The translations under genes and the position numbers were made by a program. Source: a virus. Taken from it: a DNA stretch of 64,000 nt. The DNA is taken from IMG/VR virus record IMGVR_UViG_3300035703_000061, positions 1 through 64,000 of that record; one strand, 5' to 3'. Below the pieces are notes generated by a model. That model searched no databases. It worked only from the letters and a program-made list of their open reading frames with translations, and was not told where the DNA came from. How positions within the stretch are numbered: position 1 is the first letter of the stretch; the number at the start of each line of letters is the position of its first letter. Positions 1-64,000 of this stretch are shown here, one piece after another.

Positions 1-30
1 GCTCAGACGTTGTGAGATTGGGAAAATCTG

Positions 31-306
31 TCATTCCAAGGAAGCCACTGCTTTACAACCAAATCCCGAGGGTTGATATTCGCCATACATAATGACAAAC
101 ATCTTCTCAGGATTTTCAGCCTTGTTAATAAGACTGTCGCCAGGAAGCGGCCAGTCGTTGATCACCCTCACATCAGTGGGTTCTTCAAGAAATTCAGGAT
201 CGTATTTTTCAGAAATTACGCCTTCCTCCCATAGGATCTTCACTTCCGTGTCGGGATGCTCAAGAAGAAACTCTTCGCAAGCAAGTTTAAGCCGAGAAAC
301 CTTCAT
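31..306 (-). CDS. hypothetical protein
   Basis: 91-aa acidic ORF overlapping the end of the upstream minus-strand ORF. Confidence 0.6.
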   Translation of the reverse strand: MKVSRLKLACEEFLLEHPDTEVKILWEEGVISEKYDPEFLEEPTDVRVINDWPLPGDSLINKAENPEKMFVIMYGEYQPSGFGCKAVASLE

Positions 307-532
307 AGTCTTCGATGGGGGCAGAGGGAACAGCTTGGTCTTCTACCAAGGAGAATGCGCCATCAGAAAGAACTGCATTGCCTTCCCAGGCGGGAGTAAC
401 GCGAATGAGGCGTTCAACAGTCTCGCTGAGGCTAAGCCTTGCATCATGGGCGATGTTTTTGAGATGAGAATAGGCAGTGTCAGTGATCGTGAAGTGGCGG
501 CTTTTCTTCGGCTCGCCGTGGTCAATGGTCAT
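287..532 (-). CDS. small DNA-binding protein, ribbon-helix-helix/CopG-like
   Basis: KKSRHFTITDTAYSHLKNIAHDARLSLSETVERLIR fits a beta-helix-helix pattern; start taken at ATG 532; TTGACG-N16-TATATT promoter at 650-623. Confidence 0.6.
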   Translation of the reverse strand: MTIDHGEPKKSRHFTITDTAYSHLKNIAHDARLSLSETVERLIRVTPAWEGNAVLSDGAFSLVEDQAVPSAPIEDYEGFSA

Positions 533-733
533 AAAACAGAGGGGCGAGAAGATAACCAATGCTGAAACCGATGATGGCGGCCAGCAAGAACTCCATGGTT
601 TTGCCTTGCGAGGGACATGGCCAATATAGCCGGCATGGCCAGCGCGTCAAGGCTTGAAACTAAATCTTGTGTGAAGAATTGTGAATGCGCTGCAGGAACA
701 GGATTTTGGTGCTAGAACACCCCCATCTCACCA

Positions 734-2797
734 TTGCCCATGGCTTTTTCCATTCTCGAACACCTCGCCAAACTGGAACCGAGCGACCATGCAGGCAAAT
801 ACATCTGCCCTGCATGCGGTGGCAATGATTTGTCTGTGAACGAAAAGAATGGAGCATATAACTGCTTCAATGATGACAGCCCAAAACATCGCGCAGAAAT
901 TCGTAACATTCTTGCCCCTTTAGAACGCTGGGAACGTCCCATGCGCGAAGCAAGACGCTATTCGTTCCCCTATCAAAACCGCAATCGCGAAGACGTGATC
1001 ATCGTCACGCGAGATGATAGCTCTGGGAAGAAGAGCATTTCTCAGGACTATCCCACGGCAAATAATGCCAATGGGAAGCGTTCTGAAATTGTTAAGCAAT
1101 TGCGAAAGAATGTTCTTCCATATCGTTATTACGATGCCATTGAAGCATCAGCAGCTTCAGGCCTCCCCATCTTCATTGTTGAAGGCGAACTCACTGCCGA
1201 TAGGCTTTGGGAAATTGGCCTGCCCTCTAGTACGTTTCTTGGCGGCAGCGGACAATATCGCGCCAACGGTGATTATTCCCAACTGTTTCGTGGGCAAAAA
1301 GTAGTTCTTTGTCCTGATCGTGACGAGCCTGGCGTGGCTCTCATGAAGGAAGTTGCTGCAGACAATCCAAATGCACAATGGTGCTATGCCGAACCGAGCA
1401 GCTTTGAATGGGACAATCTGCCTCAGAAAGGAGGCTATGACTTAGCTGATTGGCTAGATGATGGTGCAGATCAAGATGCCATTCTTTCTTCCATTGTTTC
1501 AAAGGACCGTCATGAAGGCAAAGATGGGCTTCCTTCATACGAGGAAATCATTGGCACATTCGAGCGCATGGTTGGTCTCTACAACAATGATGCTCGCATT
1601 GCCTATGAAGCTCGCCAGTGGATGGACGCGCATGGCGTCAAGCTAAATTCACAAGAAATTGACAAGCTGCTTTCTGAAGCGCGTGGTCGCGTGCATGGTA
1701 AAGAGGAAATGGAAATCCTCGATGCAAAAGCCATTGCACAGTCTGAAGACTCAAGGAAGTGGACCATCGCTGGCATTCTTCCTGAAAGTAGCGTAATGCT
1801 GCTTGCTGCAGCCCCTGGTAGCGGCAAGAGCACTATTGTTTACAACTGGGCTCTGCACGTTGCCACTGGCAAAGATTGGAGCAATCGTCGTTGCAAGAAA
1901 GGGAAAGTGCTCATCATTCAATGCGACGAGCCTGTTGTTGATGCTGCAGAAAAGCTGCAAATCATTGGCTACGACGATGACGCCCTAGGAAATGGTCAAA
2001 TTGATTTCATTGATCGCTGGCGATTTAGCAACATTCCCCAGCTCCTTTCTTACGTGCAGCGCCATCAGCCACAACTCATCATGATTGATAGTCTCACTTC
2101 ATGCTTAGCCGGCATGGACGTAGACCTTATTCGCTCTGATGCTGGCAACTGTATTTATGAACTGCGCGACATTGCCAATCAATACGGTTGCTCAATTGTC
2201 ATCCTTCACCACTTGAACAAAAGTGGTGGCATTCGTGACAGCTCCAGCTTTGAAGCCAACGTTAGTGAAGTGGTCAAGCTTTATCGCACTGATAATAATC
2301 CTGACTCAACGCAGTTCATGATGGAATGGACGAAAAGCAGGAGTGGCTTGGCTGGTAAGCATTTCATGCAGCGTGATCCTGCCACTTATGGATGGTATTA
2401 CAAGGGTCCTGCAGTGGGTGGCAATGAAAGCATGGACAATCTTATTAACATGCTCAATTCCCGCAAGCACGAACGCTTTGACAGGAAAGGTGCTGCTCAC
2501 GCTGCTGGAGCATGGGACGATGTGAGCATCGGACGCCTGTTGGAAGTGGCGCGTCGTCAAGGTTTGATTGACACCAGCTTCATTGTTGGTCCCAATGGCG
2601 AGCGCACCAGGATGTATCAAAGCTGGGCCTATGAAGCTCCTGACATTGATTTTCAGGCAACGCCAACTTTCACGGAAGTTGAAAATCAGGCAGGCGATGA
2701 AAGTCTCGCCCCTATTCCAGTAGCGGCTGAGGATTTTGTACCATGTCAAGCCAATGAAAGTCTTCCTTTGCAGGAAGACAATGACGATTGGTTCTGA
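734..2797 (+). CDS. DNA primase-helicase (Zn finger + Toprim + RepA/AAA_25-type SF4 helicase)
   Basis: CPACGG...CF zinc ribbon, IVEGE and PDRD Toprim motifs, Walker A APGSGKS, Walker B IMIDS, ILHH motif, acidic tail. Confidence 0.9.
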   Translation: MPMAFSILEHLAKLEPSDHAGKYICPACGGNDLSVNEKNGAYNCFNDDSPKHRAEIRNILAPLERWERPMREARRYSFPYQNRNREDVIIVTRDDSSGKKSISQDYPTANNANGKRSEIVKQLRKNVLPYRYYDAIEASAASGLPIFIVEGELTADRLWEIGLPSSTFLGGSGQYRANGDYSQLFRGQKVVLCPDRDEPGVALMKEVAADNPNAQWCYAEPSSFEWDNLPQKGGYDLADWLDDGADQDAILSSIVSKDRHEGKDGLPSYEEIIGTFERMVGLYNNDARIAYEARQWMDAHGVKLNSQEIDKLLSEARGRVHGKEEMEILDAKAIAQSEDSRKWTIAGILPESSVMLLAAAPGSGKSTIVYNWALHVATGKDWSNRRCKKGKVLIIQCDEPVVDAAEKLQIIGYDDDALGNGQIDFIDRWRFSNIPQLLSYVQRHQPQLIMIDSLTSCLAGMDVDLIRSDAGNCIYELRDIANQYGCSIVILHHLNKSGGIRDSSSFEANVSEVVKLYRTDNNPDSTQFMMEWTKSRSGLAGKHFMQRDPATYGWYYKGPAVGGNESMDNLINMLNSRKHERFDRKGAAHAAGAWDDVSIGRLLEVARRQGLIDTSFIVGPNGERTRMYQSWAYEAPDIDFQATPTFTEVENQAGDESLAPIPVAAEDFVPCQANESLPLQEDNDDWF

Positions 2798-2909
2798 CTG
2801 TCTCGCAATAGGAGGGAGGCTTTAGCGCGGCCTCCCCGCTGCCTACCGTAGCGAGCAGCTTTTTCAATCATAAAGCTTTTTCAAGGTTCTTAAAATTTGT
2901 GAAGAATGA

Positions 2910-2931
2910 AAAGGGGCCATCAGGCCCCTTT
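2910..2931. terminator. bidirectional intrinsic terminator
   Basis: AAAGGGGCC-ATCA-GGCCCCTTT between convergent genes. Confidence 0.7.
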
Positions 2932-2939
2932 GCTTTGCC

Positions 2940-3098
2940 TTATTTGCGTTTGCCTTTAAAACGCTGAGCGTCTATGAGCTTTTGAAATTCCTGTTCTTCT
3001 TTGCCTTTGCCGTAAAGCCAAGCTTTAGTGCTCTGACCAGGCTTGGGACCATTCTGTGGCAGCTTGACGATTTTGTAATCCTTGAATTCGTCGTTCAT
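2940..3098 (-). CDS. hypothetical 52-aa protein (not in ORF track)
   Basis: Translated by hand: MNDEFKDYKIVKLPQNGPKPGQSTKAWLYG...RK*; ends at the terminator. Confidence 0.6.
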   Translation of the reverse strand: MNDEFKDYKIVKLPQNGPKPGQSTKAWLYGKGKEEQEFQKLIDAQRFKGKRK

Positions 3099-3388
3099 AG
3101 TTCAGTTGGCGACAGAGGGGGCAATGCAGTTGTGGAATGAGATGAGGATCGCTGTACTTGTGTTTGACCAGCCATTCGGTGATGGCGTCCTTGTCCATGG
3201 GGAAAAGGAGAGGCAGTGTCATCATGCCGCCGATCAACGCCATCCCTGCTTGCCTTGTGCCAGCGCAAAAAGCTGCACAAATCTGCTTGATTTTGCAATA
3301 AACTCCCTTTACCCTCACCACTGGTCTAGCCAGTTAAACCCATCACAGCGATGGCTCCTTAACTTGCAGGCATGGCCAGCCAGAGCAA

Positions 3389-3513
3389 GCGTAGCCCCCA
3401 AGGGCGAAGCGCTTCGATCATCAGGCCAAGATTCCCTAAAAAGAATAGGCCAAACGAGACCTCAAGCCTCCGCAATGCCGCTCAAGCCAGAGTGGAGCCC
3501 CCAAGGGCGGAAC
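3389..3513 (+). repeat. two copies of a GNA/GNA internal-loop hairpin element with CTCAAGC boxes
   Basis: GC-GTA-GCCC-CCAA-GGGC-GAA-GC (3389-3410) and GT-GGA-GCCC-CCAA-GGGC-GGA-AC (3492-3513); CTCAAGCC at 3461 and 3481. Confidence 0.8.
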
Positions 3514-3587
3514 GTTCCAGACGAAAGGCAAACAAGCCTTCAAACAAAAAGAACGTTACTAACATTGCAAAGGAATCTTCCTAAACA

Positions 3588-3824
3588 ATGCTTCTCCCGC
3601 CTAAGCCAGTAGATAAGCTTCCATTGCTGGAGCACAATGGGGCAGAAATTCTGCCTATTGTTCATCACGGTTTTTCTAAGCCAAGCAAAGGGCCGCAACC
3701 AGCGGCCCGTACGCTTTATGGAGCCCGTGATAGCAATGGCGAACGCCATTGGCGAGGAAGCCTGCATGAAATCCAACAATTGATTGATAGTGGTTTCGCA
3801 GTGCAGGAGCAAATCAATGCGTGA
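3588..3824 (+). CDS. hypothetical protein
   Basis: 78-aa ORF, first of a run of coupled small + strand genes. Confidence 0.7.
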   Translation: MLLPPKPVDKLPLLEHNGAEILPIVHHGFSKPSKGPQPAARTLYGARDSNGERHWRGSLHEIQQLIDSGFAVQEQINA

Positions 3825-4032
3825 ATTTTGCACCAATCCAAAAGATTGCATGGCTCTTGCTTACGAGCGTGAAGCTGAGCATGAAATGGACGCTCGTGGA
3901 CTAGATGCTGCCTATGCAGAAATTGTCGATAGCTTCCACAAAGAAATGGAAGAATTCGTCCGCAAGTATTGCCCGAAAAAGCTAAATGAATTCGATGACT
4001 TACTAGAAAAAGCTTTCTGGCAGTATCATTGA
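3817..4032 (+). CDS. hypothetical protein
   Basis: ATG overlaps the previous gene end; acidic helical protein. Confidence 0.65.
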   Translation: MREFCTNPKDCMALAYEREAEHEMDARGLDAAYAEIVDSFHKEMEEFVRKYCPKKLNEFDDLLEKAFWQYH

Positions 4033-4035
4033 ACC

Positions 4036-4209
4036 ATGGTTAAATCAGGCGGCGATCTTCAACGTCTTATTGACGATGCCATTCGTCGCCATGAAATCAG
4101 AGTGGCAATAACGAGCGGCGCTTTAGGCGCCGCTCTTCTGCTAGGAACGTTTCACGCAATTGCATTGCTTCGTCATGAATTACACTCCCTCGCCATTGTC
4201 GCAAGCTGA
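4036..4209 (+). CDS. small putative membrane protein (not in ORF track)
   Basis: Translated by hand: MVKSGGDLQRLIDDAIRRHEIRVAITSGALGAALLLGTFHAIALL...; one hydrophobic segment. Confidence 0.55.
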   Translation: MVKSGGDLQRLIDDAIRRHEIRVAITSGALGAALLLGTFHAIALLRHELHSLAIVAS

Positions 4210-4345
4210 ATGGGAAGAGCTTTGCATGTTGAAACGAGCCATTGATGATGCTCCGGCCACTGTCGTGGCCTCGCGCATGGAGCGCTTCACAGAATTATTT
4301 GTTCGTACTCTCCATGGAAAGGGAGATACAATGAGGGGCTCATAG
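4175..4345 (+). CDS. hypothetical protein, cyanophage-type
   Basis: LSQAEWEELCMLKRAIDDAPATV...FTELFVR. Confidence 0.6.
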   Translation: MNYTPSPLSQAEWEELCMLKRAIDDAPATVVASRMERFTELFVRTLHGKGDTMRGS

Positions 4346-4387
4346 CCAAAAGCTTCGCTTACAATGCGAGAAGCAAAATAATAAAGA

Positions 4388-5143
4388 ATGCCTCGTCCTG
4401 AGATTGAGTTTGCTACGCCTGAAGAAGAAGAAGCTTATGCAAGAAATGCTTTAGCGAAGGCGGGAGTACCAATCACGCAATATGAAGCCATTCGAGAACA
4501 CAAATCACATGGCGGCAACCGTGGTGCCGGCATTTATACCAAAGAAATGCTTGGCGTTAGGCGATGGATGGTGCAAGAGCTTCTCGCCGCAAAAATGAGC
4601 AATCGTCAGATTGCGAATGTTCTAAAACTAAGCAAAGAAACAGTTAATGGTGATCGCCACTTCAATAGGGATCTCTATACGCAAGAAATTCTAAAGAATC
4701 AAGATACGCACAGAGCGCGTCTCTTAAAAGAACAAATGGAGCTAAAAGACTTAGCTCTTCGTAGCTTTGAAACCAGTAAGCGCAAGAAAACAGTGACCAT
4801 CATGGACGGAGGTGCCGATGGTGGGAAGGAGATGGTGAAGATCGAAGAAAGCGCTGGCGACGCATCGTTCCTTAACGTGGCCAAGAACTCCTTGGTGGAG
4901 CAAGCGAAACTGCTTGGTCTCAATGAAATTAAGCAAGTGGAGAACCAGGACACGTCCTACAGGAAGTTCCTGAAAGATTTGTCTTCCACTATTGAAAAAG
5001 AGAAGGAAGCCAAGGCTACGGAAGAGCGCAGGGGCAATTCTCTGCTTGCGTCCGCTGAGACCATTAGTTTCGATGCGGAGCCAGAAAATGAGCCACTTCC
5101 TGACGCCATGCCTTTACAAACAATTAACGAAGACGACTATTGA
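4388..5143 (+). CDS. probable terminase small subunit (HTH protein)
   Basis: HTH (MSNRQIANVLKLSKETVNGD), then helical hairpin and GDASFL...EQAKLLGL motif typical of HTH-type small terminases. Confidence 0.6.
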   Translation: MPRPEIEFATPEEEEAYARNALAKAGVPITQYEAIREHKSHGGNRGAGIYTKEMLGVRRWMVQELLAAKMSNRQIANVLKLSKETVNGDRHFNRDLYTQEILKNQDTHRARLLKEQMELKDLALRSFETSKRKKTVTIMDGGADGGKEMVKIEESAGDASFLNVAKNSLVEQAKLLGLNEIKQVENQDTSYRKFLKDLSSTIEKEKEAKATEERRGNSLLASAETISFDAEPENEPLPDAMPLQTINEDDY

Positions 5144-5168
5144 CAATGGTCCCTTGCGGGACCATTAT
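5140..5168 (+). promoter_or_regulatory. sigma70-type promoter with a palindrome filling the spacer
   Basis: TTGACA-N17-CATTAT; AATGGTCCC-TTGC-GGGACCATT overlaps it. Confidence 0.6.
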
Positions 5169-5191
5169 GAGCCCATCTCCTCTTCCTTCTA

Positions 5192-5617
5192 TTGGACGCT
5201 TTCGATTCCGTTGATCAGTTTCTCCGCCAGGCAGTAGCTGCCAAGGACGGCAAGCGGCATGCCATTGGCGCTTCACTTTCGCCTCATCTGCAAGACAATG
5301 GCACCGTAGGCGTTCCTCCCAAACTGGCTGGCACCATTGAAGCCATGCTGCAGAAGCATGGTGATGAAGCCTACCGGCAAATTGCGCTGTTCTGCCTGGG
5401 TAAATGGTTTGAACTTCACATTGGCATGTTCGAGGAGCTGATTAGCGAGGAGCCCAGCATGGCCTGTAGCTGCCTAATGGACTCCACTCGCATTGCAGAC
5501 TCCCTCCATCTCCTGTCGGAAATCAATAGCATTGGAGGCGACGGCGGATGGCGCACAATGCTTGAGGAAACGCTCAGTCAGCACATTCTTGAAGAGCTTG
5601 AGGAGGAACGTTGGTAA
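5192..5617 (+). CDS. hypothetical protein
   Basis: 141-aa ORF, TTG start. Confidence 0.7.
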   Translation: MDAFDSVDQFLRQAVAAKDGKRHAIGASLSPHLQDNGTVGVPPKLAGTIEAMLQKHGDEAYRQIALFCLGKWFELHIGMFEELISEEPSMACSCLMDSTRIADSLHLLSEINSIGGDGGWRTMLEETLSQHILEELEEERW

Positions 5618-5787
5618 TGGCTTCCACTTGTCGCACTTTTCTCATCACTACTTATGAAGGGAAGAAAATCGCCCTCGGGGCGATTTCCGCAAAACAAGCT
5701 GAACACTTTATGCTTGCAATGCGTCCTGACGTGAAGATTGCAATGATTGAGGAAATCCCTCCACTTCCTGAAAATCCTAGACTTTGA
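5617..5787 (+). CDS. hypothetical 56-aa protein (not in ORF track)
   Basis: TAATG coupling; MASTCRTFLITTYEGKKIALGAISAKQAEHF... Confidence 0.6.
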   Translation: MASTCRTFLITTYEGKKIALGAISAKQAEHFMLAMRPDVKIAMIEEIPPLPENPRL

Positions 5788-5956
5788 ACTTTTCCTTTCA
5801 TTGCACTGACGCCACTGGCCACCTTCGTGTTGGAGCATTTTATTTCCAATGGAGAAACACTTTTATCCTTGGCACTATGTACGACGGCTTTGGTGAAAGC
5901 CTTTTAATTGTTGGCCCTCAACCTTTCCGTTTCGGACATTACCGTTTCGTTTAATT

Positions 5957-6379
5957 ATGGACCTTCAGCTCTCTTTTATGGAAGAGCATTCTCTTTCTCG
6001 CATGGTTCACATTTGTATTCCTCCGCAATTGCAAGAAGAAGCACGAGCCTTGGCCATGGAAAATCCTCCCATTCATCCTGCATGGCGAAAGGCTCAAGCC
6101 AGAGGAAAGCATTTCGTGATTGCCACTAATGAGCTTGACGACATCACAGAGCTTGCAGACTTTGCTCGCACCAACATTGAAGAGCCTGAAGGGCCAATGA
6201 GCAAGCCAAAGCGCCAGGCCTATCAAATTCTGTTGGACAGGGCATTCAGGCATGCAGAGCTGGAGCCTATGGGTTCCTGCCATGCCATTGCTACCAAATG
6301 GCGAGACAAGCCTTTGCCGATCACCAAGAACCTGAGCATCGCCACTCAGGCCTTGCGTAAGCCATCGCGGGCTTTATGA
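5957..6379 (+). CDS. hypothetical protein
   Basis: 140-aa ORF. Confidence 0.7.
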   Translation: MDLQLSFMEEHSLSRMVHICIPPQLQEEARALAMENPPIHPAWRKAQARGKHFVIATNELDDITELADFARTNIEEPEGPMSKPKRQAYQILLDRAFRHAELEPMGSCHAIATKWRDKPLPITKNLSIATQALRKPSRAL

Positions 6380-6436
6380 ACAAATGTTACAGCATCAGAA
6401 CGCCCCCCTTGATGGGGGCCTTTTTAATGGCACACT

Positions 6437-6814
6437 ATGCACATGCGACGGCGAACGTCGCTAGTCCTCTGCTTTACCATCGTGACCGTTTCGTTCAACC
6501 ACACGCTTCAAGACCAGCCCATCTGTGCCTTCAAGGATGGAGAATTGGCAATGTTTTTCGGCCAGCCCATGGTAACGCGCAGTTTCTCTATGGCAGATCT
6601 GCAGGAATACATTTGCACCATTGAAAAGGCCATTGATGAAGAGCCTAATCTTGTGCAGCAGATGGCTCTTAACCGCATTCGATGCGCCTTTGTTGTGAGC
6701 CTAGAAATGCTTAAAGAGAATCACGAAGAGCTTTGCAATGAAGCCCCCACTGGCGCTGATTTTGAAGAATATCTCATGAACTACAACAATGCAATTAAAG
6801 GAGGCAAGCTGTGA
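6437..6814 (+). CDS. hypothetical protein
   Basis: ORF after hairpin 6404-6426; true start may be downstream. Confidence 0.65.
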   Translation: MHMRRRTSLVLCFTIVTVSFNHTLQDQPICAFKDGELAMFFGQPMVTRSFSMADLQEYICTIEKAIDEEPNLVQQMALNRIRCAFVVSLEMLKENHEELCNEAPTGADFEEYLMNYNNAIKGGKL

Positions 6815-6990
6815 CATCTACTCCCAAAGATAGGCTCACTGACGCTATTTTTGAATACTTTGATAATGACAATGGTGACCAGCTCATTAAAGATCTCGCG
6901 GAATTATTGGCGCAAGATCGGGATCATCATCTTAGGAAATTTCGCGCTCTCGCTCATGCCTACGAACAACTCTTTGGCCAGTCATTCTGA
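6811..6990 (+). CDS. hypothetical 59-aa protein (not in ORF track)
   Basis: GTGA coupling with GGAGG upstream; MTSTPKDRLTDAIFEYFDND... Confidence 0.6.
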   Translation: MTSTPKDRLTDAIFEYFDNDNGDQLIKDLAELLAQDRDHHLRKFRALAHAYEQLFGQSF

Positions 6991-7159
6991 GCCTTTTGAT
7001 TATGACCATGATAAGCGAACAGTGATGCAGCTTGCAACGGCTAAGCTTGAGCGGAGGCTCCAGTATTGGCGCGAGAAAGAGCAGGAGGAAATCCTCAAGC
7101 GCTATCGTCTCATCACTTCTATTTAACTCAGTGCCAAGTTCTACACACTTCTCTTTCTC

Positions 7160-7489
7160 ATGACTGACAACAACCATCCGATTACTCCGCCACCTGAGCT
7201 GGTGCGACAATGGTGGGATGGCACTCACGGTGCCTTCTACGAGTTTGAAGCAGTCGTCACTCAAGCCGCCCGCTGGGGCGCTGACCAGGAGTTGGATGCG
7301 TGCTGTGACCATTTGAAACGCTCATGGTCTCCAACCGTCACTATTGACAACCTCCGCGCCGCCAGGCGCCCCAAGCCGCCAAATTTGAAAGAGCTGGCGC
7401 TGGAAGCTTTGAATAAAATTGAGGACAACAAAGCAACTTACCTTGACTCTTCTATTGTCCGCCGTGCACTGGAGCAACTCAATGATTGA
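7160..7489 (+). CDS. hypothetical protein, cyanophage 'HPITPPPELV' family
   Basis: HPITPPPELVRQW...AARWGADQELDACC...LRAARRPKPP motif set. Confidence 0.75.
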   Translation: MTDNNHPITPPPELVRQWWDGTHGAFYEFEAVVTQAARWGADQELDACCDHLKRSWSPTVTIDNLRAARRPKPPNLKELALEALNKIEDNKATYLDSSIVRRALEQLND

Positions 7490-7509
7490 CAACAACCATC
7501 CGATCAATG

Positions 7510-7761
7510 TCTGATCAACTAATGACTAAACAACTTTCACCCGCTGCTCAATCCGTCCTTGATGCTTTCTTTGCCGGCGATTGGCAAGATGAACCACTGC
7601 ACTCAAACCTCGCCGCCGCTCTTCGTGCTGCTGCGGATCAAGTGGTGCCAAGAACTCCGCCACCTAAGTTTGCTCCTCATTACGAAGAGGGTATTTGGGA
7701 CGGTAAAGATGACGCTAGGAGCCAGCTCCTAGCTATTGCCTCCGAACTGGAAGCCCAGTAG
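7510..7761 (+). CDS. hypothetical protein, cyanophage 'LSPAAQAVL' family
   Basis: LSPAAQSVLDA...LAAALRAAADQVVP...LLAIASELE. Confidence 0.75.
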   Translation, partial: SDQLMTKQLSPAAQSVLDAFFAGDWQDEPLHSNLAAALRAAADQVVPRTPPPKFAPHYEEGIWDGKDDARSQLLAIASELEAQ

Positions 7762-7773
7762 TCACACCCTCTT

Positions 7774-8035
7774 ATATCTAAACTCCCACCCACTGCTCAA
7801 GCGGTAATCAACGCGGCCATGAAGGATGCTTACGGGCGACCTTCAACTTATTTCTATTCTCGACTGGCTACCGCCTTTCGCGCTGCTGTCGATGAAGTGG
7901 CTCCAGAAAAAAACCATTGAAGACATCGACTACGTGCATCAAAACTACGTTGATGGGTATAGGGATGCTCTTTACGAGATCCTAATTATTGCTAATGAGC
8001 TTGAACTTGTAAGCATTTCCGACACGTTGCATTGA
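7774..8035 (+). pseudogene. disrupted paralogue of the preceding gene
   Basis: ATA in place of ATG, then SKLPPTAQAVINAA...LATAFRAAVDEVAP; similarity continues in another frame after the A7 run at 7907-7913 (...ILIIANELE). Confidence 0.7.
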
Positions 8036-8163
8036 CGTGTTAAACATTCCGGAATTTCCGGACAGTTAAGCCAAGCCTCAGCTAGCGAGCCTTCGCCTAG
8101 CATTTGTTTAATTATCAGGATTTCTAATAAACGCTATTTATTGGGATTCTTGATAAAGCCCTA

Positions 8164-8322
8164 TTACGGGGCTTTTTTCTTTGCCCACGTAGCGTCACCA
8201 GGCAATGGTTCAAGGCCTACATTCCACGTATCAAAATCATCTTCATTACGCGGATCGTACATTTCTCCACTTGCCATCCATCGCTTAAGCCTTTCTTTTT
8301 CCTGCTCTACAGAAAGCTTCAT
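8164..8322 (-). CDS. hypothetical 52-aa protein (not in ORF track)
   Basis: Translated by hand: MKLSVEQEKERLKRWMASGEMYDPRNEDDFDTW...; TATGCT -10 at 8348-8343. Confidence 0.6.
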   Translation of the reverse strand: MKLSVEQEKERLKRWMASGEMYDPRNEDDFDTWNVGLEPLPGDATWAKKKAP

Positions 8323-8351
8323 AACAATCTCCTAGCCCTTTAAGCATAGGC

Positions 8352-8561
8352 AAAAGAAAGGGGGCCTAAAGCCCCCTTTCTCTTGTGACTTCCGATGAGA
8401 CCTTTGCTCTCAAAGCTTCTAGAGAGGGTGATGCGCCTCGCAGGAGACCATGCAAAACTCCTTGGCTAGATCGTTCGATCTTCGCCCGCATCACCAGCCC
8501 CGTCCACCCTTACGGCTCGCCCGGAGACGAGAGCAGCAATTAAGCCGCTAGGACCAACCAC
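8352..8561 (-). ncRNA. putative stand-alone structured ncRNA (~210 nt), family unknown
   Basis: Extended -10 TGnTATGAT (8576-8568), nested stems with cUCCGg and GUAA tetraloops, 5'/3' closing stem, terminator 8382-8352, no credible ORF. Confidence 0.7.
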
Positions 8562-8675
8562 TGCAAAATCATAACACCTTGTGGCTTGCTCGGCACTAAG
8601 CGCTCATTTCATGGCACAATGGGCATTGCCTTGTCGGAGACGGCATGGCCCTCGCTAGTTCTTTCGTACTAATTG

Positions 8676-9023
8676 ATGAAACGTCTTTTTCTTTCTCTTC
8701 TGCTGCTTTGCCCCTTACAAGCGCAAGCAGCTCTTGAATGTGGCTATGCCTCGCATTATGGCGTGGGGGATTTTTACCATGGCAGGCGCACTGCCAGCGG
8801 CTCCACGTTCGATGCTTATTCCCTTACTGCTGCTCATCCCTGGCTTCCATTTGGCACGCGACTGCGTGTGAAGAACCGTAACAATGGAAAGTCAGTGACA
8901 GTGACAGTCGTTGATCGCGGCCCATACTACGGAGGCCGAATCTTGGATTTGTCCTACGGCAGCTTCTCTCGTATTGCTTCCCCTTCTCAAGGCGAAGCTT
9001 CCATCTGCATCTCAAGACTATGA
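8676..9023 (+). CDS. rlpA: RlpA-family (DPBB) lytic transglycosylase-like protein with signal peptide
   Basis: ASHYG...GRRTASG...TAAHPWLPFGT...VVDRGPY...ILDLS motifs; N-terminal signal peptide. Confidence 0.9.
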   Translation: MKRLFLSLLLLCPLQAQAALECGYASHYGVGDFYHGRRTASGSTFDAYSLTAAHPWLPFGTRLRVKNRNNGKSVTVTVVDRGPYYGGRILDLSYGSFSRIASPSQGEASICISRL

Positions 9024-9208
9024 AAGACGCAACTTCATTCCTGCTGGTAAGCCTTGTCATTGGACTCGGCGCATTTGCCATTGTCGCCTCTCCTAACGTG
9101 ACGGCCAACAAGGAAGGACTTGACAAGTGTCTGCAGCTCCATCCCGAACGCTACTGTCGCATTGCCAATGGCTTCCCCGTGGCAACGCTTGACAGCCAGA
9201 CCAAATAG
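9020..9208 (+). CDS. small membrane-anchored protein
   Basis: ATGA coupling; N-terminal hydrophobic helix; C-x8-C. Confidence 0.65.
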   Translation: MKDATSFLLVSLVIGLGAFAIVASPNVTANKEGLDKCLQLHPERYCRIANGFPVATLDSQTK

Positions 9209-9217
9209 GCCTACAGT
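9189..9217 (+). promoter_or_regulatory. sigma70-type promoter
   Basis: TTGACA-N17-TACAGT. Confidence 0.7.
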
Positions 9218-9300
9218 CCCCTCGGTCGATGGGAAAGGAGCTTCGCAAGAGGCTCCTCCTTTTCTTCCGCTTCCATACCACTCCTGGCGACAGGCTCCTC

Positions 9301-9579
9301 ATGGACAAAACCTCCCGCATCAAACAGTTTATTTTCAATGCTGGCCACAGCATTGTTTCTGTGGAATTTATCAAGGCTGATGGTTCCATTCGTCGCATTC
9401 AATTCAATCCTTGGGACACTAAGGAAATCAAAGGTACGGGCACAGCAGTAAAGAAGCCCAGCATTGTGCGCTGCCGCGACTTCTCCATTGCTCGCAAGGA
9501 AGGGCAAGGTGCTTGGCGTTCGTTTGATTGTGAGCGCGTGGTGAGCATCAAAGCCAACGGTCAAACCCTCGCATTCTGA
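9301..9579 (+). CDS. WYL-like SH3 beta-barrel protein
   Basis: VSVEFIKADGSIRR...D...AWRSF..ERV motif; start taken at ATG 9301. Confidence 0.7.
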   Translation: MDKTSRIKQFIFNAGHSIVSVEFIKADGSIRRIQFNPWDTKEIKGTGTAVKKPSIVRCRDFSIARKEGQGAWRSFDCERVVSIKANGQTLAF

Positions 9580-9582
9580 ACC

Positions 9583-9789
9583 ATGGCTCTCACAAAAACG
9601 CAACAAGCCATCACAAAAATGGTTTCTGACAATGCCCGCCATAAATGGAAAGATTACAGCGCTGATGATCGTTCTTCTGCTCGCTCTTTTATTCTTTCCC
9701 GTGTTAATAAACCCTCTTACAAAAGCAAGAAAGATTTGCTAATTACGCTTGCAAATGCTCTGCAAGATGACATCTGGAAACTACTTTAA
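9583..9789 (+). CDS. hypothetical protein
   Basis: 68-aa ORF in operon. Confidence 0.65.
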   Translation: MALTKTQQAITKMVSDNARHKWKDYSADDRSSARSFILSRVNKPSYKSKKDLLITLANALQDDIWKLL

Positions 9790-9977
9790 TGGCACTTAAA
9801 GATAACAGAAGAGCAATAATTGCTTTAGCTGCAAAATATGGTTTTGTTCTCCATCGCGAGACAAAACATTATATTTTCAAGTATCCTTCTGGCAAGATTC
9901 TTGTTACAAGCAAAAGCAGCTTAGACAAGCGCTTGCTTAGAAATGTTGAATGCAATATAAAGCGATTACTAGCTTAA
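9789..9977 (+). CDS. HicA-like small basic protein
   Basis: AAKYGFVLHRETKHYIFKYPSGKILVTS: helix-beta3-helix with the conserved His. Confidence 0.55.
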   Translation: MALKDNRRAIIALAAKYGFVLHRETKHYIFKYPSGKILVTSKSSLDKRLLRNVECNIKRLLA

Positions 9978-9995
9978 TTCATTCTCTTCAAAACA

Positions 9996-10367
9996 ATGCT
10001 TTCTTTTCTTCTCGCAACTGCCTTGCCCGAACTGCCTCCTGTGCAACAACAATCTCTTTCTAAAGAAGAAATGCTCCTTGAGCGCATCATTAAAGAAGGG
10101 CAAACTGCCTCTGAACGTAAGTTTGGCGATTGCCACTATGCATGGGGCTTCTGGAAGCTTTCGTCTGATGGTGTGAGGACCACCACTCGCCAATGCAAAG
10201 ACGAAAGCGCTCAAACGCCTGTGCCTATTGCAGTGAGCTGCCCTCTGCTTAAAGTGAACGTGCTTCAAGACAAGCAATGGCAGGGCTGGCGGAGTCCCGT
10301 GGCAAAAGGCGCTAAGCCAGGCGAAGCCAATATGGTCGCCGCCCTCTGCGCCAACGTCACAAACTGA
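9996..10367 (+). CDS. putative exported Cys-containing protein
   Basis: Short hydrophobic N-terminus, four Cys. Confidence 0.65.
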   Translation: MLSFLLATALPELPPVQQQSLSKEEMLLERIIKEGQTASERKFGDCHYAWGFWKLSSDGVRTTTRQCKDESAQTPVPIAVSCPLLKVNVLQDKQWQGWRSPVAKGAKPGEANMVAALCANVTN

Positions 10368-10371
10368 GCTT

Positions 10372-10421
10372 TGTAACGAAAAGCTACAGGCCCCGGAAAC
10401 GGGGCCTTTTTCTTGTATTGT
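10372..10421 (+). promoter_or_regulatory. early-gene cassette header 1 (direct-repeat box + hairpin + -10)
   Basis: TGTAACGAAAAGCTACA, AGGCCCCG-GAAA-CGGGGCCTTTTT, TATTGT. Confidence 0.7.
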
Positions 10422-10461
10422 TCTTCTCACAGGCGGCGACGCCTTCCTTCGCTTTCCTTCC

Positions 10462-10842
10462 ATGGCAACCATCAACCACTCCGTCGAGCAGCTCACCGGC
10501 CCTGGCTACTGGACTAAGTTCGAGGGCCTTGAGCGCGTCAGGCTCACGATCACTGTGCCCAACTGGCACGAGCCTTTCCCTTCTCAGCAGAGAGCAGGCG
10601 CCACCAACCCTCGTGAACTGGAGCTGCACGGCCTTCTCCACGTTTGCCAAAGCTGGTACATCAATGGTCCTGTGATGGATCAATGGACCATCAGCACTAT
10701 GTGGGGGCCAATCAAGGTGCCTGCTGGCACTCGTATTGTCTCTGAGCACCTGCCTGAGAAGTGGGCAGCATGGGAGCAGGAAGCCAGCGAAGGCAAAAAA
10801 CAGTGGTGGGCCTATTCCAATGGTCGCACTAGCTTCTGTTAA
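10462..10842 (+). CDS. hypothetical protein
   Basis: 126-aa Trp-rich ORF after cassette header. Confidence 0.75.
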   Translation: MATINHSVEQLTGPGYWTKFEGLERVRLTITVPNWHEPFPSQQRAGATNPRELELHGLLHVCQSWYINGPVMDQWTISTMWGPIKVPAGTRIVSEHLPEKWAAWEQEASEGKKQWWAYSNGRTSFC

Positions 10843-10887
10843 GCATTGTTACAGCGGGGCCGATTACGGCCCCTTCCAAATTATTGT
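10837..10887 (+). promoter_or_regulatory. early-gene cassette header 2
   Basis: TGTTAAGCATTGTTACA, GGGGCCG-ATTA-CGGCCCC, TATTGT. Confidence 0.7.
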
Positions 10888-10908
10888 TCTCTTGTTCGCA
10901 ACCAAACC

Positions 10909-11148
10909 ATGCACCGCCCCTACGAAGGCCACCGCGAAGATCCTTATCTCGCCAAGCTTGAGGCTGATCGTCAGGCACAACACAGTGGCTATGGCATTCA
11001 GCAATATCTGTGTGCCGATGGTTCCCGTAAGTGGGAAGCGTACGGCTGGGAGCGCATTACAGAGCTTTCCATTCGCACTACTTCCTACGGCATCTTTGAC
11101 CACAAGTGGCAGGCTGAACAGTATTTCAACTCCATCATCAACGGTTGA
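10909..11148 (+). CDS. hypothetical protein
   Basis: AAACCATG start after cassette header. Confidence 0.7.
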   Translation: MHRPYEGHREDPYLAKLEADRQAQHSGYGIQQYLCADGSRKWEAYGWERITELSIRTTSYGIFDHKWQAEQYFNSIING

Positions 11149-11150
11149 TC

Positions 11151-11375
11151 ATGCCTTTCCCATTGTCATTTGTCTCTGAAGATGAATATGGCGTGTCTTA
11201 TGCAGCACGCACATTTTCTTCCATTGAAGAACTGTACGATGAAATTAGAACCTTGGAAGAGCTGCTTGATGAAAGCTCCGCCAGCAGGGGCTATATCATC
11301 CAAGCAGCTCTAGACCAGCTCAAACAACTTGCCTTTTCCGTTGAAGACGAGCCCCTTTCCACTTACGACCAATGA
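11151..11375 (+). CDS. hypothetical protein
   Basis: Acidic small ORF in operon. Confidence 0.65.
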   Translation: MPFPLSFVSEDEYGVSYAARTFSSIEELYDEIRTLEELLDESSASRGYIIQAALDQLKQLAFSVEDEPLSTYDQ

Positions 11376-11674
11376 TCACTACCATCCGCACCTACCAAGA
11401 CAACGGCCCGTATTTCTCCTGCACAAGAGGCAGCTACCAAGCTGCCTCGCTCCAGCAGCTCATCTTCCACGTACGACAAGCGATGGAAGACCGTGAGGAT
11501 ACTATTGGCATCTTTGGCCCCGATGGGGCCTGCAGAGGCATCTGGCAGCGTGAGCTAGAGGGGCACGTGGACAGTGCTGGTGATGCCATCGTGGACCACG
11601 AAGGCTATGAGCTGCTTCGCCCTTCTACCAAGGAACAATGGATGTGGAAGCGTCTCCAGGAGCAACTGGCCTGA
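11372..11674 (+). CDS. hypothetical protein
   Basis: ATGA coupling, 100 aa. Confidence 0.7.
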   Translation: MITTIRTYQDNGPYFSCTRGSYQAASLQQLIFHVRQAMEDREDTIGIFGPDGACRGIWQRELEGHVDSAGDAIVDHEGYELLRPSTKEQWMWKRLQEQLA

Positions 11675-11675
11675 G

Positions 11676-11726
11676 TGTTAAGGATTATTACAGGCCTTGG
11701 AAACAGGGCCTTTTGGGCTGTATTGT
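11676..11726 (+). promoter_or_regulatory. early-gene cassette header 3
   Basis: TGTTAAGGATTATTACA, AGGCCTTG-GAAA-CAGGGCCTTTT, TATTGT. Confidence 0.7.
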
Positions 11727-11768
11727 TAGCAAGTCAACGAGGCGCGAGCCCCTCCTGCATTCAAAACC

Positions 11769-12050
11769 ATGACCCGCCTAATCTTCGACATGGCTTCCTT
11801 CAGCTCCACTCAGGGACAATGGTGGAAAGACCTGCGTAATGACAACACTGAGCGCCGTGTGAGTCTCGTAGCCTCCCAGATGGGCTTCTTCCTTTGGACT
11901 GCTGATTTCCGCGAAGCACGCAGCGGCAAGCACATCACGCAGAAGTTCTTTTGCACAAAGCCTGATAGTGAAGAGCCCGTAGCGCTGTTTGAGCACGTGC
12001 AGGATCGTCAAACATGGCTTGAGAAGGAATGGGCTAAGCAGGCCGTTTGA
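11769..12050 (+). CDS. hypothetical protein
   Basis: AAACCATG start; followed by hairpin 12061-12090. Confidence 0.7.
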   Translation: MTRLIFDMASFSSTQGQWWKDLRNDNTERRVSLVASQMGFFLWTADFREARSGKHITQKFFCTKPDSEEPVALFEHVQDRQTWLEKEWAKQAV

Positions 12051-12099
12051 TTTAGCAAAAGGGGCGCCCCGAAGCGCCCCGCTCTTTTCTTGTCTGACA

Positions 12100-12285
12100 A
12101 TGGAATCTCTTGCTGCTTTTGCTGAAGCCATTCTTCAGCTTCAAAAAACCATCGATTCTTTCAATAAAATGCGTTCTGACACAACTGAAGATGAATGGGA
12201 ATCGCTACTGAACACTCCCATTGTTTGTCAATTTATTGATGAGATGGTTGAGCTTGAGAATATTCTTGAAGAGCATTTCTCATGA
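12100..12285 (+). CDS. hypothetical protein
   Basis: ATG 12100, helical acidic protein. Confidence 0.6.
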   Translation: MESLAAFAEAILQLQKTIDSFNKMRSDTTEDEWESLLNTPIVCQFIDEMVELENILEEHFS

Positions 12286-12440
12286 TTCTCATTGATTTCT
12301 TTGATGCTGACTGCTGCAAAGGCACCGAATTGACAGAGGGCTGGTATTGGTATGACGATGATGATGAAAATGGCGTGGGAGGGCCTTATGAAAGCGAAGA
12401 AGCTGCCGTTAAGGCAGCTTTTGATGGGCATGGCTGGTAA
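12282..12440 (+). CDS. hypothetical 52-aa protein (not in ORF track)
   Basis: ATGA coupling; EGWYWY...GGPYESEEAA motif. Confidence 0.65.
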   Translation: MILIDFFDADCCKGTELTEGWYWYDDDDENGVGGPYESEEAAVKAAFDGHGW

Positions 12441-12527
12441 AGCTTAAAATAATTGTTAGCATGGCGAGACGATGCGGGATGCCAGTCCCGTAACGTCTCT
12501 AACCACTGCCAAAAGGACGGTTTGGCC

Positions 12528-13145
12528 ATGGCTAAAAGCAATCATAGCGGCGTACCAGAAGGGTTCAAGGAGATCCCAGGCTACGCAGGCAAGTATTTCA
12601 TCAATGAGCAGGGGCAGGTTTGGAGCGTTGCCAAGCGTGCCTTAATGAGTCAACAATGGGATGAAAAGCATCCTTATCCTTGGTTGCTCTTGCTATGCGA
12701 AGACGGCAAACGCAGGACAATTTGTGTTCATCGTCTCATGGGCAGAACTTGGCTGCCTCTCCCTTCGGGGAAAATTGGATCTAAACGCGGAGAGTACTGC
12801 GTTAATTACAAAGATGGCAATAAGCAAAACAATCATCTAGACAACCTTGAATGGGTGACGGCGGAAGAAAACATAAAACATGCTTGGCGGACAGGGCTTA
12901 ATAAGTCCATTGGAGAAAAATCTCCCTGCGCAAAAGTAAATGCGCTCCAAGTTAGGGCAATACGAGAATTGTTTGCGCAAGGAAGGTCTCTTGATTACTT
13001 GGCTAATTCTTTCGGTCTATCCGCGCAGGGAATTCATGATATTTGCAGGTATCGGCGTTGGAAGCGTCAGGACCATGATTTATTGCATCAAATAAAGAAG
13101 CGTTCATCTTCTATATTCGTTGACGCGATGATTGAATTACTGTAA
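12528..13145 (+). CDS. NUMOD4-HNH homing endonuclease-like protein, catalytic His apparently replaced
   Basis: FKEIPGYAGKYFINEQGQV (NUMOD4), VHRLM, VNYKDGNKQNNHLDNLEW, C-terminal HTH. Confidence 0.85.
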   Translation: MAKSNHSGVPEGFKEIPGYAGKYFINEQGQVWSVAKRALMSQQWDEKHPYPWLLLLCEDGKRRTICVHRLMGRTWLPLPSGKIGSKRGEYCVNYKDGNKQNNHLDNLEWVTAEENIKHAWRTGLNKSIGEKSPCAKVNALQVRAIRELFAQGRSLDYLANSFGLSAQGIHDICRYRRWKRQDHDLLHQIKKRSSSIFVDAMIELL

Positions 13146-13156
13146 AACATCTGAAA

Positions 13157-13285
13157 AATCGGCCAGCCTTGTATCAAGCAAGGCTAGCTTTGTATCACAA
13201 GAAAATTCTGAATCGGCTGGGTTTGTATAATAAAAATTTTGAATCGGCCAGCTTTGTATCTATTGAAATCGGCTGACTTTGTATC
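13157..13285 (+). repeat. five iteron-like direct repeats (AATCGGCYRGCTTTGTATC consensus)
   Basis: Copies at 13157, 13181 (partial), 13211, 13242 and 13267 with AT-rich spacers. Confidence 0.85.
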
Positions 13286-13357
13286 TATAGTGCTATACAA
13301 TTTAGCAACATTATCACGCTGCTGTTGTATTCCTCGCTGCGCATATCCGCATATGAT

Positions 13358-13506
13358 CATACAACGATATCGTTGTATGGCGCATCCCGCATAGCCGCAT
13401 AGTAGTACAGGCGTACTATAGTACAGGCGTACTATGTGCCAATCCTCAATTGTCACATAGTACGTTTGTACCAATAAGCTGAGCCTATATGACAGATAAG
13501 CTGAGC
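13358..13506. repeat. palindrome and short tandem repeat cluster
   Basis: Perfect 22-bp palindrome CATACAACGATATCGTTGTATG (13358-13379); TAGTACAGGCGTACTA x2 (13403-13434); ATAAGCTGAGC x2. Confidence 0.85.
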
Positions 13507-13588
13507 TTATGTTTCGTTTTGTTACAAAAGCTTGCACACGAGATCGCGATATCACGATGCCGTTATGTCGTGATGATACGTTTGCCAA

Positions 13589-13690
13589 TATCACGCTAGC
13601 GTTGTTTGCATTATCACGCTTGCGTTGTTTGCATTATCACGCTTGCGTTGTTTGTGGTTCTGCGCTTGCGTTGTTTGCATTATCACGATG
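13589..13690 (+). repeat. 23-bp tandem repeat TATCACGCTWGCGTTGTTTGCAT
   Basis: About four copies; isolated TATCACG boxes also near 13312 and 13550. Confidence 0.85.
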
Positions 13691-13991
13691 GCGCTATACG
13701 ATGGCCTGATTGCCTGATTGTTGCGGAATGTTGCGATGGTTGACCTATGGGCGGCCCTGGTGATATCTGCGCGCGCGCTTGCGTGCGCGGTTCCTTTATT
13801 GGCGGTTGGCATGTTTGGCGCTTATGGGAGCCCGTACCATGCCCGACCCTGCGGCGTCAATACAACGTCCCGCCATGGTGTGCGGAAATAAAATCGGCCA
13901 CGTTTGCGCACCGTTGCGCCGATCGTGGGATTTATGCTTCTCACATCGGATGGAAGCGATTCCGCCGATCATCTCCAAACCGCTTCAAGCC

Positions 13992-14225
13992 ATGAAGACA
14001 GAACTCGCAGAGTATTTGGCGAACACTGACAGTCGCACCTTTAATCGTCAAAAGGCGCGGCAAATACCAATGCTTACTGATGAAGAATTCTGCGCAGCAT
14101 TCTTGCTGTTTAGCGAGGGTATGCGAGTGAACCCTGAATTGTCGCGCAGTCCCGCAGTTATGGGCGCGCTGAATGCTTTTAGAAATGCAAAGCAAATCAG
14201 CGTTAAGTTGCCCGGCGAACAGTAA
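13992..14225 (+). CDS. hypothetical protein
   Basis: ATG 13992 after a C/A-rich leader. Confidence 0.65.
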   Translation: MKTELAEYLANTDSRTFNRQKARQIPMLTDEEFCAAFLLFSEGMRVNPELSRSPAVMGALNAFRNAKQISVKLPGEQ

Positions 14226-14269
14226 GCAATCCGTCAAGCATTCTGCAAACATTCTCACAAACAAACATC

Positions 14270-15181
14270 ATGTCTACCCTCATCAATTCCCGCGCTAAGC
14301 TCCCCTCCAACCTCGTTGCATTGTGCAAACAATATAAAATCAGCGCCCGTGATTTGCTTAGCACTAACCCTAAAACTGAGAAGAGTAAAGTTCAAACCTA
14401 CATTCTTCACCTTGCGCCTGCAGATACTTCCGGCGTGAATGTTTGCGCCGGTGCTGGTAATTGTCGCAAGATTTGCCTACATTTTGCAGGCAATCCCGTA
14501 TACATGACAAACAAACAGGCCGCCAGAATCCGCCGTACTTTAGCCTATGCTGCCGATCCTCAGAGATTTGCACGGCTGATCGTTTGCGCAATCCTTGGCA
14601 AGCTTGCCAAACATCCCGGCGAATCCATTGCAATCCGCTTAAATGGAACGTCTGACATAGCTTGGGAGAATGTAGATTTTACGATCGACGTAGAGTTTGC
14701 AACATTCTGCCGCCGTAAGTTCGGCATTGATCTGCCAATCGGCAAGCGCAACATTCTCGAGATATTTAATTATATTGCAAACAATGGTGGCCCTAAGGTG
14801 CAATTCTATGATTACACCAAAATCAAGCGTAATTGGGCAGAATGTCAGCGCCTTGGCTACCACCTGACCTTTAGCTTCGACGGCTGGGGCAATGCCGCCA
14901 ATCTTAAAATCTGCCGAGATGCCTTGCAAGCTGGCGTTAACGTTGCCGCAGCGTTCAATCTCAAACGTGGCCAATCTTTGCCCGATTGCATCGATGGCAG
15001 CCGCTTCAATCTCCCGCAGCGTTGTCTCTTTACTGGTGAAGTGCTGGCAGTTCTGAACGGTGACCTTACGGACTTCCGCCCGTCTGACGCAAGCGGCGGC
15101 CACATTGTTGGCTTGCGCTTCAAGTTACCGCACGGCATTAACTACTCTGAAGCCGATAAGCAAGCATTCTGTATTGCCTGA
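14270..15181 (+). CDS. phage Gp88-like protein (CxxxxxCxxxC, radical-SAM-like)
   Basis: LHLAPA...NVCAGAGNCRKICL...IRLNGTSDI...FYDYTK...YHLTFS...GDLTDFR...IVGL. Confidence 0.8.
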   Translation: MSTLINSRAKLPSNLVALCKQYKISARDLLSTNPKTEKSKVQTYILHLAPADTSGVNVCAGAGNCRKICLHFAGNPVYMTNKQAARIRRTLAYAADPQRFARLIVCAILGKLAKHPGESIAIRLNGTSDIAWENVDFTIDVEFATFCRRKFGIDLPIGKRNILEIFNYIANNGGPKVQFYDYTKIKRNWAECQRLGYHLTFSFDGWGNAANLKICRDALQAGVNVAAAFNLKRGQSLPDCIDGSRFNLPQRCLFTGEVLAVLNGDLTDFRPSDASGGHIVGLRFKLPHGINYSEADKQAFCIA

Positions 15182-15243
15182 CAATCAGTTTCCGAGAGGC
15201 TCCCACAAGCGCCCACAAGCGCCCCACAACGAAGCCAGCCACT

Positions 15244-15266
15244 AGGGCCCATCAGGGCCCTTTTTA
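15244..15266 (+). terminator. intrinsic terminator
   Basis: AGGGCCC-ATCA-GGGCCCT followed by T-run. Confidence 0.75.
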
Positions 15267-15549
15267 ATGCCTGCAGGGCTCATAGGATGGGGCACTGGCG
15301 GAGCTGCCAGGATCGGCACAGACTGAAGGATTGGAGAATGTAGGGAATATCCTGACATTTGCAGTGCAAATATCACCCTCAATTCTCAATAAGGCGCGTT
15401 ATTGAGAACGCTCTCACTTTGTAAAGTATTGTGAAGCGGTATCCGTTGACACAGCGCAGTAGCACGGGGGTGTGCGTGTGGGGGGCTGCGGTATATGCTT
15501 CGAAATGTGGCGCCATTTTTCACCTGCTTTTTCGTCCTAGTATTTATAC

Positions 15550-16068
15550 CTAGCACTTGCTCTTTAGCGCGTTAGCCAGCATTTTGATTTCATCTAAAGA
15601 TGCAGAATTTTTAACAGCATTGGCTCTGTGGCTAATGATCCATACATTACCCCTTACATATCCCTTGTTGTTATCAATGCGGTCCAGGGAGGGGCTATTA
15701 GGCAGAGGCTTGGCTTTCATTTCTCTACAACAGGACCATTCCAATGGTGCGCCAAACACGGGGCAATTAGATGTGACAAGAGACCGTACGTAGTCTACGT
15801 CAATGTTGAATTCCATTCCCTTACTTTTAGCTCTAGCTCTAGCTGCACATGTCATGTACATAGTTTGCATTTTTACTGGATTTTGCTTTTCCCACCGAGT
15901 ATTCTTCTCTTCGTGGCAGATTTTGCAAAAACCATCCAAGCCGTCGCGGTTGGCCTTCCGCTTGAAGAACTCAGAAAGAGGCTTGACCATTCCACACTTT
16001 GAGCATTTTTTTTTGCCTTGGCTTGCAAGAGAAAGCTGCTCCGCAAGCTGCTGATTATTCAAGCTCAT
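15550..16068 (-). CDS. Zn-ribbon + HNH-type endonuclease
   Basis: KKCSKC...FCKIC; CPVFG...PSLDRIDNNKGYVRGNVWIISHRANAVK. Confidence 0.85.
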   Translation of the reverse strand: MSLNNQQLAEQLSLASQGKKKCSKCGMVKPLSEFFKRKANRDGLDGFCKICHEEKNTRWEKQNPVKMQTMYMTCAARARAKSKGMEFNIDVDYVRSLVTSNCPVFGAPLEWSCCREMKAKPLPNSPSLDRIDNNKGYVRGNVWIISHRANAVKNSASLDEIKMLANALKSKC

Positions 16069-16162
16069 GCCAGAGTTCAATTTGAAAACACTAACAAGCC
16101 AAAACTCAGTGGCGCTATGCCGAAAGCAAGTCGAAGACGCCGCTTGAGGCATCTCTAGAGAT

Positions 16163-16550
16163 CTCAAGCAATCTTCTAAGCCAATGGAGACGCCCTAAAG
16201 GCGTCGGAATGATGCACCAATAAAGCAAGCGCCAACGATTCGCGCATTTCTCCTTTCCATCGTTCTTAATGCCAGAAAGCGGCCCTTAAAGGGGCCGCTG
16301 CTCAGAAGATGAAGATGGAAACCAATGATTTTTCGCTTTTCCCAGCAGCAAGCACACTTTCAGCGACTCATCACATGAGACTGAGTCAGCTCTTGATCTT
16401 CTAACGCGGGCCTTTTATTTTCGCCGCTTGTCTAGAACGCTCCGCCCTTTGGGGGCTTCGCTGGTCTAGCTCATCGCGGCTAGCTTAGCCATTGTCAGTA
16501 GACGCTCCGTTCCTTTGGGGAACTCCGCTCGCTTGAGGCGCTGGCTTGAG
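16163..16550. repeat. three more copies of the GNA/GNA hairpin element, facing each other
   Basis: + copy 16184-16210; - copies 16439-16461 and 16504-16528; CTCAAGC boxes at 16163 (+), 16531 and 16544 (-). Confidence 0.8.
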
Positions 16551-16692
16551 GAGCGTCGTCTAGCCAGGAAGCTGCTTTTAGCCCGCATGAGGCCGCAGCT
16601 TCGCTTACGTCTATCGTAACTCACGCTGTTGGGAGCTGTTTTGTCCCTGTTGTCCCGATCCTGTTACAGTAAGGACTCTCAGCGGAGCAGGC

Positions 16693-17388
16693 ATGGTTCA
16701 GCCCAAGCAGAAAAAGCGCAAAACAGAAGGCTGGGTGTATTTCGTGCAATGGGCGAGCATGCCCTATCACGTCAAAATCGGCTTCTCCACATCGCTAGGA
16801 GACCGCTTTGCATCGTTCCTCACGTCATCGCCGGACACGCTGATCGTCGTCAAGGCCTTTGAGGCGAATCGGGACGATGAGCAGGAGCTGCACGAGCGTT
16901 TTGAAAATTCGCGCCATGCAGGCGAATGGTTCCATCTTTCCATTGCAATCAAGAAATATCTTGAAAGCGAAGCGCCTTGTCAGACGCTGGAGGCGAAGAT
17001 TAAATTTGGCAACAGGAATGAAAGTCGCATTCAATGGACGCCAATGCGACCAGGGCTGGCTCAGTCTCTTGAAGCGCTGCATCAGGAGAAGCGCTTGCCT
17101 CGTTATGTGAAGAATGCTCGCACGTTTGTGCTATGGGCCATTGGGGACATTGAAGCTTGTGATTATTTCCCCACGTCTAATGCCATCATTCATCACGAAG
17201 CAAATCGTGATGCTTATCAGGCGAAAACAATTTATAACCAACTTATTGCATTGGAAGAGGAGGAGATGATTGTGAAAAAGTCTGGTAAAACTTTTGCCTT
17301 GCTTCCGAAGGGAGAAAGTGAGCTTATTAAGACAGAAAAGGAAAATGCGCAGAAACGTAAGAGCGCAAGAAGCTTAAGGCTTGATTAA
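16693..17388 (+). CDS. GIY-YIG (T5orf172/MUG113-like) protein with C-terminal winged-helix-like domain
   Basis: GWVYFVQ...VKIGFS...R...EQELHERF...GEWF. Confidence 0.8.
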   Translation: MVQPKQKKRKTEGWVYFVQWASMPYHVKIGFSTSLGDRFASFLTSSPDTLIVVKAFEANRDDEQELHERFENSRHAGEWFHLSIAIKKYLESEAPCQTLEAKIKFGNRNESRIQWTPMRPGLAQSLEALHQEKRLPRYVKNARTFVLWAIGDIEACDYFPTSNAIIHHEANRDAYQAKTIYNQLIALEEEEMIVKKSGKTFALLPKGESELIKTEKENAQKRKSARSLRLD

Positions 17389-17464
17389 AAGCGAAGATTG
17401 TATTAAATGCTGCTTTTCATTTCATAGAAAAGAACTAGCGTAAGATGATCTTCGCTAAAGCATT

Positions 17465-17656
17465 ATGTGGGGCCTGCCTGATCGTCAACCATTTAATATT
17501 GGCCCGTATAAATTGTGGCCATGTTTTAGCAAACCAGAGTTTCAATGGTTTGCTGCCATTAATGGCCAGCCTCATTATTTCCGCACCACTAATGAAGCCA
17601 AATTGTTTGTGAAGGACTTATTGGCAATGGATGATCCAGAAGGGCTTTGCGATTAA
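17465..17656 (+). CDS. hypothetical protein
   Basis: 63-aa ORF with TAAGAT -10 upstream. Confidence 0.65.
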   Translation: MWGLPDRQPFNIGPYKLWPCFSKPEFQWFAAINGQPHYFRTTNEAKLFVKDLLAMDDPEGLCD

Positions 17657-17741
17657 AGCTTTCCTTTCTCTTTCCCATGGTCTTCTTGCGCTAGCCTGCC
17701 TTGGTTGATTCTCGGCCCGCGATGCGGGCCTTTGTCGTCTT

Positions 17742-19172
17742 ATGAAGCTGAAGGAAAAGGCAAAATGTGAGCCGATTGCTCGTACTGGCAGGGTGCAAGA
17801 TTGGCTTGATGATCCTGAAAGCAGGCTTGCCGTTAGTTGCACTACGTTCGTAGTGGACGATTCAATGGAAGGGCCAGATGGTATTGAAGCATCGTGGCGC
17901 TTTGTGAGCCATGCTCTTCGTAATGCCGCTGGTGCCGCAGTGCATCTTTCTGAACTGCGTCCCAAAGGCGAAGATAATGGCAAGGGGCTAATTGCTAGCG
18001 GGCCAGTAAGCTTTGCAAAGATTTATAGCAAGCTCAACGAGATTCTTCGTCGCGGGGGGAAATTTCGCAATGGCGCCGTCACGCTACATCTTGACTACAC
18101 GCATCCCGATGCCATTGAATTTGTTTCCACTTCTCGTAGTGAACTTCCTTGGGCAAAGCGTTGCTTGAACGTTGACAATAATTTTCTTTCCGCGTCGTCT
18201 CCCGAGCTGATTAATGCCTGTCTTCGTGCCATCTCTTCTGGCGATCTCTGGCTCAACAAAATCCGCTACGACAACAATGGAAAGCGGCTACGTCCAAATG
18301 TTTGCCTTGAAGTATATCTTCCGCATCGTGGCACTTGCCTTCTTCAGCACGTTAATTTGGGCGCATGCACGCTGGACAATATTCAAGGAGCTTTCGCTGA
18401 AGGCATGAGGCAGCTTTGTGAGCTGCATCCTGGCACTGGCGTGGGCGACACTGGTGAATATCTTTCCCCTTCCATTGATAAGCAAGTGGGCCTCGGCATT
18501 CTTGGTCTCGCCAATTTTCTTTCCATCCATGGAATTAGCTACAAAGAATTTGGCGAGGCTCTTGATGCTTTCCTAATGGACGATCCCCACCCTTGGGCTC
18601 ATCATTGGAAAGACACCGTGGCCGGAAAAGCCGTCCACGCTTTGTACCAAGGCATTGACGCTGCTGCTGATATTGCTCGTGAGCATGGCATGGAGCGGGC
18701 ATTCTGCATTGCTCCCACTGCTTCGTGTTCCTATCGCTACCTCGACACTCGTGGCTTTACGACAGCCCCTGAAATTGCTCCTCCCATTGATCGGCTTGTG
18801 GATCGCGACAGCGAAACCATGGGCGTTGAACGCTTTGAATATGGGCCAGTAGAAATTGCAGAGGAAGTGGGCTGGGAAGCTTTCCGTAAAGTTGCTGATG
18901 GCATTTGCGAACTTTTCCACCGCACTGGTTTGTTCCATGGTTATTCAATGAATTGGTGGTCTGATCTTGTTTCTTGTGATGAAAGTTTCATTCAAGAGTG
19001 GCTTGATAGTCCGCAAACTTCTGTTTATTACGCCCTTCAAGTGCAAGCTGGCACTCAAGCTAAAGACGATGTTGGAGTAGAATTAGGGGAGAGCCTGAGC
19101 AGCTTCTTTTCCCTTGAGGAGAGCGAAAGTTGTTCATTGGATGGGGGCTTCTGCAGCTCTTGCGCTGAGTAG
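17742..19172 (+). CDS. nrdA: ribonucleotide reductase large subunit, compact cyanophage type
   Basis: VSC, SELRPKG...ASGP, NVCLEV, IAPTASCS, VYY, C-terminal CSSC; paired with a ferritin-like gene. Confidence 0.92.
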   Translation: MKLKEKAKCEPIARTGRVQDWLDDPESRLAVSCTTFVVDDSMEGPDGIEASWRFVSHALRNAAGAAVHLSELRPKGEDNGKGLIASGPVSFAKIYSKLNEILRRGGKFRNGAVTLHLDYTHPDAIEFVSTSRSELPWAKRCLNVDNNFLSASSPELINACLRAISSGDLWLNKIRYDNNGKRLRPNVCLEVYLPHRGTCLLQHVNLGACTLDNIQGAFAEGMRQLCELHPGTGVGDTGEYLSPSIDKQVGLGILGLANFLSIHGISYKEFGEALDAFLMDDPHPWAHHWKDTVAGKAVHALYQGIDAAADIAREHGMERAFCIAPTASCSYRYLDTRGFTTAPEIAPPIDRLVDRDSETMGVERFEYGPVEIAEEVGWEAFRKVADGICELFHRTGLFHGYSMNWWSDLVSCDESFIQEWLDSPQTSVYYALQVQAGTQAKDDVGVELGESLSSFFSLEESESCSLDGGFCSSCAE

Positions 19173-19187
19173 TCCCGATTGATTAAC

Positions 19188-19210
19188 GGGCAGCAAAAGC
19201 TGCCCTTTCT
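19188..19210 (+). terminator. hairpin/terminator between RNR subunits
   Basis: GGGCAGC-AAAA-GCTGCCC followed by TTTCTT. Confidence 0.6.
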
Positions 19211-19240
19211 TGTCTCTTTTTACCATCGCTTGTAATCGAA

Positions 19241-19972
19241 ATGGCAGTTCAAGATTATTTTTCGGCAGTTGCTCGCAAGCGCCCTTGGCAGGCAGTGCCT
19301 GTTACTAAAGGGGAATTTGTCAATGGCTCGGAAGAGACCATTTTTCGTGCATTGGCCATTCGTCATCTTGAGCTTCCCGTGAAGGACATGCTGATGGAAG
19401 GACTGGAGCGCGAGCTTCCCAATACGCCTGGTCTTATTGAAAGCATTCACAGCAACATTCTGGACGAAGAGCGTCATGATCTTGCCTTGAATTATGTCAC
19501 GGCTGCTCATGGCGTTGATGAACAGGCGGAAAAGGAGGCTATGAAGATTCGCCAAGCATGGATTGATCACCCCGCCCATCCCATTGCAAAAGTGGCAGTG
19601 CTTGAGCGGAGCCTGTTCTTTACTATTCTGCCTTTCTTTCGTTTCAATGGAGATAAGGGGCTGCGTACTGTGGCAACGGACATTTCTCGCGACGAGATCT
19701 GTCACGCTTATTGCCACACCAAAATCTGCGAAGAAGCTGGAGAGAAATATGGCGAAAGCTTGAATAAACTGCGCAAGATGACGGCGCTATGGATTTATGA
19801 CAAGCTTGGCGCGTCGTCTAATAAATATCTTGATAAAGATTTTTGGCTGCGCCAGAGTGATGCGTTGTTTATTAATGGCAGGGCTCCTGAGCTGAATGAA
19901 ACCAGAGCCAGCACGGTTCCGGCGTTCTTTGAAACGAATGCGCTAAATTTGCCTGCCTATGGCAAAGCTTGA
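19241..19972 (+). CDS. nrdB: ribonucleotide reductase small (ferritin-like) subunit
   Basis: Metal ligands LELPV, DEERH, LERSLFF, DEICH; adjacent to the alpha subunit. Confidence 0.85.
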   Translation: MAVQDYFSAVARKRPWQAVPVTKGEFVNGSEETIFRALAIRHLELPVKDMLMEGLERELPNTPGLIESIHSNILDEERHDLALNYVTAAHGVDEQAEKEAMKIRQAWIDHPAHPIAKVAVLERSLFFTILPFFRFNGDKGLRTVATDISRDEICHAYCHTKICEEAGEKYGESLNKLRKMTALWIYDKLGASSNKYLDKDFWLRQSDALFINGRAPELNETRASTVPAFFETNALNLPAYGKA

Positions 19973-19979
19973 TGCTATA

Positions 19980-20008
19980 TTGACAAAGTTCCCGCTCTGC
20001 GTTAGCAT
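19980..20008 (+). promoter_or_regulatory. consensus-like sigma70 promoter
   Basis: TTGACA-N17-TAGCAT. Confidence 0.8.
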
Positions 20009-20014
20009 CGGGCA

Positions 20015-20447
20015 GACAGAGCTTAAGCCTCTGAAGCGATTAGCGCTTGTTAATCGCTTCACGCTTAAGCCATTACAGCGGTCGGCGATCACCGTCATGC
20101 GTTCTTCGGATCGCCCGAATGAAAACGAGGCAAATCCCAAAGGTTCGTCCTGTCGGGGGTCGGATGGTAACCGACAAAACCTCCCTCCATTGCTTTGTCA
20201 GTGGAGAGCAGCGCACGGACTGGAAATTTCTGGTCGCCGCGTTTGCGTGATTCGCCCCCAAGCTTAGCTCTCAGACGGAAACCAATTTGTTGGCGCCAGC
20301 AAAATGGTTTCTAGAGATGATGCTCAAACAGGGGGCTCTTGGCCCTGAAGTGTTGGCACACGTTAGGCACCAGCAGCTTCGCTGCGTACGAATGGCCGAA
20401 TGGCCATTCTGAGCCTAGAATTCCGTGGTTCGATTCCCGGCAGCGTC
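20015..20447 (+). ncRNA. putative structured RNA or RNA cluster (~430 nt) ending in a tRNA-like element
   Basis: Begins at the predicted TSS; consecutive closed domains; GGTTCGATTCC T-loop near the 3' end; no credible ORF. Confidence 0.65.
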
Positions 20448-20453
20448 TTTTCC

Positions 20454-20654
20454 ATGGCTCGTTATCGCATCGTCAAACGCGGAGGTTTAGCGAATCCAAC
20501 CAAGGCTTATTACGACGTAGAAGAGCAAGTCTTATGCTTTTGGTTTTGGCAAAATACGTTTACGAAGCTTGAAAGTGCAGAAGCATTAGTAAAAGATCTG
20601 CAAGCGCAAGATAGGCGAATTAAAAGGCAAGTGGTTGGGGAGTATGAAGAATGA
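20454..20654 (+). CDS. hypothetical protein
   Basis: MARYRIVKRG...; coupled to next gene. Confidence 0.7.
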   Translation: MARYRIVKRGGLANPTKAYYDVEEQVLCFWFWQNTFTKLESAEALVKDLQAQDRRIKRQVVGEYEE

Positions 20655-21211
20655 GCGCCTTCGTCATCGCAGATACGCATTTTGGCCACGCCAAAAGCAT
20701 TTCTTTCGTGCGTCCTGATGGCGAATTGCTGCGTCCATTTTCTTCCGTAGAAGAAATGGACGAAACAATGGTGAAACGATGGAATAAGAAAGTAGGCAAG
20801 CGTGATACGATTTACCATCTTGGTGACGTAGTAATTCCTCGTGCAAGTTTGAAAATCCTTGATCGTCTTAATGGACGCAAGATTCTCATTCGCGGGAATC
20901 ATGATATTGGACCATTGAAAGATTTTTCTAAATACTTTGAAGACGTGAGGGGAGCGTTCTTTCATAATGGCGATTCAACCATGAAAGGAGGATTAATTTT
21001 CACCCATATTCCAGTGCATCCAGCATGTCTGTCAGGGCATTATCTGGGCAATGTTCATGGTCATTTGCATTGCCACCAAGTTTTTAATGAAAAAGGAGAA
21101 ATTGATAAGCGTTATTACAATGCTTGTGTGGAAAGGAATGATTTCGCTCCAGTAGCATTTGAAGAGATAAAAGCCTTCTTTAAGGGCCATGACGGAACGC
21201 AGGACTTTTAA
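20651..21211 (+). CDS. calcineurin-like metallophosphoesterase
   Basis: DTH, LGD, GNHD, THIP, HGHLH motifs. Confidence 0.92.
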   Translation: MSAFVIADTHFGHAKSISFVRPDGELLRPFSSVEEMDETMVKRWNKKVGKRDTIYHLGDVVIPRASLKILDRLNGRKILIRGNHDIGPLKDFSKYFEDVRGAFFHNGDSTMKGGLIFTHIPVHPACLSGHYLGNVHGHLHCHQVFNEKGEIDKRYYNACVERNDFAPVAFEEIKAFFKGHDGTQDF

Positions 21212-21413
21212 CACGCCCCTGCGTGAGCCTCTTAATCCCATTATCTACCAATCCTTGCGAGCCATTGATTGGCACAACGCTCAATATTTTCTCACCATGG
21301 ACCAGTGGCATCTTGAAAAAGCTGCCATCATTAGGCAGTACGTTAGAGAGCTAAAGGCTTGGATTTATGAGCAGGAAGAACGCATGGAGAATCTGGGCAA
21401 AGGCTCTGGGTGA
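21189..21413 (+). CDS. hypothetical protein, cyanophage-type
   Basis: FNTPLREP...AIDWHN...WHLEKA...YVRELKAWI. Confidence 0.7.
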   Translation: MTERRTFNTPLREPLNPIIYQSLRAIDWHNAQYFLTMDQWHLEKAAIIRQYVRELKAWIYEQEERMENLGKGSG

Positions 21414-21651
21414 GAAGGCGAGTAAGCATGATCACGAAGCAGACAAAGTGGCGCTCATCCGCACGTTCATCTTTGCATCGTATTTAATCACCAACATTGC
21501 CATCGTTGCTAACGCTTGGCGCCATTGGGAGAAGCAGCCATCTGCTTGCGAACAAGCATTAAAAAGGGGGAGCTTAAGCCCCCAATGCCCTCGGTGGGAT
21601 TTGAACCCACATGAAGAAAATTCTTCTACGGATTTTAAGTCCGTTGCATAA
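21367..21651 (+). CDS. small phage membrane protein
   Basis: WRIWAKALGEKA...EADKVALIRT...RHW; the tail runs antisense into the tRNA. Confidence 0.65.
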   Translation: MSRKNAWRIWAKALGEKASKHDHEADKVALIRTFIFASYLITNIAIVANAWRHWEKQPSACEQALKRGSLSPQCPRWDLNPHEENSSTDFKSVA

Positions 21652-21671
21652 ACCAGTTCTGCTACGAGGGC
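21586..21671 (-). tRNA. tRNA-Leu (anticodon TAA)
   Basis: Acceptor GCCCTCG/CGAGGGC+A, anticodon arm ACGGA-CTTAAAA-TCCGT, long variable arm, GTGGG-TTCAAAT-CCCAC; terminator at 21583-21559. Confidence 0.95.
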
Positions 21672-21679
21672 TCATGAGC

Positions 21680-21832
21680 AAAAGGGGCGTCGAGCGGGGC
21701 TTCAATCCGCCTTGTACGACATTTCAAAACGGGTTGGCCCGTTTCCCCCTTTCCCCTGGTACAGAACAATGGCGCCTGAAACCATTGTTCCTTATTGAAC
21801 TAACGCTGGCCAGCGTGCTTCGCGAAAGCTTC
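21680..21832 (-). ncRNA. structured RNA upstream of, and probably co-transcribed with, tRNA-Leu
   Basis: TGnTATGCT at 21844-21836, then four or more consecutive hairpins with tRNA-like arms. Confidence 0.55.
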
Positions 21833-21857
21833 AAAAGCATAGCATGGCTTTCGCTAC

Positions 21858-22124
21858 TCAAACGTCATATTCTCTACAGGATTGGTCTTCGGGATGAGCA
21901 CGGCAGTAGTCGTCAAAATTTTCTTCACCATCGTGCATCACCTGCTCTAGCAATGTGATTTGCTTTAGGCGCTTGACGTGGGCTTGGAGCTTTGGAAGGA
22001 GAGTGGGGATGTAGAGATGTTCGGCTGCGAGGAGTTGAAGGGCGGTTTGTCTATTGGAGCTGCCACATTCAAGCAATGACACAAGAAACTGCGCCTCTTG
22101 CATAGTTAATTCGCTGTTCTTCAT
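21858..22124 (-). CDS. cp12: CP12-like protein (Calvin-cycle inhibitor C-terminal motif)
   Basis: C-terminus FDDYCRAHPEDQSCREYDV matches the CP12 C-x8-C-R-x-Y-D pattern. Confidence 0.75.
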   Translation of the reverse strand: MKNSELTMQEAQFLVSLLECGSSNRQTALQLLAAEHLYIPTLLPKLQAHVKRLKQITLLEQVMHDGEENFDDYCRAHPEDQSCREYDV

Positions 22125-22155
22125 TTCATAGGAGAACTATTGTTTGAAAATCATA

Positions 22156-23523
22156 CTAGGAGATGAGGCTTTCAATCCAGCCAATATCATCATCTTTGCT
22201 GGCAGCAAGAATGGCGCCTGCCATTGCAAACGCTAAGTCGTCAATTCCTGATGCTTTGCCGCCAGTAACGCTCCATTGCCCACTTGGTTTATAGACGACT
22301 GTTAGATTCTTGAGCTGCATAATTGCCTTCTCATGACGATAGACATTGATCTGTCCTGCATTAAATAGTTCTCGCATCTTGCTAAATGCTTTCATCTTGG
22401 AACTAACGGTCCAAGTGAGTTCAGTGATGGGCAAATCACTGGCAAGGCTTTGAATGGTGCCAGCGCTATTGAACTGGTCCATCACAATGGTGTCGAAAAC
22501 GTACAGGCGATGTTGTTCCTTAATCCAATCTTCCACTGCATTGATATTCACTTCCATTCTTCCATTGATTTCAAAATCAGCCATGAACGAATGGAACTTA
22601 TCAACGACTAACGTGCCATTTTCATAGTGAACAATACAAGCAGTGTAGTCGTCACGACCAACGCCACCACGGGCGGGGTCCAGGGCAAGTACATAGGCCC
22701 CTTGGAATTCAGGGCGTGGTGGTAGAGCTGCCCTGCGATCATCAATACAGGCGTCAATAACATCGCTTGCAACGAGGGCTGAAAGATTGCTTGCGAATTG
22801 CGCCCCATACTCAACTTTAAATTTCTCCGGGTCACGTTGTCTCTCTGTGTCAAGAAACTCTTGCGAAATGCTTGGGTTCATCTCCCATGTTGGGAGATTC
22901 ACCGCTTGCATGAAAGGGAAACGGCCGGAGCTTGCTTCTTTGAAATGCTGATAGAAGATGCCGTCTGTTAGCCATGGTGAGGAGAGTTCAAGGATGCGTC
23001 CTTTCCCTCCGAACTGAGCAATAGCAGGAGAAAGTGCGTCGTAAATGCCACGACCACCACTGTTTGCATCGCCTTCAGTGGCAAAGGCAAGCTCGTCAAA
23101 TACTGCGCCTGCGCAGGCAAGGCCACGAGCGGCACGGCCTGAAGTGGGGATGGCCTTGAATACGCAGTTGTTGCTCAGTTCAATGATGTCGGCGGTTTCG
23201 CGGACAATTTCTTGAGCGAAAGGGCTATCAAGAATGAGCTGGCGAATGTTGTTGAGAGCAATGCGAGCCTGGTCCTGACTGTTTGCTACGGTCACGATGT
23301 ACCATTTTTCGCCTTTCCTTACGCGCCTGCGATATTCGTCTTCCAAGACGAAGCACATATAGACGCAGGCCACGGCTGCCATGACAGTTTTGCCTGATCG
23401 TCGTCCAAGTGCCCACACTGCATGACTCTTATCTGGTTGGAAGAAGGTGTCAAGGATTTTTGCCTGCTGTGGATAGAGATCCAGCTTGAGAGCGTGTTTA
23501 GAAAAGTCAGAACATTTCAGCAT
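22156..23523 (-). CDS. terL: terminase large subunit
   Basis: LYPQQ, Walker A GRRSGKT, Walker B AVFDE, SSP coupling motif, RNase H LALDPA...DDLAFA. Confidence 0.93.
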   Translation of the reverse strand: MLKCSDFSKHALKLDLYPQQAKILDTFFQPDKSHAVWALGRRSGKTVMAAVACVYMCFVLEDEYRRRVRKGEKWYIVTVANSQDQARIALNNIRQLILDSPFAQEIVRETADIIELSNNCVFKAIPTSGRAARGLACAGAVFDELAFATEGDANSGGRGIYDALSPAIAQFGGKGRILELSSPWLTDGIFYQHFKEASSGRFPFMQAVNLPTWEMNPSISQEFLDTERQRDPEKFKVEYGAQFASNLSALVASDVIDACIDDRRAALPPRPEFQGAYVLALDPARGGVGRDDYTACIVHYENGTLVVDKFHSFMADFEINGRMEVNINAVEDWIKEQHRLYVFDTIVMDQFNSAGTIQSLASDLPITELTWTVSSKMKAFSKMRELFNAGQINVYRHEKAIMQLKNLTVVYKPSGQWSVTGGKASGIDDLAFAMAGAILAASKDDDIGWIESLIS

Positions 23524-24013
23524 GGCGCAAATCTATAAGAGGAAGCAATGCAGTTTGAGGAACGAAATAAGCTGGTCTTCCGCCTGCAGGATCTTTCTTC
23601 CATTGTTCCTTCATGGCATCTTCACTCTTCATCCAACCATGGAGAAGAGTGATTTTGTTTTGAATTGTAACCAGCACTAAAGTTTTTCCGGGCTTCTCGT
23701 CTAGTTGGCAGATGAGATCGTAGTCATGACGAGAGCGTGTTTTTACGTCGATGTTGGGAGGTAGATCAAAAGATCCGCGAATGGCTTCTGTTTCTTGATA
23801 GAGAAACTCCCGTAGATGGAGATAATCTGCCACTGCTAGTTCGCCAGCGGCACCAAGCTTGTGAGCGAAAAGAGCCTTCTCCCCCTCTTTCGGTCCTCCA
23901 TTGCGTCCTTTTAGGCCTTTTCTTTCGTTGAAACGCTGCCTGCGCATGGCTTCTGCCCGCACAAGCTCCTTGTCTTCCTCGCTGAAATGGAAAACAATGC
24001 CAAAGCTGGCCAT
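23507..24013 (-). CDS. phage protein with putative PD-(D/E)xK nuclease fold
   Basis: GAAGELAVA...FDL...IDVKT. Confidence 0.6.
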   Translation of the reverse strand: MASFGIVFHFSEEDKELVRAEAMRRQRFNERKGLKGRNGGPKEGEKALFAHKLGAAGELAVADYLHLREFLYQETEAIRGSFDLPPNIDVKTRSRHDYDLICQLDEKPGKTLVLVTIQNKITLLHGWMKSEDAMKEQWKKDPAGGRPAYFVPQTALLPLIDLRHAEMF

Positions 24014-24088
24014 AGTGTGCATAAGCTACGTGACAATGTAGCCGGGTTCTAGAATAAAAGCAACACATCATGACCATAAATAAAGCTT

Positions 24089-25963
24089 ATGGAAAGCGAC
24101 GCAATTGATCTTGGTCACGTTGGTAGTGGCGGAGTGAGAGCTGATGGACTCACAAACGTGCTCATTGGTATGGGCACTGGCCGTGATAAGGCGCAATATA
24201 CTAAAACTACAGCCACAGTATTCCTAGCGCAAGAAGAACTAGAAAATCTTTATGGTGAATGGCTTCCTCGTCGCATTGTTGATATTTATGCTGACCAAGC
24301 CACTCGCAAAGGCTTCAAGGTATTGTTTGGTGGCGATGGCGTTAAAGCCGAAGAAGTGCAAGGAATTGAGCAAGTAATTGAAGACCTCTACATCCTCGAA
24401 CATCTCAACCTCGCAGCGAAGAACGCCCGCCTTTATGGGGGTGCTTGTCTACTTCTTTTTATTGACGATGGGCGTCCCGCTTACATGCCTGTCGATAAAC
24501 GGAATATCCGTCGCATCGAAGACATTGAGTGCTTGGACCGATGGCAAATTGCGCCCGTTATTAACGAAGAAAACTTATACGACTATTCAAAAGCCACTTA
24601 TTATCAGATCATCTCTGGAGATTTGATTAACCAGCCGCAGCTTACTTATATTCACAAGGATAGGATTTTGCGTTTTGATGGCGATTGGCTGCCATATCGC
24701 GTTAGGCAAAGGAACTATGGATGGGGCATGAGCAGTTTGCAAACTGTTTATGACAGCTTCAGGCATTATTGGACTGGCTTAAATTCGGCAGCAACGCTTC
24801 TCACTGAATTTGACATCTTTGTTCATAAAGTAAGGGGCCTTGCGGCAATGCTTGCTGCTGGCAAAGAAAGCTCCATTCGTGACCGCTTGCAAGTGAATGA
24901 TATGAGCAAGAGCATCTATCGCGGCTACGCGATTGATGCGGAGAAAGAAGAGCTTGAATTCATTAGCCGCAACTTTGGCGGCATTGGAGAAATCCTAGAA
25001 AAGCTGCGCGTTGATATTATTGGTGCCAGTAAGATTCCTCATACAGTGTTGTTTGGCGAAAGTCCGAGCGGGCTTGGCTCCACTGGCCGCAGTGAAGAGC
25101 GTGATTTCGCCAAAACTCTTGCTGATTATCAAAGTGTTCATTTCAAGCGGCCCATCAAGAAGCTGATGGAAATGATCATGCTTAGTAAGGAAGGCCCTAC
25201 AAAGGGGGAGCTTCCTGAATCGTGGCGCATTTCTTTCAATCCATTGTTCGAGCTTAATGAACGCGAAATGGCCGACGTACGGGCGCGTGTGGCGGCCGTA
25301 GACGGTCGTTACATCCAACTGGGTGTACTGAGTCCTAAGGAAGTGGCAGATGCCCGCTATGGCGGTTCTGAGTGGAGCATGGAACTCACCTTGGATCCGT
25401 CCGTAGTGCGGGAACTTCCTGCTCAAGCTGGGGGTGGTTCCACTCAGAAAGGGGGTGACGGAAAAATGGCGGTGCCTCCTGGCGGTCGTGATCCCATGAA
25501 CGAAGAAAATGGCACGCTTCCTATGGATGGCAGCCGTGAAGTGCAAGATGCTGCCGGGCTTTATTTGTCCCGAGATCTTGAGAAAGTGCGAGGCGAAGAA
25601 AAAGAAGATGCAGAATTTAAAGATAAAGAGCTGCACAAGCAAGCAGTGGCAGCAGCAAAGGCGAAGTTCAAAGTGTGGCCGAGTGCAGTTGCTGGGGCTT
25701 ATGTCACACAAAAGTACAAGGCTTTATACAAGCGCAAGCATGGCTCTATGCAAGGGGCTTTTAGTGGCAAAAAAGAGCAGGCGGAGTATTTCAAAAAAGA
25801 TGGAATGGAGCCAATGAAAGTGGAAGGCCTCATCCTTTCCGACCTTGACGAAGCTGCATTAATTAGTGCTGAGGATATTGACGCTGCATTGAATCAATGG
25901 AAGGAGGAAGCACCAGATCGTTTTAAGGATATTCTGGAGGCTGAAGATGCAAGGCCTGAATGA
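24089..25963 (+). CDS. portal protein (DUF1073-type) with C-terminal extension
   Basis: RIVDIYADQATRKG, ARLYGGA, IHKDRILRF, WGMS, IPHTVLFGESPSGL. Confidence 0.9.
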   Translation: MESDAIDLGHVGSGGVRADGLTNVLIGMGTGRDKAQYTKTTATVFLAQEELENLYGEWLPRRIVDIYADQATRKGFKVLFGGDGVKAEEVQGIEQVIEDLYILEHLNLAAKNARLYGGACLLLFIDDGRPAYMPVDKRNIRRIEDIECLDRWQIAPVINEENLYDYSKATYYQIISGDLINQPQLTYIHKDRILRFDGDWLPYRVRQRNYGWGMSSLQTVYDSFRHYWTGLNSAATLLTEFDIFVHKVRGLAAMLAAGKESSIRDRLQVNDMSKSIYRGYAIDAEKEELEFISRNFGGIGEILEKLRVDIIGASKIPHTVLFGESPSGLGSTGRSEERDFAKTLADYQSVHFKRPIKKLMEMIMLSKEGPTKGELPESWRISFNPLFELNEREMADVRARVAAVDGRYIQLGVLSPKEVADARYGGSEWSMELTLDPSVVRELPAQAGGGSTQKGGDGKMAVPPGGRDPMNEENGTLPMDGSREVQDAAGLYLSRDLEKVRGEEKEDAEFKDKELHKQAVAAAKAKFKVWPSAVAGAYVTQKYKALYKRKHGSMQGAFSGKKEQAEYFKKDGMEPMKVEGLILSDLDEAALISAEDIDAALNQWKEEAPDRFKDILEAEDARPE

Positions 25964-26630
25964 TTTATCAACGTTCGCTGCCGCTCTTGAACAGCGTCTT
26001 GACCAATCCTCATGGCGCTACGATCCCGTTAGTAGCCGTTATCGCGGAAGCAATGGACGGTTCCTCAGTCAGTCTGCCGTGGAAGCTTTGGTTGATGGTC
26101 GAATTAACAAGCTTGGCGCTTTGCTACGTCGTCTTACAAACATGCTTAGTAGCGGCGACATTACGTTGGTTCAATGGCAAGAAAGCGTAAGAGAAGCGCT
26201 TAAGCTTGCGCATGTACAAGCAGCGATCATTGGCAATGGTGGACGAGATACGATGCAAGCTTCAGACTGGGGTCGCATCGGTCAGCGCCTTCGTGCGGAA
26301 TATCGTTATTTGGAGGGTTTTGCTCGCGATCTTTTGGCTGGGAGCATTTCTGCTCCCATGGCTCTTGCTCGCATCGGCATGTACGCTCAAGCTGTCAGAG
26401 GTTCTTACTGGGAAGGCACCACAATTCGACAGGAGAAGCAAGGGTATAGCTTGATGCGACGCATCCTGGATCCGCAGGCAAAGCATTGTGACGACTGCTT
26501 GCGCTATGCAGGGCGAGGGGCTGTTCCCATTGGAAGTCTGCCCATGCCAGGCCAGCGGTGTGCTTGTATGTCCAATTGCAAATGCAGCGTAAAATACATG
26601 CGTCAACAAGCGCCAGTCGTGGCAGTGTGA
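25947..26630 (+). CDS. head morphogenesis / minor capsid protein (Mu F-like)
   Basis: Follows portal; HCDDC...PG..C.C.SNCKC C-terminus. Confidence 0.7.
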   Translation: MQGLNDLSTFAAALEQRLDQSSWRYDPVSSRYRGSNGRFLSQSAVEALVDGRINKLGALLRRLTNMLSSGDITLVQWQESVREALKLAHVQAAIIGNGGRDTMQASDWGRIGQRLRAEYRYLEGFARDLLAGSISAPMALARIGMYAQAVRGSYWEGTTIRQEKQGYSLMRRILDPQAKHCDDCLRYAGRGAVPIGSLPMPGQRCACMSNCKCSVKYMRQQAPVVAV

Positions 26631-26632
26631 GC

Positions 26633-27358
26633 ATGGATGTTTTAGTTGGAAGCACTGGCCTGATTGGAAGAGTGTTGCGCGAGCATCATGACTTTGGCTA
26701 CCTTTTTAATTCCAAAAACATTCATTTAGCACCGTCGCTTAAACAGGATATTGACGGGCTTTATTTGGCTTGTTTGCCGGCGGAGAAGTGGAAGGCAAAT
26801 CAAGCACCAATGGCCGATTTCGACAATATGTATCGTGTTGTTACAAAAATAAAAGCATTAAAACCGAAGGAAGTCATCCTTTATTCCACTATTGATATTT
26901 ACAGTCAGACTTATAAATACGTGGAAAACTTCCCAGAGATTCATGCCATTAATTATGGTTCCACGCGATACATTTTTGAGCTGTTAGTCAAGGCCGCATT
27001 CCCGGGATCTGTAATTACCATCATTCGTCTCCCTGCATTGTTTCATAGGCGCATTAAGAAAAACATTCTGTTTGATCTTCTCAATGGCAACAACATTGAA
27101 AAAATTAACGCGAATTCTTGTTATCAATGGTACGATTTAAGGGATTTATGGCTTCACACTGAAGCCTGTCAAAAAGGCGGAGAGCATCAATGGTTTTCCG
27201 AACCCATTGAAACTTTAGAAATTATTGACCGATGGTTCCCATGGACGAAGACAATCGTCGATTGCGGGCCGCGCATTGAATATAGCTATGGGCCTTATTT
27301 TTCCAGCAAAGAAACCACTTTGAAAAAGATGGAGGCATTTATCAATGCTTGGAATTAG
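26633..27358 (+). CDS. NAD(P)-dependent epimerase/reductase (extended SDR-like)
   Basis: LVGSTGLIG, YSTIDIY, YGSTR (YxxxR), IRLPALF. Confidence 0.85.
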   Translation: MDVLVGSTGLIGRVLREHHDFGYLFNSKNIHLAPSLKQDIDGLYLACLPAEKWKANQAPMADFDNMYRVVTKIKALKPKEVILYSTIDIYSQTYKYVENFPEIHAINYGSTRYIFELLVKAAFPGSVITIIRLPALFHRRIKKNILFDLLNGNNIEKINANSCYQWYDLRDLWLHTEACQKGGEHQWFSEPIETLEIIDRWFPWTKTIVDCGPRIEYSYGPYFSSKETTLKKMEAFINAWN

Positions 27359-28085
27359 CGCGATTGGTTGGAAAGATGAAGAAGAGCATGAAATTTTAAG
27401 CGCCAATGCTGGCGCTTTTAATTTCATCGAGCTGGTGCCGTCTCGCATCTTTGCCAGAAACGAAGACTTTGGCGACATTGCAAAGCGCTATAGGGAGCAT
27501 TATGGACTTTGGACTTATTCGGCTCAGGCGCTGTTCTACGACAGCGCCGTTCAAAGCTTTGAAGACACCGCTGCCACGCAAGAGCATTTGCTGCGAGTGG
27601 TGAAGCTTGGATCGCTGATGGGCATTAAGCGCTTTGTTCTTGGAAGTCCCGCTTTACGCAGGGGAAGCCCGTCAAGCTTGATGGAGGTCTTGAGGCGTAT
27701 GGATTCAATCCTGAACGCCAATGATGCCATTCTTTGCATTGAGCCCATTGCAAAAGCATTTGGCGGGAAGTATTTCCACACGGTCGAGGAGATTATCAAT
27801 CACATTGATTTTTACAACTTGCGCAATGTAAAGACAATGCTTGATACAAATAACGCTTGGCTGCAGGGCGATAGTCCGACAAAGATTATCAAACATTACT
27901 TCCGTTTCATTGCGCACGTCCATATCAGTGACACTGACAATGGTCCCATCTTGAACCAGTATGAACACAAGCAAATCAAACGGCTTTTAGTTGCAAGCAG
28001 CTACCAAGGCGGAATCACGCGCGAGCTTGTGAATGCTTCTCAGCACCATCGAGAATATCCGCTATTTAGACGGCTTTATGACTGA
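27345..28085 (+). CDS. sugar isomerase/epimerase, xylose-isomerase-like TIM barrel
   Basis: VLGSP..R, CIEP, LDTNN, HVHISD, terminal E metal ligands. Confidence 0.85.
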   Translation: MLGISAIGWKDEEEHEILSANAGAFNFIELVPSRIFARNEDFGDIAKRYREHYGLWTYSAQALFYDSAVQSFEDTAATQEHLLRVVKLGSLMGIKRFVLGSPALRRGSPSSLMEVLRRMDSILNANDAILCIEPIAKAFGGKYFHTVEEIINHIDFYNLRNVKTMLDTNNAWLQGDSPTKIIKHYFRFIAHVHISDTDNGPILNQYEHKQIKRLLVASSYQGGITRELVNASQHHREYPLFRRLYD

Positions 28086-29029
28086 GCAATAATTTGCCTG
28101 GCCATGCTTTCAATGGTATAGATGCCTTGAATTTTGCCCGTAAAGAAAGAGAATAGATTTTCGTCTTGACGCATCAATGGCGTACGATTGGCGCTGCAGT
28201 CTTTCGTCTTTGCTTTAATTGAGAGAGTGGGAAATAGATAGTCAAAGCTATCAGCAAAATCTGGCCAATAGCGCTCCACGTGTTGCTCAATCAATTGCCT
28301 TGCATTGTCTGCATTATCGAGCAAGTTGTCGTTCATAATACCATGTTTCACATGACTTAATGAGAAGCATTTGTCGTTATATGGATAGATGGAAAATAGT
28401 TCTCCATCAATGTAGGTGAGGGCACCGAATGGAAGAGGTTTTTTGGAGCGGTAAATAAACATTGCCACTGCTTCAAAGAAGTGAGAGGGCAATGGCTCCA
28501 GGAGTGCATTATTGGTGCAATCAAAAACAAAATCGTAATCTTGCTTCAACGCTTTCAAATTGCATTGCTGAATTCGCTCTTTTTTGACCAGTGGTTCTAG
28601 GCACCATTGAAAATATAGGCTTGCTCCAATGGCATCAATGCGCTTTTCGGGAGTGGCCAGTAAAAGCGATGTGTGGTTAAAAGCTTGTGGATCTAACTGA
28701 GCATGCGGACCATTCCCGAAAATAATGGAAATAGTTTCAGCATCAAGAAGACTTTCATCTTCCGACACTGCGTAGTAATTATTCTCCACGTCATGGACAA
28801 GGTCACCATAGTCCTCCATGAAGCGCGCAAAAGTGGTGGCACACAAGCGGCGAGTGGCAGCATTTCTGGCATAGTGATAGCCATAGTGCAAGCGGTTTTG
28901 ATTGATAAAAGAAGTTTCTGAAATGAGCGTATGATTCTTTTCATACAGCGTCACTTCCATCTCATCGCGGAATGTCATTGCTAAATGACATCCCACCCAG
29001 CCTCCGCCAATAATTGCTACGCGCTTCAT
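28076..29029 (-). CDS. FAD-dependent oxidoreductase
   Basis: IIGGGWVG, LYEK, NQNRLHYGYHY, TGKI. Confidence 0.85.
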   Translation of the reverse strand: MKRVAIIGGGWVGCHLAMTFRDEMEVTLYEKNHTLISETSFINQNRLHYGYHYARNAATRRLCATTFARFMEDYGDLVHDVENNYYAVSEDESLLDAETISIIFGNGPHAQLDPQAFNHTSLLLATPEKRIDAIGASLYFQWCLEPLVKKERIQQCNLKALKQDYDFVFDCTNNALLEPLPSHFFEAVAMFIYRSKKPLPFGALTYIDGELFSIYPYNDKCFSLSHVKHGIMNDNLLDNADNARQLIEQHVERYWPDFADSFDYLFPTLSIKAKTKDCSANRTPLMRQDENLFSFFTGKIQGIYTIESMARQIIAQS

Positions 29030-29724
29030 CAGATGTCAATGCAAAGGTGGGGTTGAACGCCTTGCCAGTTGCTTTTGGCTTTAGCGAGGTGCAGTTGCGG
29101 GAAGTATTCGATGCGGCGCTGCATGCCAGTGCCGTATGGATCTGCGTGCCCCTGATAGTTCCATTCATCAGGGCCGTGCTTGTTTGGATGGTAAATGTGG
29201 CAAGGCACGTCCTGAAGCTTCCAGAGCATGTAGTCTTCGTTTGGTACGCCCCACTGCTTCCATTGCTGCAATGCTTCAGGAGAGCTGTCTAGGTTCTTGA
29301 TGGCCATTAAGCGCTCCTTGTGGACCATGAGGTAGTCGTAACGATAAAGACCGATGCTCATTGACGGCGTTTGCTTCATTGCCACTTTCTCTGGAGCATC
29401 TACAGGAGGCTCATAAGCCAATGCCTTAAAGAGGGGGCCTGCGATGCACGTGTCATGGAGGAGAAACCAATACGGGCTCTCCATCGAATGCTCCACAATT
29501 TCAATAAGCGGCGTGTATTCAAAGGAATTCTGCTGCGTCAGCAGCATTGGCACCCCTTTATAGCTTGTATCAGCGCGAACAGTTTGACCGCCATTGACGA
29601 TCAAAATTTCCTCTTGCTTAATGCCAGCAGCAAGCAAGCTAGGAATGATGACGGGAATGGTATGCGGGGCAAATTTCTTGCACGTGCTGATGCAAAAGCG
29701 TATCGAGCCAAGTGGTAATGTCAT
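29029..29724 (-). CDS. putative GT-A-fold glycosyltransferase-like protein
   Basis: NSFEYT...YWFLLHDTC...ED; located in the sugar cluster. Confidence 0.55.
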   Translation of the reverse strand: MTLPLGSIRFCISTCKKFAPHTIPVIIPSLLAAGIKQEEILIVNGGQTVRADTSYKGVPMLLTQQNSFEYTPLIEIVEHSMESPYWFLLHDTCIAGPLFKALAYEPPVDAPEKVAMKQTPSMSIGLYRYDYLMVHKERLMAIKNLDSSPEALQQWKQWGVPNEDYMLWKLQDVPCHIYHPNKHGPDEWNYQGHADPYGTGMQRRIEYFPQLHLAKAKSNWQGVQPHLCIDI

Positions 29725-29784
29725 TTGCCTCCTTTTGCCATCAGTATAAAAGCTCCTTAAGATGACGAAGATTCAGAGGAGACT

Positions 29785-31008
29785 ATGGCTCGGATTCTTT
29801 ATTGTGGCGATGCGTTTGTAGAGACAGGCTTTGGGCGAGTGGCGCAATATTTGCTTCCTGCATTGGCAGAAGAGCATGAAGTGGCAGTATTAGCAGTTAA
29901 CTACCATGGAGACCCCTGTCCGGAAGCGAAGAACTATACGGTTTATCCTGCCATGCTGCATGGCAATGATCCGTTTGGCTCCCATCGCATTACAGGCGTC
30001 ATTCAAGCCTTCAAGCCGGATCTTGTATGGGTGACTAATGACATCTGGATTGCCTTGCAACTATGGGAAAGGGCAAAACCATTGAAGGAGCAGCTTGGCT
30101 TCAAATGGTTTGTCTACACTCCCATTGATTCTTACGGCTTGTTTCCAGACCTGGCTAAGCCCATGATGGAATGGGATGGTCTTGCCACTTATACGGAATT
30201 CGCTAAGAAAGAGCTTGAGCTAATGGGCTACACAAAGCCCGTGCGCATTATTGGACATGGCACCGACTTTACGAAATTCTTTCCAATGGACAAGGAAGAA
30301 TGTCGCAAAAAGCTTGGCGTGCCAGATGATGTGTTCGTCGTGTTCAATGGCAACAGGAACCAACCGCGCAAGCGCATTGACTTAACAATTAAGGCGTTCA
30401 TCAAATTTGCCAAAGACAAGGACGACGCTCGCCTATGGCTCAATATGGGCAGTAAGGATTTGGGATGGGAATTGGTGCCGCTCTTTAAACGAGTGGCACG
30501 TGACGAAGGCTTCGATCCCACTAGCAAGCTTATTTTGACGAGCCCGCACTTCTCGGTTGATAACTGCCTTCCCGTTGAGCAGCTTAATCAAGTGTATAAC
30601 GCTGCCGATATTGGCATTAACACTTGCATTGGTGAGGGATGGGGCTTGGTCAATTCAGAGCATGGCGCCACTGGCGTGGCGCAAGTGGTTCCTGACCATA
30701 CAAGCCTGGCTGAAATCTTTGATGAGATGCCTCGCATTGAATGCAATGCCAGCGAAACTGATAGGAACTATGGCTTAGAGCGCTTGCTTCCAGATCCTGA
30801 ATGCGCCGCAAATATTCTCACTTACTACTACGAGAACCGCGACATTCTGAAGCAGCATGGACAATGGTGCTACAAACGCCTCCATGAAGAACCGTTTACA
30901 TGGCCCTACATTCAGCAGCAGCTTAAAGATGCAGTGAACGAAACGCTTGCTGCTAAGCCTGCAGAGCCTGAATTTAAGGGCTTTGGTACTCCCGCCAAGA
31001 TTGTTTGA
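29785..31008 (+). CDS. glycosyltransferase family 4 (GT-B)
   Basis: TGFGRV, NRNQPRKRID, YNAAD...GEGWGL..SE. Confidence 0.92.
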   Translation: MARILYCGDAFVETGFGRVAQYLLPALAEEHEVAVLAVNYHGDPCPEAKNYTVYPAMLHGNDPFGSHRITGVIQAFKPDLVWVTNDIWIALQLWERAKPLKEQLGFKWFVYTPIDSYGLFPDLAKPMMEWDGLATYTEFAKKELELMGYTKPVRIIGHGTDFTKFFPMDKEECRKKLGVPDDVFVVFNGNRNQPRKRIDLTIKAFIKFAKDKDDARLWLNMGSKDLGWELVPLFKRVARDEGFDPTSKLILTSPHFSVDNCLPVEQLNQVYNAADIGINTCIGEGWGLVNSEHGATGVAQVVPDHTSLAEIFDEMPRIECNASETDRNYGLERLLPDPECAANILTYYYENRDILKQHGQWCYKRLHEEPFTWPYIQQQLKDAVNETLAAKPAEPEFKGFGTPAKIV

Positions 31009-31013
31009 TTGCC

Positions 31014-31730
31014 ATGCAGATTTCACAAATCTTTCTTTCTACTGACCCAGCAGAAAAGCTGAGTCCATTTCTCAAGCATGCCACGGGAACTATTGACGCA
31101 TGCTTCCCCGATGCTGAGCATGTCATTTACAACAGCGATACGCTTCGTTCTTTCATCGCCGAGAACTATGAAGAGGAAGTGGTGTGGGCATATGATTGCT
31201 TGGCGCCATTCTCTTACAAGGCGGATCTTGGTCGATTCTGCTTGCTGAATAAACTTGGAGGCTGGTATTTTGATATTGGCGTGAGGGCCTTTAATGCAGT
31301 GGATCTTGGTGATCGCATTGAATTTTTGGCTTTCCGTGATATTCAACGCTTTAGCTACACAAGCTGGGCCTGTGCCACAACTGTGCTCTATTCCAAGCCA
31401 GACAATGCAGCGCTGCAAACTGCCATTGACATGATTGTGGCTAATTGTATTCAGCAATACTATGGCATCACGCCATTGTGCCCCACTGGTCCTACGCTTT
31501 TAGGCAAAGCTCTTGCTGTAAATGGCAGCCAAGCTAACTTTGTCTATGGTGATTATCTTGAGTTGACGCCGACGCACGGTCAGAAGAACCGAGCGTTCGT
31601 GCTTCCTGATGGCACGATTATGGCCTGGAGCAAGCCTGCAGGAGGCGGTGATCTCACTGGGCTTGGTGCTAGGGGCGTGAACAATTACAACGAACTGTGG
31701 GCTGCGAGGAAAGTCTATGCAACCGTCTGA
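31014..31730 (+). CDS. glycosyltransferase family 32-like
   Basis: KADLGRF...GGWYFD, TGP.LL. Confidence 0.8.
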   Translation: MQISQIFLSTDPAEKLSPFLKHATGTIDACFPDAEHVIYNSDTLRSFIAENYEEEVVWAYDCLAPFSYKADLGRFCLLNKLGGWYFDIGVRAFNAVDLGDRIEFLAFRDIQRFSYTSWACATTVLYSKPDNAALQTAIDMIVANCIQQYYGITPLCPTGPTLLGKALAVNGSQANFVYGDYLELTPTHGQKNRAFVLPDGTIMAWSKPAGGGDLTGLGARGVNNYNELWAARKVYATV

Positions 31731-32433
31731 CTACACTATTTATGCCGTGTGCATTCCCGGCGAGAAAGTGAGGTATGAAGCTCGCTCTCGCATCGTTCCC
31801 ATTATGGGAGGAGCATATGCCTTGTCTAATGAGGAGCGTGAAACGCTCCGTGCGCAAGGTTATGTGTTTGACGATGAGAATGCTTCTCTTTCCACTCGCA
31901 ATAGTCGATGGGGAGAATTGTCCTGTATTTCTTGGATGATTCTCAATGCCAATGAGAAGAACATTGGCAACGCACAGTACAGGCGCAATTGGTTGGAGCC
32001 AAATGATCAATGGTACGACGAAAATACCTTGTACTTTCCAGAGCCTGCATTGTTTAATTGCACACTTGAGCAGCAGTTCTATGGTGGACATTCCGCTTTT
32101 GACGCCCCTGCGATCACCAGGGAAATTGCGGATTCAGGAAGCTGGATCTTTTCAAGACAAGAAATTGATGCCATTTGGAAGCAGAATAGCTTTATCGGCT
32201 GCAACATGGCCAGAGGAGGCAATGTTCAATACAAGCAATTTATGAGCGCACTATTCGTTGCATTGGCTCCTATTTGGCACAAGCACGAGGAGCAGTTTCT
32301 TCGCATTGGAGGCTATGACAAGCGGGCGTTAGCTTTTATTGCTGAACGCCTTATTACTGGCATGGTTTTGTATCGTGACAAACTTTTTCCAGGCATGAAT
32401 ATTGCCACTGCTCCTATAGGATTCATCCATTGA
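31717..32433 (+). CDS. DUF4422-like glycosyltransferase
   Basis: N..WGELS..W...IG..QYRR, CNM, R..AFIAER. Confidence 0.7.
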   Translation: MQPSDYTIYAVCIPGEKVRYEARSRIVPIMGGAYALSNEERETLRAQGYVFDDENASLSTRNSRWGELSCISWMILNANEKNIGNAQYRRNWLEPNDQWYDENTLYFPEPALFNCTLEQQFYGGHSAFDAPAITREIADSGSWIFSRQEIDAIWKQNSFIGCNMARGGNVQYKQFMSALFVALAPIWHKHEEQFLRIGGYDKRALAFIAERLITGMVLYRDKLFPGMNIATAPIGFIH

Positions 32434-32459
32434 TTATGCTTAAGAAAAGCATTTTGACC

Positions 32460-32729
32460 ATGACTAAGAAGGAGAAGCAGGCAAAAATTGCTCGTGTTTT
32501 GCGCGAGTTTAAAGCTGGAAAGCTCAAAGGAAGCGACAAAAAGCCTATAACAAATCGTCGCCAAGCAATTGCCATCGCCCTCTCCGAAGCCGGTATGTCA
32601 ATGAAAGGCAAAAGCGATGCTTACATTGATGCCTACATTGATACCATGATGTGCATGGAAGTAGAGGAGCCCGAGGAAGAGAATGGTATGGAAGAGGAAA
32701 TGGATGGGAGCTGCGGAAAAAAGCGCTGA
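32460..32729 (+). CDS. DUF6496-like head-module protein; N-terminal part of a predicted -1 frameshift fusion
   Basis: KIARVLREFKAGKLK...RQAIAIALSEAG; ends GGA AAA AAG CGC TGA. Confidence 0.75.
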   Translation: MTKKEKQAKIARVLREFKAGKLKGSDKKPITNRRQAIAIALSEAGMSMKGKSDAYIDAYIDTMMCMEVEEPEEENGMEEEMDGSCGKKR

Positions 32730-33076
32730 GGGGAGACGCTGAAAGCTTCTCCCCTCCTGCTGCTGTAAGGAGTGCCGCTCGTCGTGGTTTAGAACTACGC
32801 AAGAAGCACGGCAAAGGCGGCTTGACGACGCAGGAGGCGGGGAAGCAGGGCATTGGTAGCGGAGTGGCTAGGGCTACAAGCTTGGCAAATGGAGAGAAAG
32901 TGAGCTACGCCACCATCAAGAGAATGGCAGCGTTTTTTTCTCGCCATCGAAAGAATAAAAGTGGTGGAGAAGATGATGCAGGGCGAATCGCATGGCTGCT
33001 CTGGGGATCAGACGCAGGAGAGTCTTGGGCTCGACGCATCATTAAAATGGTGGAAAGTCGAAATAAAGACCAATGA
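32717..33076 (+). CDS. phage head-associated domain, probably expressed by -1 frameshift
   Basis: PP.AV..AARRGL...GVARA..L...TIKRM..FFSRH...IAW.LWG; no credible start of its own. Confidence 0.7.
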   Translation, partial: KKALRGDAESFSPPAAVRSAARRGLELRKKHGKGGLTTQEAGKQGIGSGVARATSLANGEKVSYATIKRMAAFFSRHRKNKSGGEDDAGRIAWLLWGSDAGESWARRIIKMVESRNKDQ

Positions 33077-33387
33077 GCGAATACGTGCGCGTTATCGAAC
33101 AAGAAGACGAAGGCATTGGTCTAATGCAGGCTTTGTCCATTCTTTCCGCCAACGAACATCGCAACACTTCACGCTGGGAGCTTGTTGAAAAGCAATGCTT
33201 CAAGAATGGCCGTCTCGACGAAACTCACATCTATGTGATGAGTGTTTACGACAAGCCTGATCCTCATTTTGATCCAACAAAATTCCTCACTTTTGAAATT
33301 GAGGCAATGGCGAAGTCATATATTATGGAAGGCATTGAGGATCAACTACGCGACCTTCGTGGCGATGATGATGACGAAGAGGATTAA
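33073..33387 (+). CDS. hypothetical protein
   Basis: ATGA coupling, 104 aa, acidic tail. Confidence 0.7.
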   Translation: MSEYVRVIEQEDEGIGLMQALSILSANEHRNTSRWELVEKQCFKNGRLDETHIYVMSVYDKPDPHFDPTKFLTFEIEAMAKSYIMEGIEDQLRDLRGDDDDEED

Positions 33388-33668
33388 TCGCGCTTCGCAT
33401 TAAGAATGAACGATGGGTAGCCCATCAGCCACAGCACGCTAATTCCATAGAGTCCACTGAGAGTGCGAATTTGCACGCAGTCAGGAGCGAGTTCTGCACG
33501 TTCCATTCGAGAATAAGAACTCTGACTTGTATGCAAAGCTTCCGCTACATTCTTCTGTGAAAGCCCGCTGTTAAGGCGGGCTTCTTTAATGCGAGAAGCA
33601 ATGAGAAGACGAGCCTGCTGATGAGGCATTTTAAGCACATCGGCATTGCTCTTCTTAAGGAACATCAT
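33384..33668 (-). CDS. XRE-family HTH transcriptional regulator
   Basis: RIKEARLNSGLSQKNVAEALHTSQSSYSRMER...YGISVLWL. Confidence 0.88.
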   Translation of the reverse strand: MMFLKKSNADVLKMPHQQARLLIASRIKEARLNSGLSQKNVAEALHTSQSSYSRMERAELAPDCVQIRTLSGLYGISVLWLMGYPSFILNAKRD

Positions 33669-33730
33669 TTTCTAGTCAGTTCTGAATAGTTGTTTTTATA
33701 ATAAACTAAGTTTATTAGTAAAGTGAGTAT

Positions 33731-34924
33731 ATGAGCACCGCATCTTGTCGCTACGATTTCTCGCCCATTGAGAAATATGAGGTGACGCCCGAAGGTTACC
33801 TTCGGGCTTGGGCCTCGATTGCTCGCACTGGCATTCAGCTCTACACAGATGCTGATGGCTCAGTGCGTCGTGAATACAGGCCTGAAGAAGAAGTGGCCTC
33901 TCCCGCGAGCCTAGCCTCTTTTGCTGGCAAGGCCGTAACCGCCGAACATCCGCCCGTTCTTCTAGATGCTGACAATACTAAAGACTACCAAGTAGGATTT
34001 AGCGGCACTGAAGTGGTGTATGACAATGGTTTTGTCAAGGCTGTGATGACAATCACGGACCAAGATGCCATTGATCGTATTATGCGCGGCGATGCTCGTG
34101 AAGTTAGCGCTGGCTACAGGGTTAATTATGATCCAACGCCAGGCGTTACCGATAGCGGTGAGCATTACGACGGCATCCAAAAGGAAATCGTTGGAAATCA
34201 CATCGCCGTTGTTCGACGGGGCCGTGCTGGCCCACAGGTGAAGCTCCATCTTGATCGTCAAGATGCCGCCGATCCATCTTTAATTCAAAACACCGAGGAA
34301 CGTCTTATGACTGCAAAAGTCGTATTCGACGGCGCCGAGTTTGAGGTGAGCGAGAGCGTTGCTCTTGCGATCACCAAAGAACGGGAAGATGGCCGTATGT
34401 CCTATGAGGACATGAAGAAGAAGTACGATGGTATGGTGGCCGAAGCTTCCAAAATGAAGGAAGAAATGGACGCCATGGAAAAGGAAATGAAGGGCAAGTG
34501 CGATTCCGCTGAGGGTCGTGCTGATGCTCTGGCAGAACAAGTTGAAGAACTGACTGCTGAACTGGCTGCCGCCAAGGAGATCAACCTTGATTCCATGGTG
34601 GAAGAGCGTGTGGCTCTCATCGAGAAGGCTAAGCCTGTTCTTGATGCTGCTTATGCTTTCGCTGGCAAAACTGCCCGTGAAGTGATGGTTGATTCCATCA
34701 AAGCAGTGCGTGGCGATGAGCTTGATCTTTCTGAGAAGAGCGACGACTACGTACAGGCAATGTTTGACACCCTTTCTGAGGGTCGCAAAGATTCTGCCAC
34801 CACTGACGAGCTGCGCAAAGCCGTAGCTTCCATTGCTTCTCCGAAGTCTGCACCTTCGTCCTATATGGACATGCTGCAGAATGCTTGGAAGAAGCCCCTT
34901 TCCATCTCCAAGGAGGCTAAGTAA
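33731..34924 (+). CDS. DUF2213-type prohead protease/scaffold
   Basis: TPEGYL...IARTG..Y...EH P...EVSAGY...NHIAVV..GRAG, followed by a coiled coil. Confidence 0.88.
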   Translation: MSTASCRYDFSPIEKYEVTPEGYLRAWASIARTGIQLYTDADGSVRREYRPEEEVASPASLASFAGKAVTAEHPPVLLDADNTKDYQVGFSGTEVVYDNGFVKAVMTITDQDAIDRIMRGDAREVSAGYRVNYDPTPGVTDSGEHYDGIQKEIVGNHIAVVRRGRAGPQVKLHLDRQDAADPSLIQNTEERLMTAKVVFDGAEFEVSESVALAITKEREDGRMSYEDMKKKYDGMVAEASKMKEEMDAMEKEMKGKCDSAEGRADALAEQVEELTAELAAAKEINLDSMVEERVALIEKAKPVLDAAYAFAGKTAREVMVDSIKAVRGDELDLSEKSDDYVQAMFDTLSEGRKDSATTDELRKAVASIASPKSAPSSYMDMLQNAWKKPLSISKEAK

Positions 34925-34926
34925 TT

Positions 34927-35487
34927 ATGGCCGTAACTTTCTCTGCTTCGGGCACTGCCTCCGCTGGCGGCGTGCAACAGGCTTATAGCCTGCAGCACAA
35001 TGCACTGCTGGAAGGTCAACTGTCTGACATCCGCGACAACACTATCACCACTCGGCTTAACGAGACCGGCGCTGTTATTCCTTTCGGCAATCTTGTCGTT
35101 TACAACACTGCTGGTACCGTTGCTAATTCTGCTACTACCATCTCTGGCGCTTCTGACACTGTGCTGGGCGTTAACGTCCTCACCTATGTTGATGAAACCG
35201 CTCTGGATGCAAATAGCCGGCCTGGCGTGAAGAACCAGCAAGCCATGAACGTGGCCAATGAAGGTGCAGTTGCTGTTTATGTGACTGGCGCTGTTACTCC
35301 CGCATCTCCCGTGCGCGTGCTGTATTCCGCTAGCGGCACTGGCAAGGTTGGTCAGTTCTCCCATGCTTTTGCATCGGGCAAAACTGTTCGCCTCGCTAAC
35401 GCTCGTTTCCTTACCTCCACGACTGGCAGCGGTCTCGCTGTTCTGGAGCTGAACGGTCCGAGCTTCACCCTCTCTGCTGATTCTTGA
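34927..35487 (+). CDS. capsid decoration/cement protein
   Basis: Beta-rich, between scaffold and capsid genes; IPFG..V and G.VAV motifs. Confidence 0.75.
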   Translation: MAVTFSASGTASAGGVQQAYSLQHNALLEGQLSDIRDNTITTRLNETGAVIPFGNLVVYNTAGTVANSATTISGASDTVLGVNVLTYVDETALDANSRPGVKNQQAMNVANEGAVAVYVTGAVTPASPVRVLYSASGTGKVGQFSHAFASGKTVRLANARFLTSTTGSGLAVLELNGPSFTLSADS

Positions 35488-35503
35488 TAGGAGGCTCTTA
35501 AAA

Positions 35504-36412
35504 ATGTCTGAATTCCGTATGGATGATGCGGGCCTGTTCCTTGAGCGTCAGCTTGAGTACATTCGCCCCCAAGTCTTTGAAGTGCAGTATGCGGATATTA
35601 AATATCCCACTGTGCTGCCCGTTACTGCTGAAGCTGGTCCTGGCGCCCAGACCTTCACCTATCGCATCATGGACTCCACTGGTGAGTTCAAGCTGATTGC
35701 GGACGCTGCTGATGATCTGCCCCGTGCCGACATCAGCCAAGTGGAGAAGAGCATCAACATCCGTTCATTCGGTGGCAGCTTTGGCTACACCGTGCAAGAA
35801 CTGCGTGCTGCTCAAATGGCCAACATCGCTCTGGAGCAGCGTCGTGCTGCTGCCGTGCGTCGTGCCTATGAAGAGAAAGTGGAGAGCCTGGCTTTCTTCG
35901 GCGAAAGCTCTGTGGGTCTCGCTGGTTTCTTCAACAACTCCACTGTGGACGTTGTTGCTGCTGACAAGTGGTTCACCACTGCCGGCACCACTGCCCAGGA
36001 AATGCTGGAGCTGCTGAACTATGGCGTGACTGCCATCATCAACGGCTCGAAGATGAAGGAGCAGCCCGACACCATTCTGCTGTCCTACGCGGATTACAAC
36101 AAGATCAGCACCACTCGTAACTCCGATTCTTCGGACGTGACCGTGCTTGAGTACTTCCTGCGTACCAACCCCTACATCCGCAACGTTGAGCCCATCAACC
36201 AGTTGGAAGCTGACAACAGCCCGCTGAACACTGACCGTATGGTTGTGTACAAGCGTGATCCTGAGAAGGTGCAACTGCACATTCCTCAGCCTCTTGAGCT
36301 GTTCCCGCCCCAACAGCGTGGCCTGGAATTCATCGTTCCTGCTCACGCCCGCGTGGGTGGCGTTGCTCTTTACTATCCCAAGAGCATGATCTACGTGCAG
36401 GCATCTGCCTGA
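35504..36412 (+). CDS. major capsid protein (DUF2184-type, HK97 fold)
   Basis: FLERQLEYI, YTVQELRAA, FFG...L.GF.N, GGV..YYP; strong codon bias. Confidence 0.92.
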   Translation: MSEFRMDDAGLFLERQLEYIRPQVFEVQYADIKYPTVLPVTAEAGPGAQTFTYRIMDSTGEFKLIADAADDLPRADISQVEKSINIRSFGGSFGYTVQELRAAQMANIALEQRRAAAVRRAYEEKVESLAFFGESSVGLAGFFNNSTVDVVAADKWFTTAGTTAQEMLELLNYGVTAIINGSKMKEQPDTILLSYADYNKISTTRNSDSSDVTVLEYFLRTNPYIRNVEPINQLEADNSPLNTDRMVVYKRDPEKVQLHIPQPLELFPPQQRGLEFIVPAHARVGGVALYYPKSMIYVQASA

Positions 36413-36468
36413 GGATAGTTAATCAAGAAGAGGGGCGTTAAGCTATTAGCAATTGTTTTTCTTGAACA

Positions 36469-36855
36469 ATGCTGATTGCTTATCGTCCCGAACTTGAAAA
36501 TCCCCCTCGTGATGCAGGGTTTGGCATTATCACCAAGAGCGGGCTCATTCAACTGACGCCTGGTCTTAATCAGGAAATTCCTGACGAAAAGTGGAAGGAA
36601 GCGAAGGAGAACGGCACTGTTAAAAAGCTTCTTGCTATTGGTGCCATTGAAGAAATGAAAGAACAAGTGATGGTAGAAGACCTGCCTGAGAATGTTCAAA
36701 GCCTTAGCGAACTTCCCCTTACGCAAGCCATTCGCGCCATTGAACTCATCCATGATCCAGATCGTCTGGCAGACTGGAAGAAGATTGAAGGGCGCATTCG
36801 CGTAAGGAATGCCATTGCAAAGCGCGTTGAAGCAATTCGTATTGGGAAAGCCTGA
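36469..36855 (+). CDS. head-associated protein
   Basis: L.PGLN motif; follows the capsid gene. Confidence 0.65.
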   Translation: MLIAYRPELENPPRDAGFGIITKSGLIQLTPGLNQEIPDEKWKEAKENGTVKKLLAIGAIEEMKEQVMVEDLPENVQSLSELPLTQAIRAIELIHDPDRLADWKKIEGRIRVRNAIAKRVEAIRIGKA

Positions 36856-36857
36856 TT

Positions 36858-37169
36858 ATGGCAGTTACCTACGCAAGCTTTCTTGAGCGCTTCCCTGAAT
36901 TTAGCCCACATCCTTCTGGCATTGTTAATGGTGCCATTGCAGAAGCTTCTTACGATGCTTCTAGTGATGTGTTTGGGGATCAAACTGATAGGGCAGTCAA
37001 ATTCCTTGCTGCCCATATCATTGCCATTCAACTTGCTCAAATGGGCATTCAAATTGGTGCCACTGATGGCAAGGTATATGGTGAGGGGCTTGATGCCACT
37101 CAATACGGTCAGGAGTTTAAACGAATGACCAATAATCTTCCTCTTTCTTCTGTTGGGTTTGTGGTGTGA
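36858..37169 (+). CDS. head-tail adaptor (DUF4054-like)
   Basis: FLERFPEF...LAAH...TQYGQEF. Confidence 0.85.
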   Translation: MAVTYASFLERFPEFSPHPSGIVNGAIAEASYDASSDVFGDQTDRAVKFLAAHIIAIQLAQMGIQIGATDGKVYGEGLDATQYGQEFKRMTNNLPLSSVGFVV

Positions 37170-37555
37170 GCAATTTTCTGGAGCCACTTGCAAATGCCAC
37201 TTTGGTGTTTAATGTGGCTTCGGGCTACGCTCTCGATAGTGAAACTGGCAACTATGTGCCAGTTTCTTCTGGCGTGACGTTTTACGCCACACTCAAGCAA
37301 AAGCAAAATCCACGGTACGACCAACTATTGGGGGCTGATCTGACTGCCGTCTACATGGAAGGCAGGATGACCAGTCCTCTTACTTTGTCTGGCATAACCG
37401 TTGGCGATAGTGCTAGGGCTACCATCAATGGAAGGGAAGGAAGGTTTGAGCTATTGCCGAATGAACAAATTGCTATTCACTATTGGCAGTTCTTAGGCAC
37501 ACCAATCAGGGGAATTTTTAGACTGATTGGCAAAGGAAGCGTGGACAACGCTTAA
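37166..37555 (+). CDS. putative head closure/neck protein
   Basis: Position, size, beta-rich. Confidence 0.6.
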   Translation: MSNFLEPLANATLVFNVASGYALDSETGNYVPVSSGVTFYATLKQKQNPRYDQLLGADLTAVYMEGRMTSPLTLSGITVGDSARATINGREGRFELLPNEQIAIHYWQFLGTPIRGIFRLIGKGSVDNA

Positions 37556-37582
37556 CCCTCTTCTTTCATTGAGGAATTTCTC

Positions 37583-38161
37583 ATGCTCTACCATCCCACC
37601 GAGCTAGTGAAGAGCCAGGACGTGATTGTCCGCGTGGGCTCTATTGGCGGCACTTCTCGTCCTGTCATCACTCAATCTGGCGCTACTTTCACTGTTAGCG
37701 GCGCTCCCACTCTCTACACGCTGCAGGCAGCCACTACTGCTTCTGTTGCCTTTAACGATGGCAACCAAGAATTCTACCTGCTGGGTGGCGGTGGCTTCGC
37801 TGATAGCGTGATCGTTACCAGCCAAGCCACTGCTTCCATCACTTCCTACTTCCAGAAGGATGTTGACGGCACCGTGTTCCTGCCGAACAGCTTTGATGAA
37901 GCTTTCCAAGTGGTAAGCGCTAGCCGTTACGACAAGAACCACGAAGTGTATGTGGAAATCAACAAGCAGCTTGGCGCTTCGGGCAACACTTACTATTACG
38001 ACCGCGTGGCATTTGTTGCTTGCGTGATGAACTACAACGAGAGCTATCCTGCTGATAACCTCGTGGAAGTGACATTTGATCTGACCAGCCGTGGCCGCAT
38101 TGGTATTCACCAGAATGCTTCCGAAACTGGCAGCATCATCCCCACCGCTCCTAATTCCTGA
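37583..38161 (+). CDS. major tail tube protein
   Basis: Codon-biased, beta-rich, LVEVTFDLTSRG C-terminal strand, followed by a terminator. Confidence 0.75.
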   Translation: MLYHPTELVKSQDVIVRVGSIGGTSRPVITQSGATFTVSGAPTLYTLQAATTASVAFNDGNQEFYLLGGGGFADSVIVTSQATASITSYFQKDVDGTVFLPNSFDEAFQVVSASRYDKNHEVYVEINKQLGASGNTYYYDRVAFVACVMNYNESYPADNLVEVTFDLTSRGRIGIHQNASETGSIIPTAPNS

Positions 38162-38182
38162 TTCTTTTATTGAATCTTCGCT

Positions 38183-38210
38183 AGCCTGTTCCTACGGGAA
38201 CAGGCTTTTT
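38183..38210 (+). terminator. intrinsic terminator
   Basis: AGCCTGTTCC-TACG-GGAACAGGCT followed by T-run. Confidence 0.85.
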
Positions 38211-38211
38211 A

Positions 38212-38622
38212 ATGAACATTTCACAACTGCGCGAGACAGTTACTGAGCTGCTTTCTGCATCGCCTAATCTTATTGGCACTTATACATTGCCAAATAATTC
38301 AACGCTTCCTGCTGTGTATGTAGTGGGCAGGCAAAGCGTGCCAAAGGAATGGAAAGTGAAAGGGCTAGAAGTGACCATGCGGGAATTTCCCAATCGACTG
38401 CCTCGCGCCATGGTAGGAATGGTGCAAGTTAATCAATTGTGGGAAGTGAGGCTTGCTCAATTCACGCCGAGCAGCGCCACGTTAAATGAAGCGATGGAAA
38501 GAATGGTCAGGAGATTTCCTGATTGCACTCCGTCATATTTCCCTGGCGATGATATTGCCTACGAGCAATGCAAATTTATCATTCCCGATCGCATTGTTAA
38601 ACAATTGTATCCAGCAGGCTAA
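38212..38622 (+). CDS. putative tail terminator/completion protein
   Basis: Position and size; LPAVYV motif. Confidence 0.55.
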   Translation: MNISQLRETVTELLSASPNLIGTYTLPNNSTLPAVYVVGRQSVPKEWKVKGLEVTMREFPNRLPRAMVGMVQVNQLWEVRLAQFTPSSATLNEAMERMVRRFPDCTPSYFPGDDIAYEQCKFIIPDRIVKQLYPAG

Positions 38623-39083
38623 TGTCGGCAATTATCACTGGCGGTAGTTTTGTTAATCCTGAACACCTCGTCAATAAGCTTGCAAAAGCTTTTGAAACTT
38701 GGACGCGCTTTGATGTGAATGATCATTTTCGCGATCAATTCTTTGAGGAAAAATGGGATTACGGCAGAGATACGAAGAGGAAGAATGGAGACTTTGTCAA
38801 TGCAGGCGTTCGTGATATTTATGATCTTGGCGATCTTTACAAGAGTGGAAGAGACAGCTTTGACGTGTCTTTGTCTTCATCTGGCGCTGAGGCCACTTGG
38901 AATTGGGACGCCACCAATAGCAGTGGTCAGCCTTATGCTCGATACGTACACGACGCATTGAGAGGAACGAACGTGCCATTTGCTAGACCATGGACTCAAG
39001 ATGTTGCCATTCCAAGCCGGTTTGAGCAAAGCGCCATTAAGCAGCAGCTTTTACAACGCATTCGTTCTGCGATGGGACGATGA
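38622..39083 (+). CDS. HK97 gp10-like tail completion protein
   Basis: D.GDL..S...YARYVH...ARPW. Confidence 0.65.
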   Translation: MSAIITGGSFVNPEHLVNKLAKAFETWTRFDVNDHFRDQFFEEKWDYGRDTKRKNGDFVNAGVRDIYDLGDLYKSGRDSFDVSLSSSGAEATWNWDATNSSGQPYARYVHDALRGTNVPFARPWTQDVAIPSRFEQSAIKQQLLQRIRSAMGR

Positions 39084-39343
39084 AAATCGACTATTTATGG
39101 AGCGCTGACAATACAGTGCATGCCATTAATTGCTTAATTGATGGCGCTGCTTTAGAAGTGGGCATCCTTTGTCTTGTTTCTTGCAGGGAAACGACCATTA
39201 GAATAAGCAACGAAAATCATTCAATGCTGATTGAAGTGCCACCAGAATTCCGCTCTTCTCATGAGCGAGTGAAGGTGTACAACGCATTGTTAAACATTCT
39301 CGATCATGAGCAAATACAGCTTCCTAGTTCAAACCAAGACTGA
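39080..39343 (+). CDS. hypothetical protein
   Basis: ATGA coupling, 87 aa. Confidence 0.55.
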   Translation: MKIDYLWSADNTVHAINCLIDGAALEVGILCLVSCRETTIRISNENHSMLIEVPPEFRSSHERVKVYNALLNILDHEQIQLPSSNQD

Positions 39344-39839
39344 AGGCTATTTCGAGCTGCTGCCCGAAATCCGTCTGAAGAAATATGGCAGTTGGCTTGT
39401 TGCTGAATCCATTGAACAGGAGGAGATCAGCAAACTGCAAAGCCAAGCTACCATTCGTGCCGTTCAGCTTGCAAAGCGCATTGCTGCCTCGCGTGAGATT
39501 CCTCTAGATGAGGCCTTTGCGCTGTTGCAGGGCGGTGGCTCTATTTCAGAGGCCGAGCTGCTTTCTGAGTTCACAGAGGAGACGCTGAGCATGATCACCA
39601 GTGGATCGTCAGTGGAAGCCACTAATGCTCGCATGGTCACTGCTTTCATTCGTTCTCGTGGACAGGGCCTTATTGATGGCGAGTGGCAGGATCTTGGCGA
39701 CTGGGAGATTGAAGACACCAAAAATCTTCCTCGTAAAGCCATTGCAAAAGTGGTTGAATTTATTGCTGAAGAGCAAAACGCTGAGACGCAGGAGGCTGTA
39801 GAAGCAAAAAAAGCAGTGAAGAGGAATTCTCCTCAGTAG
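39306..39839 (+). CDS. tail assembly chaperone (lambda G-like)
   Basis: Upstream of tape measure; slippery A AAA AAA near the 3' end. Confidence 0.8.
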   Translation: MSKYSFLVQTKTEGYFELLPEIRLKKYGSWLVAESIEQEEISKLQSQATIRAVQLAKRIAASREIPLDEAFALLQGGGSISEAELLSEFTEETLSMITSGSSVEATNARMVTAFIRSRGQGLIDGEWQDLGDWEIEDTKNLPRKAIAKVVEFIAEEQNAETQEAVEAKKAVKRNSPQ

Positions 39840-40279
39840 CAGAAAGGCTTGAAGCACAAGCAAGGAAGCAGCTTAAGAGCCTGACAGATTGGAACGAAAT
39901 CTATTTCAGGCTCTCAGCTTCTGATTTCAAAGACGAGCGATGGAGCGCCAAAAATTTTGGCCTCCAGAAGCTTGATGACGTTAAGCGTGCACTGAAATAT
40001 CTTGACCGTCATGACATTGCAAAATACAATGTCGCAAGTGTTGCCGTGGCCAAGCTTGGCACTATGGCAGCAGGGATGATGGCGGGAAGAAAGAGCAAAG
40101 TAAAGCCTGAGGATTTCTTGCCGTTTGATACTAAGCAGCTTAAGAAAGAAGATGGCGTGACAGATGCAAGCTTGATTGTTCTACAGCGTCTGATGAAGAC
40201 AAGAAGAATGGACGGGCGCGTTATTGCATTGCTTGCTGATGAAATGAAGGCTTTTGCTGGGCGCAATCAAGAGCAATGA
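39806..40279 (+). CDS. tail assembly chaperone extension (GT-like) via -1 frameshift
   Basis: -1 frame is open from 39785 to 40279; KPEDFLPF motif. Confidence 0.8.
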   Translation, partial: KKSSEEEFSSVAERLEAQARKQLKSLTDWNEIYFRLSASDFKDERWSAKNFGLQKLDDVKRALKYLDRHDIAKYNVASVAVAKLGTMAAGMMAGRKSKVKPEDFLPFDTKQLKKEDGVTDASLIVLQRLMKTRRMDGRVIALLADEMKAFAGRNQEQ

Positions 40280-40313
40280 TTATAGAATGAAGGGAAAGTA
40301 AGCGAAAATTAAA

Positions 40314-43300
40314 ATGGCAGCTCAAGACGCCGAACTAAAGCTGAAGGTAAGTCTTGATCTGGCGTTTCTTAGGCAGCAATTAAGCACGATTGGCACGCAG
40401 CTCGCTGGACAAGGCATTGATATCAGCGCCGAAATTGACAAAGATGACGTAGTAAAACAATACAATTTACTTGCCAAAACTTTAGAAAGTAAGACTATTC
40501 GGCTAAAAGTTGAAAGTACCACGCTTGACTCTCTTGTTATTAAGGCCGCAAACCTTAAGAAAAACCTTGAAGAATTTGGCAAGCAAGATATTTCCTTAGA
40601 TATTAAAATTGCCAGCAATATTGCCGATCTGCGTAAAAGCATCAAGGATAAACTTCCTTCTGTTGCTATTGATACTCATCTTAATGAACCCGTAAATGTT
40701 TACGACTTTATTCGCGATGTAGCGAAAAAAGTCGACGATCAAGTGAAGAAAAGCTATGTAGCAGGCGGAATTCCTATTGTTACAAAGCTTGCATTGCCCG
40801 GACTCGCGGATCCGCTGAAAGCTCTGCAGAAAAATTTAAATCAAAGAGATCCGCTGCGAGCAAAAGTTGGCACAACCCCATCAATTCAAAAGTCAGATGT
40901 GACAGCATTCAAGACTGCTGTCAGTGAAAAATTCAAGGACATCACTGTAAAAGTTAAAGCTGAGCTTGAAACTGCCACCGCTGCTGCGCAAGGCGCTACT
41001 ACTGGGCCTTCTCGCACTTTCTTGCAAGAGCTAAAAGACTTAGACAAGAGCGTCCTTCAGAGCATTTACAAAGCCGCTGGCGAAGATGCGTTACTGGCAT
41101 TTGATGAAGGAATTATTAACAACAAAACAAAAATGGCGCAAGCCTTAAATAAGGCTGCGGAAGATGCAAGCGCTGGCTTTATTGCCGCCCTTGAAAACAA
41201 GAAGAGCGCGTTATTCAAGGCAGCAGGCGAATATGGAGGCGCATTGCTTAGCGGCCTCAGAAAAACTCTCAAGATTCAATCCCCTTCAAGGGAGATGTTT
41301 GATATTGGCGATGATGCGGGTAAAGGTTTTGAGCTTGGCTTATTAAAGGCCTTAGAGCTGGCAGAAAAGTCTGCTACTAATCAAATGCGACGGATGTTAG
41401 ACCGTCTCGCTCGCATGGCGCTCATGATGGGAGGCATGAGTGCTGCAGCAATTAACAGGCAAGTTGCACAGTCAAGAGCATTGCCTAGCGTTAATTTCCC
41501 CGCGACTGTACCGCCTCGTCAAAGCATCCCCATTGGACCTTCTGGAACAGGCAGGGCGTTGCCTCCTGGCGCTATTCCTCAAGCTCTGCCTGGCACTGCT
41601 TTTGGCGCTCAAAAATATCTTCCTACCAATCTTGGCATTGAATTACAGCAAATTCTGCAAAAAGCTGCATATGCTTTTGTTGATGCAGTTCGACGAGAAG
41701 TGAGAACTGTAAAAATTGGCATTGGCGCTTCAATGCAAGCAGCTCTTCCTGCTGCTCGCATTGCTGGCTTGCTTCCTTCTGCTGTTGGCCGCGCTCCTAG
41801 TACTTATTCCACAGGAGCAATTGGCGGTGAATCACGCGAGCAAATGATGGCGCGGCGTACAGCAGAAGCTTATGCACGTTCTGCGTTGCGTGGGATGGAT
41901 GTAATGGGAGGAGGGGCTGGTCGCCCTCCGTCTCCTTATAGCTATGCGTATAGGAGTGCAAGGCCAACCAGCGCAATTATTCCCTATGCACAGCCCGGTG
42001 CAATTGTGCCGTCACCCGTTGCTGGCGAGGGAGGAGCAGTGCCTCCTGTGGGCGGCGGTGGAGGCATGCGAGGGATGGGAGGAATGGGCGGCTTTGGTCG
42101 TGCATTGGGAGGCGTTAATCTTCCTGGCGCAGGAGCCATTCGTGAACTTGGTCAAGAATTTGCTTTTGCTACGCAGCAAGTATTGCTCTTTGGTCAAGCA
42201 TATAAAATGCTTGCCTTTATTCAGAATTTTCCGACACAAGTTGGAGCGGCGGTAAGTCAGCTTCAAAACTTCCGCAATACTCTTGGTGCCATTTCTCCAA
42301 CCGCAGAAGAAGCGGCATCTTCTAATCGTTTAATTCTTGATTTGGTTGAGAAATATAATGTGCCGCTGCAGTCGGCACGAGATGGCTTTACGAAGCTTTA
42401 TGCTTCTATGGCTCCTGCTGGCTTTAGCGGAGATGAAATCAGGAATTTATTCACTGGCATTACGCAAGCTGCTGCCACATTTGGCATGAGCGCAGACAAA
42501 GTGGATCGCGTAAATTATGCCTTTGCTCAAATGGCAAGCAAAGGACAAGTGATGAGCGAAGAGCTGAAAGGACAGTTAGGCGATGTACTACCTGGCGCTA
42601 TGGCAATTTTTGCAAAGGCCGCTGGATTTGAAGGGTCAAAAGCTATTCAAGACTTTTCTGCGGAGTTAGAAGCTGGCAGATACAAAGGCGAGGCGATGGT
42701 CGCATTGCTTAAAAATGTTGGCATTGTAATGAGGCAGGAATTCGGCTCTGGAGCCGAAGGCGCAGCTTTGACTTTTCAAGGCATTATTAATCGCATGCAA
42801 AATTCAATGATCCTCTTATATGAGAGCTTTGAGCCTGTTGCCGTGGGATTTTTGAATACTGTCGTTGTGCCATTAACTGATGGAATTAGGCAAATTTCCG
42901 ATGGATTTAATGCTTTCTTTACTGGAGCAGCAACAAAAACGAGCGGCGGCTTTGGAATAGCCCAAGAACTTGAACGTCTTAAGCCGACATTTGAAGGCCT
43001 TGGCCAAAACGTAAAAGCTTTGATTGAGCAATTTGGTCAATTTGCTCGGGCCGGGCTAGAAGTGGGCAAGGTGTTATTGCAAATTGCGGGCAATCCATTC
43101 GTTGGTTACCTCGCGCGTGTATATGCTGCTGTGCTCCCGTTGACGCTGGCAATTCAGGTTCTAAATTTAAGAGCCCTTGTTCCCTTGATTGCTAGTTTTG
43201 TGCGCGCCATTCCAGTGTTTGTTACTTATACAGCGGCAACTGCTCAAGGTGTTACCGCCAACAAGGCATTGCAGTTAGCGATGGTAACTACAGGGAAAAC

Positions 43301-46001
43301 TGCTGGCGTTACGGCAACTCAAATTAGAACAGTTGGAACTGCAATGAAGGCAGCTTTTGCCGGCACCGTTATCGGCTCTGTTTTGCTTGGCATTGGCATG
43401 TTGATAGAGAAAATTATTTCTTTAAATGCGTCAATGGCCGACACGAAAGCAAAGGCCATGGGAGCCGCGCAAGCTATTCGCTCGATGTCGCAAACAGAAG
43501 CCCAGCAGGCCACTAGACAATACGAGGCGGGAGCGCAAAGTTTAAAAGGATTAAATGAAGAGATAGAGCAAGGGAAGCTTAAGGGAAAGGCTTGGATTGA
43601 AGTGACATCTCAGCAAGCGAAGGCATTGCAAGATGCTGGAGTGATTGTTTCAAATGTCAGAGGCTCTTTACAGGTGCAGCCAACGCGAGTGACGGGAGCA
43701 TTTCAGAAATTACAAGGACTAGCAGCGGAGGGAAAATATAGACAAGAGCTACTTTCCTATGAAGAAAAACAAGCGCAGCAGACAGTATCGCTTCCTCCTA
43801 TTCCCGCCGGAGGAGGTGAAGAGAAAGGGAATGAAAAAGCGCTAGCAAAAGCCGCAGAAGAAGCCCGTAGACTTGCTGATGATAAGCGTAAGTACGAAGC
43901 TGATTTAATGAATATTAGCTTTGATCAAGCAATTAACTTGAGCGATATGGAATTTGAGCATTGGAAAAACTTGCAGCAGGCGAAATACGATTTTCTTGAG
44001 GCAGGACAAAACGAATGGATGAGCAGAGAATTGAAATTCCAACGCGATCTTCAGGCTATTGAAATTCGCAGAATTGAGACAATTCGCAAAGCGCAAGTTG
44101 ATACCGCTAAAGCTGAAATGAAGGCAGCTACGAGCGCTTATGTGGCGGAAGATTCCGGCGCTGGCGGGGGTGCTGCCATGTTCGGCGCTACCGGGAGAGT
44201 GTTCAACGCTCCTGGCTGGGTTCATGGTCATTTTCAAAACATGAACCGAGAGGCATTAGTTCAAGACACTGTTGAAGTGGTAATGAAGCTTCTGCAGCAA
44301 GGTGTTAAGCCTGAGTTGGGTAGCGGGCAAAAATTCACTGCTGGAATGCAGCAAGCTCAAGTGGAGCAGTTAGTGCGTCGTGGCATTGCTTCGCATAAAT
44401 CGTACGCGAGTGGAGTTGGGGCTATTGATGTGTTTGTTCCGCAAGGGACGCGAGTGCCAGTTGGCTTGTCAGGAGTGAGCAATCTCGGTGGCGCCGCTGG
44501 TGTTTCCGGGAATCTGCCTCGTGGCACGCAATTAATGCACCTCGATCCCAGCTCGCGCTCTGGAGCGGCTGGTGCAGCGCCTGCTGGAGTGCCTGCTTCA
44601 AGAATAAGAGCAGAAGCGAAGAAGGATTATGCTTCGGCGCTTGCAAGTCAAGAAGCAATTAATGCGAAAGAAAAAGAAAATCTTGCCACTAAATATGCAA
44701 ATATTCAGGCGCAACAAGAGCTTAATGTTCTCATTCGAGAATACACTGCCTCCATTGTTCCAGTGGAACAGCAAAAGCTTGAAAATACTCTCTTACAAAA
44801 TCGCATTAGTTTAATCTCGTCCGGGGCGTTTGGAGATGCTCTTGAGACTGAACAGAAGATTAGCGAAGCCAGAGAAAAAGCTGCTCTTGGCGTGCAAATG
44901 GCCAATGCTCAAATTGAGCAAAATAACAAACTAGTAAAAGATGGAATTATCAAGCAAGAAGAAGCAGATAAGCTAAATGCTTCTCAAGTGGAAAAAATTA
45001 AGCAGCTCACTCAGGGGCTTGAAGCTTACATCCCACTGCTAAGAGAAAGACTGAAGCTTGAGCAATCAAGTGCAGAAGCTACTTTGCGTGGTGAAATCAC
45101 TCGCGCCACTCCTCTGGGAGGCATGGGACTTTCTGCTGGTTTTATTGGTCCTGCTAGCGATAGGTTTGAGGAGGCGATTGGTCGTGGGGCCACACAAGAT
45201 GAGGCGTCGCGTTTCGCCGAATTACAGAATCAACTCACTCTTCTTGAGAGCAGAAATGAGGCTATCAAGCAGTCCATCTATGGCATTGGCAATGCTTTTG
45301 GCGAAGCTTTAACTACTGGCGTAGCAAGCCTCGTTTCCGGCACTGCCACTGCTAAAGAAGTATTTGCAAGCTTCTTGCAAAGCGTGGGTCAAGCTTTGTC
45401 TCAAGCGGCTTCGCAGATGATTGCCACTTACATTGCCATTGGTATTGCAAAAATGTTTGCGGGCCTTGGCGGAGGCGGTGGAAATCCAGCAGGTAGCGGA
45501 GGAGGGATCTCTGACATTCTCCCTGGGGCAAGTAAATACATGGAAGGAGGAGGCGCTGCACTTGGCGCTAGCGCTGGTACATTCGGTGCCGTAACAACAG
45601 GCTACGCTAATGGCGGCATTGTGCCCGGCGGCTTCCGGGCGTTTGCCAACGGTGGCGTCGTCAGTGGTCCTACGCTTGGCCTTGTAGGCGAAGGCAAGTA
45701 CAACGAAGCCATTGTCCCCCTCCCAGATGGTCGTTCCATTCCCGTGCAGCTTGGTGGACGTTCTGCCCGTGACCTCATGGGCAATGGCGCCCCAGGTATG
45801 CCTCAAGCGCCTTCTCTGAGCATGAAGTTTGAAACGACTAAGATTAATGGCGTAGAATACGTTAGCAGAGAACAATTAGAGCAGGCAATGGCAGAAACTC
45901 GTCGCGCTTCCATTGCAGGCGGTGCTCAACGAGGCATGTCAATGACGCTCGATAAGATTAAGCAAAGCCCCTCCACTCGCTCTAGTATTGGTATCCGCTA
46001 A
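40314..46001 (+). CDS. tape measure protein with embedded M23-like peptidase domain
   Basis: 1895 aa; LKIQSPSR, AFAQMASKGQVMSEELKGQLGD, ANGG...GEG...EAIVPL motifs. Confidence 0.93.
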   Translation: MAAQDAELKLKVSLDLAFLRQQLSTIGTQLAGQGIDISAEIDKDDVVKQYNLLAKTLESKTIRLKVESTTLDSLVIKAANLKKNLEEFGKQDISLDIKIASNIADLRKSIKDKLPSVAIDTHLNEPVNVYDFIRDVAKKVDDQVKKSYVAGGIPIVTKLALPGLADPLKALQKNLNQRDPLRAKVGTTPSIQKSDVTAFKTAVSEKFKDITVKVKAELETATAAAQGATTGPSRTFLQELKDLDKSVLQSIYKAAGEDALLAFDEGIINNKTKMAQALNKAAEDASAGFIAALENKKSALFKAAGEYGGALLSGLRKTLKIQSPSREMFDIGDDAGKGFELGLLKALELAEKSATNQMRRMLDRLARMALMMGGMSAAAINRQVAQSRALPSVNFPATVPPRQSIPIGPSGTGRALPPGAIPQALPGTAFGAQKYLPTNLGIELQQILQKAAYAFVDAVRREVRTVKIGIGASMQAALPAARIAGLLPSAVGRAPSTYSTGAIGGESREQMMARRTAEAYARSALRGMDVMGGGAGRPPSPYSYAYRSARPTSAIIPYAQPGAIVPSPVAGEGGAVPPVGGGGGMRGMGGMGGFGRALGGVNLPGAGAIRELGQEFAFATQQVLLFGQAYKMLAFIQNFPTQVGAAVSQLQNFRNTLGAISPTAEEAASSNRLILDLVEKYNVPLQSARDGFTKLYASMAPAGFSGDEIRNLFTGITQAAATFGMSADKVDRVNYAFAQMASKGQVMSEELKGQLGDVLPGAMAIFAKAAGFEGSKAIQDFSAELEAGRYKGEAMVALLKNVGIVMRQEFGSGAEGAALTFQGIINRMQNSMILLYESFEPVAVGFLNTVVVPLTDGIRQISDGFNAFFTGAATKTSGGFGIAQELERLKPTFEGLGQNVKALIEQFGQFARAGLEVGKVLLQIAGNPFVGYLARVYAAVLPLTLAIQVLNLRALVPLIASFVRAIPVFVTYTAATAQGVTANKALQLAMVTTGKTAGVTATQIRTVGTAMKAAFAGTVIGSVLLGIGMLIEKIISLNASMADTKAKAMGAAQAIRSMSQTEAQQATRQYEAGAQSLKGLNEEIEQGKLKGKAWIEVTSQQAKALQDAGVIVSNVRGSLQVQPTRVTGAFQKLQGLAAEGKYRQELLSYEEKQAQQTVSLPPIPAGGGEEKGNEKALAKAAEEARRLADDKRKYEADLMNISFDQAINLSDMEFEHWKNLQQAKYDFLEAGQNEWMSRELKFQRDLQAIEIRRIETIRKAQVDTAKAEMKAATSAYVAEDSGAGGGAAMFGATGRVFNAPGWVHGHFQNMNREALVQDTVEVVMKLLQQGVKPELGSGQKFTAGMQQAQVEQLVRRGIASHKSYASGVGAIDVFVPQGTRVPVGLSGVSNLGGAAGVSGNLPRGTQLMHLDPSSRSGAAGAAPAGVPASRIRAEAKKDYASALASQEAINAKEKENLATKYANIQAQQELNVLIREYTASIVPVEQQKLENTLLQNRISLISSGAFGDALETEQKISEAREKAALGVQMANAQIEQNNKLVKDGIIKQEEADKLNASQVEKIKQLTQGLEAYIPLLRERLKLEQSSAEATLRGEITRATPLGGMGLSAGFIGPASDRFEEAIGRGATQDEASRFAELQNQLTLLESRNEAIKQSIYGIGNAFGEALTTGVASLVSGTATAKEVFASFLQSVGQALSQAASQMIATYIAIGIAKMFAGLGGGGGNPAGSGGGISDILPGASKYMEGGGAALGASAGTFGAVTTGYANGGIVPGGFRAFANGGVVSGPTLGLVGEGKYNEAIVPLPDGRSIPVQLGGRSARDLMGNGAPGMPQAPSLSMKFETTKINGVEYVSREQLEQAMAETRRASIAGGAQRGMSMTLDKIKQSPSTRSSIGIR

Positions 46002-46396
46002 TGGCAATATTTCCTTCCATTAGACCAACTGGACGATCGTATTCTCCAGGGCAATTTCCCACGAAAGTTTATCGCGGGCTTTCGGGAGCCACTGTTAAAA
46101 GAGTGTTTGGCAATCGGTCATTTGGTCATGCCATTGATCTTCAGTTTGAAAATATTTCCGACGCCAATACAAAAGCCATCCTCGATCATTACTATGGCCA
46201 ATTTGGCAGCTACGTCCGTTTCGCTCTTCCTGACGCAGTATTTTCTGGCATGAGCTCAACGCTAAAAGGCGTTGTGCAGACTCCCGCAAATATTCTCTGG
46301 GAATATGCTGAACCTCCTCAAGTGGAAAGCGTGTTCAATGGACGAAGCACTGTTACAGTGAGGCTGATTGGCGAGCTTGACTATTCTGGCGCTTGA
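46001..46396 (+). CDS. distal tail protein (lambda M-like)
   Basis: First gene after TMP; W.YA.PP.V motif. Confidence 0.7.
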   Translation: MAIFPSIRPTGRSYSPGQFPTKVYRGLSGATVKRVFGNRSFGHAIDLQFENISDANTKAILDHYYGQFGSYVRFALPDAVFSGMSSTLKGVVQTPANILWEYAEPPQVESVFNGRSTVTVRLIGELDYSGA

Positions 46397-46398
46397 TA

Positions 46399-46908
46399 AT
46401 GGAAACTTCTATTCACATTGCTCATTTCCTTTTCATCGAAACCGCTAACAAACAGTCGCACTACTATCAAAACTACTTCTTCAATACTGGCACTTCTGCA
46501 GTGGCCATTCCAGGCAGTGCATCTCCAGCGTATAGGCATGCTCCATTCCGCGTAGAAGGAGCATTGTCCTCCTTGAATGGAGAAAATAGTTTGTTGCGCG
46601 TACTGTTTCCGCATAGCGCTTTTACCATTGCGCTCGTTGAAAACGGAGAAGGCAATCGTCTTAGCAAGCTCTCCTTAAAAACAGTGTGGATGGCAACAAC
46701 TGGTTCCATCGCCGACTACAACAGCTACACGAAGACTGCTGAGTACGAAGAATTTTATGTGGGCGTTGGCGCTTCCTTTGACGATACCACTGTAGAACTG
46801 CGCTTTAGGAGCGCAATGGACAGCGTGGGTGCATCGTTTCCAAGGCAAACATTTTCGTCTAAGAATGTTGGCTTCTTGCCATTGAATGCAGAAATTAGCC
46901 TGCGATGA
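46399..46908 (+). CDS. minor tail protein (lambda L-like)
   Basis: Position; YQNYF...S.MDSVG..FP. Confidence 0.6.
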   Translation: METSIHIAHFLFIETANKQSHYYQNYFFNTGTSAVAIPGSASPAYRHAPFRVEGALSSLNGENSLLRVLFPHSAFTIALVENGEGNRLSKLSLKTVWMATTGSIADYNSYTKTAEYEEFYVGVGASFDDTTVELRFRSAMDSVGASFPRQTFSSKNVGFLPLNAEISLR

Positions 46909-47297
46909 TTAATGATTTAATTGGCCTTGCGTACGAACGAAGGGCTCGTTTTTCTGAAGGCGAAGGAAAAACTGATTGCTTTATGCTTGTTTGCGAAGCA
47001 AGGCGTCGCCTTGGTCTTCATGATTATGAAGAGGATTTTCGATGGGCATATGACCAATATGATTCCGGCAATTTACCAATGAAGAGAATTGTCCGATGGC
47101 TATTTAACAATGGCAAAAGGACAAAAGAAAGAGAAGATGGTAATGTGGCCATTATTCTGCCAAAGCCGGGAGGCGAGATGGCAGTTGGCGTGGCTTATGA
47201 TGGGGGAATACTTACAGTTTCCCGGGGAGGGCGATCATTCTGGTCGTCATCTTTTCCATCGCTGAAGCTGTTCAAAATGCTGCCTGATATTAAATAA
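46905..47297 (+). CDS. NlpC/P60-like tail assembly protein (lambda K-like)
   Basis: DLIGL.Y...TDCF.LV; the usual His residues are not evident. Confidence 0.7.
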   Translation: MINDLIGLAYERRARFSEGEGKTDCFMLVCEARRRLGLHDYEEDFRWAYDQYDSGNLPMKRIVRWLFNNGKRTKEREDGNVAIILPKPGGEMAVGVAYDGGILTVSRGGRSFWSSSFPSLKLFKMLPDIK

Positions 47298-50200
47298 TGA
47301 GACGCCTCCTTCCTTACGAACGCGCTCTAATTGATGCTCTTCAGATTTCCGAAGAAGAATACTGGCAGTTCTATCTGGCACGGTTAAATTACCGTGACAA
47401 TAAGGAAGGAACTATTCTTGACGTAAGAAATGGCATAGACCCTGGAACTGTTGCGCTTATTCTTACCATCGTTGGAACATTGGCGCAAGTTGGTGCAGCG
47501 TTGCTTGCTCCCAAGCCAGAGGCCCCTAGTGCAACGATGGGGCGACGCAGCCGCAATCTTTTCTTTGCGCCTCGCTATGGCTTCAATTCTTTTCAAGAAG
47601 TGGCGCGTTATGGAGACCCAGTTAATCTTGTCTATACAAACAATTCCGAAAATCCTGCTGGCGGCGTAAGGGTTAATACTTCGCTGGTATGGTCTGCCGT
47701 GCATAGTCTTGGCTCTCGCCAGTTCATGCAAATGCTTGCAGTGGTAGGCGCTGGTCCCATTGAAGAATTTGGCTATGGTCGCACGGCTTTTGGTCAAACG
47801 CCATTAAGGGACATTCCCGCTCAACGCTTCTGGCTTTATGCGCAGCCAGATGGCGGACGTCTCGCGTTCATTCACAATAGGTATCCAGAGCCTCTTAATG
47901 CAGACGATCCATCGCGTGAAGGCATCACTCCTACTGATGCAGTGTATAAAACCAACACATCTGGACTGCAAAGGCCAGAAGGCTTTAGCCAAGCATTCTC
48001 TCCTACCACTGCCACTTCATTGGGCGTATATGACGTTGTACCAATCAGAGTGCAAGTGGAGGATCGAAATGACAATGGTGAAGAAGAGCGCGACCAACTT
48101 GGCGTAAATTTAACTGGCAGAGGAAGCTTTTGGCCAGACACATGGCCTGCAGTAGGCGTTCGCCCTGCCCTGCCTGCTAACAGCGAGCTTACCATCATCT
48201 TTAGAGAAGACGATGGAAAGAGCGTTGGCGAAGACGTAGAAAGAGCTGCAGTTGATTTACGCAGTTCATACATTACTGTTTTTGATTCCTCTAGCCTGTA
48301 TAAGCTTGGCGCAGCCAAGCTGAAGATGATTTCTAGCAATATCAACAACGGAAGCGACGTAGAGGGGCGATTCACTTTTAAATGCGTAGAACCTGGCGTG
48401 CTATGCGAAGAAGATTACGGCACGCTTAATTATCAACAAAATGGCGAAGAACTTCGAGCGCGCAAGAAAGAATTAGAGGCGCTTATTGCGCAATTAAATT
48501 CAGAGTATGGCGTGGCGTTTGGAAATAAAATTAGTGGTGCTGCTGCCGCTCAAATTGATCAATACAGTACAAGGCTGGAGCAATTAGATGAAAACATCTT
48601 AAGAGCTTCTGCTATTAGAAAAGGCGACATATCTTCCAAGGATTTCAGGGATCTTTTGGATGAAACTGGAGCTTTTCAAGAAGCAAATAGAGACATAAAT
48701 ACATTAGAAGAAGAATTCAAAACATTAAGTGAGCACAAGGAAAATTTACAAGACATTATTAATAATATTCTTGAAATTCGACCTGCCGATAGAACTGACG
48801 CGCAGAAAGATAGATTGCGAACCGCAAAGGCCGAAAAAAGACAGGCAATTATTGATAGAAACGAAAAGCGCAAGCAAATTAATAATCTTGTTCGCAGGCT
48901 TATGCCTAAAGCAATCCTAGAGGGATTGTTTGTTGATGCACCGAACACAAATTTAAGAGACGAGCTTCGCGCCATGCGCAAGGAGCGTCGTCAAATTAGG
49001 CGCGCCATTGACGAACTTGTAAGAAATCAACGTGATACTGTAGCTGAAGGTGCCGCTCAACAAGATTGGCAGCGTCGATATGACGAAGCTGCTAGAGAAT
49101 TGCGAGAAACAGAAGCTGAATTAAAGAATCCAGATAACTGGAACGACTATTTCAACACTAAATGTATTGCCAAGATTGACGAGATCAGCTACGAGGCTAC
49201 TACTAAGTGTGATATTGTCAATTTTTGCTTTAAGAGCAAAATCTTTCAACGCATTCAAGGACGGCAAAGCGTATATGCCGAGACTGATATGCAGGGGCAT
49301 AAAGACAGTGATAATGGCGTGCGTAATCGTACGTCCATGTTTTGGATGCTTTACAAAAAGCCAACTGACACACGATACACAAGAGCAAAATTTGTATTAG
49401 CCATTCGTAATGGCAAGGAAGTGGACATCTACACTCACCTTCGCTTTATTGCTGCATCAAAAGAAAAATGGCAGTTTAAATTTGAGCCCATTGTTGATCT
49501 CCCTGCAGAGCTGCGCACTCATAATGATGCGCAGCAAATTAATATGCTTTATCTCCGCACGTTTGGCTATGGATTGAACGATGAACAAAATAGCGTGAGT
49601 CTTGATGGCGGGCATCAACTGGTTTTTCGCGGCAAAATTCGTCAAACGGTTCGCCTGCGACCTCGATTAAATCGCACGCCAAAATTTGTTGATGAATGGG
49701 GGCTATTCTCGTTGCGTTCTGACACGCAAATTTCTTTCTCCTTTGATAGTGGCCCTGAGAATTCTTTGGTGGCAGTCACTGAGCAGCAGCTCGAAAGCTT
49801 CTCGCCAAATCTTTACCAAGATCTTGTTTTGCTTGGTCTGAATATCTACAGCGGACAAGGCGTGCAGGATTTGCGCTCTCTTAGCGCATGGGTGACAAAA
49901 GGCAAAAAGGTTCGGAAGCTTTCGGATGGTGGAAGCTATTCATCTAGTCTTGTTTCATCAACAAGCTATGCTCCTGAGATTTTTCTCGATACCATTCTTG
50001 ACGAGAAAAATGGAATTGGCGCCTATGCCAATGTCAATGGCATAGACACTGCTCGTCTTGGACTGGCGCAGAAATTCTGTCGAGCAAATGGCTACTACAT
50101 GGACGGCGTAATTGCTGAGCCACAATCATGGCGAGAATTCTGGAGCACTGTTGCACCATTTTCTCTTCTTGAATTTGCGCGAATTGGCGGAAAAGAAACG

Positions 50201-50983
50201 CTAGTGCCAGCCGTGCCTTATGACACTTTTGGCAATGTCACAAGAAACATCTCCATTTCCGCATTGTTTAATCAAGGAAACATTCTTGAGGATAGTTACA
50301 AAGAAGAGTTCCTTGATTATGGCGACAATACGCAAGATTTGATTGCGACCATTGTCTATCGCAATACAGAAAACGATAATGTGTTCCCAGGTAATACAAG
50401 CTTGACCATAATGCTGGCTGATGCCTCAGAAAGTAATAGCGTTCGCCAGACGTTTAACTTGTCGGATTTTGTAACGAGAAGAGTGCAGGCATTGCATTAT
50501 GGAATGCTACTTTGTCAGCAGCGTAGACTTTCGAGACGAGCCGTGGAATTCAAAACATTTCCCACTGAAAGCCCTATTGAACCTGGTAGCTACGTCTATG
50601 TTCAAACTGATCAGAACCAATGGGACGATTTTCGCAGTGGCATTGTCGAAGCAAATGGCAAGCTCAACACTCCATTAGCAGAAGATCCAATTAACGGCTC
50701 TTACACAGCGCTTTTATACAGCGGCAGTCCCAATGAAGGAATTGTCAAACTTTCAGTGTCAGTGACAGATAGCCAATCAGCATCGCTTGCCCCTTACGAG
50801 GGATGGCTATTTGTTTTAGGCAATGCAGTGACAACAAAGCGTGTTTTCCGCGTGACAGAAGTGACAATGGAAGAAGAGGGTGAGATTACAGTGAGAGCCA
50901 TTGAGCATCCATGTGAAGAACAAGGAGGGCAAACGAAATCAAAAATTGTGCGTTTTGACCCGTCGCTTTATCGCATTGATTAG
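47297..50983 (+). CDS. tail tip / central tail hub protein
   Basis: LLPYE..LI..L.ISEEEY N-terminus, YG.PV.LVY, FC..NG.Y.DGVI; internal coiled-coil insert. Confidence 0.8.
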   Translation: MRRLLPYERALIDALQISEEEYWQFYLARLNYRDNKEGTILDVRNGIDPGTVALILTIVGTLAQVGAALLAPKPEAPSATMGRRSRNLFFAPRYGFNSFQEVARYGDPVNLVYTNNSENPAGGVRVNTSLVWSAVHSLGSRQFMQMLAVVGAGPIEEFGYGRTAFGQTPLRDIPAQRFWLYAQPDGGRLAFIHNRYPEPLNADDPSREGITPTDAVYKTNTSGLQRPEGFSQAFSPTTATSLGVYDVVPIRVQVEDRNDNGEEERDQLGVNLTGRGSFWPDTWPAVGVRPALPANSELTIIFREDDGKSVGEDVERAAVDLRSSYITVFDSSSLYKLGAAKLKMISSNINNGSDVEGRFTFKCVEPGVLCEEDYGTLNYQQNGEELRARKKELEALIAQLNSEYGVAFGNKISGAAAAQIDQYSTRLEQLDENILRASAIRKGDISSKDFRDLLDETGAFQEANRDINTLEEEFKTLSEHKENLQDIINNILEIRPADRTDAQKDRLRTAKAEKRQAIIDRNEKRKQINNLVRRLMPKAILEGLFVDAPNTNLRDELRAMRKERRQIRRAIDELVRNQRDTVAEGAAQQDWQRRYDEAARELRETEAELKNPDNWNDYFNTKCIAKIDEISYEATTKCDIVNFCFKSKIFQRIQGRQSVYAETDMQGHKDSDNGVRNRTSMFWMLYKKPTDTRYTRAKFVLAIRNGKEVDIYTHLRFIAASKEKWQFKFEPIVDLPAELRTHNDAQQINMLYLRTFGYGLNDEQNSVSLDGGHQLVFRGKIRQTVRLRPRLNRTPKFVDEWGLFSLRSDTQISFSFDSGPENSLVAVTEQQLESFSPNLYQDLVLLGLNIYSGQGVQDLRSLSAWVTKGKKVRKLSDGGSYSSSLVSSTSYAPEIFLDTILDEKNGIGAYANVNGIDTARLGLAQKFCRANGYYMDGVIAEPQSWREFWSTVAPFSLLEFARIGGKETLVPAVPYDTFGNVTRNISISALFNQGNILEDSYKEEFLDYGDNTQDLIATIVYRNTENDNVFPGNTSLTIMLADASESNSVRQTFNLSDFVTRRVQALHYGMLLCQQRRLSRRAVEFKTFPTESPIEPGSYVYVQTDQNQWDDFRSGIVEANGKLNTPLAEDPINGSYTALLYSGSPNEGIVKLSVSVTDSQSASLAPYEGWLFVLGNAVTTKRVFRVTEVTMEEEGEITVRAIEHPCEEQGGQTKSKIVRFDPSLYRID

Positions 50984-51026
50984 TCACTTCCAAAAGTGCT
51001 AAGATTAAAACAAAAGCTTTAAGACA

Positions 51027-51446
51027 ATGCCTTTCTACACTGGCCGTACTGGCAAGCTGCGTCTTGGTGGCAGCGAAGTATCAAAGGTGCGTAACTGGAC
51101 ATTGGATACTTCTGTGAACATGCTGGATACCACAGCATTGGGAGATACTGCCAATACATTCACTCCTGGTTTATTTAGCGCCACTGGTAGCGCCACTTTG
51201 TCTTATTACAACGGCGACACAACTGACGTGACCAATCTTCTTGAGAAGATTGCAAAAACTGGTGCAATCACTGATAGTGATGAAGTGACTCTCACATTTG
51301 AAGTGGGGACAAACCAGCTCTTTACGGCCGATGCTTTTATCAATAGTGCAAGCATCACATCGTCCACTGATGAATTGACCAATGTTTCCTTCAACTTTAC
51401 CATCAACGGTCCTTTGACTACTGTCACTCTCACTGGCGCCACTTGA
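51027..51446 (+). CDS. tail-tube-like minor structural protein
   Basis: FYTG..G.L...W.LD...LDTT.LGD...PGL....GS. Confidence 0.7.
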   Translation: MPFYTGRTGKLRLGGSEVSKVRNWTLDTSVNMLDTTALGDTANTFTPGLFSATGSATLSYYNGDTTDVTNLLEKIAKTGAITDSDEVTLTFEVGTNQLFTADAFINSASITSSTDELTNVSFNFTINGPLTTVTLTGAT

Positions 51447-51495
51447 TAGGACGCAATTATTGTTCGTACAATAGAATAATCAATGCTGAGGCGAA

Positions 51496-52506
51496 ATGAC
51501 ATTCTTTGTTGGCCATACAGGCGCGATTAAGCTTCAGCGTGGCGGAGAAAATACTTTCACTGCCGTTATTTCGCCGGATGATATTAACACTACGTTAAAT
51601 CGCTTCAGTTTTGATGATAGTGATAGGAACATAATTACTGGGGACTTCCTTGAGATTAGCACGGAGGACCCCAGGGGGCTTTTGTTTATTCCAGCTCTTT
51701 TCTGGAGCACTCCAGCTCCAGGCGTTGATGGCTACAGCGAAGCGGTGTGGACCAATAATGCTTCCGCTGGTCTTGCCGGATGGCAAGATGATGAAATGAG
51801 CGTTTCCGCTTCATTGCCACCTGAAGGGTATGACGAATATCGAATGAGCCCTTATCAAGTGCAGGACAATGCACGGGCATATGCTCATATTAACCAATTA
51901 GGCGGCATTCGCCTTTTTGGCAGTTTTGACGACGCCATTAATAATGAAAGGGCAAACGAATATGCGTTAGCTGAATTTTACGGCGAACCACTTGTTGTTA
52001 CCATTAATATTCGCGACACAAAATATAACACGCTTGGCTCTGTCACATCGTTTGAAGTGAATACTGATAGAGCTGCGATGGAGACAACAAGCTTGTCTGA
52101 CGCATTTAAGCAGCAGTATTCAGCAGGCTTGCTCAGTGGCAATGGAAGCATCGAATGCCTATTTAATTACGACACCGTCCCTGGACAGGATACGCCATTG
52201 TTCCTGTTGCAAGTTATTAATAGGATAAATATTGGCAGTGCATTTAAGGCATTACTTTCACTGTCATCAGTGGAGCGATCACCTGCGTTCCGCGAAGAAG
52301 TGTTTTATGAAATAGAAGCAGTTGTCACAAGAGCCGGCGTTACTGTAACGTCCGATGCCTTAGTGGCTTGCTCCATTGATTTTGTTACCACTGGAGAGTT
52401 TAAGCTTCGCATTGGAGTGCCAACAGAGTACATTTTGAAGGAAGATGATGATGCCATCTATCTTGAGCAAAGTCTTGATTACCTACTGCAGGAAGTGACT
52501 GATTGA
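51496..52506 (+). CDS. tail-tube-like structural protein with insertion
   Basis: Same N-terminal and ETTSL.D...GL.SG.GS motifs as the preceding gene. Confidence 0.65.
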   Translation: MTFFVGHTGAIKLQRGGENTFTAVISPDDINTTLNRFSFDDSDRNIITGDFLEISTEDPRGLLFIPALFWSTPAPGVDGYSEAVWTNNASAGLAGWQDDEMSVSASLPPEGYDEYRMSPYQVQDNARAYAHINQLGGIRLFGSFDDAINNERANEYALAEFYGEPLVVTINIRDTKYNTLGSVTSFEVNTDRAAMETTSLSDAFKQQYSAGLLSGNGSIECLFNYDTVPGQDTPLFLLQVINRINIGSAFKALLSLSSVERSPAFREEVFYEIEAVVTRAGVTVTSDALVACSIDFVTTGEFKLRIGVPTEYILKEDDDAIYLEQSLDYLLQEVTD

Positions 52507-52582
52507 TCAAAGGGATGGGAGCGGTTCATAATAGCTATTATCGTTTAAGACTAGACTGTATTTAGCATTGCCTTTTTGAGAG

Positions 52583-55500
52583 ATGGCCGATCAAAGAATT
52601 ACGGAACTCGTCGAACTTCCTCAGGGAGGCGTAGCTTCTAACGACGCACTGCCTATTTCAGACGTTAGCGCCAGTCAAACTAAAAAGGTGCAAGTAAAGA
52701 GCCTGATTCAAGCAGGCTTTAACATTGCAGATGCTTCGACGCTTGATATTTCAAAGATTAACCAAGCCAGCGTTGCAAAACTCACTGGCGCATCTATTGC
52801 TACAAATACGCTCACTTATGACAAGATTCAACAAGTAGGGGCTAATAAGCTTCTTGGTCGAAGCGCGTCTACTGGCAATGTAGAAGAAATTGATTGCACT
52901 GTCTATATTCGCACGCTTCTTGATGACGCCAATGCCGCTGCTGCTCGTTCCACATTGGAACTTGGCATAGTTGCCACTGGTAATACTATTAATACCAGTC
53001 TTCTTGAAGACTTAAGCGTTACCACTGGCAAAATCAACAACTTAGCCGTTACGGCGGCAAAACTTGCCAGCGATGCAGTAGAGACTACAAAAATTCTTGA
53101 TGGAGCTGTCACTTCCGCAAAAATTCAAACCAGCGGAATCACGGGCAGTAATGTAAGCGCTGGCGCCATTGACACGGTTCATCTGGCTACTAGCGGCGTC
53201 ACGCTTATCAAGATGGCTGCCAATTCAGTTGGCACCATTCAATTAGTCGACAGCGGAATCACCCAGGCAAAGCTTGCTGCTGATGCAGTGGCAACTATTA
53301 ATCTTGTTGCCAGTGGTATTACGCAGCCCAAGCTTGCTGCGAATGCAGTTGCAACGATTAATCTTGTAGACAGCGGAGTTACCACTGCAAAGCTTGCATC
53401 TGGCGCTGTCACTATTTCAAAGCTTGGCCTTGCTTCTGGAGAGCTTTCCGGAACTGTCATCACTGCTAGTTCCATTCCTTCTGGAAGTTATGCAAGTGGT
53501 TCTGTCCTTACTGCATCTGTTGCAGACAATGCCGTCACTTTTTCCAAGATTCAGCAAGTGGCAAGTGGCGTGCTCCTTGGTCGTGCCTCTGCTGGTAGCG
53601 GCAATGTAGAAAGCATTACGCTCACAGAGGCAGGCAGGGCGCTTCTCGATGATGCCGACGCCACGGCACAGCGTGCCACGCTTGGTTTGGGCACCATGGC
53701 AGTGCAGGCAGCTTCTGGCGTGGCAATCACTGGCGGCACGGCGGTGCTCAGTAGTGGCACCATCACTTACGCCACGATCAATGGTGGCGTCATTAGTGGC
53801 ATCACTGATCTTGCCATTGCAGACGGTGGTACGGGAGCTTCCACTGCATCTGGAGCACGCACCAATCTTGGCTTGGCGATTGGCACTGATGTGCAGGCTT
53901 ATGATCCTGCTCTTGCTTCCATTGCAGGGCTGACCACTGCATCTGGTCAGTTCATTTATACCACTGCTTCTGACACGTACGCCATTGCCACGATCACTGC
54001 TGCTGGTCGCGCCATTCTTGATGATGCAGATGCGAGTGCGCAGCGTACCACGCTTGGCCTTGGCTCATTGGCCGTACAAAATACAGTGGCGAGCGGCAAT
54101 TACGATACCGGATCTATTGCCACAGCAGACATTGCGAACGGCGCAGTTACTACGGCAAAGCTTGCTGATAGTGGCGTTACCACCATCAAAATTGTCGATG
54201 CCAATATCACGGCAGACAAACTTGCTAGTAATGCCGTAACCACTGCAAAAATTATTGACAGTGGAGTTACTACTGCGAAGATTGCTGATGCAGCAGTTTC
54301 TTATAGCAAAATTCAAGCTACAAGCGTTAGTGATGTCATTCTTGGTCGCTCGTCTGCTAGCGGAGGTACTGTAGAAGAAATTGCTTGCACGTCTGCTGCT
54401 CGTTCCATTCTTGATGATGCCACTATTTCAGACATTCGTGCAACACTTGGCCTTGGCACATTAGCTATACAGAATGGTAGTTTTTCTGGCACGTCCACTG
54501 GAACAAATACTGGCGACCAGACCATCACGCTTTCTGGCGATGTCACCGGCACTGGCACTGGCGGCTTTGCCGTGACCATTGCCAATTCTGCTGTTACCAC
54601 TGCAAAAATTAACGACTCTGCTATCACTTCTGCAAAAATTGTAGACAGTGGTGTTACGTCTGCAAAGCTTGCTGATAATTCTGCTGCCATTGTTGCCGGT
54701 TCGACGCCGACAGGGGATGGCGATTTTATTGGCCAGCAATGGCTCAATACAAATACAGGCGTTGAATACACTTGGACTGGAAGCACTTGGCAGCGTCAAA
54801 GTGGACTTGCTACTACCGTTATTTCTGGCGACACTGTTTATACTTTCACCACTTCATATCCCGATCCATTTAGCGCATCCATTGTTCCTGCCTTAAACAC
54901 GCAAGTTGCTACGCGCTTCTTTGCTGGTCCAGCAAGTGGTAATGCAGATGCTGCTCCTACATTTCGCGCTATCACTGCCAGTGATCTTCCCAAGGCAACC
55001 ACTGCCGCCCTGGGCGTTGCTCAAGCTGGTACGGGCCTTGTCACTGTTAGTGGCATTTTCAATCACGCCAATAGCGTTGCATCTGGCACTTATTACAAAG
55101 TGACAGTCGATGCGGAGGGACACGTAAGCGCAGGAGAAGTAAGCCTTGTTGCGGACGATATTCCTGCTCTTCCTGCATCGAAAATTACCACTGGTACGTT
55201 CGGAAGTGGCTTCATTGCAGATGATTCGATTCTTGCTTCTAAGCTCGCAAACTATTCCGTAAGTCAATTTGGCGAAGCTCCACCAGTTGCTGATTTCATT
55301 GGACAATTCTTCTTCAATCCATTGGAGAAAGACCTCTATCTGTGGGATGGTAACGTTTGGAACCCTGTTGGCATTTCGGTGGGGGAGATTATTTTTGGCG
55401 GCACATACAATGCAAGCGGGAATGTTATTGCTAGCACTAGCAGTGATGGCGCAGCGGTTGGCTTAACCGTTGGTCAACCACTTCCTGCTCCTTCGTCTAC

Positions 55501-56503
55501 GTTCAATCGTTATTACGTGGTTGTAGCCAGTGGAGGCACTGGCACATCGCCGGCTCCCACCACTGTTCTACAGCCCCCTGATATTCTGCTTTGCAATGGC
55601 ACTGCCTGGACAGAGGTGGATGTTAGCTCCACTTATCTTTCTCAAAGTGCCGCACAGGTTTCATTTTCACCTGCAGCTAGCGTTTCCGCTGGCAATGTAC
55701 AAGCTGCCATTGAAGAGGTAAGCAATGAATGCAGAAATGTTAATAATGTAGCCAGCGGTATTCTTGCTATTGGTTATGGCGGTACCGGCTTTAATTCATA
55801 CACAAAGGGTGATCTTCTCGTTGGTAGTGGCACCACTCTTATTAAGCAAGCAGTGGGTACTAATGGTCAAGTATTGACGGCTAATTCTGCATTTGGTGGC
55901 GGTATTCACTGGACGACACCTGCAAGTGGCACAGTCCTTTCAGTGAGTGTTAATGCTCCACTCACTGTTGTTAGCGGATCGACTACGCCGGTTATTTCCA
56001 TTCCTGATGCCACGACAAGCGTGCGTGGCACTGTTCAGCTCACTGATTCCACCAGTACTACTAGCTCTACGCTTGCTGCCACTGCCACTGCAGTAAAAAG
56101 CGCTTACGACTTAGCCAATGCTGCATTGCCACGAGCTGGCGGCACAATCACTGGTGAAGTGGTAATTGGCAGCGTTGGCACATTGCTATTTGAAGGTTCC
56201 ACTGATAATGCTTTTGAAATTCAGCTTACTGCCGCTGATGCCACTTCAGACAAAATTGTTACTTTACCAGACACCACTGGCACAATTATCACTACTGGCG
56301 ACACTGGCACTGTTACCAATACGATGCTTGCTGGTAGTATCGCTGACACCAAGCTTTCTACAATTTCCACTGCCGGCAAGGTTAGCAATAGCGCCACCAC
56401 TGCTACTAGCGCCAACACCGCTAGTGCAATTGTCGCTCGCGACGCAAGTGGTAATTTCTCCGCCGGCTCTATTGATGCCACCATTGATGAAGGCACTTTC
56501 TAA
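52583..56503 (+). CDS. long tail fibre protein
   Basis: MADQRITEL N-terminus; many 10-residue VTxxKL/IxD repeats; GRxLLDD...RxTLGL knots. Confidence 0.85.
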   Translation: MADQRITELVELPQGGVASNDALPISDVSASQTKKVQVKSLIQAGFNIADASTLDISKINQASVAKLTGASIATNTLTYDKIQQVGANKLLGRSASTGNVEEIDCTVYIRTLLDDANAAAARSTLELGIVATGNTINTSLLEDLSVTTGKINNLAVTAAKLASDAVETTKILDGAVTSAKIQTSGITGSNVSAGAIDTVHLATSGVTLIKMAANSVGTIQLVDSGITQAKLAADAVATINLVASGITQPKLAANAVATINLVDSGVTTAKLASGAVTISKLGLASGELSGTVITASSIPSGSYASGSVLTASVADNAVTFSKIQQVASGVLLGRASAGSGNVESITLTEAGRALLDDADATAQRATLGLGTMAVQAASGVAITGGTAVLSSGTITYATINGGVISGITDLAIADGGTGASTASGARTNLGLAIGTDVQAYDPALASIAGLTTASGQFIYTTASDTYAIATITAAGRAILDDADASAQRTTLGLGSLAVQNTVASGNYDTGSIATADIANGAVTTAKLADSGVTTIKIVDANITADKLASNAVTTAKIIDSGVTTAKIADAAVSYSKIQATSVSDVILGRSSASGGTVEEIACTSAARSILDDATISDIRATLGLGTLAIQNGSFSGTSTGTNTGDQTITLSGDVTGTGTGGFAVTIANSAVTTAKINDSAITSAKIVDSGVTSAKLADNSAAIVAGSTPTGDGDFIGQQWLNTNTGVEYTWTGSTWQRQSGLATTVISGDTVYTFTTSYPDPFSASIVPALNTQVATRFFAGPASGNADAAPTFRAITASDLPKATTAALGVAQAGTGLVTVSGIFNHANSVASGTYYKVTVDAEGHVSAGEVSLVADDIPALPASKITTGTFGSGFIADDSILASKLANYSVSQFGEAPPVADFIGQFFFNPLEKDLYLWDGNVWNPVGISVGEIIFGGTYNASGNVIASTSSDGAAVGLTVGQPLPAPSSTFNRYYVVVASGGTGTSPAPTTVLQPPDILLCNGTAWTEVDVSSTYLSQSAAQVSFSPAASVSAGNVQAAIEEVSNECRNVNNVASGILAIGYGGTGFNSYTKGDLLVGSGTTLIKQAVGTNGQVLTANSAFGGGIHWTTPASGTVLSVSVNAPLTVVSGSTTPVISIPDATTSVRGTVQLTDSTSTTSSTLAATATAVKSAYDLANAALPRAGGTITGEVVIGSVGTLLFEGSTDNAFEIQLTAADATSDKIVTLPDTTGTIITTGDTGTVTNTMLAGSIADTKLSTISTAGKVSNSATTATSANTASAIVARDASGNFSAGSIDATIDEGTF

Positions 56504-56575
56504 TCATTAAAAAGAAAAGCCTTTTAGAATTGCGAAAGACTAATTAGTCTTCTGCAATTCCGAAAGGCTTTAATT

Positions 56576-57796
56576 ATGGCTGGTGTTCTTCAGCATCTGC
56601 GTTCATCAACGCTTAACAAGCGTCCTAATCCTGCTTCTATGGTTGATGGTCAATTGGCCATTAATTATGCAAGTGGAAGCCCTGGAGCTTTCTTCAAAGA
56701 TAGCAACGGTAATTTAGTAAAAGTGGGGCCTGTGCATGTTGGTGCAACGGCTCCGAATGTTAGTCCTGCAAGTGGCGGTACTGCTGGCAATAGCCTTGGC
56801 GAGCAATGGCTTGATACTAGTGGCGGCACTTATGTGTTTAAGATTTGGGACGGGGCTGCGTGGCGCAGTGAGGCTGGTGAATTTGTAAACACGACTGGCG
56901 ACACGATGACTGGAGCGCTGGGCATTATCGCGGGCTCAGCTTCCACGCCAGGATTATTTTTCAGTGGGGACGCAAATTCTGGACTGTATTCCCCCGGCGC
57001 AGACCAAGTAGCCATCAGCACTGGTGGCACGGGCCGAATCACTATCGATGGCAGCGGCAATGTCAACATCGACAGCAATACGCTTTACGTTGATGCCACC
57101 AATAACCGAGTAGGGATTGGCACCACTAGCCCTGCGCGGACACTTCATGTGGCAGGCTCTGCCGTTTTTGTGGACACAGTAGATACGACAGTTTGGGCTC
57201 AATTGTCTACTGGCGTGGGAGGAATAGGAACAAATAACAACTATCCGTTTGCTTTTGCGATAAATGGCACCGAACGCGCCCGCATCGACAGCTCCGGCAG
57301 GCTCCTAGTGGGCACGTCTACTGCGCGTCTATACACATCTCTCGGCTATGCACGCTTCCAGGTTGAAGGAACGGCATTCGCAGATTCTTCTATCGGCTTA
57401 ACAAATAATCAAGCAACAGTTGATGGTTCTTATCTTGTTTTTAACAAAACCAGAGGGACTTCTGTAGGCAGTGTTACGAGTGTTCAGTCTGGAGATTTAC
57501 TCGGTTCAATCTGGTTCCAGGGTTCTGATGGCACTAGCCAAGTACGTGGCGCAGTTATCGAGGCCGCTGTAGATGCGACGCCTGGCGCTAGTGACATGCC
57601 AGGCCGCCTAGTGTTCTCCGTTACTGCGGATGGCGCGTCATCACCAACTGAAGCGATGCGGATCAAAAACTCTCGCATCCTCAACTTTGCCAACACGCCC
57701 ACCTATGCTGACAACACAGCAGCCAAAGCCGGTGGATTGGTAGACGGTGACGTTTATCGCAAATCGGATGGCACTTTAATGATCGTCTACACCTGA
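56576..57796 (+). CDS. tail fibre / receptor-binding protein
   Basis: LRSS...KRP...GQLAIN N-terminus, NRVGIGTTSP, ERARIDSSGRLLVG repeats. Confidence 0.8.
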   Translation: MAGVLQHLRSSTLNKRPNPASMVDGQLAINYASGSPGAFFKDSNGNLVKVGPVHVGATAPNVSPASGGTAGNSLGEQWLDTSGGTYVFKIWDGAAWRSEAGEFVNTTGDTMTGALGIIAGSASTPGLFFSGDANSGLYSPGADQVAISTGGTGRITIDGSGNVNIDSNTLYVDATNNRVGIGTTSPARTLHVAGSAVFVDTVDTTVWAQLSTGVGGIGTNNNYPFAFAINGTERARIDSSGRLLVGTSTARLYTSLGYARFQVEGTAFADSSIGLTNNQATVDGSYLVFNKTRGTSVGSVTSVQSGDLLGSIWFQGSDGTSQVRGAVIEAAVDATPGASDMPGRLVFSVTADGASSPTEAMRIKNSRILNFANTPTYADNTAAKAGGLVDGDVYRKSDGTLMIVYT

Positions 57797-58299
57797 TGCC
57801 ATCACCTGTAAAATCACCTGATCCAAGCAAACTTTGGTGCAGCGGCTGTCAGCAGTTTTTACCGTTTGACAGCTTCTGGCCAGACAAGCACGCAGGCGCA
57901 TACCGCGTGGGTCCAGATGGTGTTCGCCGTAGCGCACGTTGTAAGGAATGCCGCAACAAGGAATACATCAAGATTGACCCACGCAAAAAGCTGTTGTACA
58001 ACGCGAACAACAGAGCAAAGGATCGAGGGCTTGACTGCGACTTGACGGTTGACGACATCGTGATTCCTGAGCTTTGTCCTGTGCTTGGCATTCCGCTTCA
58101 AGCGACGGTAGGCAAAGGCAGGGTTTCGATGAAGGACAACTGGAACGCACCAACGCTGGACCGCATTGATTCAGCAGGTGGGTACATCAAAGGAAACGTC
58201 ATGGTCATTTCGGCTAGGGCGAACTTCCTAAGAAATGACGCCACACTAGAAGAAATGCGTGCGATTCTTAGCTACATGGAGAGTCACCAGCCAAGGTGA
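57796..58299 (+). CDS. Zn-ribbon + HNH-type endonuclease
   Basis: WCSGC...CKEC; CPVLG...PTLDRID...GYIKGNV.VIS.RAN; same family as 15550-16068. Confidence 0.85.
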   Translation: MPSPVKSPDPSKLWCSGCQQFLPFDSFWPDKHAGAYRVGPDGVRRSARCKECRNKEYIKIDPRKKLLYNANNRAKDRGLDCDLTVDDIVIPELCPVLGIPLQATVGKGRVSMKDNWNAPTLDRIDSAGGYIKGNVMVISARANFLRNDATLEEMRAILSYMESHQPR

Positions 58300-58323
58300 C
58301 GAGCCCCCTTCACTTCTCGTCCT

Positions 58324-58356
58324 AGGCGGTTTCCCGAAGAAACCGTCTTTCTTTTC
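58324..58356 (+). terminator. intrinsic terminator
   Basis: AGGCGGTTTC...GAAACCGTCT followed by TTCTTTT. Confidence 0.7.
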
Positions 58357-58390
58357 ACTGTTAAACTAACAAAGACCATTCTTCTTGATC

Positions 58391-58702
58391 ATGGCAATTA
58401 CTTATACATGGGCGGTGGCCAATATGGACCGCACGCTTTCAAATGGCTATGTGGGCACTGTTCATTATACCATTTCTGCTGATGATGGCACTTATGCGAG
58501 TTCGGCCTATGGCAGTCTCGGTCTTGAAGCGCCTGACGAGGATGATGCCATTCCCTATTCCATGCTCACTCCTGAAATCGTCGTTGGCTGGGTGAAAGAA
58601 AAGTTTGGTGATGAGAAAGTGGCAGAAATTGAAGCTGCTCTCGCCGCTCAAATTGAACAACAACGCACTCCTACCACTGGCACTGGCCTTCCTTGGGCTT
58701 GA
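58391..58702 (+). CDS. tail fibre assembly/chaperone-like protein
   Basis: TYTW.VANM.R...VHY...IPY..LT.E.VVGWVK...GLPW. Confidence 0.7.
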   Translation: MAITYTWAVANMDRTLSNGYVGTVHYTISADDGTYASSAYGSLGLEAPDEDDAIPYSMLTPEIVVGWVKEKFGDEKVAEIEAALAAQIEQQRTPTTGTGLPWA

Positions 58703-58705
58703 TAA

Positions 58706-58843
58706 ATGGCAGCAAAATCAAAGATTGGCATTAGCGGCCAAAAATTGCACGAAGCTGGAAAGCCAAAACTAACTAGGCAAGGCCAGGGAAAACATAGCAA
58801 AGCCTCTCACGGCCGCAAACTTTCTCGCGGCCAAGGCAAATAA
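58706..58843 (+). CDS. small basic protein ending RGQGK (not in ORF track)
   Basis: Translated by hand: MAAKSK...KPKLTRQGQGKHSK...RGQGK*; followed by terminator 58848-58869. Confidence 0.7.
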   Translation: MAAKSKIGISGQKLHEAGKPKLTRQGQGKHSKASHGRKLSRGQGK

Positions 58844-58914
58844 TCTTAAGGAGCATTAGCTCCTTTTTTAATGGCGAGAACAAAGCTATAATGAAGCTAA
58901 TTAGCCAGTGAGCA

Positions 58915-59487
58915 ATGATTTATCCAGCCACTTATGACATAGTGGTATTGCAAAATGCCACTTGGAAAAATCAGTTTAGAGCCACTGAAAATCAGAAGCA
59001 GACAACAATTGATATTTCTGGAAGCACGTTTACTACTAGCTGCCATGGTTTTAGCGATGGTCAGAAGGTGGTATTTGCTGGAGGCGCATTGCCTTGCGGA
59101 ATGACTGATAATACTGTCTACTATGTCATTGCAAGCGGCCTAACCAATGATTCTTTCAAAGTGGCAGTTTCTTCTGGAGGAGCAAGTTTGGCTCTTCATG
59201 GCACTGCTAGTGGCACGCATTACGTGAGCACTCCCATTAATTTAAGCGGATACACTGTCGATTCTGATATTCGTGGGCTTTCTGAAAATCAATATGTTGG
59301 CACTTTCTCTCCATCGTTAATTGATGCAGCAAATGGACTATTTCAGCTTGAACTGTCTCCTGCCACCACTTCTGGCTTTGAAACCGGCCAGTTTGGTTAC
59401 GACGTGAGTCTCACTTCATCTGGAGGCGAGCGATATTATTGGCTTACTGGCAAGATGACTGTTCAAGCCACTTATTCTCGCACTTAA
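58915..59487 (+). CDS. virion structural protein (Ig-like, with inserted module)
   Basis: PATYDI...Q.AT...PINLSGYT...YDV.LT...G.R.YWL.G. Confidence 0.7.
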   Translation: MIYPATYDIVVLQNATWKNQFRATENQKQTTIDISGSTFTTSCHGFSDGQKVVFAGGALPCGMTDNTVYYVIASGLTNDSFKVAVSSGGASLALHGTASGTHYVSTPINLSGYTVDSDIRGLSENQYVGTFSPSLIDAANGLFQLELSPATTSGFETGQFGYDVSLTSSGGERYYWLTGKMTVQATYSRT

Positions 59488-59488
59488 T

Positions 59489-59680
59489 ATGGAAACCATT
59501 TCTTTAATTACAACTAGCGAACAGTCTGCTGTTTTAATTAGTGAGAGTGCCACTAGCAGTGCTATTATTATGGGAGCAAACGATTCGCCGTCTCCTTCAT
59601 TGCTAATTTCATCTGTAGGAGCACAAGGGCCTCAAGGCGACAACGACAATGCTATTGCTTATTCCATCGCTTTAGGATGA
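59489..59680 (+). CDS. small structural protein
   Basis: GAQGPQG...AIAYSIALG C-terminus. Confidence 0.65.
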   Translation: METISLITTSEQSAVLISESATSSAIIMGANDSPSPSLLISSVGAQGPQGDNDNAIAYSIALG

Positions 59681-60661
59681 ATGGCTAAATATCTTGTTTC
59701 TGGTTATACATTCTCGCCTGGCATTCCTGGCTCTGGCAGCATCACGATTAGCGGCGTTTTTCCGCTTGAGCAATTTTTGCTTGCTACAAATGTCACTGAC
59801 AATGTAGTCATTTATCAATTTAATTCGCCTGCGAAAGGCGGCAGCGTTAGTAGCGCCTCAGGCAACACAACGCTATTCCTCAATGCTGACACTAGCGGCA
59901 TGAATGCTGCAGATAAAGTGCAGCTTTTTGTTGATGATGGTGCAGATATTCAAGTGGAGATTGCCAATGCAAGTGTAGAAATTAGCAATGATAGTGGCAA
60001 TCCAGTGCCTGCGAGCATTGCAAGCTTGCCGCTTCCTTCTGGAGCCGCTACTGCTGCTAATCAGGCTAGTGGTAATTCTTCGCTTAGTAGTATTGACACA
60101 AAAACGCCATCCCTGCAATCTGGTGCTGTTCCCATTGGAGACAATGGAAGTAGTTTAACGGTAGATGGTCGAGCCTATAGCAGTTCGGTAAACTTTAATC
60201 GTCCCGGCAATGCGTCTGGATATACAGCCGGCGATGTTATTGGCGTGACAAGTGGAGGAGCAGCAGGAAGCGCCATTCATACTTTCGCTTCTATTGGTCC
60301 TAGCAATGGCTATGTGATGCTTCAATCTGTTGAAATGTTTATTGATGCAAGCGCTGTGCCAACTGGCATGGGAGCATTTCGCTTGCATTTATACAATGCC
60401 TCACCAACTGCCATTCTTGATAATGCTGCTTTTGATTTGCAAACTGCTGATAGGACAAAATATATTGGCTATGCCGATTTAAGCACTCCTTTGGATTTTG
60501 GTTCTGTTTTGTATTCGCAGTCCGATTATTCGGGAAGACTATTGCAACTCGCCTCGGGATCTACATCACTGTTTGGTATTCTGCAAACAGTTAATGCTTA
60601 CACTCCAGCAAGTGGCACCACTCACGAGGTTAGAATAAAAACAATTGAGGCAGGCCTGTAA
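59681..60661 (+). CDS. structural/fibre protein
   Basis: YTF.P...LLATNVTDN.VIY.F N-terminus; C-terminal domain shared with the next gene. Confidence 0.75.
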   Translation: MAKYLVSGYTFSPGIPGSGSITISGVFPLEQFLLATNVTDNVVIYQFNSPAKGGSVSSASGNTTLFLNADTSGMNAADKVQLFVDDGADIQVEIANASVEISNDSGNPVPASIASLPLPSGAATAANQASGNSSLSSIDTKTPSLQSGAVPIGDNGSSLTVDGRAYSSSVNFNRPGNASGYTAGDVIGVTSGGAAGSAIHTFASIGPSNGYVMLQSVEMFIDASAVPTGMGAFRLHLYNASPTAILDNAAFDLQTADRTKYIGYADLSTPLDFGSVLYSQSDYSGRLLQLASGSTSLFGILQTVNAYTPASGTTHEVRIKTIEAGL

Positions 60662-61257
60662 TGGCACAACGCATTGTTGACAACGAGCAATACGAAGAGT
60701 TTCTTGTAAAAGCCACGGGCGATGGCCTAGAAATCAAGAACGATAATGGAGCGCCAGTATTTGTTTCGGCTGGTGCTTATGGTCCCAGTGAAGCCAATCA
60801 AACACGGCCTGCTGATACTAATGCTTATGCTGCTGGAGACGTTGTTAGCGATAGCACTAGCGCTCCGTCTCCGTTAGTTTTTGCTTCAATTGGTCCGAAT
60901 GGTGGCAGGATTGTTTTGCAATCCGCAGAGTTTAGGACTGATGTGAATAGTGTTGCAAGTGGCATGGGGGCATTCCGCTTGCATTTGTACAATGCTGCTC
61001 CTTCGGGCATTGCAGATAACGCTGCATACAATTTACCGAGTGTAGACAGAAGTAAATATGCTGGTTATATTGATTTCCCTGCTCCCATTGATTTAGGAGA
61101 TACCATTTGGAGCCAAACTGAATATATTGGACGTCAAATTAAGCTGGCATCTGGCAGTACAGCCTTGTATGGCATTCTTGAAACGAGAAATGCTTTCACT
61201 CCCACAAGCGCTAGCGCTCGTACCATTGCAATTAGTACTTTAGAGGCAGGACGCTAA
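60661..61257 (+). CDS. structural protein, paralogue of the preceding C-terminal domain
   Basis: RP....Y.AGDV...FASIGP...GMGAFRLHLYNA...LASGST.L.GIL. Confidence 0.75.
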   Translation: MAQRIVDNEQYEEFLVKATGDGLEIKNDNGAPVFVSAGAYGPSEANQTRPADTNAYAAGDVVSDSTSAPSPLVFASIGPNGGRIVLQSAEFRTDVNSVASGMGAFRLHLYNAAPSGIADNAAYNLPSVDRSKYAGYIDFPAPIDLGDTIWSQTEYIGRQIKLASGSTALYGILETRNAFTPTSASARTIAISTLEAGR

Positions 61258-62567
61258 TGTTATTTCCAGCTTCTCGCAGGCTTGCATTAAGCCCTAAGTG
61301 GACCCGCGATATTTTATGGCGGCGTGCGCGTGCAGTGCCATCGCTTGACTTGCGTTTTGCTGATAATAAGAGTCTTGTTGACGCCACCACCGGCCAGAAC
61401 CTCGTCACATTCACCCGCGCCAGTAGCGGCACCTACGTCGATAGCCAGGGTGTAATCAGAACGGCGACAGCAAACGAAGCACGGTTTGATCATGCTCCCA
61501 CCACGGGCGAGAGCTTGGGGCTGCTGGTGGAGGAGAGTAGGACAAACAACGTGTTGCAATCAGAAGACTTTGCAACAACGTGGACTACATCAAACCTTAC
61601 TGTTACCACTAACTCAGTCATTGCCCCAGACGGAACTACAACAGCAGACACGATTGCACCACCAATAGACGGCCTTACTGCTCAGCGTTTTCTACGCCAG
61701 AATCCTGCACTAACAACACAACAGGCTTATACGTTTTCTGTTTTTGTAAAAGTTGGCACCGCAACAACTAATGGAATTGCATTGTATGTTGCTGATAGCA
61801 CAGCGACCAATAACTTTAGAAGCAACTTTAATCTTTTTAACTTAACAACAAGTCCAGCGGCGTCTGGATGGGCTACTCCGACAGCAACTATCGTTCCTTA
61901 TCCAAACGGTTGGTATCGCTGTATTCTTTCTGGTGTAACTAGCACGGCACATACAGCTTTGCGTGCAGTCATCTATCTAAACTTTTTTGGTAATAGTGCT
62001 GATAGTTACGGCTCAATACACATTTGGGGCGCCCAACTAGAAGCCGGCTCCTTCCCCACCAGCTACATCCCCACCACCACAGCCGCCGCCACCCGCAGTG
62101 CAGACGTGGCCAGCATTACGGGGTCGAACTTCAGCTCCTGGTATCGGCAGGATGAGGGGACGGTGTTTGCGGAATTTACACCAAGAACATTTGCCCAAGC
62201 ATGTGGTCTTTTATCAATAGACGATGGAACAGCTTCTGAAAGATTACAGACGCGGTTAAGCACTAATGGTAACGGTGCTTTTGTTGTTGCCGATGGCGGA
62301 AGTGTTCAGGCTAACTTTACTACAGCGGCTTCCACTTCTCTTAACACAAAAGGGAAACTTGCAACATCTTTTGCTGTTAATTCATTCAAGGCGTCTCTCA
62401 ATGGCGGTTCAGTTGCATCTGATGCTTCTGGCACGCTGCCAACAGTTACACAAGCCGTCATAGGCAACGCTGTCGGTGCGTTTGTTTTCAATGGACCGCT
62501 TTCTAGGATTACATTCTGGCCAAAAGAGCTTTCTGAATCCACCCTCCAGGGTATAACCCAGCAATAA
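61257..62567 (+). CDS. fibre/spike protein with carbohydrate-binding and LamG-like domains
   Basis: PSLDLRFA, TFTRASSGTY, GLLVEESRTN, NGWYRC, WGAQLEAG.FPTSYIPT...TR.AD. Confidence 0.8.
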   Translation: MLFPASRRLALSPKWTRDILWRRARAVPSLDLRFADNKSLVDATTGQNLVTFTRASSGTYVDSQGVIRTATANEARFDHAPTTGESLGLLVEESRTNNVLQSEDFATTWTTSNLTVTTNSVIAPDGTTTADTIAPPIDGLTAQRFLRQNPALTTQQAYTFSVFVKVGTATTNGIALYVADSTATNNFRSNFNLFNLTTSPAASGWATPTATIVPYPNGWYRCILSGVTSTAHTALRAVIYLNFFGNSADSYGSIHIWGAQLEAGSFPTSYIPTTTAAATRSADVASITGSNFSSWYRQDEGTVFAEFTPRTFAQACGLLSIDDGTASERLQTRLSTNGNGAFVVADGGSVQANFTTAASTSLNTKGKLATSFAVNSFKASLNGGSVASDASGTLPTVTQAVIGNAVGAFVFNGPLSRITFWPKELSESTLQGITQQ

Positions 62568-62586
62568 CCCCTCCAAGGAATAACCA

Positions 62587-62868
62587 ATGACACACTTCAT
62601 ACGCTTCCCGGACGCTGAAACCGGCATGAAAGCCTTGGATGATGCAGGGCTACTAGATGGTGATCTGCAGTTCATTACCGCTTCCCACAACCACGCCCTG
62701 GATGTCATCGGCGAGATCCAACGTGGCGGTGAATGGGACGACGAGGGCAATGTCATCACAGCCCCCACCGTGCTTGACGGCTGGCACGTCAACTACAGCG
62801 GCGAGCTGCCGGATGGGTGGGAAGAGTTTGTGGTGGAGCCTGAAAATCCCGTAAGGGTTTGGGCGTAG
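62587..62868 (+). CDS. fibre-associated chaperone-like protein
   Basis: LDVIG.I...GWHVN...P..P.RVW. Confidence 0.75.
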   Translation: MTHFIRFPDAETGMKALDDAGLLDGDLQFITASHNHALDVIGEIQRGGEWDDEGNVITAPTVLDGWHVNYSGELPDGWEEFVVEPENPVRVWA

Positions 62869-62891
62869 AATAAAGCAAAAGCTTTATTTTC

Positions 62892-64000
62892 ATGGGACAA
62901 GTAGTTAGAGGCGGCGAACAGTTTGAAACTGCAATTGCTGCCGATTATCGTGGTCAAATTATTCGTCGTGGTATTGACAGCGGGGAAGTAGATGCTTTTG
63001 CACGTAAGCGCGTAAGCCAGCCATATACGCTATTTGATTCCGTACTTCGTTACGACAAACGTAGTGATGTGTGGAACGAAACCATTACTGGCTCCGCATC
63101 GTCTGTTCATGATGCGAATCAAAGCTCTATCAATATGACTGTCACCACCGCTTCTGGTGACGGCGTAATGAGGCGCACTCGGCGAAGGTTTCCTTATCAG
63201 CCAGGAAAGTCTTTGCTTTCCATTCAAAGCTTTGCTGGGTCAGTGCCGGCGAGTGGTGTCATTCAGGAAGTGGGGCTATTTGATGATAACAATGGCATCA
63301 TTCTTCGCGCTAGTGGCACAACTATTCAGTTTGTTGTAAGAGGAAAATATTCTGGCGTTGTCACTGAAAACGTTGTCAATCAAGATCAATGGAATATTGA
63401 CACTGCTTCATGGCTTGATTTTTCAAAGGCCAACATTTTTACCACTGATCTTGAATGGTTAGGGGCAGGACGGGCACGTTGTGGTTTTATTCTCGATGGA
63501 GAGTACTATTATTGCCACGAATTTCTCCACGCAAATAATATCAGTAGCGTCTATATGACAGCAGCAGTATTGCCACAAACCTATCGCATTGCAAAATATG
63601 CAACAAGCGTTAGTGGCGCAACAATGAAACAAATTTGCTCTACTGTTGCAAGCGAAGGTGGTTATCAACCCTATGGTGAAGTGCATACAATCTCTCCTGC
63701 TCTTGGCGCAATCCCTAATGCTGCTGGAGAGCGCATTGTTGCCGGAATTCGCATGGCAAGTGGTCGCACTGATAATGTGATCATTCCAGTGAAAGTTGAC
63801 TTGGTAACGGAGGATAATACTACGATTGAATGGAAACTTCGTCGCAATCCAACCACTTCTGGCGTCACCTGGGCTGCTAGTGCCAATGGCAGAGGAAATG
63901 TTGAAACTACTTCCGCTGGTAGCATTGTTTCTGGCGGCACCACTGTCAACGCTGGTCTTTATTACAGTGCTGGCTCAGTAGAAATTGACGTGCAAGATGG
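62892..64000 (+). CDS. virion structural protein, truncated by the window end (not in ORF track)
   Basis: Translated by hand: MGQVVRGGEQF...DAFARKRVSQPYTLFDS...FPYQPGKS; I saw no stop before 64000. Confidence 0.8.
   Translation, partial: MGQVVRGGEQFETAIAADYRGQIIRRGIDSGEVDAFARKRVSQPYTLFDSVLRYDKRSDVWNETITGSASSVHDANQSSINMTVTTASGDGVMRRTRRRFPYQPGKSLLSIQSFAGSVPASGVIQEVGLFDDNNGIILRASGTTIQFVVRGKYSGVVTENVVNQDQWNIDTASWLDFSKANIFTTDLEWLGAGRARCGFILDGEYYYCHEFLHANNISSVYMTAAVLPQTYRIAKYATSVSGATMKQICSTVASEGGYQPYGEVHTISPALGAIPNAAGERIVAGIRMASGRTDNVIIPVKVDLVTEDNTTIEWKLRRNPTTSGVTWAASANGRGNVETTSAGSIVSGGTTVNAGLYYSAGSVEIDVQD

Follow-up and report, generated by a model that had tools for sequence, protein, structure and literature searches.

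A covarying hairpin in putative transcript leaders of a freshwater cyanobacterial virus

Five hairpin copies at two loci

The window, i.e. the whole stretch of 64,000 nucleotides that was analysed, comes from a freshwater cyanobacterial virus and comprises a primase-helicase gene (734-2797), an early operon with its ATG at 3588 and, at about 16 kb, a second module from which a leader runs towards ribonucleotide reductase genes. The cargo near this second module is variable: it consists of an HNH/EndoVII gene (15550-16167) and a GIY-YIG gene (16693-17388), the latter being matched at 94% in the relatives G003 and G131, and G001 has a 329-aa gene; the terminase genes are located 6 kb away. Five copies of a short hairpin lie in non-coding sequence at the positions originally predicted, each reading exactly as had been proposed (scores refer to covariance model R1):

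3389-3410, plus strand: c1, GC-GTA-GCCC-CCAA-GGGC-GAA-GC, 37.4 bits
3492-3513, plus strand: c2, GT-GGA-GCCC-CCAA-GGGC-GGA-AC, 43.2 bits, 103 nt after c1
16184-16210, plus strand: c3, AT-GGA-GACGCC-CTAAA-GGCGTC-GGA-AT, 43.0 bits
16439-16461, minus strand: c4, GC-GAA-GCCC-CCAAA-GGGC-GGA-GC, 41.2 bits
16504-16528, minus strand: c5, GC-GGA-GTTCC-CCAAA-GGAAC-GGA-GC, 41.2 bits

The element withstood comparison with 100 dinucleotide shuffles. A descriptor comprising GNA, a perfect stem of 4-8 pairs, a loop of 4-6 nt, a second GNA and two outer pairs yielded 7 sites in the window versus 1.48±1.16 in the shuffles (maximum 4), and restricting the loop to C[CT]AA(A) left 5 sites versus 0. The string CCCYAARGG occurs 5 times versus 1.24 expected, a count of 5 being reached in 2 of the 100 shuffles. 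In addition, c4 with its 3' flank and c2 with its flank are 80% alike over 35 nt. RNA folding predicts the proposed structure for three of the five copies (c2, c4 and c5), while only the upper stem is obtained for c3 and c1 pairs in another register.

Conservation and compensatory change among relatives

A covariance-model scan of related genomes, suggested together with the original prediction, bore it out. In the six whole records first examined (the 74-kb record of the window and five whole relatives, S-CBS4-like cyanosiphoviruses), each record yields exactly five model matches at 34.9-46.4 bits, the next best match scoring 16.4 bits, and the layout of the five copies is identical in all six. 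An orthologue of c1 is present in 37 of 45 primase-anchored loci, and the spacing between c1 and c2 amounts to 102-108 nt in relatives. G004, whose primase-helicase is 61% identical, has all five copies. The more distant relatives S-CBS4, G127 and G128 carry one altered hairpin only; for G127 and G128, with primase-helicases 58-59% identical, the model finds no match in one and a weak match in the other (18.6 bits, E 0.045).

That the stems change yet keep pairing holds true within the window and much more strongly across relatives. Over 21 copies, 37 double-change cells were counted versus 10.0±3.5 in shuffles, which demonstrates compensatory change in both helices, with the outer pairs distributed as GC:14/AU:7 and UA:11/CG:10; the same pattern was obtained for 61 distinct copies near the reductase gene. 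For instance, orthologues of c3 feature the stems GACGGC/GCCGTC, GCCCC/GGGGC, GGCGC/GCGCC and AGCGC/GCGCT, those of c5 feature GTCCC/GGGAC, GACGC/GCGTC and GCGC/GCGC, and the outer pairs of c4 turn from GC/GC to GT/AC in G001 and G002. In one relative the stem is shorter by one base pair, lost symmetrically from both arms. Mismatches are without strand bias, with 1 G-T versus 2 C-A in the five inner pairs of the 61 distinct copies.

The G and A at both ends of each internal-loop strand are invariant, and one relative features a 2x2 GA/GA internal loop instead of the 3x3 form. On the contrary, the terminal loops, which had been described as conserved, are so in this genome only: orthologue loops vary between 4 nt (CCAA, CCCA, CACA, CAAA, TCAA, CCAC) and 5-6 nt (CCAAA, CCCAA, CCTAA, CCCAAA, CCAAAA) and are C-rich, then A-rich. 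Since such length changes of 4-6 nt would break any reading frame, the copies are non-coding. Hence the element exists, is conserved, covarying, strand-specific and non-coding, and has a fixed layout. Because a strand-specific structure is kept by compensatory change, the hairpin is probably read by a protein, in line with the structural signal originally proposed.

These properties bear on the idea that the element acts as double-stranded or cruciform DNA in recombination, in module exchange beside homing-endonuclease cargo or in packaging, which we regard as hardly credible. Variable cargo (HNH/EndoVII, GIY-YIG, the 329-aa gene of G001) does flank module 2. However, the GNA/GNA loop is asymmetric between strands, the other strand reading TNC/TNC, and stems that vary freely if paired are unsuited to a sequence-reading dimer; moreover, the terminase genes are 6 kb off, and in six genomes the segment that separates the opposed copies was never found inverted.

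The hairpin also fits no named element: Rfam returned nothing at gathering score and nothing relevant at E<=10, and a literature search found no described element matching it. Under stricter filters, 121 genomes of the likely host family gave no model match at E<=0.01. No host counterpart to mimic was thus found, which argues against the RNAs being decoys or sponges that soak up a defence or RNA-binding protein of the host. Several copies on one transcript, and a minus-strand RNA standing on its own, would suit such a role, but it would not require placement in operon leaders, and we consider it very improbable.

Transcriptional context of the copies

The elements surrounding the copies are as follows:

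3287-3315, plus strand: putative promoter-like element P1 (TTGATT, 17 nt, TACCCT)
3322-3587, plus strand: non-coding leader of the early operon with c1, c2 and two boxes
3461-3467 and 3481-3487, plus strand: two exact CTCAAGC boxes before c2
3525-3540, plus strand: hairpin AAGGC/GCCTT within the early-operon leader
16113-16118, plus strand: putative -10-like hexamer upstream of c3 (CGCTAT here; TACTAT/TACGCT in relatives)
16119-16150, plus strand: covarying hairpin with C-GNA-G triloop between the putative start and c3 (alignment A7)
16163-16181, plus strand: CTCAAGC (16163) and CTAAGC (16176-16181) before c3
16268-16299, minus strand: hairpin AGCGGCCC/GGGCCGCT with T-run (TTTCTGGCATT), putative terminator of the c5-c4 transcript
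16544-16550 and 16531-16537, minus strand: two CTCAAGC boxes before c5
16568-16602, minus strand: hairpin GAAGCTGC/GCAGCTTC at the putative 5' end of the minus-strand transcript
16613-16618, minus strand: TACGAT, putative -10-like hexamer of the minus-strand unit
6402, 10388, 15244, 17714 and 19188, plus strand: intergenic terminator-like sites

Conserved promoter-like hexamers lie 55-80 nt upstream of the first copy in each unit, in the same sense, and are kept where the surrounding sequence diverges. Otherwise diverged variants of the P1 region retain TTGACT-N16-TACCCT or TTGTNA-N17/18-TANANT, and TACGAT occurs in 27 of the 28 distinct upstream sequences aligned for the c3 and c5 units, the 28th extract stopping short of the site. 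These elements are weak, in that none near the copies passes a simple sigma-70 scan and P1 stays below its threshold. The RNA-library evidence comprises contigs of relatives only, one of the two runs being probably DNA.

Beside the copies, and on the same strands, lie further hairpins that covary. In the one at 16119-16150, 97.2% of cells are paired, with 18 double-change cells versus 6.6±2.8 in shuffles (pair 3-36 reading CG:10, UA:8, UG:2), and the arms of that at 16568-16602 are changed in relatives (GCGGAGC/GCTCCGC) with pairing kept. The covarying hairpin at 16268-16299, which reads GGCGGC/GCCGCC followed by CTTTTTG in relatives, has its T-run in the minus sense only, 3' of c4. The boxes, of which the original prediction had noted pairs ahead of three copies, are indeed there as exact pairs at c2 and c5 and as CTCAAGC plus CTAAGC at c3, and CTCAAGC occurs 32 times in the window versus 16.1±4.0 expected. 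Across relatives, they are conserved only loosely: those before c3 are poorly kept and read CTAGACCA, CTTCTCCA or CAAGACAA in the 28 distinct upstream sequences, and at the proximal box before c5 (C/T)TCAAGCGA is kept in most relatives.

The early-operon leader, aligned over 26 distinct relatives and folded by RNAalifold, shows a nucleotide identity of 66-81%, the same as that of neighbouring genes, and no terminator lies between c2, which ends 75 nt before the ATG, and the first gene. The leader stays together with the 78-aa and 251-aa genes as one cassette, which even S-CBS4, G127 and G128 retain; of the proteins encoded downstream of the leader, the two with the highest conservation gave no informative fold match. 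Over 4400-22000, terminator-like sites number 43 versus 20.2±4.4 in shuffles, and relatives without the motif likewise keep a terminator-like hairpin that immediately precedes the reductase ATG. Since upstream transcription is likely stopped at the terminator-like sites 2910-2931 and 15244-15261, the operons need these leaders.

The original prediction considered a priming, nicking or packaging role possible and placed one cluster about 600 bp downstream of the primase-helicase gene. The distance stands, as c1 starts 592 nt past the stop codon, but between the two lie small ORFs on the minus strand, a promoter-like element and, at 2910-2931, a hairpin that looks like a terminator in both directions. 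The proposed role itself is not supported, given the shared sense of copies, promoter-like elements and downstream genes, and the T-run after the minus-strand pair, which occurs in that sense only and is an RNA feature. It is decidedly unlikely that the hairpins form in single-stranded DNA and direct the primase-helicase to origins or, in an ssi-like manner, to strand-specific priming sites. DNA can stably accommodate sheared G-A pairs and GNA loops, and the opposed arrangement of c3 (+) and c4/c5 (-) across about 230 bp, which had been noted at 16.2-16.5 kb and recurs in every relative, might extend primers outwards. Moreover, the 734-2797 protein has a zinc-finger-like motif, primase-type PHROG matches and a RepA-like AAA_25 domain, and the cumulative GC-skew minimum is broad, at about 11.5-16 kb. 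However, both copies of cluster 1 sit on the same strand, within a leader that runs from a promoter-like element to a gene, the c3-c4 region (34-62% A+T) is neither AT-rich nor furnished with iterons, and a better origin candidate, AT-rich with iteron-like 23-nt repeats, to which each of the five relatives has lineage-specific counterparts, lies 2.5 kb away at 13157-13700. In addition, G127 and G128 keep the primase-helicase, with the model match missing or weak.

Comparison with known systems and a candidate function

RSF1010 ssiA/ssiB and G4-type signals resemble module 2 in its facing hairpins on opposite strands, and a further parallel is the primase of this genome, which is fused to a RepA-like helicase domain. 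Unlike those signals, the hairpins here span only 22-27 nt, one cluster has both copies on the same strand, adjacent iterons or an AT-rich stretch are missing, and promoter-like and terminator elements run in the same sense as the copies; the primase may be of a zinc-finger/DnaG-like type, not RepB'. Dispersed intergenic phage motifs include the start-associated sequences of Cluster K mycobacteriophages and the promoter stem-loops of rV5-like phages. These are likewise short, conserved, intergenic and fixed in orientation relative to genes, but they are defined by primary sequence or enclose promoter hexamers, whereas the present hairpin is defined by covarying structure downstream of promoter-like elements.

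Tandem sheared G-A internal loops and kink-turns are protein-binding RNA motifs. The former share the invariant G and A at the loop ends, the Watson-Crick helices on both sides and the 2x2 GA/GA version of one relative, while the kink-turn definition does not apply to a symmetric loop (3x3 or 2x2) without a 3-nt bulge. The nut sites of lambda, each a boxA and a boxB hairpin used by the N antiterminator, resemble the element in several respects: a short hairpin stands behind a short box in the leader that is transcribed ahead of an early operon, each genome has several copies in the sense of their own transcripts, and intrinsic terminators punctuate the downstream operons. On the other hand, boxB has a plain 5-bp stem and a purine-rich GNRA-like pentaloop, whereas here the loop is C-rich then A-rich and the 3x3 G-A internal loop is the key feature; similarity to boxA is confined to CGCTC, in the box of c2 alone; copies stand in tandem pairs 65-105 nt apart; and neither an N-like arginine-rich protein nor sequence homology was found.

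Judged from sequence, three viral transcripts most likely carry the hairpin in their untranslated starts, where it is a candidate regulator-binding site, and an RNA-level role in the leader is probable. Such a role could also be post-transcriptional, the hairpin being a protein-binding operator or a processing/stability signal: examples are autoregulation by the product of the conserved first gene (3588-3824), a role in shielding the RNA from RNase E/J/III or exposing it to them, and a structural module of the minus-strand RNA of ~330 nt and the leaders. Every line of evidence for an element working as RNA applies here as well, and the cassette of leader, 78-aa and 251-aa genes is kept in S-CBS4, G127 and G128 with one altered hairpin. 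Likewise, the minus-strand unit has its own putative terminator, and beyond it the cargo gene is matched in G004 by short fragments only, the pattern of a free-standing small RNA. Still, none of the copies overlaps a ribosome-binding site (c2 ends well before the ATG), no RNA-binding fold is recognisable in the 78-aa protein (best Z 4.6), and a hairpin of 6-8 bp falls below the length of a classical RNase III site, so that we hold this rather unlikely.

Elongation control by a leader hairpin working like lambda nut/boxB is the mechanism we favour, though tentatively, as quite possible but short of probable; for it we infer promoters, transcription, a protein partner and an antitermination outcome. 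The hairpin would act in cis, as RNA, within the 5' untranslated regions of three transcription units of the phage, namely the early operon from 3588 with c1 and c2, a rightward unit leading to the ribonucleotide reductase genes with c3, and a convergent leftward RNA of about 330 nt with c5 and c4. In the transcript, two outer pairs would lead into a 3x3 loop, which sheared G-A pairs close, and then into a 4-6 bp stem that starts with an invariant G-C and carries the C-rich then A-rich loop. A trans-acting phage or host protein may read the purine loop and the closing pairs; a search for arginine-rich or other RNA-binding candidates found none here. Against this mechanism also speak the weakness of the promoter-like elements, the missing terminator between c2 and the first gene, the hairpin ahead of the reductase ATG that persists in relatives without the motif, the mismatches free of strand bias, and the opposed orientation of c3 versus c4 and c5, which would suit outward DNA priming as well. 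To our knowledge, cyanobacteria are devoid of Rho, and intrinsic terminators are the only terminators there. A factor bound to the nascent leader would remain with the elongating polymerase, which could then pass the many downstream intrinsic terminators. On the best reading, the hairpin constitutes a new RNA leader element and is not a member of the lambda nut/boxB family.

The phage and its hairpin element

The complete record comprises 74,485 bp, of which the window covers the first 64 kb, with a siphovirus-type gene set encompassing terminase, portal, prohead protease, tape-measure and tail genes. Megablast with window positions 1-20000 yielded no match among cultured phages; at the protein level the nearest isolate is Synechococcus phage S-CBS4 (portal 70%, primase-helicase 65% identity), and because of this relationship the host is probably a picocyanobacterium. 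In three relative loci (L038, L039 and L040), the primase-helicase match (6001-9090) is about 3.1 kb long instead of 2.0 kb, which suggests an insertion of about 1 kb, either an intein or an intervening element.

Features of the window
734-2797, primase-helicase gene (PHROG 239 and Pfam AAA_25)
3389-3410, plus strand, hairpin copy c1
3492-3513, plus strand, hairpin copy c2
16113-16118, plus strand, -10-like hexamer upstream of c3
16119-16150, plus strand, covarying hairpin with a C-GNA-G triloop at the putative 5' end of the plus unit, before c3
16184-16210, plus strand, hairpin copy c3
16439-16461, minus strand, hairpin copy c4
16504-16528, minus strand, hairpin copy c5
16568-16602, minus strand, covarying hairpin after the hexamer TACGAT, at the putative 5' end of the minus unit; its arms vary between lineages and still pair
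17742-19972, ribonucleotide reductase genes

The original prediction had described c1 to c5 as copies of one hairpin, here termed the G-A hairpin, in which outer pairs, a GNA/GNA 3x3 internal loop, a stem and a CYAA(A) loop succeed each other, and all five read exactly in this way. A descriptor comprising GNA, a perfect stem of 4-8, a loop of 4-6, GNA and two outer pairs detected 7 sites in the window compared with 1.48±1.16 (maximum 4) in 100 dinucleotide shuffles, and restriction of the loop to C[CT]AA(A) retained 5 sites versus 0 in 100 shuffles; hence the counts are well above those of dinucleotide-shuffled sequence, the check which had been named for the element. The paired CT(C)AAGC boxes reported upstream of three copies are present as well, with two exact CTCAAGC before both c2 and c5, and CTCAAGC plus CTAAGC before c3. 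The heptamer CTCAAGC occurs 32 times in the window versus 16.1±4.0 expected, and CTAGAC was dismissed as an additional box for lack of enrichment (12 versus 13.4 expected). Invariant features are G and A on both strands of the internal loop together with the first G-C pair of the stem. In addition, the outer pairs of the copies are flanked by A on the 5' side and G on the 3' side, GGC followed by an A-rich stretch is shared 13-15 nt downstream, and c2 and c4 including their 3' flanks are 80% alike across 35 nt. A sixth copy with a TGGTCC stem, suggested by the descriptor in some relatives, was dropped since it obtained no score with the covariance model. GC-rich hairpins with a CTAAA/TTAAA-type loop as in the G-A hairpins, devoid of the internal loop, are found at 8355-8381, 4113-4135 and 16278-16299; the first resembles a two-way terminator and the second lies inside ORF 4036-4209.

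That the stems change in sequence and keep their pairing is borne out by the 21 copies from which the model was built, where 82.7% of cells are paired versus 62.0±2.1% in shuffles and 37 cells are double changes versus 10.0±3.5, with the caveat that these copies had been selected with a descriptor that requires pairing. Their outer pairs are distributed as GC:14/AU:7 and UA:11/CG:10, and once the partner is shifted by one to three columns, pairing drops to 27-61% of cells. The same covariation pattern emerges from 61 distinct sequences of model-found copies near the reductase gene, the alignment of which leans to the structure of the model. Inner stems among these are GCCC, GCCCC, GACGCC, GACGGC, GGCGC, AGCGC, GTTCC, GTCCC, GACGC, GCGC and GTGC, each with its complement, while inner-pair mismatches are rare (one G-T, two C-A) and display no strand bias.

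A scan with the primase-helicase provided 45 IMG/VR loci at 61-95% identity, of which 37 contain both c1 and c2 by pattern search, 2 contain one copy and 6 none. Five of the latter extend at most 170 nt past the primase match and so cannot hold the leader; the other, L028, continues for 746 nt beyond it with no match. In L037, which has a single copy by pattern, the second copy has a stem that is one pair shorter on both arms. The anticipated conservation in related genomes became apparent when five whole relatives were fetched and searched with the model: each of the six records, including the present one, yields exactly five matches (34.9-46.4 bits), the next best match in these records and S-CBS4 scoring 16.4 bits, and the search of the whole own record returned the same five copies. 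The layout is identical in six of six records: cluster 1, behind the primase gene, consists of two copies on the plus strand spaced by 102-108 nt, and module 2, upstream of the reductase gene, of one copy on the plus strand and two on the minus strand. Furthermore, 77 of 80 reductase-anchored loci were searched, the other three residing in records already searched whole, and gave 91 further model matches. For 58 loci the sequence extends 2000 nt or more upstream of the reductase; of these, the full one-plus/two-minus set is present in 21, one plus and one minus copy in 7, the plus copy only in 4, the minus copy only in 3, and none at E<=0.1 in 23. Since three more records (88-95% complete) gave no model match or a weak one, and a fourth gave four matches, the canonical element is, among the records searched, confined to a subclade.

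Beyond this subclade, one related hairpin occupies the corresponding position of the early leader in S-CBS4 and in the records G127 and G128, but its internal loop is altered (GC-TA-CGCCCC-CCAA-GGGGCG-GA-GC in S-CBS4, GGA-GGCC-CCMA-GGCC in G127/G128), and the relative locus L257 features a 2x2 GA/GA version of the loop. These forms point to sheared G-A pairs as the structural core of the element. In kink-turns, one strand has a 3-nt bulge, after which tandem G-A and A-G pairs follow, whereas the loop here is symmetric, GNA/GNA (GA/GA in L257), and is thus no kink-turn by definition. In Rfam 15, the window matched no family for the hairpin at the gathering threshold, a single tRNA-Leu being the sole match at that score, and none of relevance at E<=10, where the best match was DUF805b (16 bits versus a gathering score of 35.6) and module 2 had none. 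A literature search likewise found no description of this hairpin motif in the part of the literature it covered, so that the statement that no named element fits holds within these sources. Short conserved hairpins in phage operon leaders that are read by a protein are a known kind of element; the literature covered describes neither this hairpin structure nor its layout in five copies nor the presence of the hairpin in cyanosiphoviruses.

Genomic context of cluster 1 and module 2

A hairpin resembling a two-way terminator (2910-2931) lies behind the primase gene, and small minus-strand ORFs come next. These ORFs (2940-3298, minus strand), which separate the primase terminator from the early promoter-like element, are divergent from the leader; one of them (2940-3098, minus strand) encodes a lysine-rich product of 52 aa, which is present in G001, G002, G003, G005, G131, G127 and G128 and has no family match. 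For the promoter-like region upstream of c1, at least four sequence variants that are unrelated to each other were encountered among the relatives, and all of them retain hexamers at promoter spacing, either TTGATT/TTGACT-16-17 nt-TACCCT or TTGTNA-17-18 nt-TANANT. Alignment is possible in all relatives for the stretch that begins about 25 nt upstream of c1 and extends to the ATG at 3588, with near-invariant blocks at both hairpins. The early leader is 66-81% identical to that of four relatives, which equals the adjacent genes, and the notion of an ultra-conserved leader was hence rejected. RNAalifold recovered both hairpins and little else in this leader, with a compensatory change in 1 of 33 pairs since there is hardly any variation among the orthologous stems of c1 and c2. 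An ORF overlapping both copies (3372-3584) was rejected as coding, since the loop comprises 4, 5 or 6 nt among close orthologues and such changes shift the reading frame.

Module 2 resides in a block of about 520 bp (16082-16630) that is conserved in six of six genomes and has differing flanks: an HNH/EndoVII-type gene on the left is replaced by an unrelated 329-aa minus-strand gene in G001, and the GIY-YIG gene on the right is matched in G003 only among the first five relatives, and additionally in G131. The window has three free-standing homing-endonuclease-like genes, EndoVII/HNH (15550-16167, minus strand), GIY-YIG of the T5orf172 type (16693-17388, plus strand) and HNH (12453-13145, plus strand), the first two of which flank module 2 and are found in some relatives only. 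On the plus strand, the hairpin at 16119-16150 is represented by 20 distinct sequences, in which 97.2% of cells are paired and 18 cells are double changes versus 6.6±2.8; U-G pairs occur and A-C pairs are absent. Its outer pair exhibits perfectly correlated changes, GCT...AGC versus GCC...GGC. On the minus strand, 27 of 28 distinct upstream sequences contain the hexamer TACGAT (16618-16613), which the 28th extract is too short to reach; the hexamer is followed in order by the hairpin at 16568-16602, the boxes, c5, c4, about 140 nt and a hairpin with a T-run. This last hairpin has its T-run in the minus sense only and covaries as well (GCGGCCC/GGGCCGC versus GGCGGC/GCCGCC). In each of the three units, the first G-A hairpin lies about 59-78 nt past the putative start. 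Since none of the promoter-like elements near the copies passes a strict sigma-70 scan, the promoters of the three units are putative and derived from conservation. Further downstream, a GC-rich hairpin with a T-run (17714-17730) reaches to within 11 nt of the reductase ATG at 17742. All five reductase-anchored loci that were inspected, including four devoid of G-A hairpins, share this arrangement with other stems, and a comparable hairpin precedes the reductase ATG of S-CBS4.

RNA signal or priming site

An RNA-level role of the hairpin is favoured by several features of its sequence context. All five copies share the sense of the nearest promoter-like element, and c1 to c3 also that of the downstream genes; a terminator-like hairpin with a sense-specific T-run follows c4; other covarying hairpins adjoin the copies on the same strand; and the GNA/GNA purine loop is present on one strand only. 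Moreover, transcription from upstream is probably halted at the hairpins 2910-2931 and 15244-15261, in which case the early and reductase operons would need these leaders, and this counts in favour of an RNA role. N4-type hairpin promoters go along with a giant virion RNA polymerase gene; the ORFs of more than 1000 aa in the window (first 64 of 74 kb) encode tape-measure and tail proteins. Two sequencing runs with small word shares furnished contigs of relatives only, and one of them is probably DNA. The contig of the RNA library spans 3418-4290 and says nothing on the transcript start, because the probably-DNA run begins at nearly the same place; low cover over 2669-3335 and module 2 in these runs was not counted as a finding.

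A less likely alternative is that the hairpins are DNA priming signals for the primase-helicase, as originally proposed. The phage indeed encodes a primase fused to a RepA-like helicase domain, and extension of primers at c3 (plus) and at c4 and c5 (minus) would proceed outwards, as in a bidirectional origin. In RSF1010, the ssi sites of oriV consist of two opposite-strand hairpins next to iterons and an AT-rich stretch; here, opposed hairpins occur in module 2 only, which has a plain base composition between its copies (A+T 0.34-0.62) and is devoid of iterons, with repeats 2.5 kb away. In cluster 1 both copies lie on the same strand, which speaks against an origin. In addition, G127 and G128 keep the primase-helicase at 58-59% identity and nevertheless have no model match or one at 18.6 bits. 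A different origin candidate is also available in the AT-rich region 13157-13700 with its 23-nt tandem repeats, which has lineage-specific counterparts in five relatives. This region reaches an A+T of 0.68 and contains three AATCGGCCAGCTTTGTATC-like repeats (13157-13288) and about five tandem 23-nt repeats (13563-13700), and five of five whole relatives carry tandem repeats with periods of 21-59 and differing sequences at the syntenic place. Iterons are usually lineage-specific in sequence, and 13157-13700 is a candidate iteron-type replication origin. GC skew has a broad minimum at 11.5-16 kb and is not decisive.

A possible terminator-resistance device

The RNA-level reading gains substance from the region downstream of cluster 1, where 43 terminator-like sites were counted between 4400 and 22000 versus 20.2±4.4 in shuffles, clear intergenic ones on the plus strand being located at 6402, 10388, 15244, 17714 and 19188. 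Given this enrichment, a device rendering polymerase resistant to terminators would make biological sense. In such a mechanism, the G-A hairpin in the leaders of the three transcription units would recruit a trans-acting factor, which in turn would make the host polymerase resistant to the intrinsic terminators punctuating the phage operons. It is thus put forward as a tentative possibility, and a rather doubtful one at present, that freshwater S-CBS4-like cyanophages use an undescribed RNA-guided transcription control proceeding from leader hairpin via the factor to terminator-resistant polymerase.

Lambda-type nut sites (boxA plus boxB) provide a comparison. As to placement, nut sites lie in the transcript between the early promoter and the first terminators; here, same-sense promoter-like hexamers are located 55-80 nt upstream and terminator-like sites downstream. 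The stem of boxB runs uninterrupted for about 5 bp and carries a purine-rich GNRA-like pentaloop, whereas the helix here is interrupted by a 3x3 internal loop and closed by CCAA, CCAAA, CTAAA or similar loops. Likewise, boxA follows the consensus CGCTCTT(T)A a few nt upstream, whereas the boxes here read CTCAAGC, CTAAGC or CTAGACC, with CGCTCAAG at c2 only. As to a small arginine-rich N-like protein encoded nearby, a scan of ORFs for arginine-rich stretches retrieved shadow ORFs or non-conserved matches only. Since the defining features of boxA and boxB were looked for and not found, nut/boxB describes a possible working mode, and the G-A hairpin is not a member of the nut family.

With respect to a partner, PHROG, Pfam and NCBIfam scans of the early genes were uninformative. 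The best-conserved early proteins are the 78-aa first gene product of the leader's operon and a 251-aa protein (4388-5143), both of which are kept even in genomes with an altered hairpin. The former has a pI of 7.0 and is modelled with four strands and a helix (pLDDT 77.5), and the latter with an HTH, a helix of about 50 residues and a beta hairpin (pLDDT 65.6); neither model gave a significant fold match. The 251-aa protein is the orthologue of an S-CBS4 gene annotated 'Rnase E', for which no evidence of a ribonuclease was found; a sequence search of solved structures revealed no relative, and residues 57-91 gave a weak match to a LuxR/PedR-type HTH. Its predicted architecture loosely recalls small terminase subunits or winged-helix regulators. 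In phylogenetic profiling, four small genes (3817-4032, 5611-5787, 9583-9789 and 9789-9977) are restricted to motif-bearing genomes, a profile that is not clean because the 'negative' genomes carry the altered hairpin. Host mimicry was considered as well and rejected: a pattern scan of bacterial genomes hit 120 stretches, mostly in GC-rich genomes, and these were taken as chance. The model found weak matches only, in a tandem repeat of a Polyangiaceae contig, with no match in one Synechococcus genome and none in 121 genomes of its family under stricter filters.

Taken together, this is a real and clean element whose function can be tested directly. More than 100 natural sequence variants with compensatory changes support a short and sharply defined motif, which marks three candidate transcription units and predicts a specific RNA-protein (or ssDNA-protein) contact; simple oligonucleotides suffice for testing it, and it may serve as bait for the partner protein. 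A search for processive antitermination in cyanophages found nothing in that part of the literature which it covered, and the proposed mechanism, if true, would be the first such system described for a cyanophage, as far as known. To our knowledge, cyanophage gene regulation is poorly understood, and for picocyanobacterial siphoviruses we know of almost nothing on the ordering of early and middle transcription. If the partner modifies elongation, the system would reveal the way in which phages govern transcription where the host relies on intrinsic terminators.

What the first reader, a model, noticed from the sequence alone, without database searches (positions are those of the whole stretch)
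8352..8576. Stand-alone ~210-nt multi-junction ncRNA with its own promoter and terminator
Seen on the minus strand: TGnTATGAT, then GUGGUU...AGUCAC closing the whole molecule. Domain 1 (GUCC/GGAC) encloses three hairpins: AGCGGC/GCUGCU, CUCGUC-UCCG-GGCGAG and CC-GUAA-GG. Domain 2 contains GGUGAUGCG/CGCAUCACC enclosing two further hairpins, plus CUCUC/GAGAG. A strong terminator follows. There are many G-U pairs, UNCG and GNRA tetraloops, and no ORF. I see no tRNA, tmRNA, RNase P, SRP or hammerhead signature. Inference: a phage-encoded structured RNA (ribozyme, protein sponge or RNP scaffold), possibly a new class.
Basis: partly seen in the sequence, partly recalled or inferred. Interest (0 to 1): 0.8.

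Follow-up and report, generated by a model that had tools for sequence, protein, structure and literature searches.

The report
New folded RNA gene of cyanophages
A virus of estuarine and freshwater Synechococcus carries a stand-alone gene for a roughly 210-base, intricately folded non-coding RNA that matches no catalogued RNA family and keeps its fold in every relative of phage S-CBS4 found; its function is still unknown.

Summary
On the minus strand, 8562-8352, lies a discrete RNA gene. It has an extended -10 box (TGTTATGAT, 8576-8568), a 179-nt multi-branched core closed by a 5'/3' helix, and an intrinsic terminator.

I found 62 distinct homologues. All lie in uncultured relatives of Synechococcus siphovirus S-CBS4, or in S-CBS4 itself, where the locus is unannotated. 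Across them 98% of the cells are base-paired and 41 of 57 pairs show compensatory changes. Controls with slid partners reach 42-48%.

Promoter and terminator are kept in essentially all copies. There is one copy per genome. No ORF is conserved.

Rfam 15 gives no hit; manA, T-box, tmRNA, RNase P, 6S and Y RNA were all covered by those searches.

I correct the fold in two ways. The proposed GUCC/GGAC closure is isoenergetic with an alternative, UCC/GGA plus GA/UC, that makes a five-way junction.

The RNA is always followed, after its terminator, by a conserved 52-aa ORF.

Function is untested. My best guess is a trans-acting RNA that works through its fold, as a protein-binding scaffold or decoy.

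This scan had already met the same family on another genome (e1-6096618).

The parts
8568..8576 (-). Extended -10 promoter box TGTTATGAT (TGnTAnnnT); inferred transcription start at A8562
   Evidence: Read. The motif TGnTAnnnT ends 5-6 nt before RNA nucleotide 1 in 36 of 37 distinct homologues. The start site is inferred, not mapped.
8384..8562 (-). 179-nt structured core of the RNA (RNA nucleotide n = window 8563 - n)
   Evidence: Covariance-model matches of 190-225 bits. 57 base pairs, 41 with compensatory changes in 62 distinct sequences.
8385..8561 (-). P1 closing helix: 8561-8556 with 8390-8385. A GG bulge follows at 8555-8554.
   Evidence: Five of six pairs have changes on both sides and 100% of cells are paired.
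8391..8553 (-). P1b UCC (8553-8551) with GGA (8393-8391).
   Evidence: All bases are invariant in 62 sequences. The two pairings are isoenergetic. Unresolved.
8532..8549 (-). P2 hairpin (6 bp, loop UUAAUU)
   Evidence: Four of six pairs are compensatory. The loop becomes a GAAA tetraloop in one clade.
8516..8531 (-). P3 hairpin (6 bp, UNCG-type loop UCCG; larger loops in other clades)
   Evidence: Three pairs are compensatory and 100% of cells are paired.
8508..8515 (-). P4 mini-hairpin CC-GUAA-GG. The invariant junction GUGGAC follows at 8507-8502.
   Evidence: The stem is invariant. The loop is GUAA, GUGA, GCAA or GCGA, always GNRA.
8394..8504 (-). P5: GA (8504-8503) with UC (8395-8394), a C/A mismatch, then GGGGCU (8501-8496) with GGUCUC (8402-8397). 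It encloses domain 2.
   Evidence: Six of eight pairs are compensatory and 96% of cells are paired.
8427..8495 (-). P6, a 9-bp helix (8495-8487 with 8435-8427), enclosing P6a (8486-8464) and P6b (8461-8443)
   Evidence: P6 has 7 of 9 pairs compensatory and P6a has 8 of 8.
8447..8457 (-). P6b loop of 11 nt with CAUG (8452-8449), kept in 35 of 37 homologues
   Evidence: Alignment. CAUG is absent in L065 and L045.
8407..8426 (-). P7 hairpin CUCUC/GAGAG; longer and branched in other clades
   Evidence: All five pairs are compensatory and 91% of cells are paired. Length is variable.
8352..8383 (-). Intrinsic terminator (GC stem, U tract). The A-rich 5' flank makes it read as a terminator on both strands.
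   Evidence: Scan. A hairpin plus U tract lies right after P1 in all 37 homologues, with different stem sequences.
8164..8322 (-). Conserved 52-aa ORF (MKLSVEQEKE...) with AGGAG at 8333-8329, 30 nt after the terminator. It is followed by its own terminator at 8175-8155.
   Evidence: tblastn finds it downstream on the same strand in all S-CBS4-like loci that have enough flank. No Pfam, PHROG or Atlas match. A link to the RNA is inferred from position only.
8676..9023 (+). Divergently transcribed RlpA-like (DPBB_1) lipoprotein gene; a neighbour, not shown to be functionally linked
   Evidence: Pfam DPBB_1, E = 5.6e-22. It lies upstream in all S-CBS4-like loci but is absent from the divergent L045/L070 locus.

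Best explanation
Shown: this is a stand-alone gene for a stable, highly structured non-coding RNA. The core is 179 nt and the RNA is about 210 nt with its terminator. It belongs to S-CBS4-like cyanosiphoviruses.

Inferred: host RNA polymerase starts at an extended -10 promoter and stops at a strong intrinsic terminator directly after the closing helix. This releases an RNA with almost no single-stranded sequence.

The fold has three parts:
- A closing helix.
- A junction that bears three short hairpins plus P5. Its unpaired and flanking nucleotides (GGUCCU, GCCG-GNRA-GG-GUGGAC, AUCGGA) are invariant.
- A more variable second domain.

Inferred mechanism: the RNA acts in trans through its three-dimensional shape, not through long antisense pairing. 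Most likely it is a binding platform (scaffold or decoy) for a host or phage protein. The invariant junction would be the recognition surface. The 52-aa protein encoded just past the terminator is one candidate partner.

I put the reality of the RNA gene at about 0.97. The protein-binding mechanism is a guess at about 0.35-0.4. The confidence given below refers to the mechanism.
For: Structure: 98% of cells are paired and 41 of 57 pairs are compensatory in 62 distinct sequences. No shuffle of 500 reaches this, and slid controls give 42-48%. An independent RNAalifold run gives the same pairs.

Transcription unit: TGnTAnnnT lies at a fixed distance in 36 of 37 homologues, and a terminator follows P1 in all of them.

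Conservation: there is one copy per genome. The RNA is present in every S-CBS4-like locus that carries the neighbouring gene and has enough flank. It is also kept in a divergent phage contig (L045/L070) whose flanking genes differ.

Argument for action through the fold:
- The junction nucleotides are invariant, whereas helices and most loops drift.
- There is no free seed region. The phage genome has no excess of sites complementary to the only long conserved loop: 39 matches found against 36 expected.

The promoter-RNA-terminator-small ORF layout is kept in all S-CBS4-like loci.

Contigs from three metatranscriptome libraries cover the gene. This is compatible with expression but does not prove it.
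Against: No partner protein is identified. The 52-aa ORF product is acidic overall and has no known RNA-binding family. No TROVE/Ro or reverse transcriptase gene is present in the phage. No known protein-binding RNA motif was recognised by eye; this was not a formal test. Transcript ends, abundance and timing were not measured, because the metatranscriptome data are contigs and may contain DNA. A ligand-sensing or catalytic role fits the invariant junction equally well.
Confidence: 0.38

Rival explanations
1. It is a cis-acting leader (riboswitch-like or attenuator). The folded core senses a signal and sets how much transcription passes the terminator into the 52-aa ORF.
For: The RNA, the terminator and the ORF lie on one strand in that order in all S-CBS4-like loci. 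In the window's clade only 30 nt separate the terminator from the ATG, and I saw no convincing separate promoter. A multi-way junction with invariant nucleotides is typical of aptamers.
Against: P1 and the terminator do not overlap, and I found no alternative antiterminator pairing. Terminator stems change freely without matching change in the core. In the S-CBS4 clade a good sigma-70-like promoter (TTGATA, 17 nt, TATACA) sits between the terminator and the ORF. The divergent L045/L070 copy has a different downstream gene. No riboswitch family matches.
Confidence: 0.15
2. It is one half of an RNA-protein pair laid out like a type III toxin-antitoxin locus. The RNA is made in excess because of the terminator, and it binds and controls the small protein encoded downstream.
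For: The conserved order is promoter, RNA, terminator, small ORF. The module is transcribed against the flanking gene run and has terminators on both sides.
Against: The RNA has no tandem repeats. The protein has 52 aa, is acidic and matches no nuclease or toxin family. The divergent homologue keeps the RNA without this ORF.
Confidence: 0.12
3. It is a base-pairing regulator. The 11-nt P6b loop, with its conserved CAUG, kisses a host mRNA (for example a start-codon region) or another copy of the same RNA.
For: CAUG is kept in 35 of 37 homologues, in an exposed loop. CAUG is self-complementary, so it could pair with an AUG region or with itself.
Against: Only 4-6 loop bases are conserved and the flanks vary. 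There is no enrichment of complementary sites in the phage genome. Two homologues lack the motif, and the most divergent one has a differently built domain 2. Host targets could not be searched.
Confidence: 0.12
4. It is a ribozyme or an RNA-only assembly, with the invariant junction as an active site or an oligomer interface.
For: The branched fold is complex, with invariant junction nucleotides and a conserved GNRA loop.
Against: No known self-cleaving or RNase P-like family matches. No covarying pseudoknot or tertiary pair was detected. The P2 loop palindrome is not conserved.
Confidence: 0.1
5. It is not a functional RNA. The pairing is a chance or DNA-level feature of an intergenic spacer.
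For: None beyond the lack of direct transcript mapping.
Against: There is massive compensatory variation. Promoter and terminator are conserved at fixed positions. The stretch is at least as conserved as the neighbouring genes.
Confidence: 0.02

Closest known systems
Orphan structured ncRNAs found by comparative genomics (raiA, ROOL, GOLLD, OLE; Rfam)
   Same: Stand-alone RNA with many covarying helices and conserved junctions. No known function. Partly phage-borne (ROOL, GOLLD).
   Different: No sequence or structure match to any of them. It is much smaller than ROOL, GOLLD and OLE. It is restricted to one lineage of cyanosiphoviruses.
manA (RF01745) and wcaG (RF01761) RNA motifs of cyanophages (PMC2864571)
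   Same: Multi-stem RNAs of roughly 100-200 nt carried by cyanophages.
   Different: Those motifs lie in 5' UTRs of T4-like myoviruses and marine metagenomes (PMC2864571). The manA model finds nothing in this genome even at E <= 10. This RNA ends in its own terminator.
Type III toxin-antitoxin loci (ToxIN type; from my own knowledge)
   Same: The order is promoter, RNA, intrinsic terminator, protein gene.
   Different: The RNA has no tandem repeats. The downstream protein is tiny and acidic and has no family.
phi29 packaging RNA (pRNA; from my own knowledge)
   Same: A phage-encoded branched RNA of about 170 nt, made from its own promoter, that works as a protein-binding scaffold.
   Different: No similarity was found. 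This phage has a standard portal and capsid module. No complementary loop pair was found.
Bacterial Y RNAs (YrlA) with Ro/Rsr
   Same: A 5'/3' closing stem with a conserved bulge, and a modular body.
   Different: No TROVE gene in the phage. No Y RNA family hit. The helix sequence differs.
T-box leaders (UGGN bulge pairs with the tRNA NCCA end; PMC7778990)
   Same: An invariant UGGA lies in the junction, and a terminator follows the RNA.
   Different: No T-box model hit. The motif lies about 110 nt from the terminator. There is no Stem I or specifier, and no aminoacyl-tRNA synthetase gene downstream. A four-base match is expected by chance.

Membership tests
Any Rfam 15 family | Covariance-model score at or above the family's gathering threshold | tested here: not met
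   In gathering mode on the whole window only tRNA-Leu is found, elsewhere in the window. In E-value mode (E <= 10) on 8000-9000 and on six homologous loci only terminator-driven hits of 14-27 bits appear.
manA RNA motif (RF01745) | Match to the manA covariance model (gathering score 55.2 bits) | tested here: not met
   No match at E <= 10 in the whole 74.5-kb genome.
manA RNA motif (RF01745) | Position in the 5' UTR of a metabolic or photosynthesis gene | tested here: not met
   Its own terminator follows the RNA. The downstream gene is a 52-aa ORF of no family.
tRNA / tmRNA | Cloverleaf or tRNA-like domain recognised by ARAGORN or Rfam | tested here: not met
   ARAGORN finds only tRNA-Leu(UAA) at 21586-21671. 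No tmRNA hit.
Y RNA / YrlA-Ro module | A Ro (TROVE) protein gene in the same genome | tested here: not met
   PF05731 finds nothing in the phage genome, while the control genomes respond. The host genome was not testable.
Riboswitch with terminator expression platform | Aptamer strand shared with, or competing against, the terminator stem | tested here: not met
   P1 ends 1-10 nt before the terminator. No alternative pairing appears in the MFE or by eye. Terminator stems vary independently of the core.
Riboswitch with terminator expression platform | Ligand binding | not testable with these tools
   Needs in-line probing or ITC.
Type III toxin-antitoxin | Tandem RNA repeats upstream of a terminator and an endoribonuclease toxin gene | tested here: not met
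   The core is a single copy without repeats. The downstream ORF has no family.
Retron / DGR RNA | A reverse transcriptase gene in the element | tested here: not met
   PF00078 finds nothing in the genome.
Stand-alone bacterial-type sRNA gene (generic kind) | Own promoter, own intrinsic terminator and no conserved ORF, all conserved among relatives | tested here: met
   The transcript itself was not mapped.
Conserved structured RNA (generic kind) | Compensatory base changes well above controls | tested here: met
   41 of 57 pairs are compensatory and 98% of cells are paired, against 42-48% in slid controls and 0 of 500 shuffles.

The most novel reading that the evidence does not exclude
The invariant multi-way junction is an active site, not a passive protein-binding surface. 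It could be a ligand pocket, a catalytic centre, or a site that captures an RNA 3' end. The two isoenergetic pairings of GGUCC (with GGAC or with the GGA of AUCGGA) would then be a built-in conformational switch. This would make it a new functional class of phage RNA that senses or modifies something in the infected cyanobacterium.
Probability: 0.15. Interest if true: 0.85.

Novelty: new variant of a known kind. Interest (0 to 1): 0.6.

Why it matters
Complex, strongly conserved RNA folds without a known job are rare, and they have repeatedly led to new biochemistry such as riboswitches, ribozymes and RNA cages.

This one is compact (179 nt) and has a clear covariation-supported secondary structure. 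It has a sharply defined transcription unit. A cultured model exists: phage S-CBS4 on Synechococcus sp. CB0101. Deletion, pull-down and structure probing are therefore directly feasible.

It would also add a regulatory or structural RNA to cyanosiphoviruses. This is a widespread freshwater and estuarine phage group whose early genes are almost all of unknown function. In S-CBS4 itself the locus is an unannotated 416-bp gap.

Tried and rejected
Known RNA families:
- Rfam in gathering and E-value modes gave only terminator-like noise, including weak PrrB/RsmZ and ctRNA hits.
- manA model: nothing.
- ARAGORN: nothing at the locus.

Partner genes in the phage:
- TROVE/Ro gene: none.
- Reverse transcriptase gene: none.

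Pairing and tertiary structure:
- Antisense targets of the P6b loop in the phage genome are at chance level.
- A mutual-information search for pseudoknots or tertiary pairs gave only phylogenetic correlations, plus one extra closing pair of P6b.
- Loop-loop kissing ideas (P2 UUAA palindrome, P6b with P7) were rejected because the loops are not conserved across clades.

Host genomes:
- I could not run my model on cyanobacterial genomes. The genome search draws no relatives for a virus record and needs a genome handle.
- The only host-side test is an exact-pattern scan of 185,579 species genomes. It hit one mis-binned phage contig (L045, the same DNA as IMG/VR L070) and one chance site in an actinobacterial coding region (L046).

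Pattern scans: twenty of the 75 metagenome pattern hits were chance matches in GC-rich DNA.

Small ORF: no Pfam, PHROG or ESM Atlas lead.

Literature:
- Nineteen papers mention S-CBS4; none appears, from titles and abstracts, to describe an RNA at this locus.
- The IMG/VR-wide catalogue of 10,006 candidate structured RNAs (PMC10690425) may contain it. Its supplementary tables are not held, so I could not check.

Metatranscriptomes:
- Run X19 laid nothing.
- X15, X17 and X18 are contigs that cannot show ends or strand. Stretches without cover mean nothing.

Scripts: searches did not run (exit -1, no output). They held typed pieces of sequence. I redid the step with coordinates only.

The first paper search was badly framed and useless.

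Full report
**What is there**

The window is part of a 74,485-bp IMG/VR virus record. Its only cultured relative is Synechococcus siphovirus S-CBS4, whose major capsid protein is 86% identical. All other phage records are below 35%.

The minus strand at 8576-8352 reads as follows:
- An extended -10 box, TGTTATGAT.
- Six bases later, a 179-nt stretch that is almost fully self-paired.
- A GC-rich hairpin with a U tract.

Nothing but a tRNA-Leu elsewhere in the window reaches an Rfam gathering score. A sensitive scan of 8000-9000 returns only low-scoring hits that sit on the terminator. ARAGORN sees no tRNA or tmRNA here. The single-sequence fold is better than shuffles (z = -3.5). On its own that is weak evidence.

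**Homologues**

A blastn search of GenBank phages found one partial match. It lies in S-CBS4, inside a 416-bp gap with no annotation, between gp093 ('lipoprotein precursor') and gp092. The neighbours are the same as in the window.

The pairwise alignment already shows compensatory changes in three helices.

More copies came from three kinds of search:
- Exact and degenerate pattern scans of IMG/VR.
- A protein-anchored search with the neighbouring lipoprotein.
- One pattern scan of metagenome contigs.

I built a first covariance model from the window and a near-identical contig, using a structure written by coordinates. With it I aligned all copies. I then built a second model from 37 distinct sequences.

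The second model matches 55 of the 75 metagenome pattern hits. The other 20 are chance hits in GC-rich DNA. It gives one copy in the window's own genome.

A pattern scan of one genome for each of 185,579 prokaryote species found only two sites:
- A phage contig binned into a MAG (L045, the same DNA as IMG/VR L070). This is a divergent true homologue.
- A chance site.

**Structure**

On 76 matches (62 distinct sequences), 98.0% of cells form standard pairs and 41 of 57 pairs change on both sides. None of 500 column shuffles reaches any of the five measures. Sliding the 3' partners by 1-3 columns drops pairing to 42-48% (the 37-sequence set is).

That alignment was fitted to the model and therefore leans towards it. 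Two checks are less dependent on the model:
- RNAalifold run de novo returns the same 57 pairs, 41 of them compensatory.
- A plain MAFFT alignment of 11 sequences gave 19 compensatory pairs before any model existed.

The helices, in RNA numbering (n = 8563 minus the window coordinate):

| Helix | Positions | Notes |
|---|---|---|
| P1 | 2-7 / 173-178 | closing helix |
| bulge | 8-9 | GG |
| P1b | 10-12 / 170-172 | |
| P2 | 14-31 | hairpin |
| P3 | 32-47 | hairpin |
| P4 | 48-55 | hairpin; loop always GNRA |
| P5 | 59-60 / 168-169 and 62-67 / 161-166 | |
| P6 | 68-76 / 128-136 | encloses P6a and P6b |
| P6a | 77-99 | |
| P6b | 102-120 | |
| P7 | 137-156 | hairpin |

They differ by at most 1.3 kcal/mol in every homologue. 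The data cannot choose between them, and the RNA may use both. With the second pairing the first domain is a five-way junction.

The invariant nucleotides cluster at this junction: GGUCCU, GCCG-GNRA-GG-GUGGAC and AUCGGA. Domain 2 is more plastic, and in the divergent L045 copy it is built differently. I found no covarying pseudoknot.

**Transcription unit**

In 36 of 37 distinct homologues TGnTAnnnT ends 5-6 nt before the first modelled base. The divergent copy has TG directly before TATGCT. All copies have a hairpin plus U tract just after P1, with stems that differ between clades. The longest ATG-ORF over the locus ranges from 27 to 64 aa and is not conserved.

Contigs from three metatranscriptome libraries of three studies cover the RNA gene. 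In one library the two contigs lie wholly inside it. Contigs cannot show ends or strand, and such libraries can hold DNA, so this only shows compatibility with expression.

**Surroundings**

The RNA and a 52-aa ORF (8322-8164, RBS AGGAG, own terminator at 8175-8155) run against the flanking plus-strand genes.

- Upstream, transcribed divergently, is an RlpA-like DPBB lipoprotein gene.
- tblastn over all loci shows the order 'lipoprotein, divergent; RNA; terminator; small ORF' in every S-CBS4-like copy with enough flank.
- L045/L070 keeps the RNA and the next small membrane protein, but has neither the lipoprotein nor this ORF.
- The small protein has no Pfam, PHROG or Atlas relative.
- In the S-CBS4 clade a sigma-70-like promoter lies between the terminator and the ORF. 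In the window's clade only 30 nt lie there.
- The phage has no Ro/TROVE or reverse transcriptase gene.

**What it most likely does**

Shown: it is a conserved, independently transcribed, densely folded RNA.

Inferred: it acts in trans through its shape. The reasons are these:
- The conserved bases are junction bases, not a free seed.
- The only long conserved loop (P6b, with CAUG in 35 of 37 copies) has no excess of complementary sites in the phage genome.
- No antiterminator competes with the terminator.

I rank the functions as follows.

| Function | Probability |
|---|---|
| Protein-binding scaffold or decoy, with the junction as recognition surface | about 0.38 |
| Read-through control of the small ORF | 0.15 |
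| Type III TA-like RNA-protein pair with that ORF | 0.12 |
| Loop-mediated base pairing | 0.12 |
| Ribozyme or RNA-only assembly | 0.10 |

None of these is tested.

**Comparison with known families and novelty**

No Rfam 15 family matches, and the manA model finds nothing. The library holds no paper describing an RNA in S-CBS4. A catalogue of 10,006 unnamed candidates from IMG/VR may include it, but I could not check its tables.

Within this scan the same family was already reported from another genome (e1-6096618, with the same verdict). My results agree with these notes. They add the corrected P5 and junction model, the metagenome set of 62 sequences, the divergent L045 copy and the link to the small ORF.

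It is a new RNA family of an already known kind: an orphan phage-encoded structured ncRNA.

**Limits**

- The transcript is not mapped.
- The junction pairing is unresolved.

Noticed in passing
window 8164-8322 (-) and 8155-8175: A conserved 52-aa acidic ORF (MKLSVEQEKERLKRW...) of no known family always follows the RNA's terminator. It has its own terminator, which reads as one on both strands. S-CBS4 gp092 is its homologue.
   Followed up: partly
L034, L043, L044, L055: about 10-100 nt downstream of the RNA terminator: Some relatives carry an inserted pair of hairpins between the terminator and the small ORF. Their loops, TTGCA and TGCAA, are complementary to each other. A conserved GCTAGCTAGACTC...ATACA box follows. 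This may be a small mobile or regulatory insert, or the ORF's own promoter region.
   Followed up: no
window 4388-5143 (+): This is the homologue of S-CBS4 gp086, which is annotated 'Rnase E' (PHROG 645). In Pfam it shows only weak HTH (GerE, HTH_38) matches, so the RNase E label looks doubtful.
   Followed up: partly
window 8352-8383: The RNA's terminator has an A-rich 5' flank matching its U tract. It therefore also reads as a terminator for plus-strand transcription coming from the upstream early genes.
   Followed up: no
window 21586-21671 (-): tRNA-Leu(UAA) gene. It is the only Rfam or ARAGORN hit in the window.
   Followed up: no
L141 / L060 (contigs of 108,927 and 106,734 bp): Two contigs that carry the RNA are about 30 kb longer than the 69-79-kb genomes of the other relatives. 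They could be concatemer assemblies, larger relatives, or prophages with host flanks.
   Followed up: no
window 8443-8461 (-): The P6b hairpin looks like a translation start site: AAGGAG, a 6-nt spacer, then AUG in the loop. The frame opened by that AUG is not conserved. This may be coincidence or start-site mimicry.
   Followed up: partly
window 9020-9208 (+) and L070 8213-8380: A small membrane protein with a conserved LHPERxCRIxNGF motif stays next to the RNA even in the divergent phage that lacks the RlpA-like gene.
   Followed up: no

Follow-up and report, generated by a model that had tools for sequence, protein, structure and literature searches.

What is encoded in the stretch of DNA that separates the RNR beta gene (19241-19972) of a freshwater cyanophage from a 66-aa ORF downstream? 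Positions refer to the window, the whole 64,000-nt stretch that was analyzed, which belongs to a phage genome of 74.5 kb rated 100% complete by CheckV. From the letters of the window alone, an earlier note had read a strong promoter followed by a series of folded small RNAs that closes with a tRNA mimic, perhaps serving for processing, and had suggested decoys for RNA-binding defense proteins among the possible products. This picture fits the comparative evidence given below, although its borders and several of its helices were wrong.

The intergenic stretch 19973-20453 is a conserved, non-coding and modular RNA locus (Table 1). Compared with shuffled sequences, it folds with z = -4.77 on the plus strand and z = -3.80 on the minus strand. 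A 102-aa ORF at 19959-20267 was rejected as a coding sequence: it has no Pfam or PHROG match, and its frame is not kept in relatives, L006 having lost 1 nt and L003 having gained 20 nt. Among relatives the spacer is strongly mosaic, with lengths from 37 to about 2000 nt, and the same downstream genes are preceded by varying sets of modules that are freely gained and lost. The distance from the array to the next start codon is 6 nt here and 1-3 nt in relatives; a metallophosphoesterase gene (20651-21211) follows the 66-aa ORF. A blastn search of the region against 50,697 cultured-phage records gave no match, and an Rfam scan of the window (gathering threshold; E ≤ 0.5) returned a tRNA-Leu at 21586-21671 and nothing else. 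The tie to loci at 8.4 and 21.7 kb that had been suggested earlier was not found, and none of the array modules has a second copy elsewhere in the window. Contigs from four metatranscriptome runs span the region, with neighboring genes covered equally, a pattern that DNA carry-over could also produce.

Table 1. Features of the RNA locus and the adjoining ORF, in window coordinates.
Feature	Position	Strand	Remarks
Promoter region	19973-20008	+	Extended -10-like TGCTATATT plus TTGACA-17-TAGCAT
M1	20015-20074	+	New covarying RNA motif
M2	20077-20178	+	102-nt insert; this genome and few near relatives
M3	20179-20253	+	Hairpins 20185-20206 and 20208-20246
Loop-expanded abiF-class RNA (Rfam RF03085 class)	20254-20337	+	P1: 20254-20259 with 20331-20336
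Linker UCUU	20337-20340	+	UCACU in most relatives and host leaders
tRNA-derived cloverleaf	20341-20447	+	Covariation in relatives (alignment A1)
Cloverleaf acceptor GGCCCUG/CAGCGUC	20341-20347 with 20441-20447	+	
Cloverleaf D arm	20350-20361	+	
Cloverleaf anticodon stem	20363-20367 with 20414-20418	+	
42-nt block	20370-20411	+	Within the anticodon loop; replaces 3 loop nt; two small hairpins
Cloverleaf T arm	20423-20440	+	Bulged U
66-aa ORF	20454-20654	+	Start 6 nt past the tRNA-like unit

At the 5' border, the extended -10-like element TGCTATATT (19973-19981) is retained by all relatives. The hexamer pair that had been called a strong promoter, TTGACA-17-TAGCAT at 19980-20008, is indeed present and matches 10 of 12 promoter positions, but shuffled sequences yield at least as many such sites (3.6 expected against 3 found here), and in L003 an insertion of 20 nt splits the spacing between the two hexamers. 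A host AbiF leader has a similar layout, with TTGACA-17-CATGCT followed by GAUAGAG.

AbiF is a type III toxin-antitoxin system in which the abiF RNA serves as a trans-active antitoxin (bioRxiv 10.1101/2025.04.15.648962; PMC12737573; PMC13064643). The first module, M1, leads to this system by its neighbors in bacteria. It consists of GAYAGAG, an outer stem of 8 bp (20021-20028 paired with 20063-20070), the conserved stretch AAGCC-N-CUG, an inner hairpin that varies (20033-20060), CACGCU and CCAU. In an alignment of 25 distinct sequences (A2), the outer stem is 100% paired with compensatory change at four pairs, a score that none of 500 shuffles attained. The motif lies directly upstream of ORFs for Abi_2, the AbiF-family HEPN toxin, in three picocyanobacterial genomes (G112, G426 and G624), one of which has a split toxin ORF; the three loci are near-identical and therefore represent one evolutionary instance. 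Searching 401 Cyanobacteriota genomes with the M1 pattern gave a single match, at an Abi_2 gene, and none with the reversed control; pattern matches in G451 and G465 were dismissed as chance hits because their stems are non-complementary and no Abi_2 gene is nearby. Judged by sequence and predicted fold, M1 thus resembles the RNA leader that stands in front of one class of Abi_2 genes in picocyanobacteria. In some phage relatives it directly abuts the tRNA-like unit. The long hairpin noticed earlier within a larger "domain A" is real and corresponds to the inner stem of M1. The GACAG/CUGUC helix proposed to close that domain is not conservable, since the segment 20077-20178 (M2) is absent from most relatives that keep GACAGAG.

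M2 itself is carried, besides this genome, only by L003/L067, L332 and L333. On its own it folds no better than shuffled sequences (z = -0.38), which rules it out as a structured domain, and L003, L332 and L333 carry uncompensated changes that disrupt the GGCGAUC/GAUCGCC helix once assigned to it. In other relatives, real tRNAs occupy the place between M1 and the modules that follow, namely tRNA-Leu-CAG (L056) and tRNA-Met (L068). M3 folds with z = -2.36; its hairpin at 20208-20246 bears the palindrome CUGGAAAUUUCUGG (20220-20233). Of about 27 matching loci, most have the palindromic hairpin in the corresponding spacer, with a shifted position in L003. M3 is the module with the GGAAAUUUCC hairpin.

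The third structured element belongs to the class of the abiF RNA itself. The GCCCCC that had been taken to close a "domain B" pairs instead with a downstream GGGGGC and forms P1 of an abiF-type fold, which in the window also retains the AAGC...GCU P2 and an unpaired CAAAC bulge that precedes the 3' side of P1. The conserved 11-nt abiF loop (CUCUYAACRAU) is absent, and its place is taken by UUAG, a rod and AUGAU (about 58 nt, approximately 20264-20321). With 22.8 bits (E = 0.2), the window copy fails the RF03085 gathering cut-off of 37 bits; this score and the lost loop make its binding to AbiF uncertain. At the homologous site, relatives carry a canonical 37-nt abiF RNA (46-55 bits), which a gap of 3-5 nt separates from the tRNA-like unit that follows. 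Across 14 sequences of the long form, 97.9% of positions in the structure are paired (P1 100%, P2 99%) with six compensatory pairs, the changes coming from few sequences, among them L333. The rod, described in the earlier note as "domain C", is borne out, and its tip covaries.

Loop-expanded abiF variants also occur in front of toxin genes. The leaders of picocyanobacterial Abi_2 genes (L344-L349 and L352) carry a hairpin within the abiF loop and end in UCACU, and these genuine host variants beside Abi_2 are likewise below the RF03085 cut-off (29-34 bits against 37). They surfaced only when sequence upstream of Abi_2 genes was inspected; canonical abiF RNA is found in 4 of 151 Cyanobacteriota genomes, mostly small ones. 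In sequence and structure, M1 and the abiF-like RNA thus both resemble Abi_2 leaders of the presumed host lineage.

The last module is a tRNA-derived cloverleaf. It had been delimited as 20380-20447, and its true span starts further upstream, with the acceptor stem GGCCCUG/CAGCGUC (Table 1). In alignment A1 (23 relatives, 21 pairs), the cloverleaf is 94.4% paired with nine compensatory pairs; none of 500 shuffles attained its score, and slid controls reached 33-51%. The check by homologue covariation that the earlier note had called for thus came out in favor of structure for M1, the abiF-class RNA and the cloverleaf alike. The T-loop GGUUCGAUUCC is real, and where an anticodon arm had been denied, a normal anticodon stem exists, with the 42-nt block held in its loop. 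Relatives of 68-70 nt are called tRNA-Ile, Met or Val by ARAGORN, and one of them, L033 with a CUCAUAG loop, is the only relative above the RF00005 cut-off (36.5 bits). The window copy receives no call from ARAGORN and none from Rfam at E ≤ 10; 49 nt separate its anticodon-stem strands instead of a 7-nt loop with U33. In most copies the D loop has 4 nt, the acceptor stem contains a mismatch and the T stem a bulge; most relatives have A33 in place of U33 in the anticodon loop, in which A35, U36 and A37 are conserved. In L333, the loop is 3 nt larger. RNase P is predicted to cut between 20340 and 20341, and U is the -1 nucleotide in 27 of 29 tRNA-like units. An attP site on a tRNA fragment was also considered and rejected, as no tyrosine integrase is encoded in the genome and what covaries is an entire cloverleaf rather than a fragment.

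The 42-nt block is confined to this genome, and contigs at 99% identity have the form without it. No further copy was found in the window or in IMG/VR. The loop nucleotides at its site are AAU, CAU or GAU in relatives, and since contigs without the block hold three different letters there, the block reflects a DNA-level replacement rather than splicing; a mobile element or intron was rejected on this ground and on its single copy. It creates an alternative CGCUGC/GCAGCG pairing (-40.1 against -38.2 kcal/mol for the cloverleaf). This pairing and the duplicated CGAAUGGC had been presented as features of the tRNA-like unit: the pairing is possible, but CGCUGC and CGAAUGGC both sit in the genome-unique block.

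A search of the complete 74.5-kb phage genome for Abi_2 (PF07751; E ≤ 1) gave no match, and the abiF-class RNA of the window is therefore an orphan or mimic. An Abi_2-like ORF is nearby at only 4 of the 119 abiF loci from viruses, compared with 74 of 120 in bacteria, and none of ten tested ORFs downstream of viral loci is an Abi_2. Abi_2 itself occurs in 12 of 301 sampled genomes (about 4%) of the likely host order and in 26 of 401 genomes of the phylum. The 3' side of the RNA also differs. In bacteria a T-run follows the abiF core in 111 of 116 cases, and phage copies are without such a terminator; a tRNA follows the core in 21 of 115 viral cases and in none of 116 bacterial ones, and a T-loop-like motif in 31 of 115 viral cases. 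The viral junction has constant spacing: 4-9 nt lie between abiF and tRNA, and tRNAs as well as tRNA-like units begin 13-18 nt past the core. In other phages the joined tRNAs are ordinary, with normal loops and many identities (Gly, Ala, Tyr, Arg, Leu). Cultured examples are S-CREM1, in which abiF is followed 4 nt on by tRNA-Gly, S-SZBM1, with tRNA-Ala 4 nt on, and S-CBS4, in which an abiF-like RNA (34.3 bits) precedes a tRNA-like unit, the pair spanning 3684-3816 of NC_016766. The junction is found in unrelated myoviruses and siphoviruses, and the genes downstream of the fusion vary among phages.

From the homology, covariation, synteny and genome distribution reported above, we infer transcription of the locus, cleavage by RNase P, and binding and neutralization of AbiF. 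The locus is probably an array of antitoxin-mimic RNAs directed against AbiF, with RNase P cleaving at the tRNA-like unit to form the array's 3' end. As a non-coding RNA operon of the phage, it would yield a precursor of exchangeable, independently folding modules, in which M1 and the loop-expanded abiF-class RNA may imitate both kinds of leader RNA that precede AbiF genes in picocyanobacteria of the Synechococcus/Cyanobium type. In AbiF systems the antitoxin RNA binds and blocks the toxin (Abi_2, a HEPN RNase); because the phage carries no toxin, both RNAs would act as decoy antitoxins, keeping host AbiF silent as the host's supply of its own RNA runs down during infection, which would prevent abortive infection. 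The last module would be a former tRNA retained as a processing handle: RNase P cleavage on its 5' side would give the abiF-like RNA a native-like 3' tail, and the enzymes that process tRNA 3' ends would free the array from the mRNA that follows. Decoding would not be needed, leaving the anticodon loop free to mutate, as by the 42-nt block here. The features relevant to a handle, a covarying cloverleaf with conserved acceptor and T arm, are kept while the anticodon loop varies. We offer more tentatively the wider proposal that cyanophages, and probably many other phages, carry multivalent, swappable cassettes of decoy antitoxins, each module directed at a different host AbiF-family toxin, with M2 and M3 mimicking further, undescribed RNA-controlled defenses. 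Host tRNA-processing enzymes would mature these cassettes, since each would terminate in either an intact tRNA or one decayed to a pure RNase P/Z signal.

The 3' unit might instead be a working or recently working phage tRNA (Ile or Met, NAU), the hairpins upstream a leader or spacer of a tRNA operon, and the window copy a pseudogene created by the 42-nt block. The ARAGORN calls of its relatives, the score and CUCAUAG loop of L033, the conserved A35, U36 and A37, and the real tRNAs that share the array in some relatives are what this account would predict. We nevertheless hold it to be unlikely, given the A at position 33, the small D loop, mismatched acceptor and bulged T stem of most copies and the variable loop size; nor does it account for the match of the upstream modules to AbiF leaders or for abiF RNAs standing at a fixed 4-5 nt before tRNAs of many identities in unrelated phages. 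The unit could also be active in its own right: delivered together with the mimics, it would serve as a decoy for an anticodon nuclease, perhaps the HEPN RNase AbiF, or replace the tRNA under attack in a nuclease-resistant form. HEPN RNases commonly cleave tRNA anticodon loops, and here the loop is altered at the positions that anticodon nucleases recognize while the remaining cloverleaf is kept. The earlier note had named decoys for anticodon nucleases as one example; we consider such a role highly improbable, because in other phages the abiF RNA joins ordinary tRNAs of many identities with normal loops, and the 42-nt block abolishes any resemblance to an anticodon loop.

Two further accounts dispense with decoys in trans. 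If the modules were cis-acting leaders of the 66-aa ORF and phosphoesterase genes, working by premature termination as host leaders do, the short distance to the next start codon here and in relatives would be expected, and there is a precedent in RCd22 of C. difficile, which additionally reduces abiF transcription in cis (bioRxiv 10.1101/2025.04.15.648962). This is quite improbable: the phage copies have no counterpart of the T-run that follows nearly all bacterial cores, phages bearing the fusion differ in their downstream genes, and modules come and go ahead of downstream genes that remain unchanged. Alternatively, recombination could have brought in host abiF loci whose toxin gene was then lost, leaving neutral relics without function in a recombination-prone spacer. 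The mosaic spacer, the insertions in both key modules of this genome and the lack of detectable structure in M2 are in keeping with such an origin, to which we assign very little probability: compensatory changes preserve pairing in M1, the abiF-like RNA and the cloverleaf across dozens of distinct phage sequences, the promoter-like element is conserved, and unrelated myoviruses and siphoviruses share the abiF-tRNA junction.

An array of antitoxin mimics directed at AbiF would matter in several respects. AbiF is the toxin-antitoxin ancestor of Cas13, its RNA antitoxin was characterized only in 2025, and in the literature searched we found no natural phage counter-measure built on this RNA. If the arrays neutralize AbiF, they would join pseudo-ToxI as a second, structurally different case in which a phage mimics an RNA antitoxin, account for the frequency of orphan abiF motifs among viral contigs, and give degenerate phage tRNA-like genes a role as processing handles; M1 would define a new AbiF-associated RNA class in picocyanobacteria. 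S-CBS4, S-CREM1 and S-SZBM1 on Synechococcus CB0101 offer cultured test systems.

Among known systems, the tRNA operon of phage T4 likewise contains structured small RNAs that are co-transcribed with tRNAs and freed by tRNA-processing enzymes; to our knowledge these small stable RNAs have no assigned function and no link to AbiF, and they bear no sequence relationship to the phage array. The eukaryotic MALAT1-mascRNA and MEN-beta RNAs (RF01684) also place a cloverleaf with reduced D arm directly 3' of a functional RNA, an arrangement in which RNase P cleavage would form the 3' end of that RNA in the phage too, and are not homologous to the phage unit; with 17.8 bits for the window and 31.1 bits for L033 against a cut-off of 42.5, the likeness is an analogy and not membership. 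With the abiF RNA family (RF03085), which includes AbiFr of the Prevotellaceae AbiF and RCd22 of C. difficile, the window shares P1, the AAGC...GCU P2 and the CAAA(C/U) bulge, but it has no Abi_2 gene adjacent or genome-wide, a tRNA-like unit where bacteria have the T-run terminator, and a 58-nt rod for the 11-nt loop, at a score below the family cut-off. The abiF sRNA of cyanomyovirus S-CREM1, reported as an Rfam hit with no role proposed (PMC9964418), belongs to the same RNA family and host group and lies 4 nt before a tRNA within a tRNA array; its partner is a normal tRNA-Gly, and M1 is not described there. Closest in proposed logic is pseudo-ToxI, the RNA mimic of the ToxI antitoxin with which the Pectobacterium phage PhiTE escapes ToxIN (PMC3475682): in both cases a phage RNA look-alike would be set against an abortive-infection RNase. 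There, the toxin is ToxN and the RNA a set of tandem 36-nt repeats, whereas the cyanophage locus would counter a HEPN AbiF with single structured hairpins, combining two distinct candidate mimics in one array joined to a tRNA-like handle.

The spacer lies in an IMG/VR virus record of 74.5 kb, judged complete by CheckV, whose first 64 kb form the window. The terminase large subunit shares 76% identity with its counterpart in S-CBS4, a siphovirus infecting Synechococcus sp. CB0101, and the RNR beta gene falls among cyanophage homologues. DNA runs containing the stretch were sampled from freshwater, lakes, estuaries and drinking water. Farther upstream, the RNR large-subunit ORF (17742-19172) comprises just 476 aa, with a Pfam barrel domain match limited to the first ~100 model positions and a phrog_367 match to a different region farther along. 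Just before this ORF sits a gene of the T5orf172/MUG113 (homing-endonuclease-like) type (16693-17388), and the large subunit could be shortened or rearranged. Because 1-nt and 20-nt indels in relatives break every reading frame of the spacer and its 102-aa ORF has no family match, the locus does not code for protein.

Compared with shuffled sequence, the stretch folds far better (+ strand, z = -4.77; - strand, z = -3.80), which bears out the structured RNA proposed in the earlier note. The strong promoter described there corresponds to a promoter-like TTGACA-17-TAGCAT site at 19980-20008, but shuffles contain sites of this kind just as often. ARAGORN's sole call, tRNA-Leu at 21586-21671, lies outside the spacer, and Rfam at gathering thresholds likewise returned that tRNA-Leu alone. 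A sensitive Rfam scan of the spacer yielded two sub-threshold matches, one to abiF RNA (RF03085; 20254-20337, 22.8 bits, with 58 nt in place of the model's 11-nt loop) and one to the mascRNA tRNA-like model (20341-20447, 17.8 bits). Contigs from RNA libraries span the region, such contigs being uninformative on transcription or RNA ends.

Using the RNR beta protein and the T-arm sequence as queries, we retrieved ~70 related viral loci. Their equivalent spacers range from 37 to about 2000 nt and consist of blocks gained or lost as whole units, and we drew the module borders in the window from blocks that come and go among relatives. We conclude that the spacer is a genuine non-coding RNA locus, conserved and built of modules.

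Features of the spacer and its flanks (window positions)
Feature	Position	Description
RNR beta gene	19241-19972	upstream of spacer
Spacer	19973-20453	holds the finding
M1	20015-20074	new motif resembling a host AbiF leader
M2	20077-20178	insert
M3	20179-20253	two hairpins
abiF-like RNA	20254-20337	loop-expanded abiF-class RNA
Linker	20337-20340	4 nt
tRNA-like unit	20341-20447	cloverleaf of a decayed tRNA
66-aa ORF	20454-20654	downstream of spacer
Metallophosphoesterase gene	20651-21211	downstream of spacer

The toxin AbiF (Pfam Abi_2) is an RNase of the HEPN family, and the abiF-motif RNA encoded upstream of it is a type III antitoxin that binds the toxin, blocks its active site and acts in trans (bioRxiv 10.1101/2025.04.15.648962; PMC12737573; PMC13064643). 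With nothing in the phage genome matching Abi_2 at E <= 1, the phage copy is an orphan. Seven relatives carry the canonical 37-nt RNA, 3-5 nt upstream of the tRNA-like unit, at 46-55 bits (cut-off 37). A long form is found instead in the window and about 14 relatives; it keeps P1, AAGC...GCU and the CAAAC bulge and has the loop swapped for a rod. Pairing across the long forms reaches 97.9%, and six pairs show compensatory change, contributed by few sequences. The GCCCCC at 20254 pairs with a downstream GGGGGC and not, as had been supposed for the closure of a domain B, with the upstream GGGGGU.

The outer stem of M1 is 100% paired in phages, with four compensatory pairs among 25 distinct sequences. 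M1 also adjoins abiF in more distant viral contigs (L220, L277) and directly abuts the tRNA-like unit in several relatives. M2 is confined to this genome and four close relatives and folds no better than chance, and a helix earlier placed inside it is broken by uncompensated changes. M3 includes a palindromic hairpin, CYGGAAAUUUCYRG (20220-20233), that recurs in the arrays of many relatives (~20 loci besides the window and the viral locus L003). In L003 it is displaced to 3766-3779, between two promoter-like hexamers. The hairpin is perhaps a small RNA module able to move, or a palindrome to which a protein binds. An additional conserved module of about 45 nt, ending GUUGAUCGCCUCCUGC, occurs in the arrays of L045, L042, L009 and L029 and is absent from the window.

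A 68-70-nt unit forms the 3' end of 29 distinct spacers. In relatives, ARAGORN identifies this unit as tRNA-Ile(GAU), Met(CAU) or Val and places the anticodon at position 30. Cloverleaf pairing reaches 94.4%, with compensatory change in nine pairs (23 distinct sequences); none of 500 shuffles attains the observed score, and slid controls are 33-51% paired. The unit departs from a standard tRNA in several respects: the D arm has a 4-bp stem and a 4-nt loop, the acceptor is mismatched at 4:69 or 1:72, the T stem is bulged, and the anticodon loop is C-N-N-A-U-A-G, usually with A at position 33. Its ancestor was probably a true tRNA, because one relative (L033), with a CUCAUAG loop, exceeds the Rfam tRNA cut-off at 36.5 bits. 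In the window copy a 42-nt block (20370-20411) replaces three anticodon-loop nucleotides; the block has no other copy in the window or IMG/VR, and contigs with 99% identical flanks have the block-free form. Both the acceptor stem (CGCUGC) and the D loop (CGAAUGGC) of the earlier note come from this block, whose alternative pairing is 1.9 kcal/mol more stable than the cloverleaf. Together with an anticodon loop 3 nt larger in the close relative L333, the block indicates that this loop is unconstrained, unlike the acceptor and T arm. Loop insertions affect both the abiF-like and the tRNA-like module of this genome. The nucleotide preceding the acceptor is U in 27 of the 29 units.

We compared the abiF-tRNA junction across 116 bacterial and 115 viral instances of the exact 22-nt abiF core. 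A T-run follows the core in 111/116 bacterial and 32/115 viral instances, a tRNA starts 13-18 nt after it in 0/116 and 21/115, and a T-loop-like motif lies within 125 nt in 1/116 and 31/115, respectively. The junction is general and phage-specific. Abi_2-like ORFs lie near 74/120 bacterial versus 4/119 viral abiF loci, and where viral copies are of the terminator type, ten downstream ORFs were checked and none is Abi_2. Among the partners are tRNAs for Tyr, Arg and Leu, together with tRNA-like units of several unrelated designs. In the cultured phages S-CREM1 and S-SZBM1, abiF is followed after 4 nt by tRNA-Gly and tRNA-Ala, respectively; in S-CBS4 (NC_016766, 3684-3816), an abiF-like RNA (34.3 bits) precedes a tRNA-like unit that has a perfect acceptor of 7 bp and a T arm. 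The annotated hypothetical CDS gp005 (3700-4041) overlaps these RNAs and is probably a misannotation, in its 5' part at the least.

In viral contig L206 (~7847-7940), the abiF core precedes a sequence resembling a tmRNA 3' end, with a T arm and then an acceptor strand ending CCACCA. Further Rfam RNAs are set among or next to tRNA genes of phages, only 0-2 nt apart from them (S-CREM1, L318, 1102-1613; L025, L029, L055, L072; S-CBS4, L199, 4385-4441): S-CREM1 has manA between tRNA-Leu and tRNA-Asn, as well as wcaG before tRNA-Met, and glutamine-II riboswitches adjoin a minus-strand tRNA, tRNA-Leu in L025 and tRNA-Thr in S-CBS4. Glutamine-II has no match in the window. L333 holds a sub-threshold match to the cyanobacterial sRNA Yfr1 (3596-3632, minus strand; 28.2 bits, cut-off 38).

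Abi_2 genes occur in 26 of 401 Cyanobacteriota genomes sampled and in 12 of 301 sampled genomes of the picocyanobacterial order, all 12 of at least 2.4 Mb. Seven Abi_2 genes of this order follow a loop-expanded abiF variant with the order P1, AGGC, CUCU, small hairpin, GCCCAAAC, P1 3' strand and UCACU, and the same plan recurs at other cyanobacterial Abi_2 loci. These variants score 29-34 bits, under the Rfam cut-off like the phage long form, and UCACU is also the linker in most phages. Three other Abi_2 genes (genomes G112, G426 and G624; near-identical loci counted as one instance) follow M1 with the blocks of the phage copy (GAYAGAG, AAGCC-N-CUG, hairpin, CACGCU, CCAUC), preceded by a TTGACA-17-CATGCT promoter. 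An M1 pattern search of the 401 genomes of the phylum gave one match, at an Abi_2 gene, and a reversed control none. Behind the host M1 of G624:C2 (L340/L354), the Abi_2 ORF is split into 135 aa and 234 aa with stops between, and is probably a pseudogene. The phage array therefore carries look-alikes of both these AbiF leader types, loop-expanded abiF and M1, of the likely host clade. In the picocyanobacterial loci L343 and L353, Abi_2 follows a leader of a third type, in which P1 is CCUGCC/GGCGGG or GGCAGG and the internal hairpin is longer; the L343 copy scores 29.1 bits on RF03085.

We infer, with somewhat better than even confidence, that the locus acts against AbiF as an array of decoy antitoxins that ends in a processing handle derived from a tRNA. 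On the simplest reading, phages would have put a tRNA in place of the terminator, so that RNase P would define the RNA's 3' end, and the tRNA may later decay until it is purely a signal for processing. Full-text literature searches found no report of a phage abiF RNA mimic: the abiF motif in S-CREM1 was reported as an Rfam hit without a proposed role (PMC9964418), and a 2026 AbiF review does not mention a phage RNA mimic (PMC13064643). For the principle of RNA antitoxin mimicry, pseudo-ToxI provides a precedent (PMC3475682).
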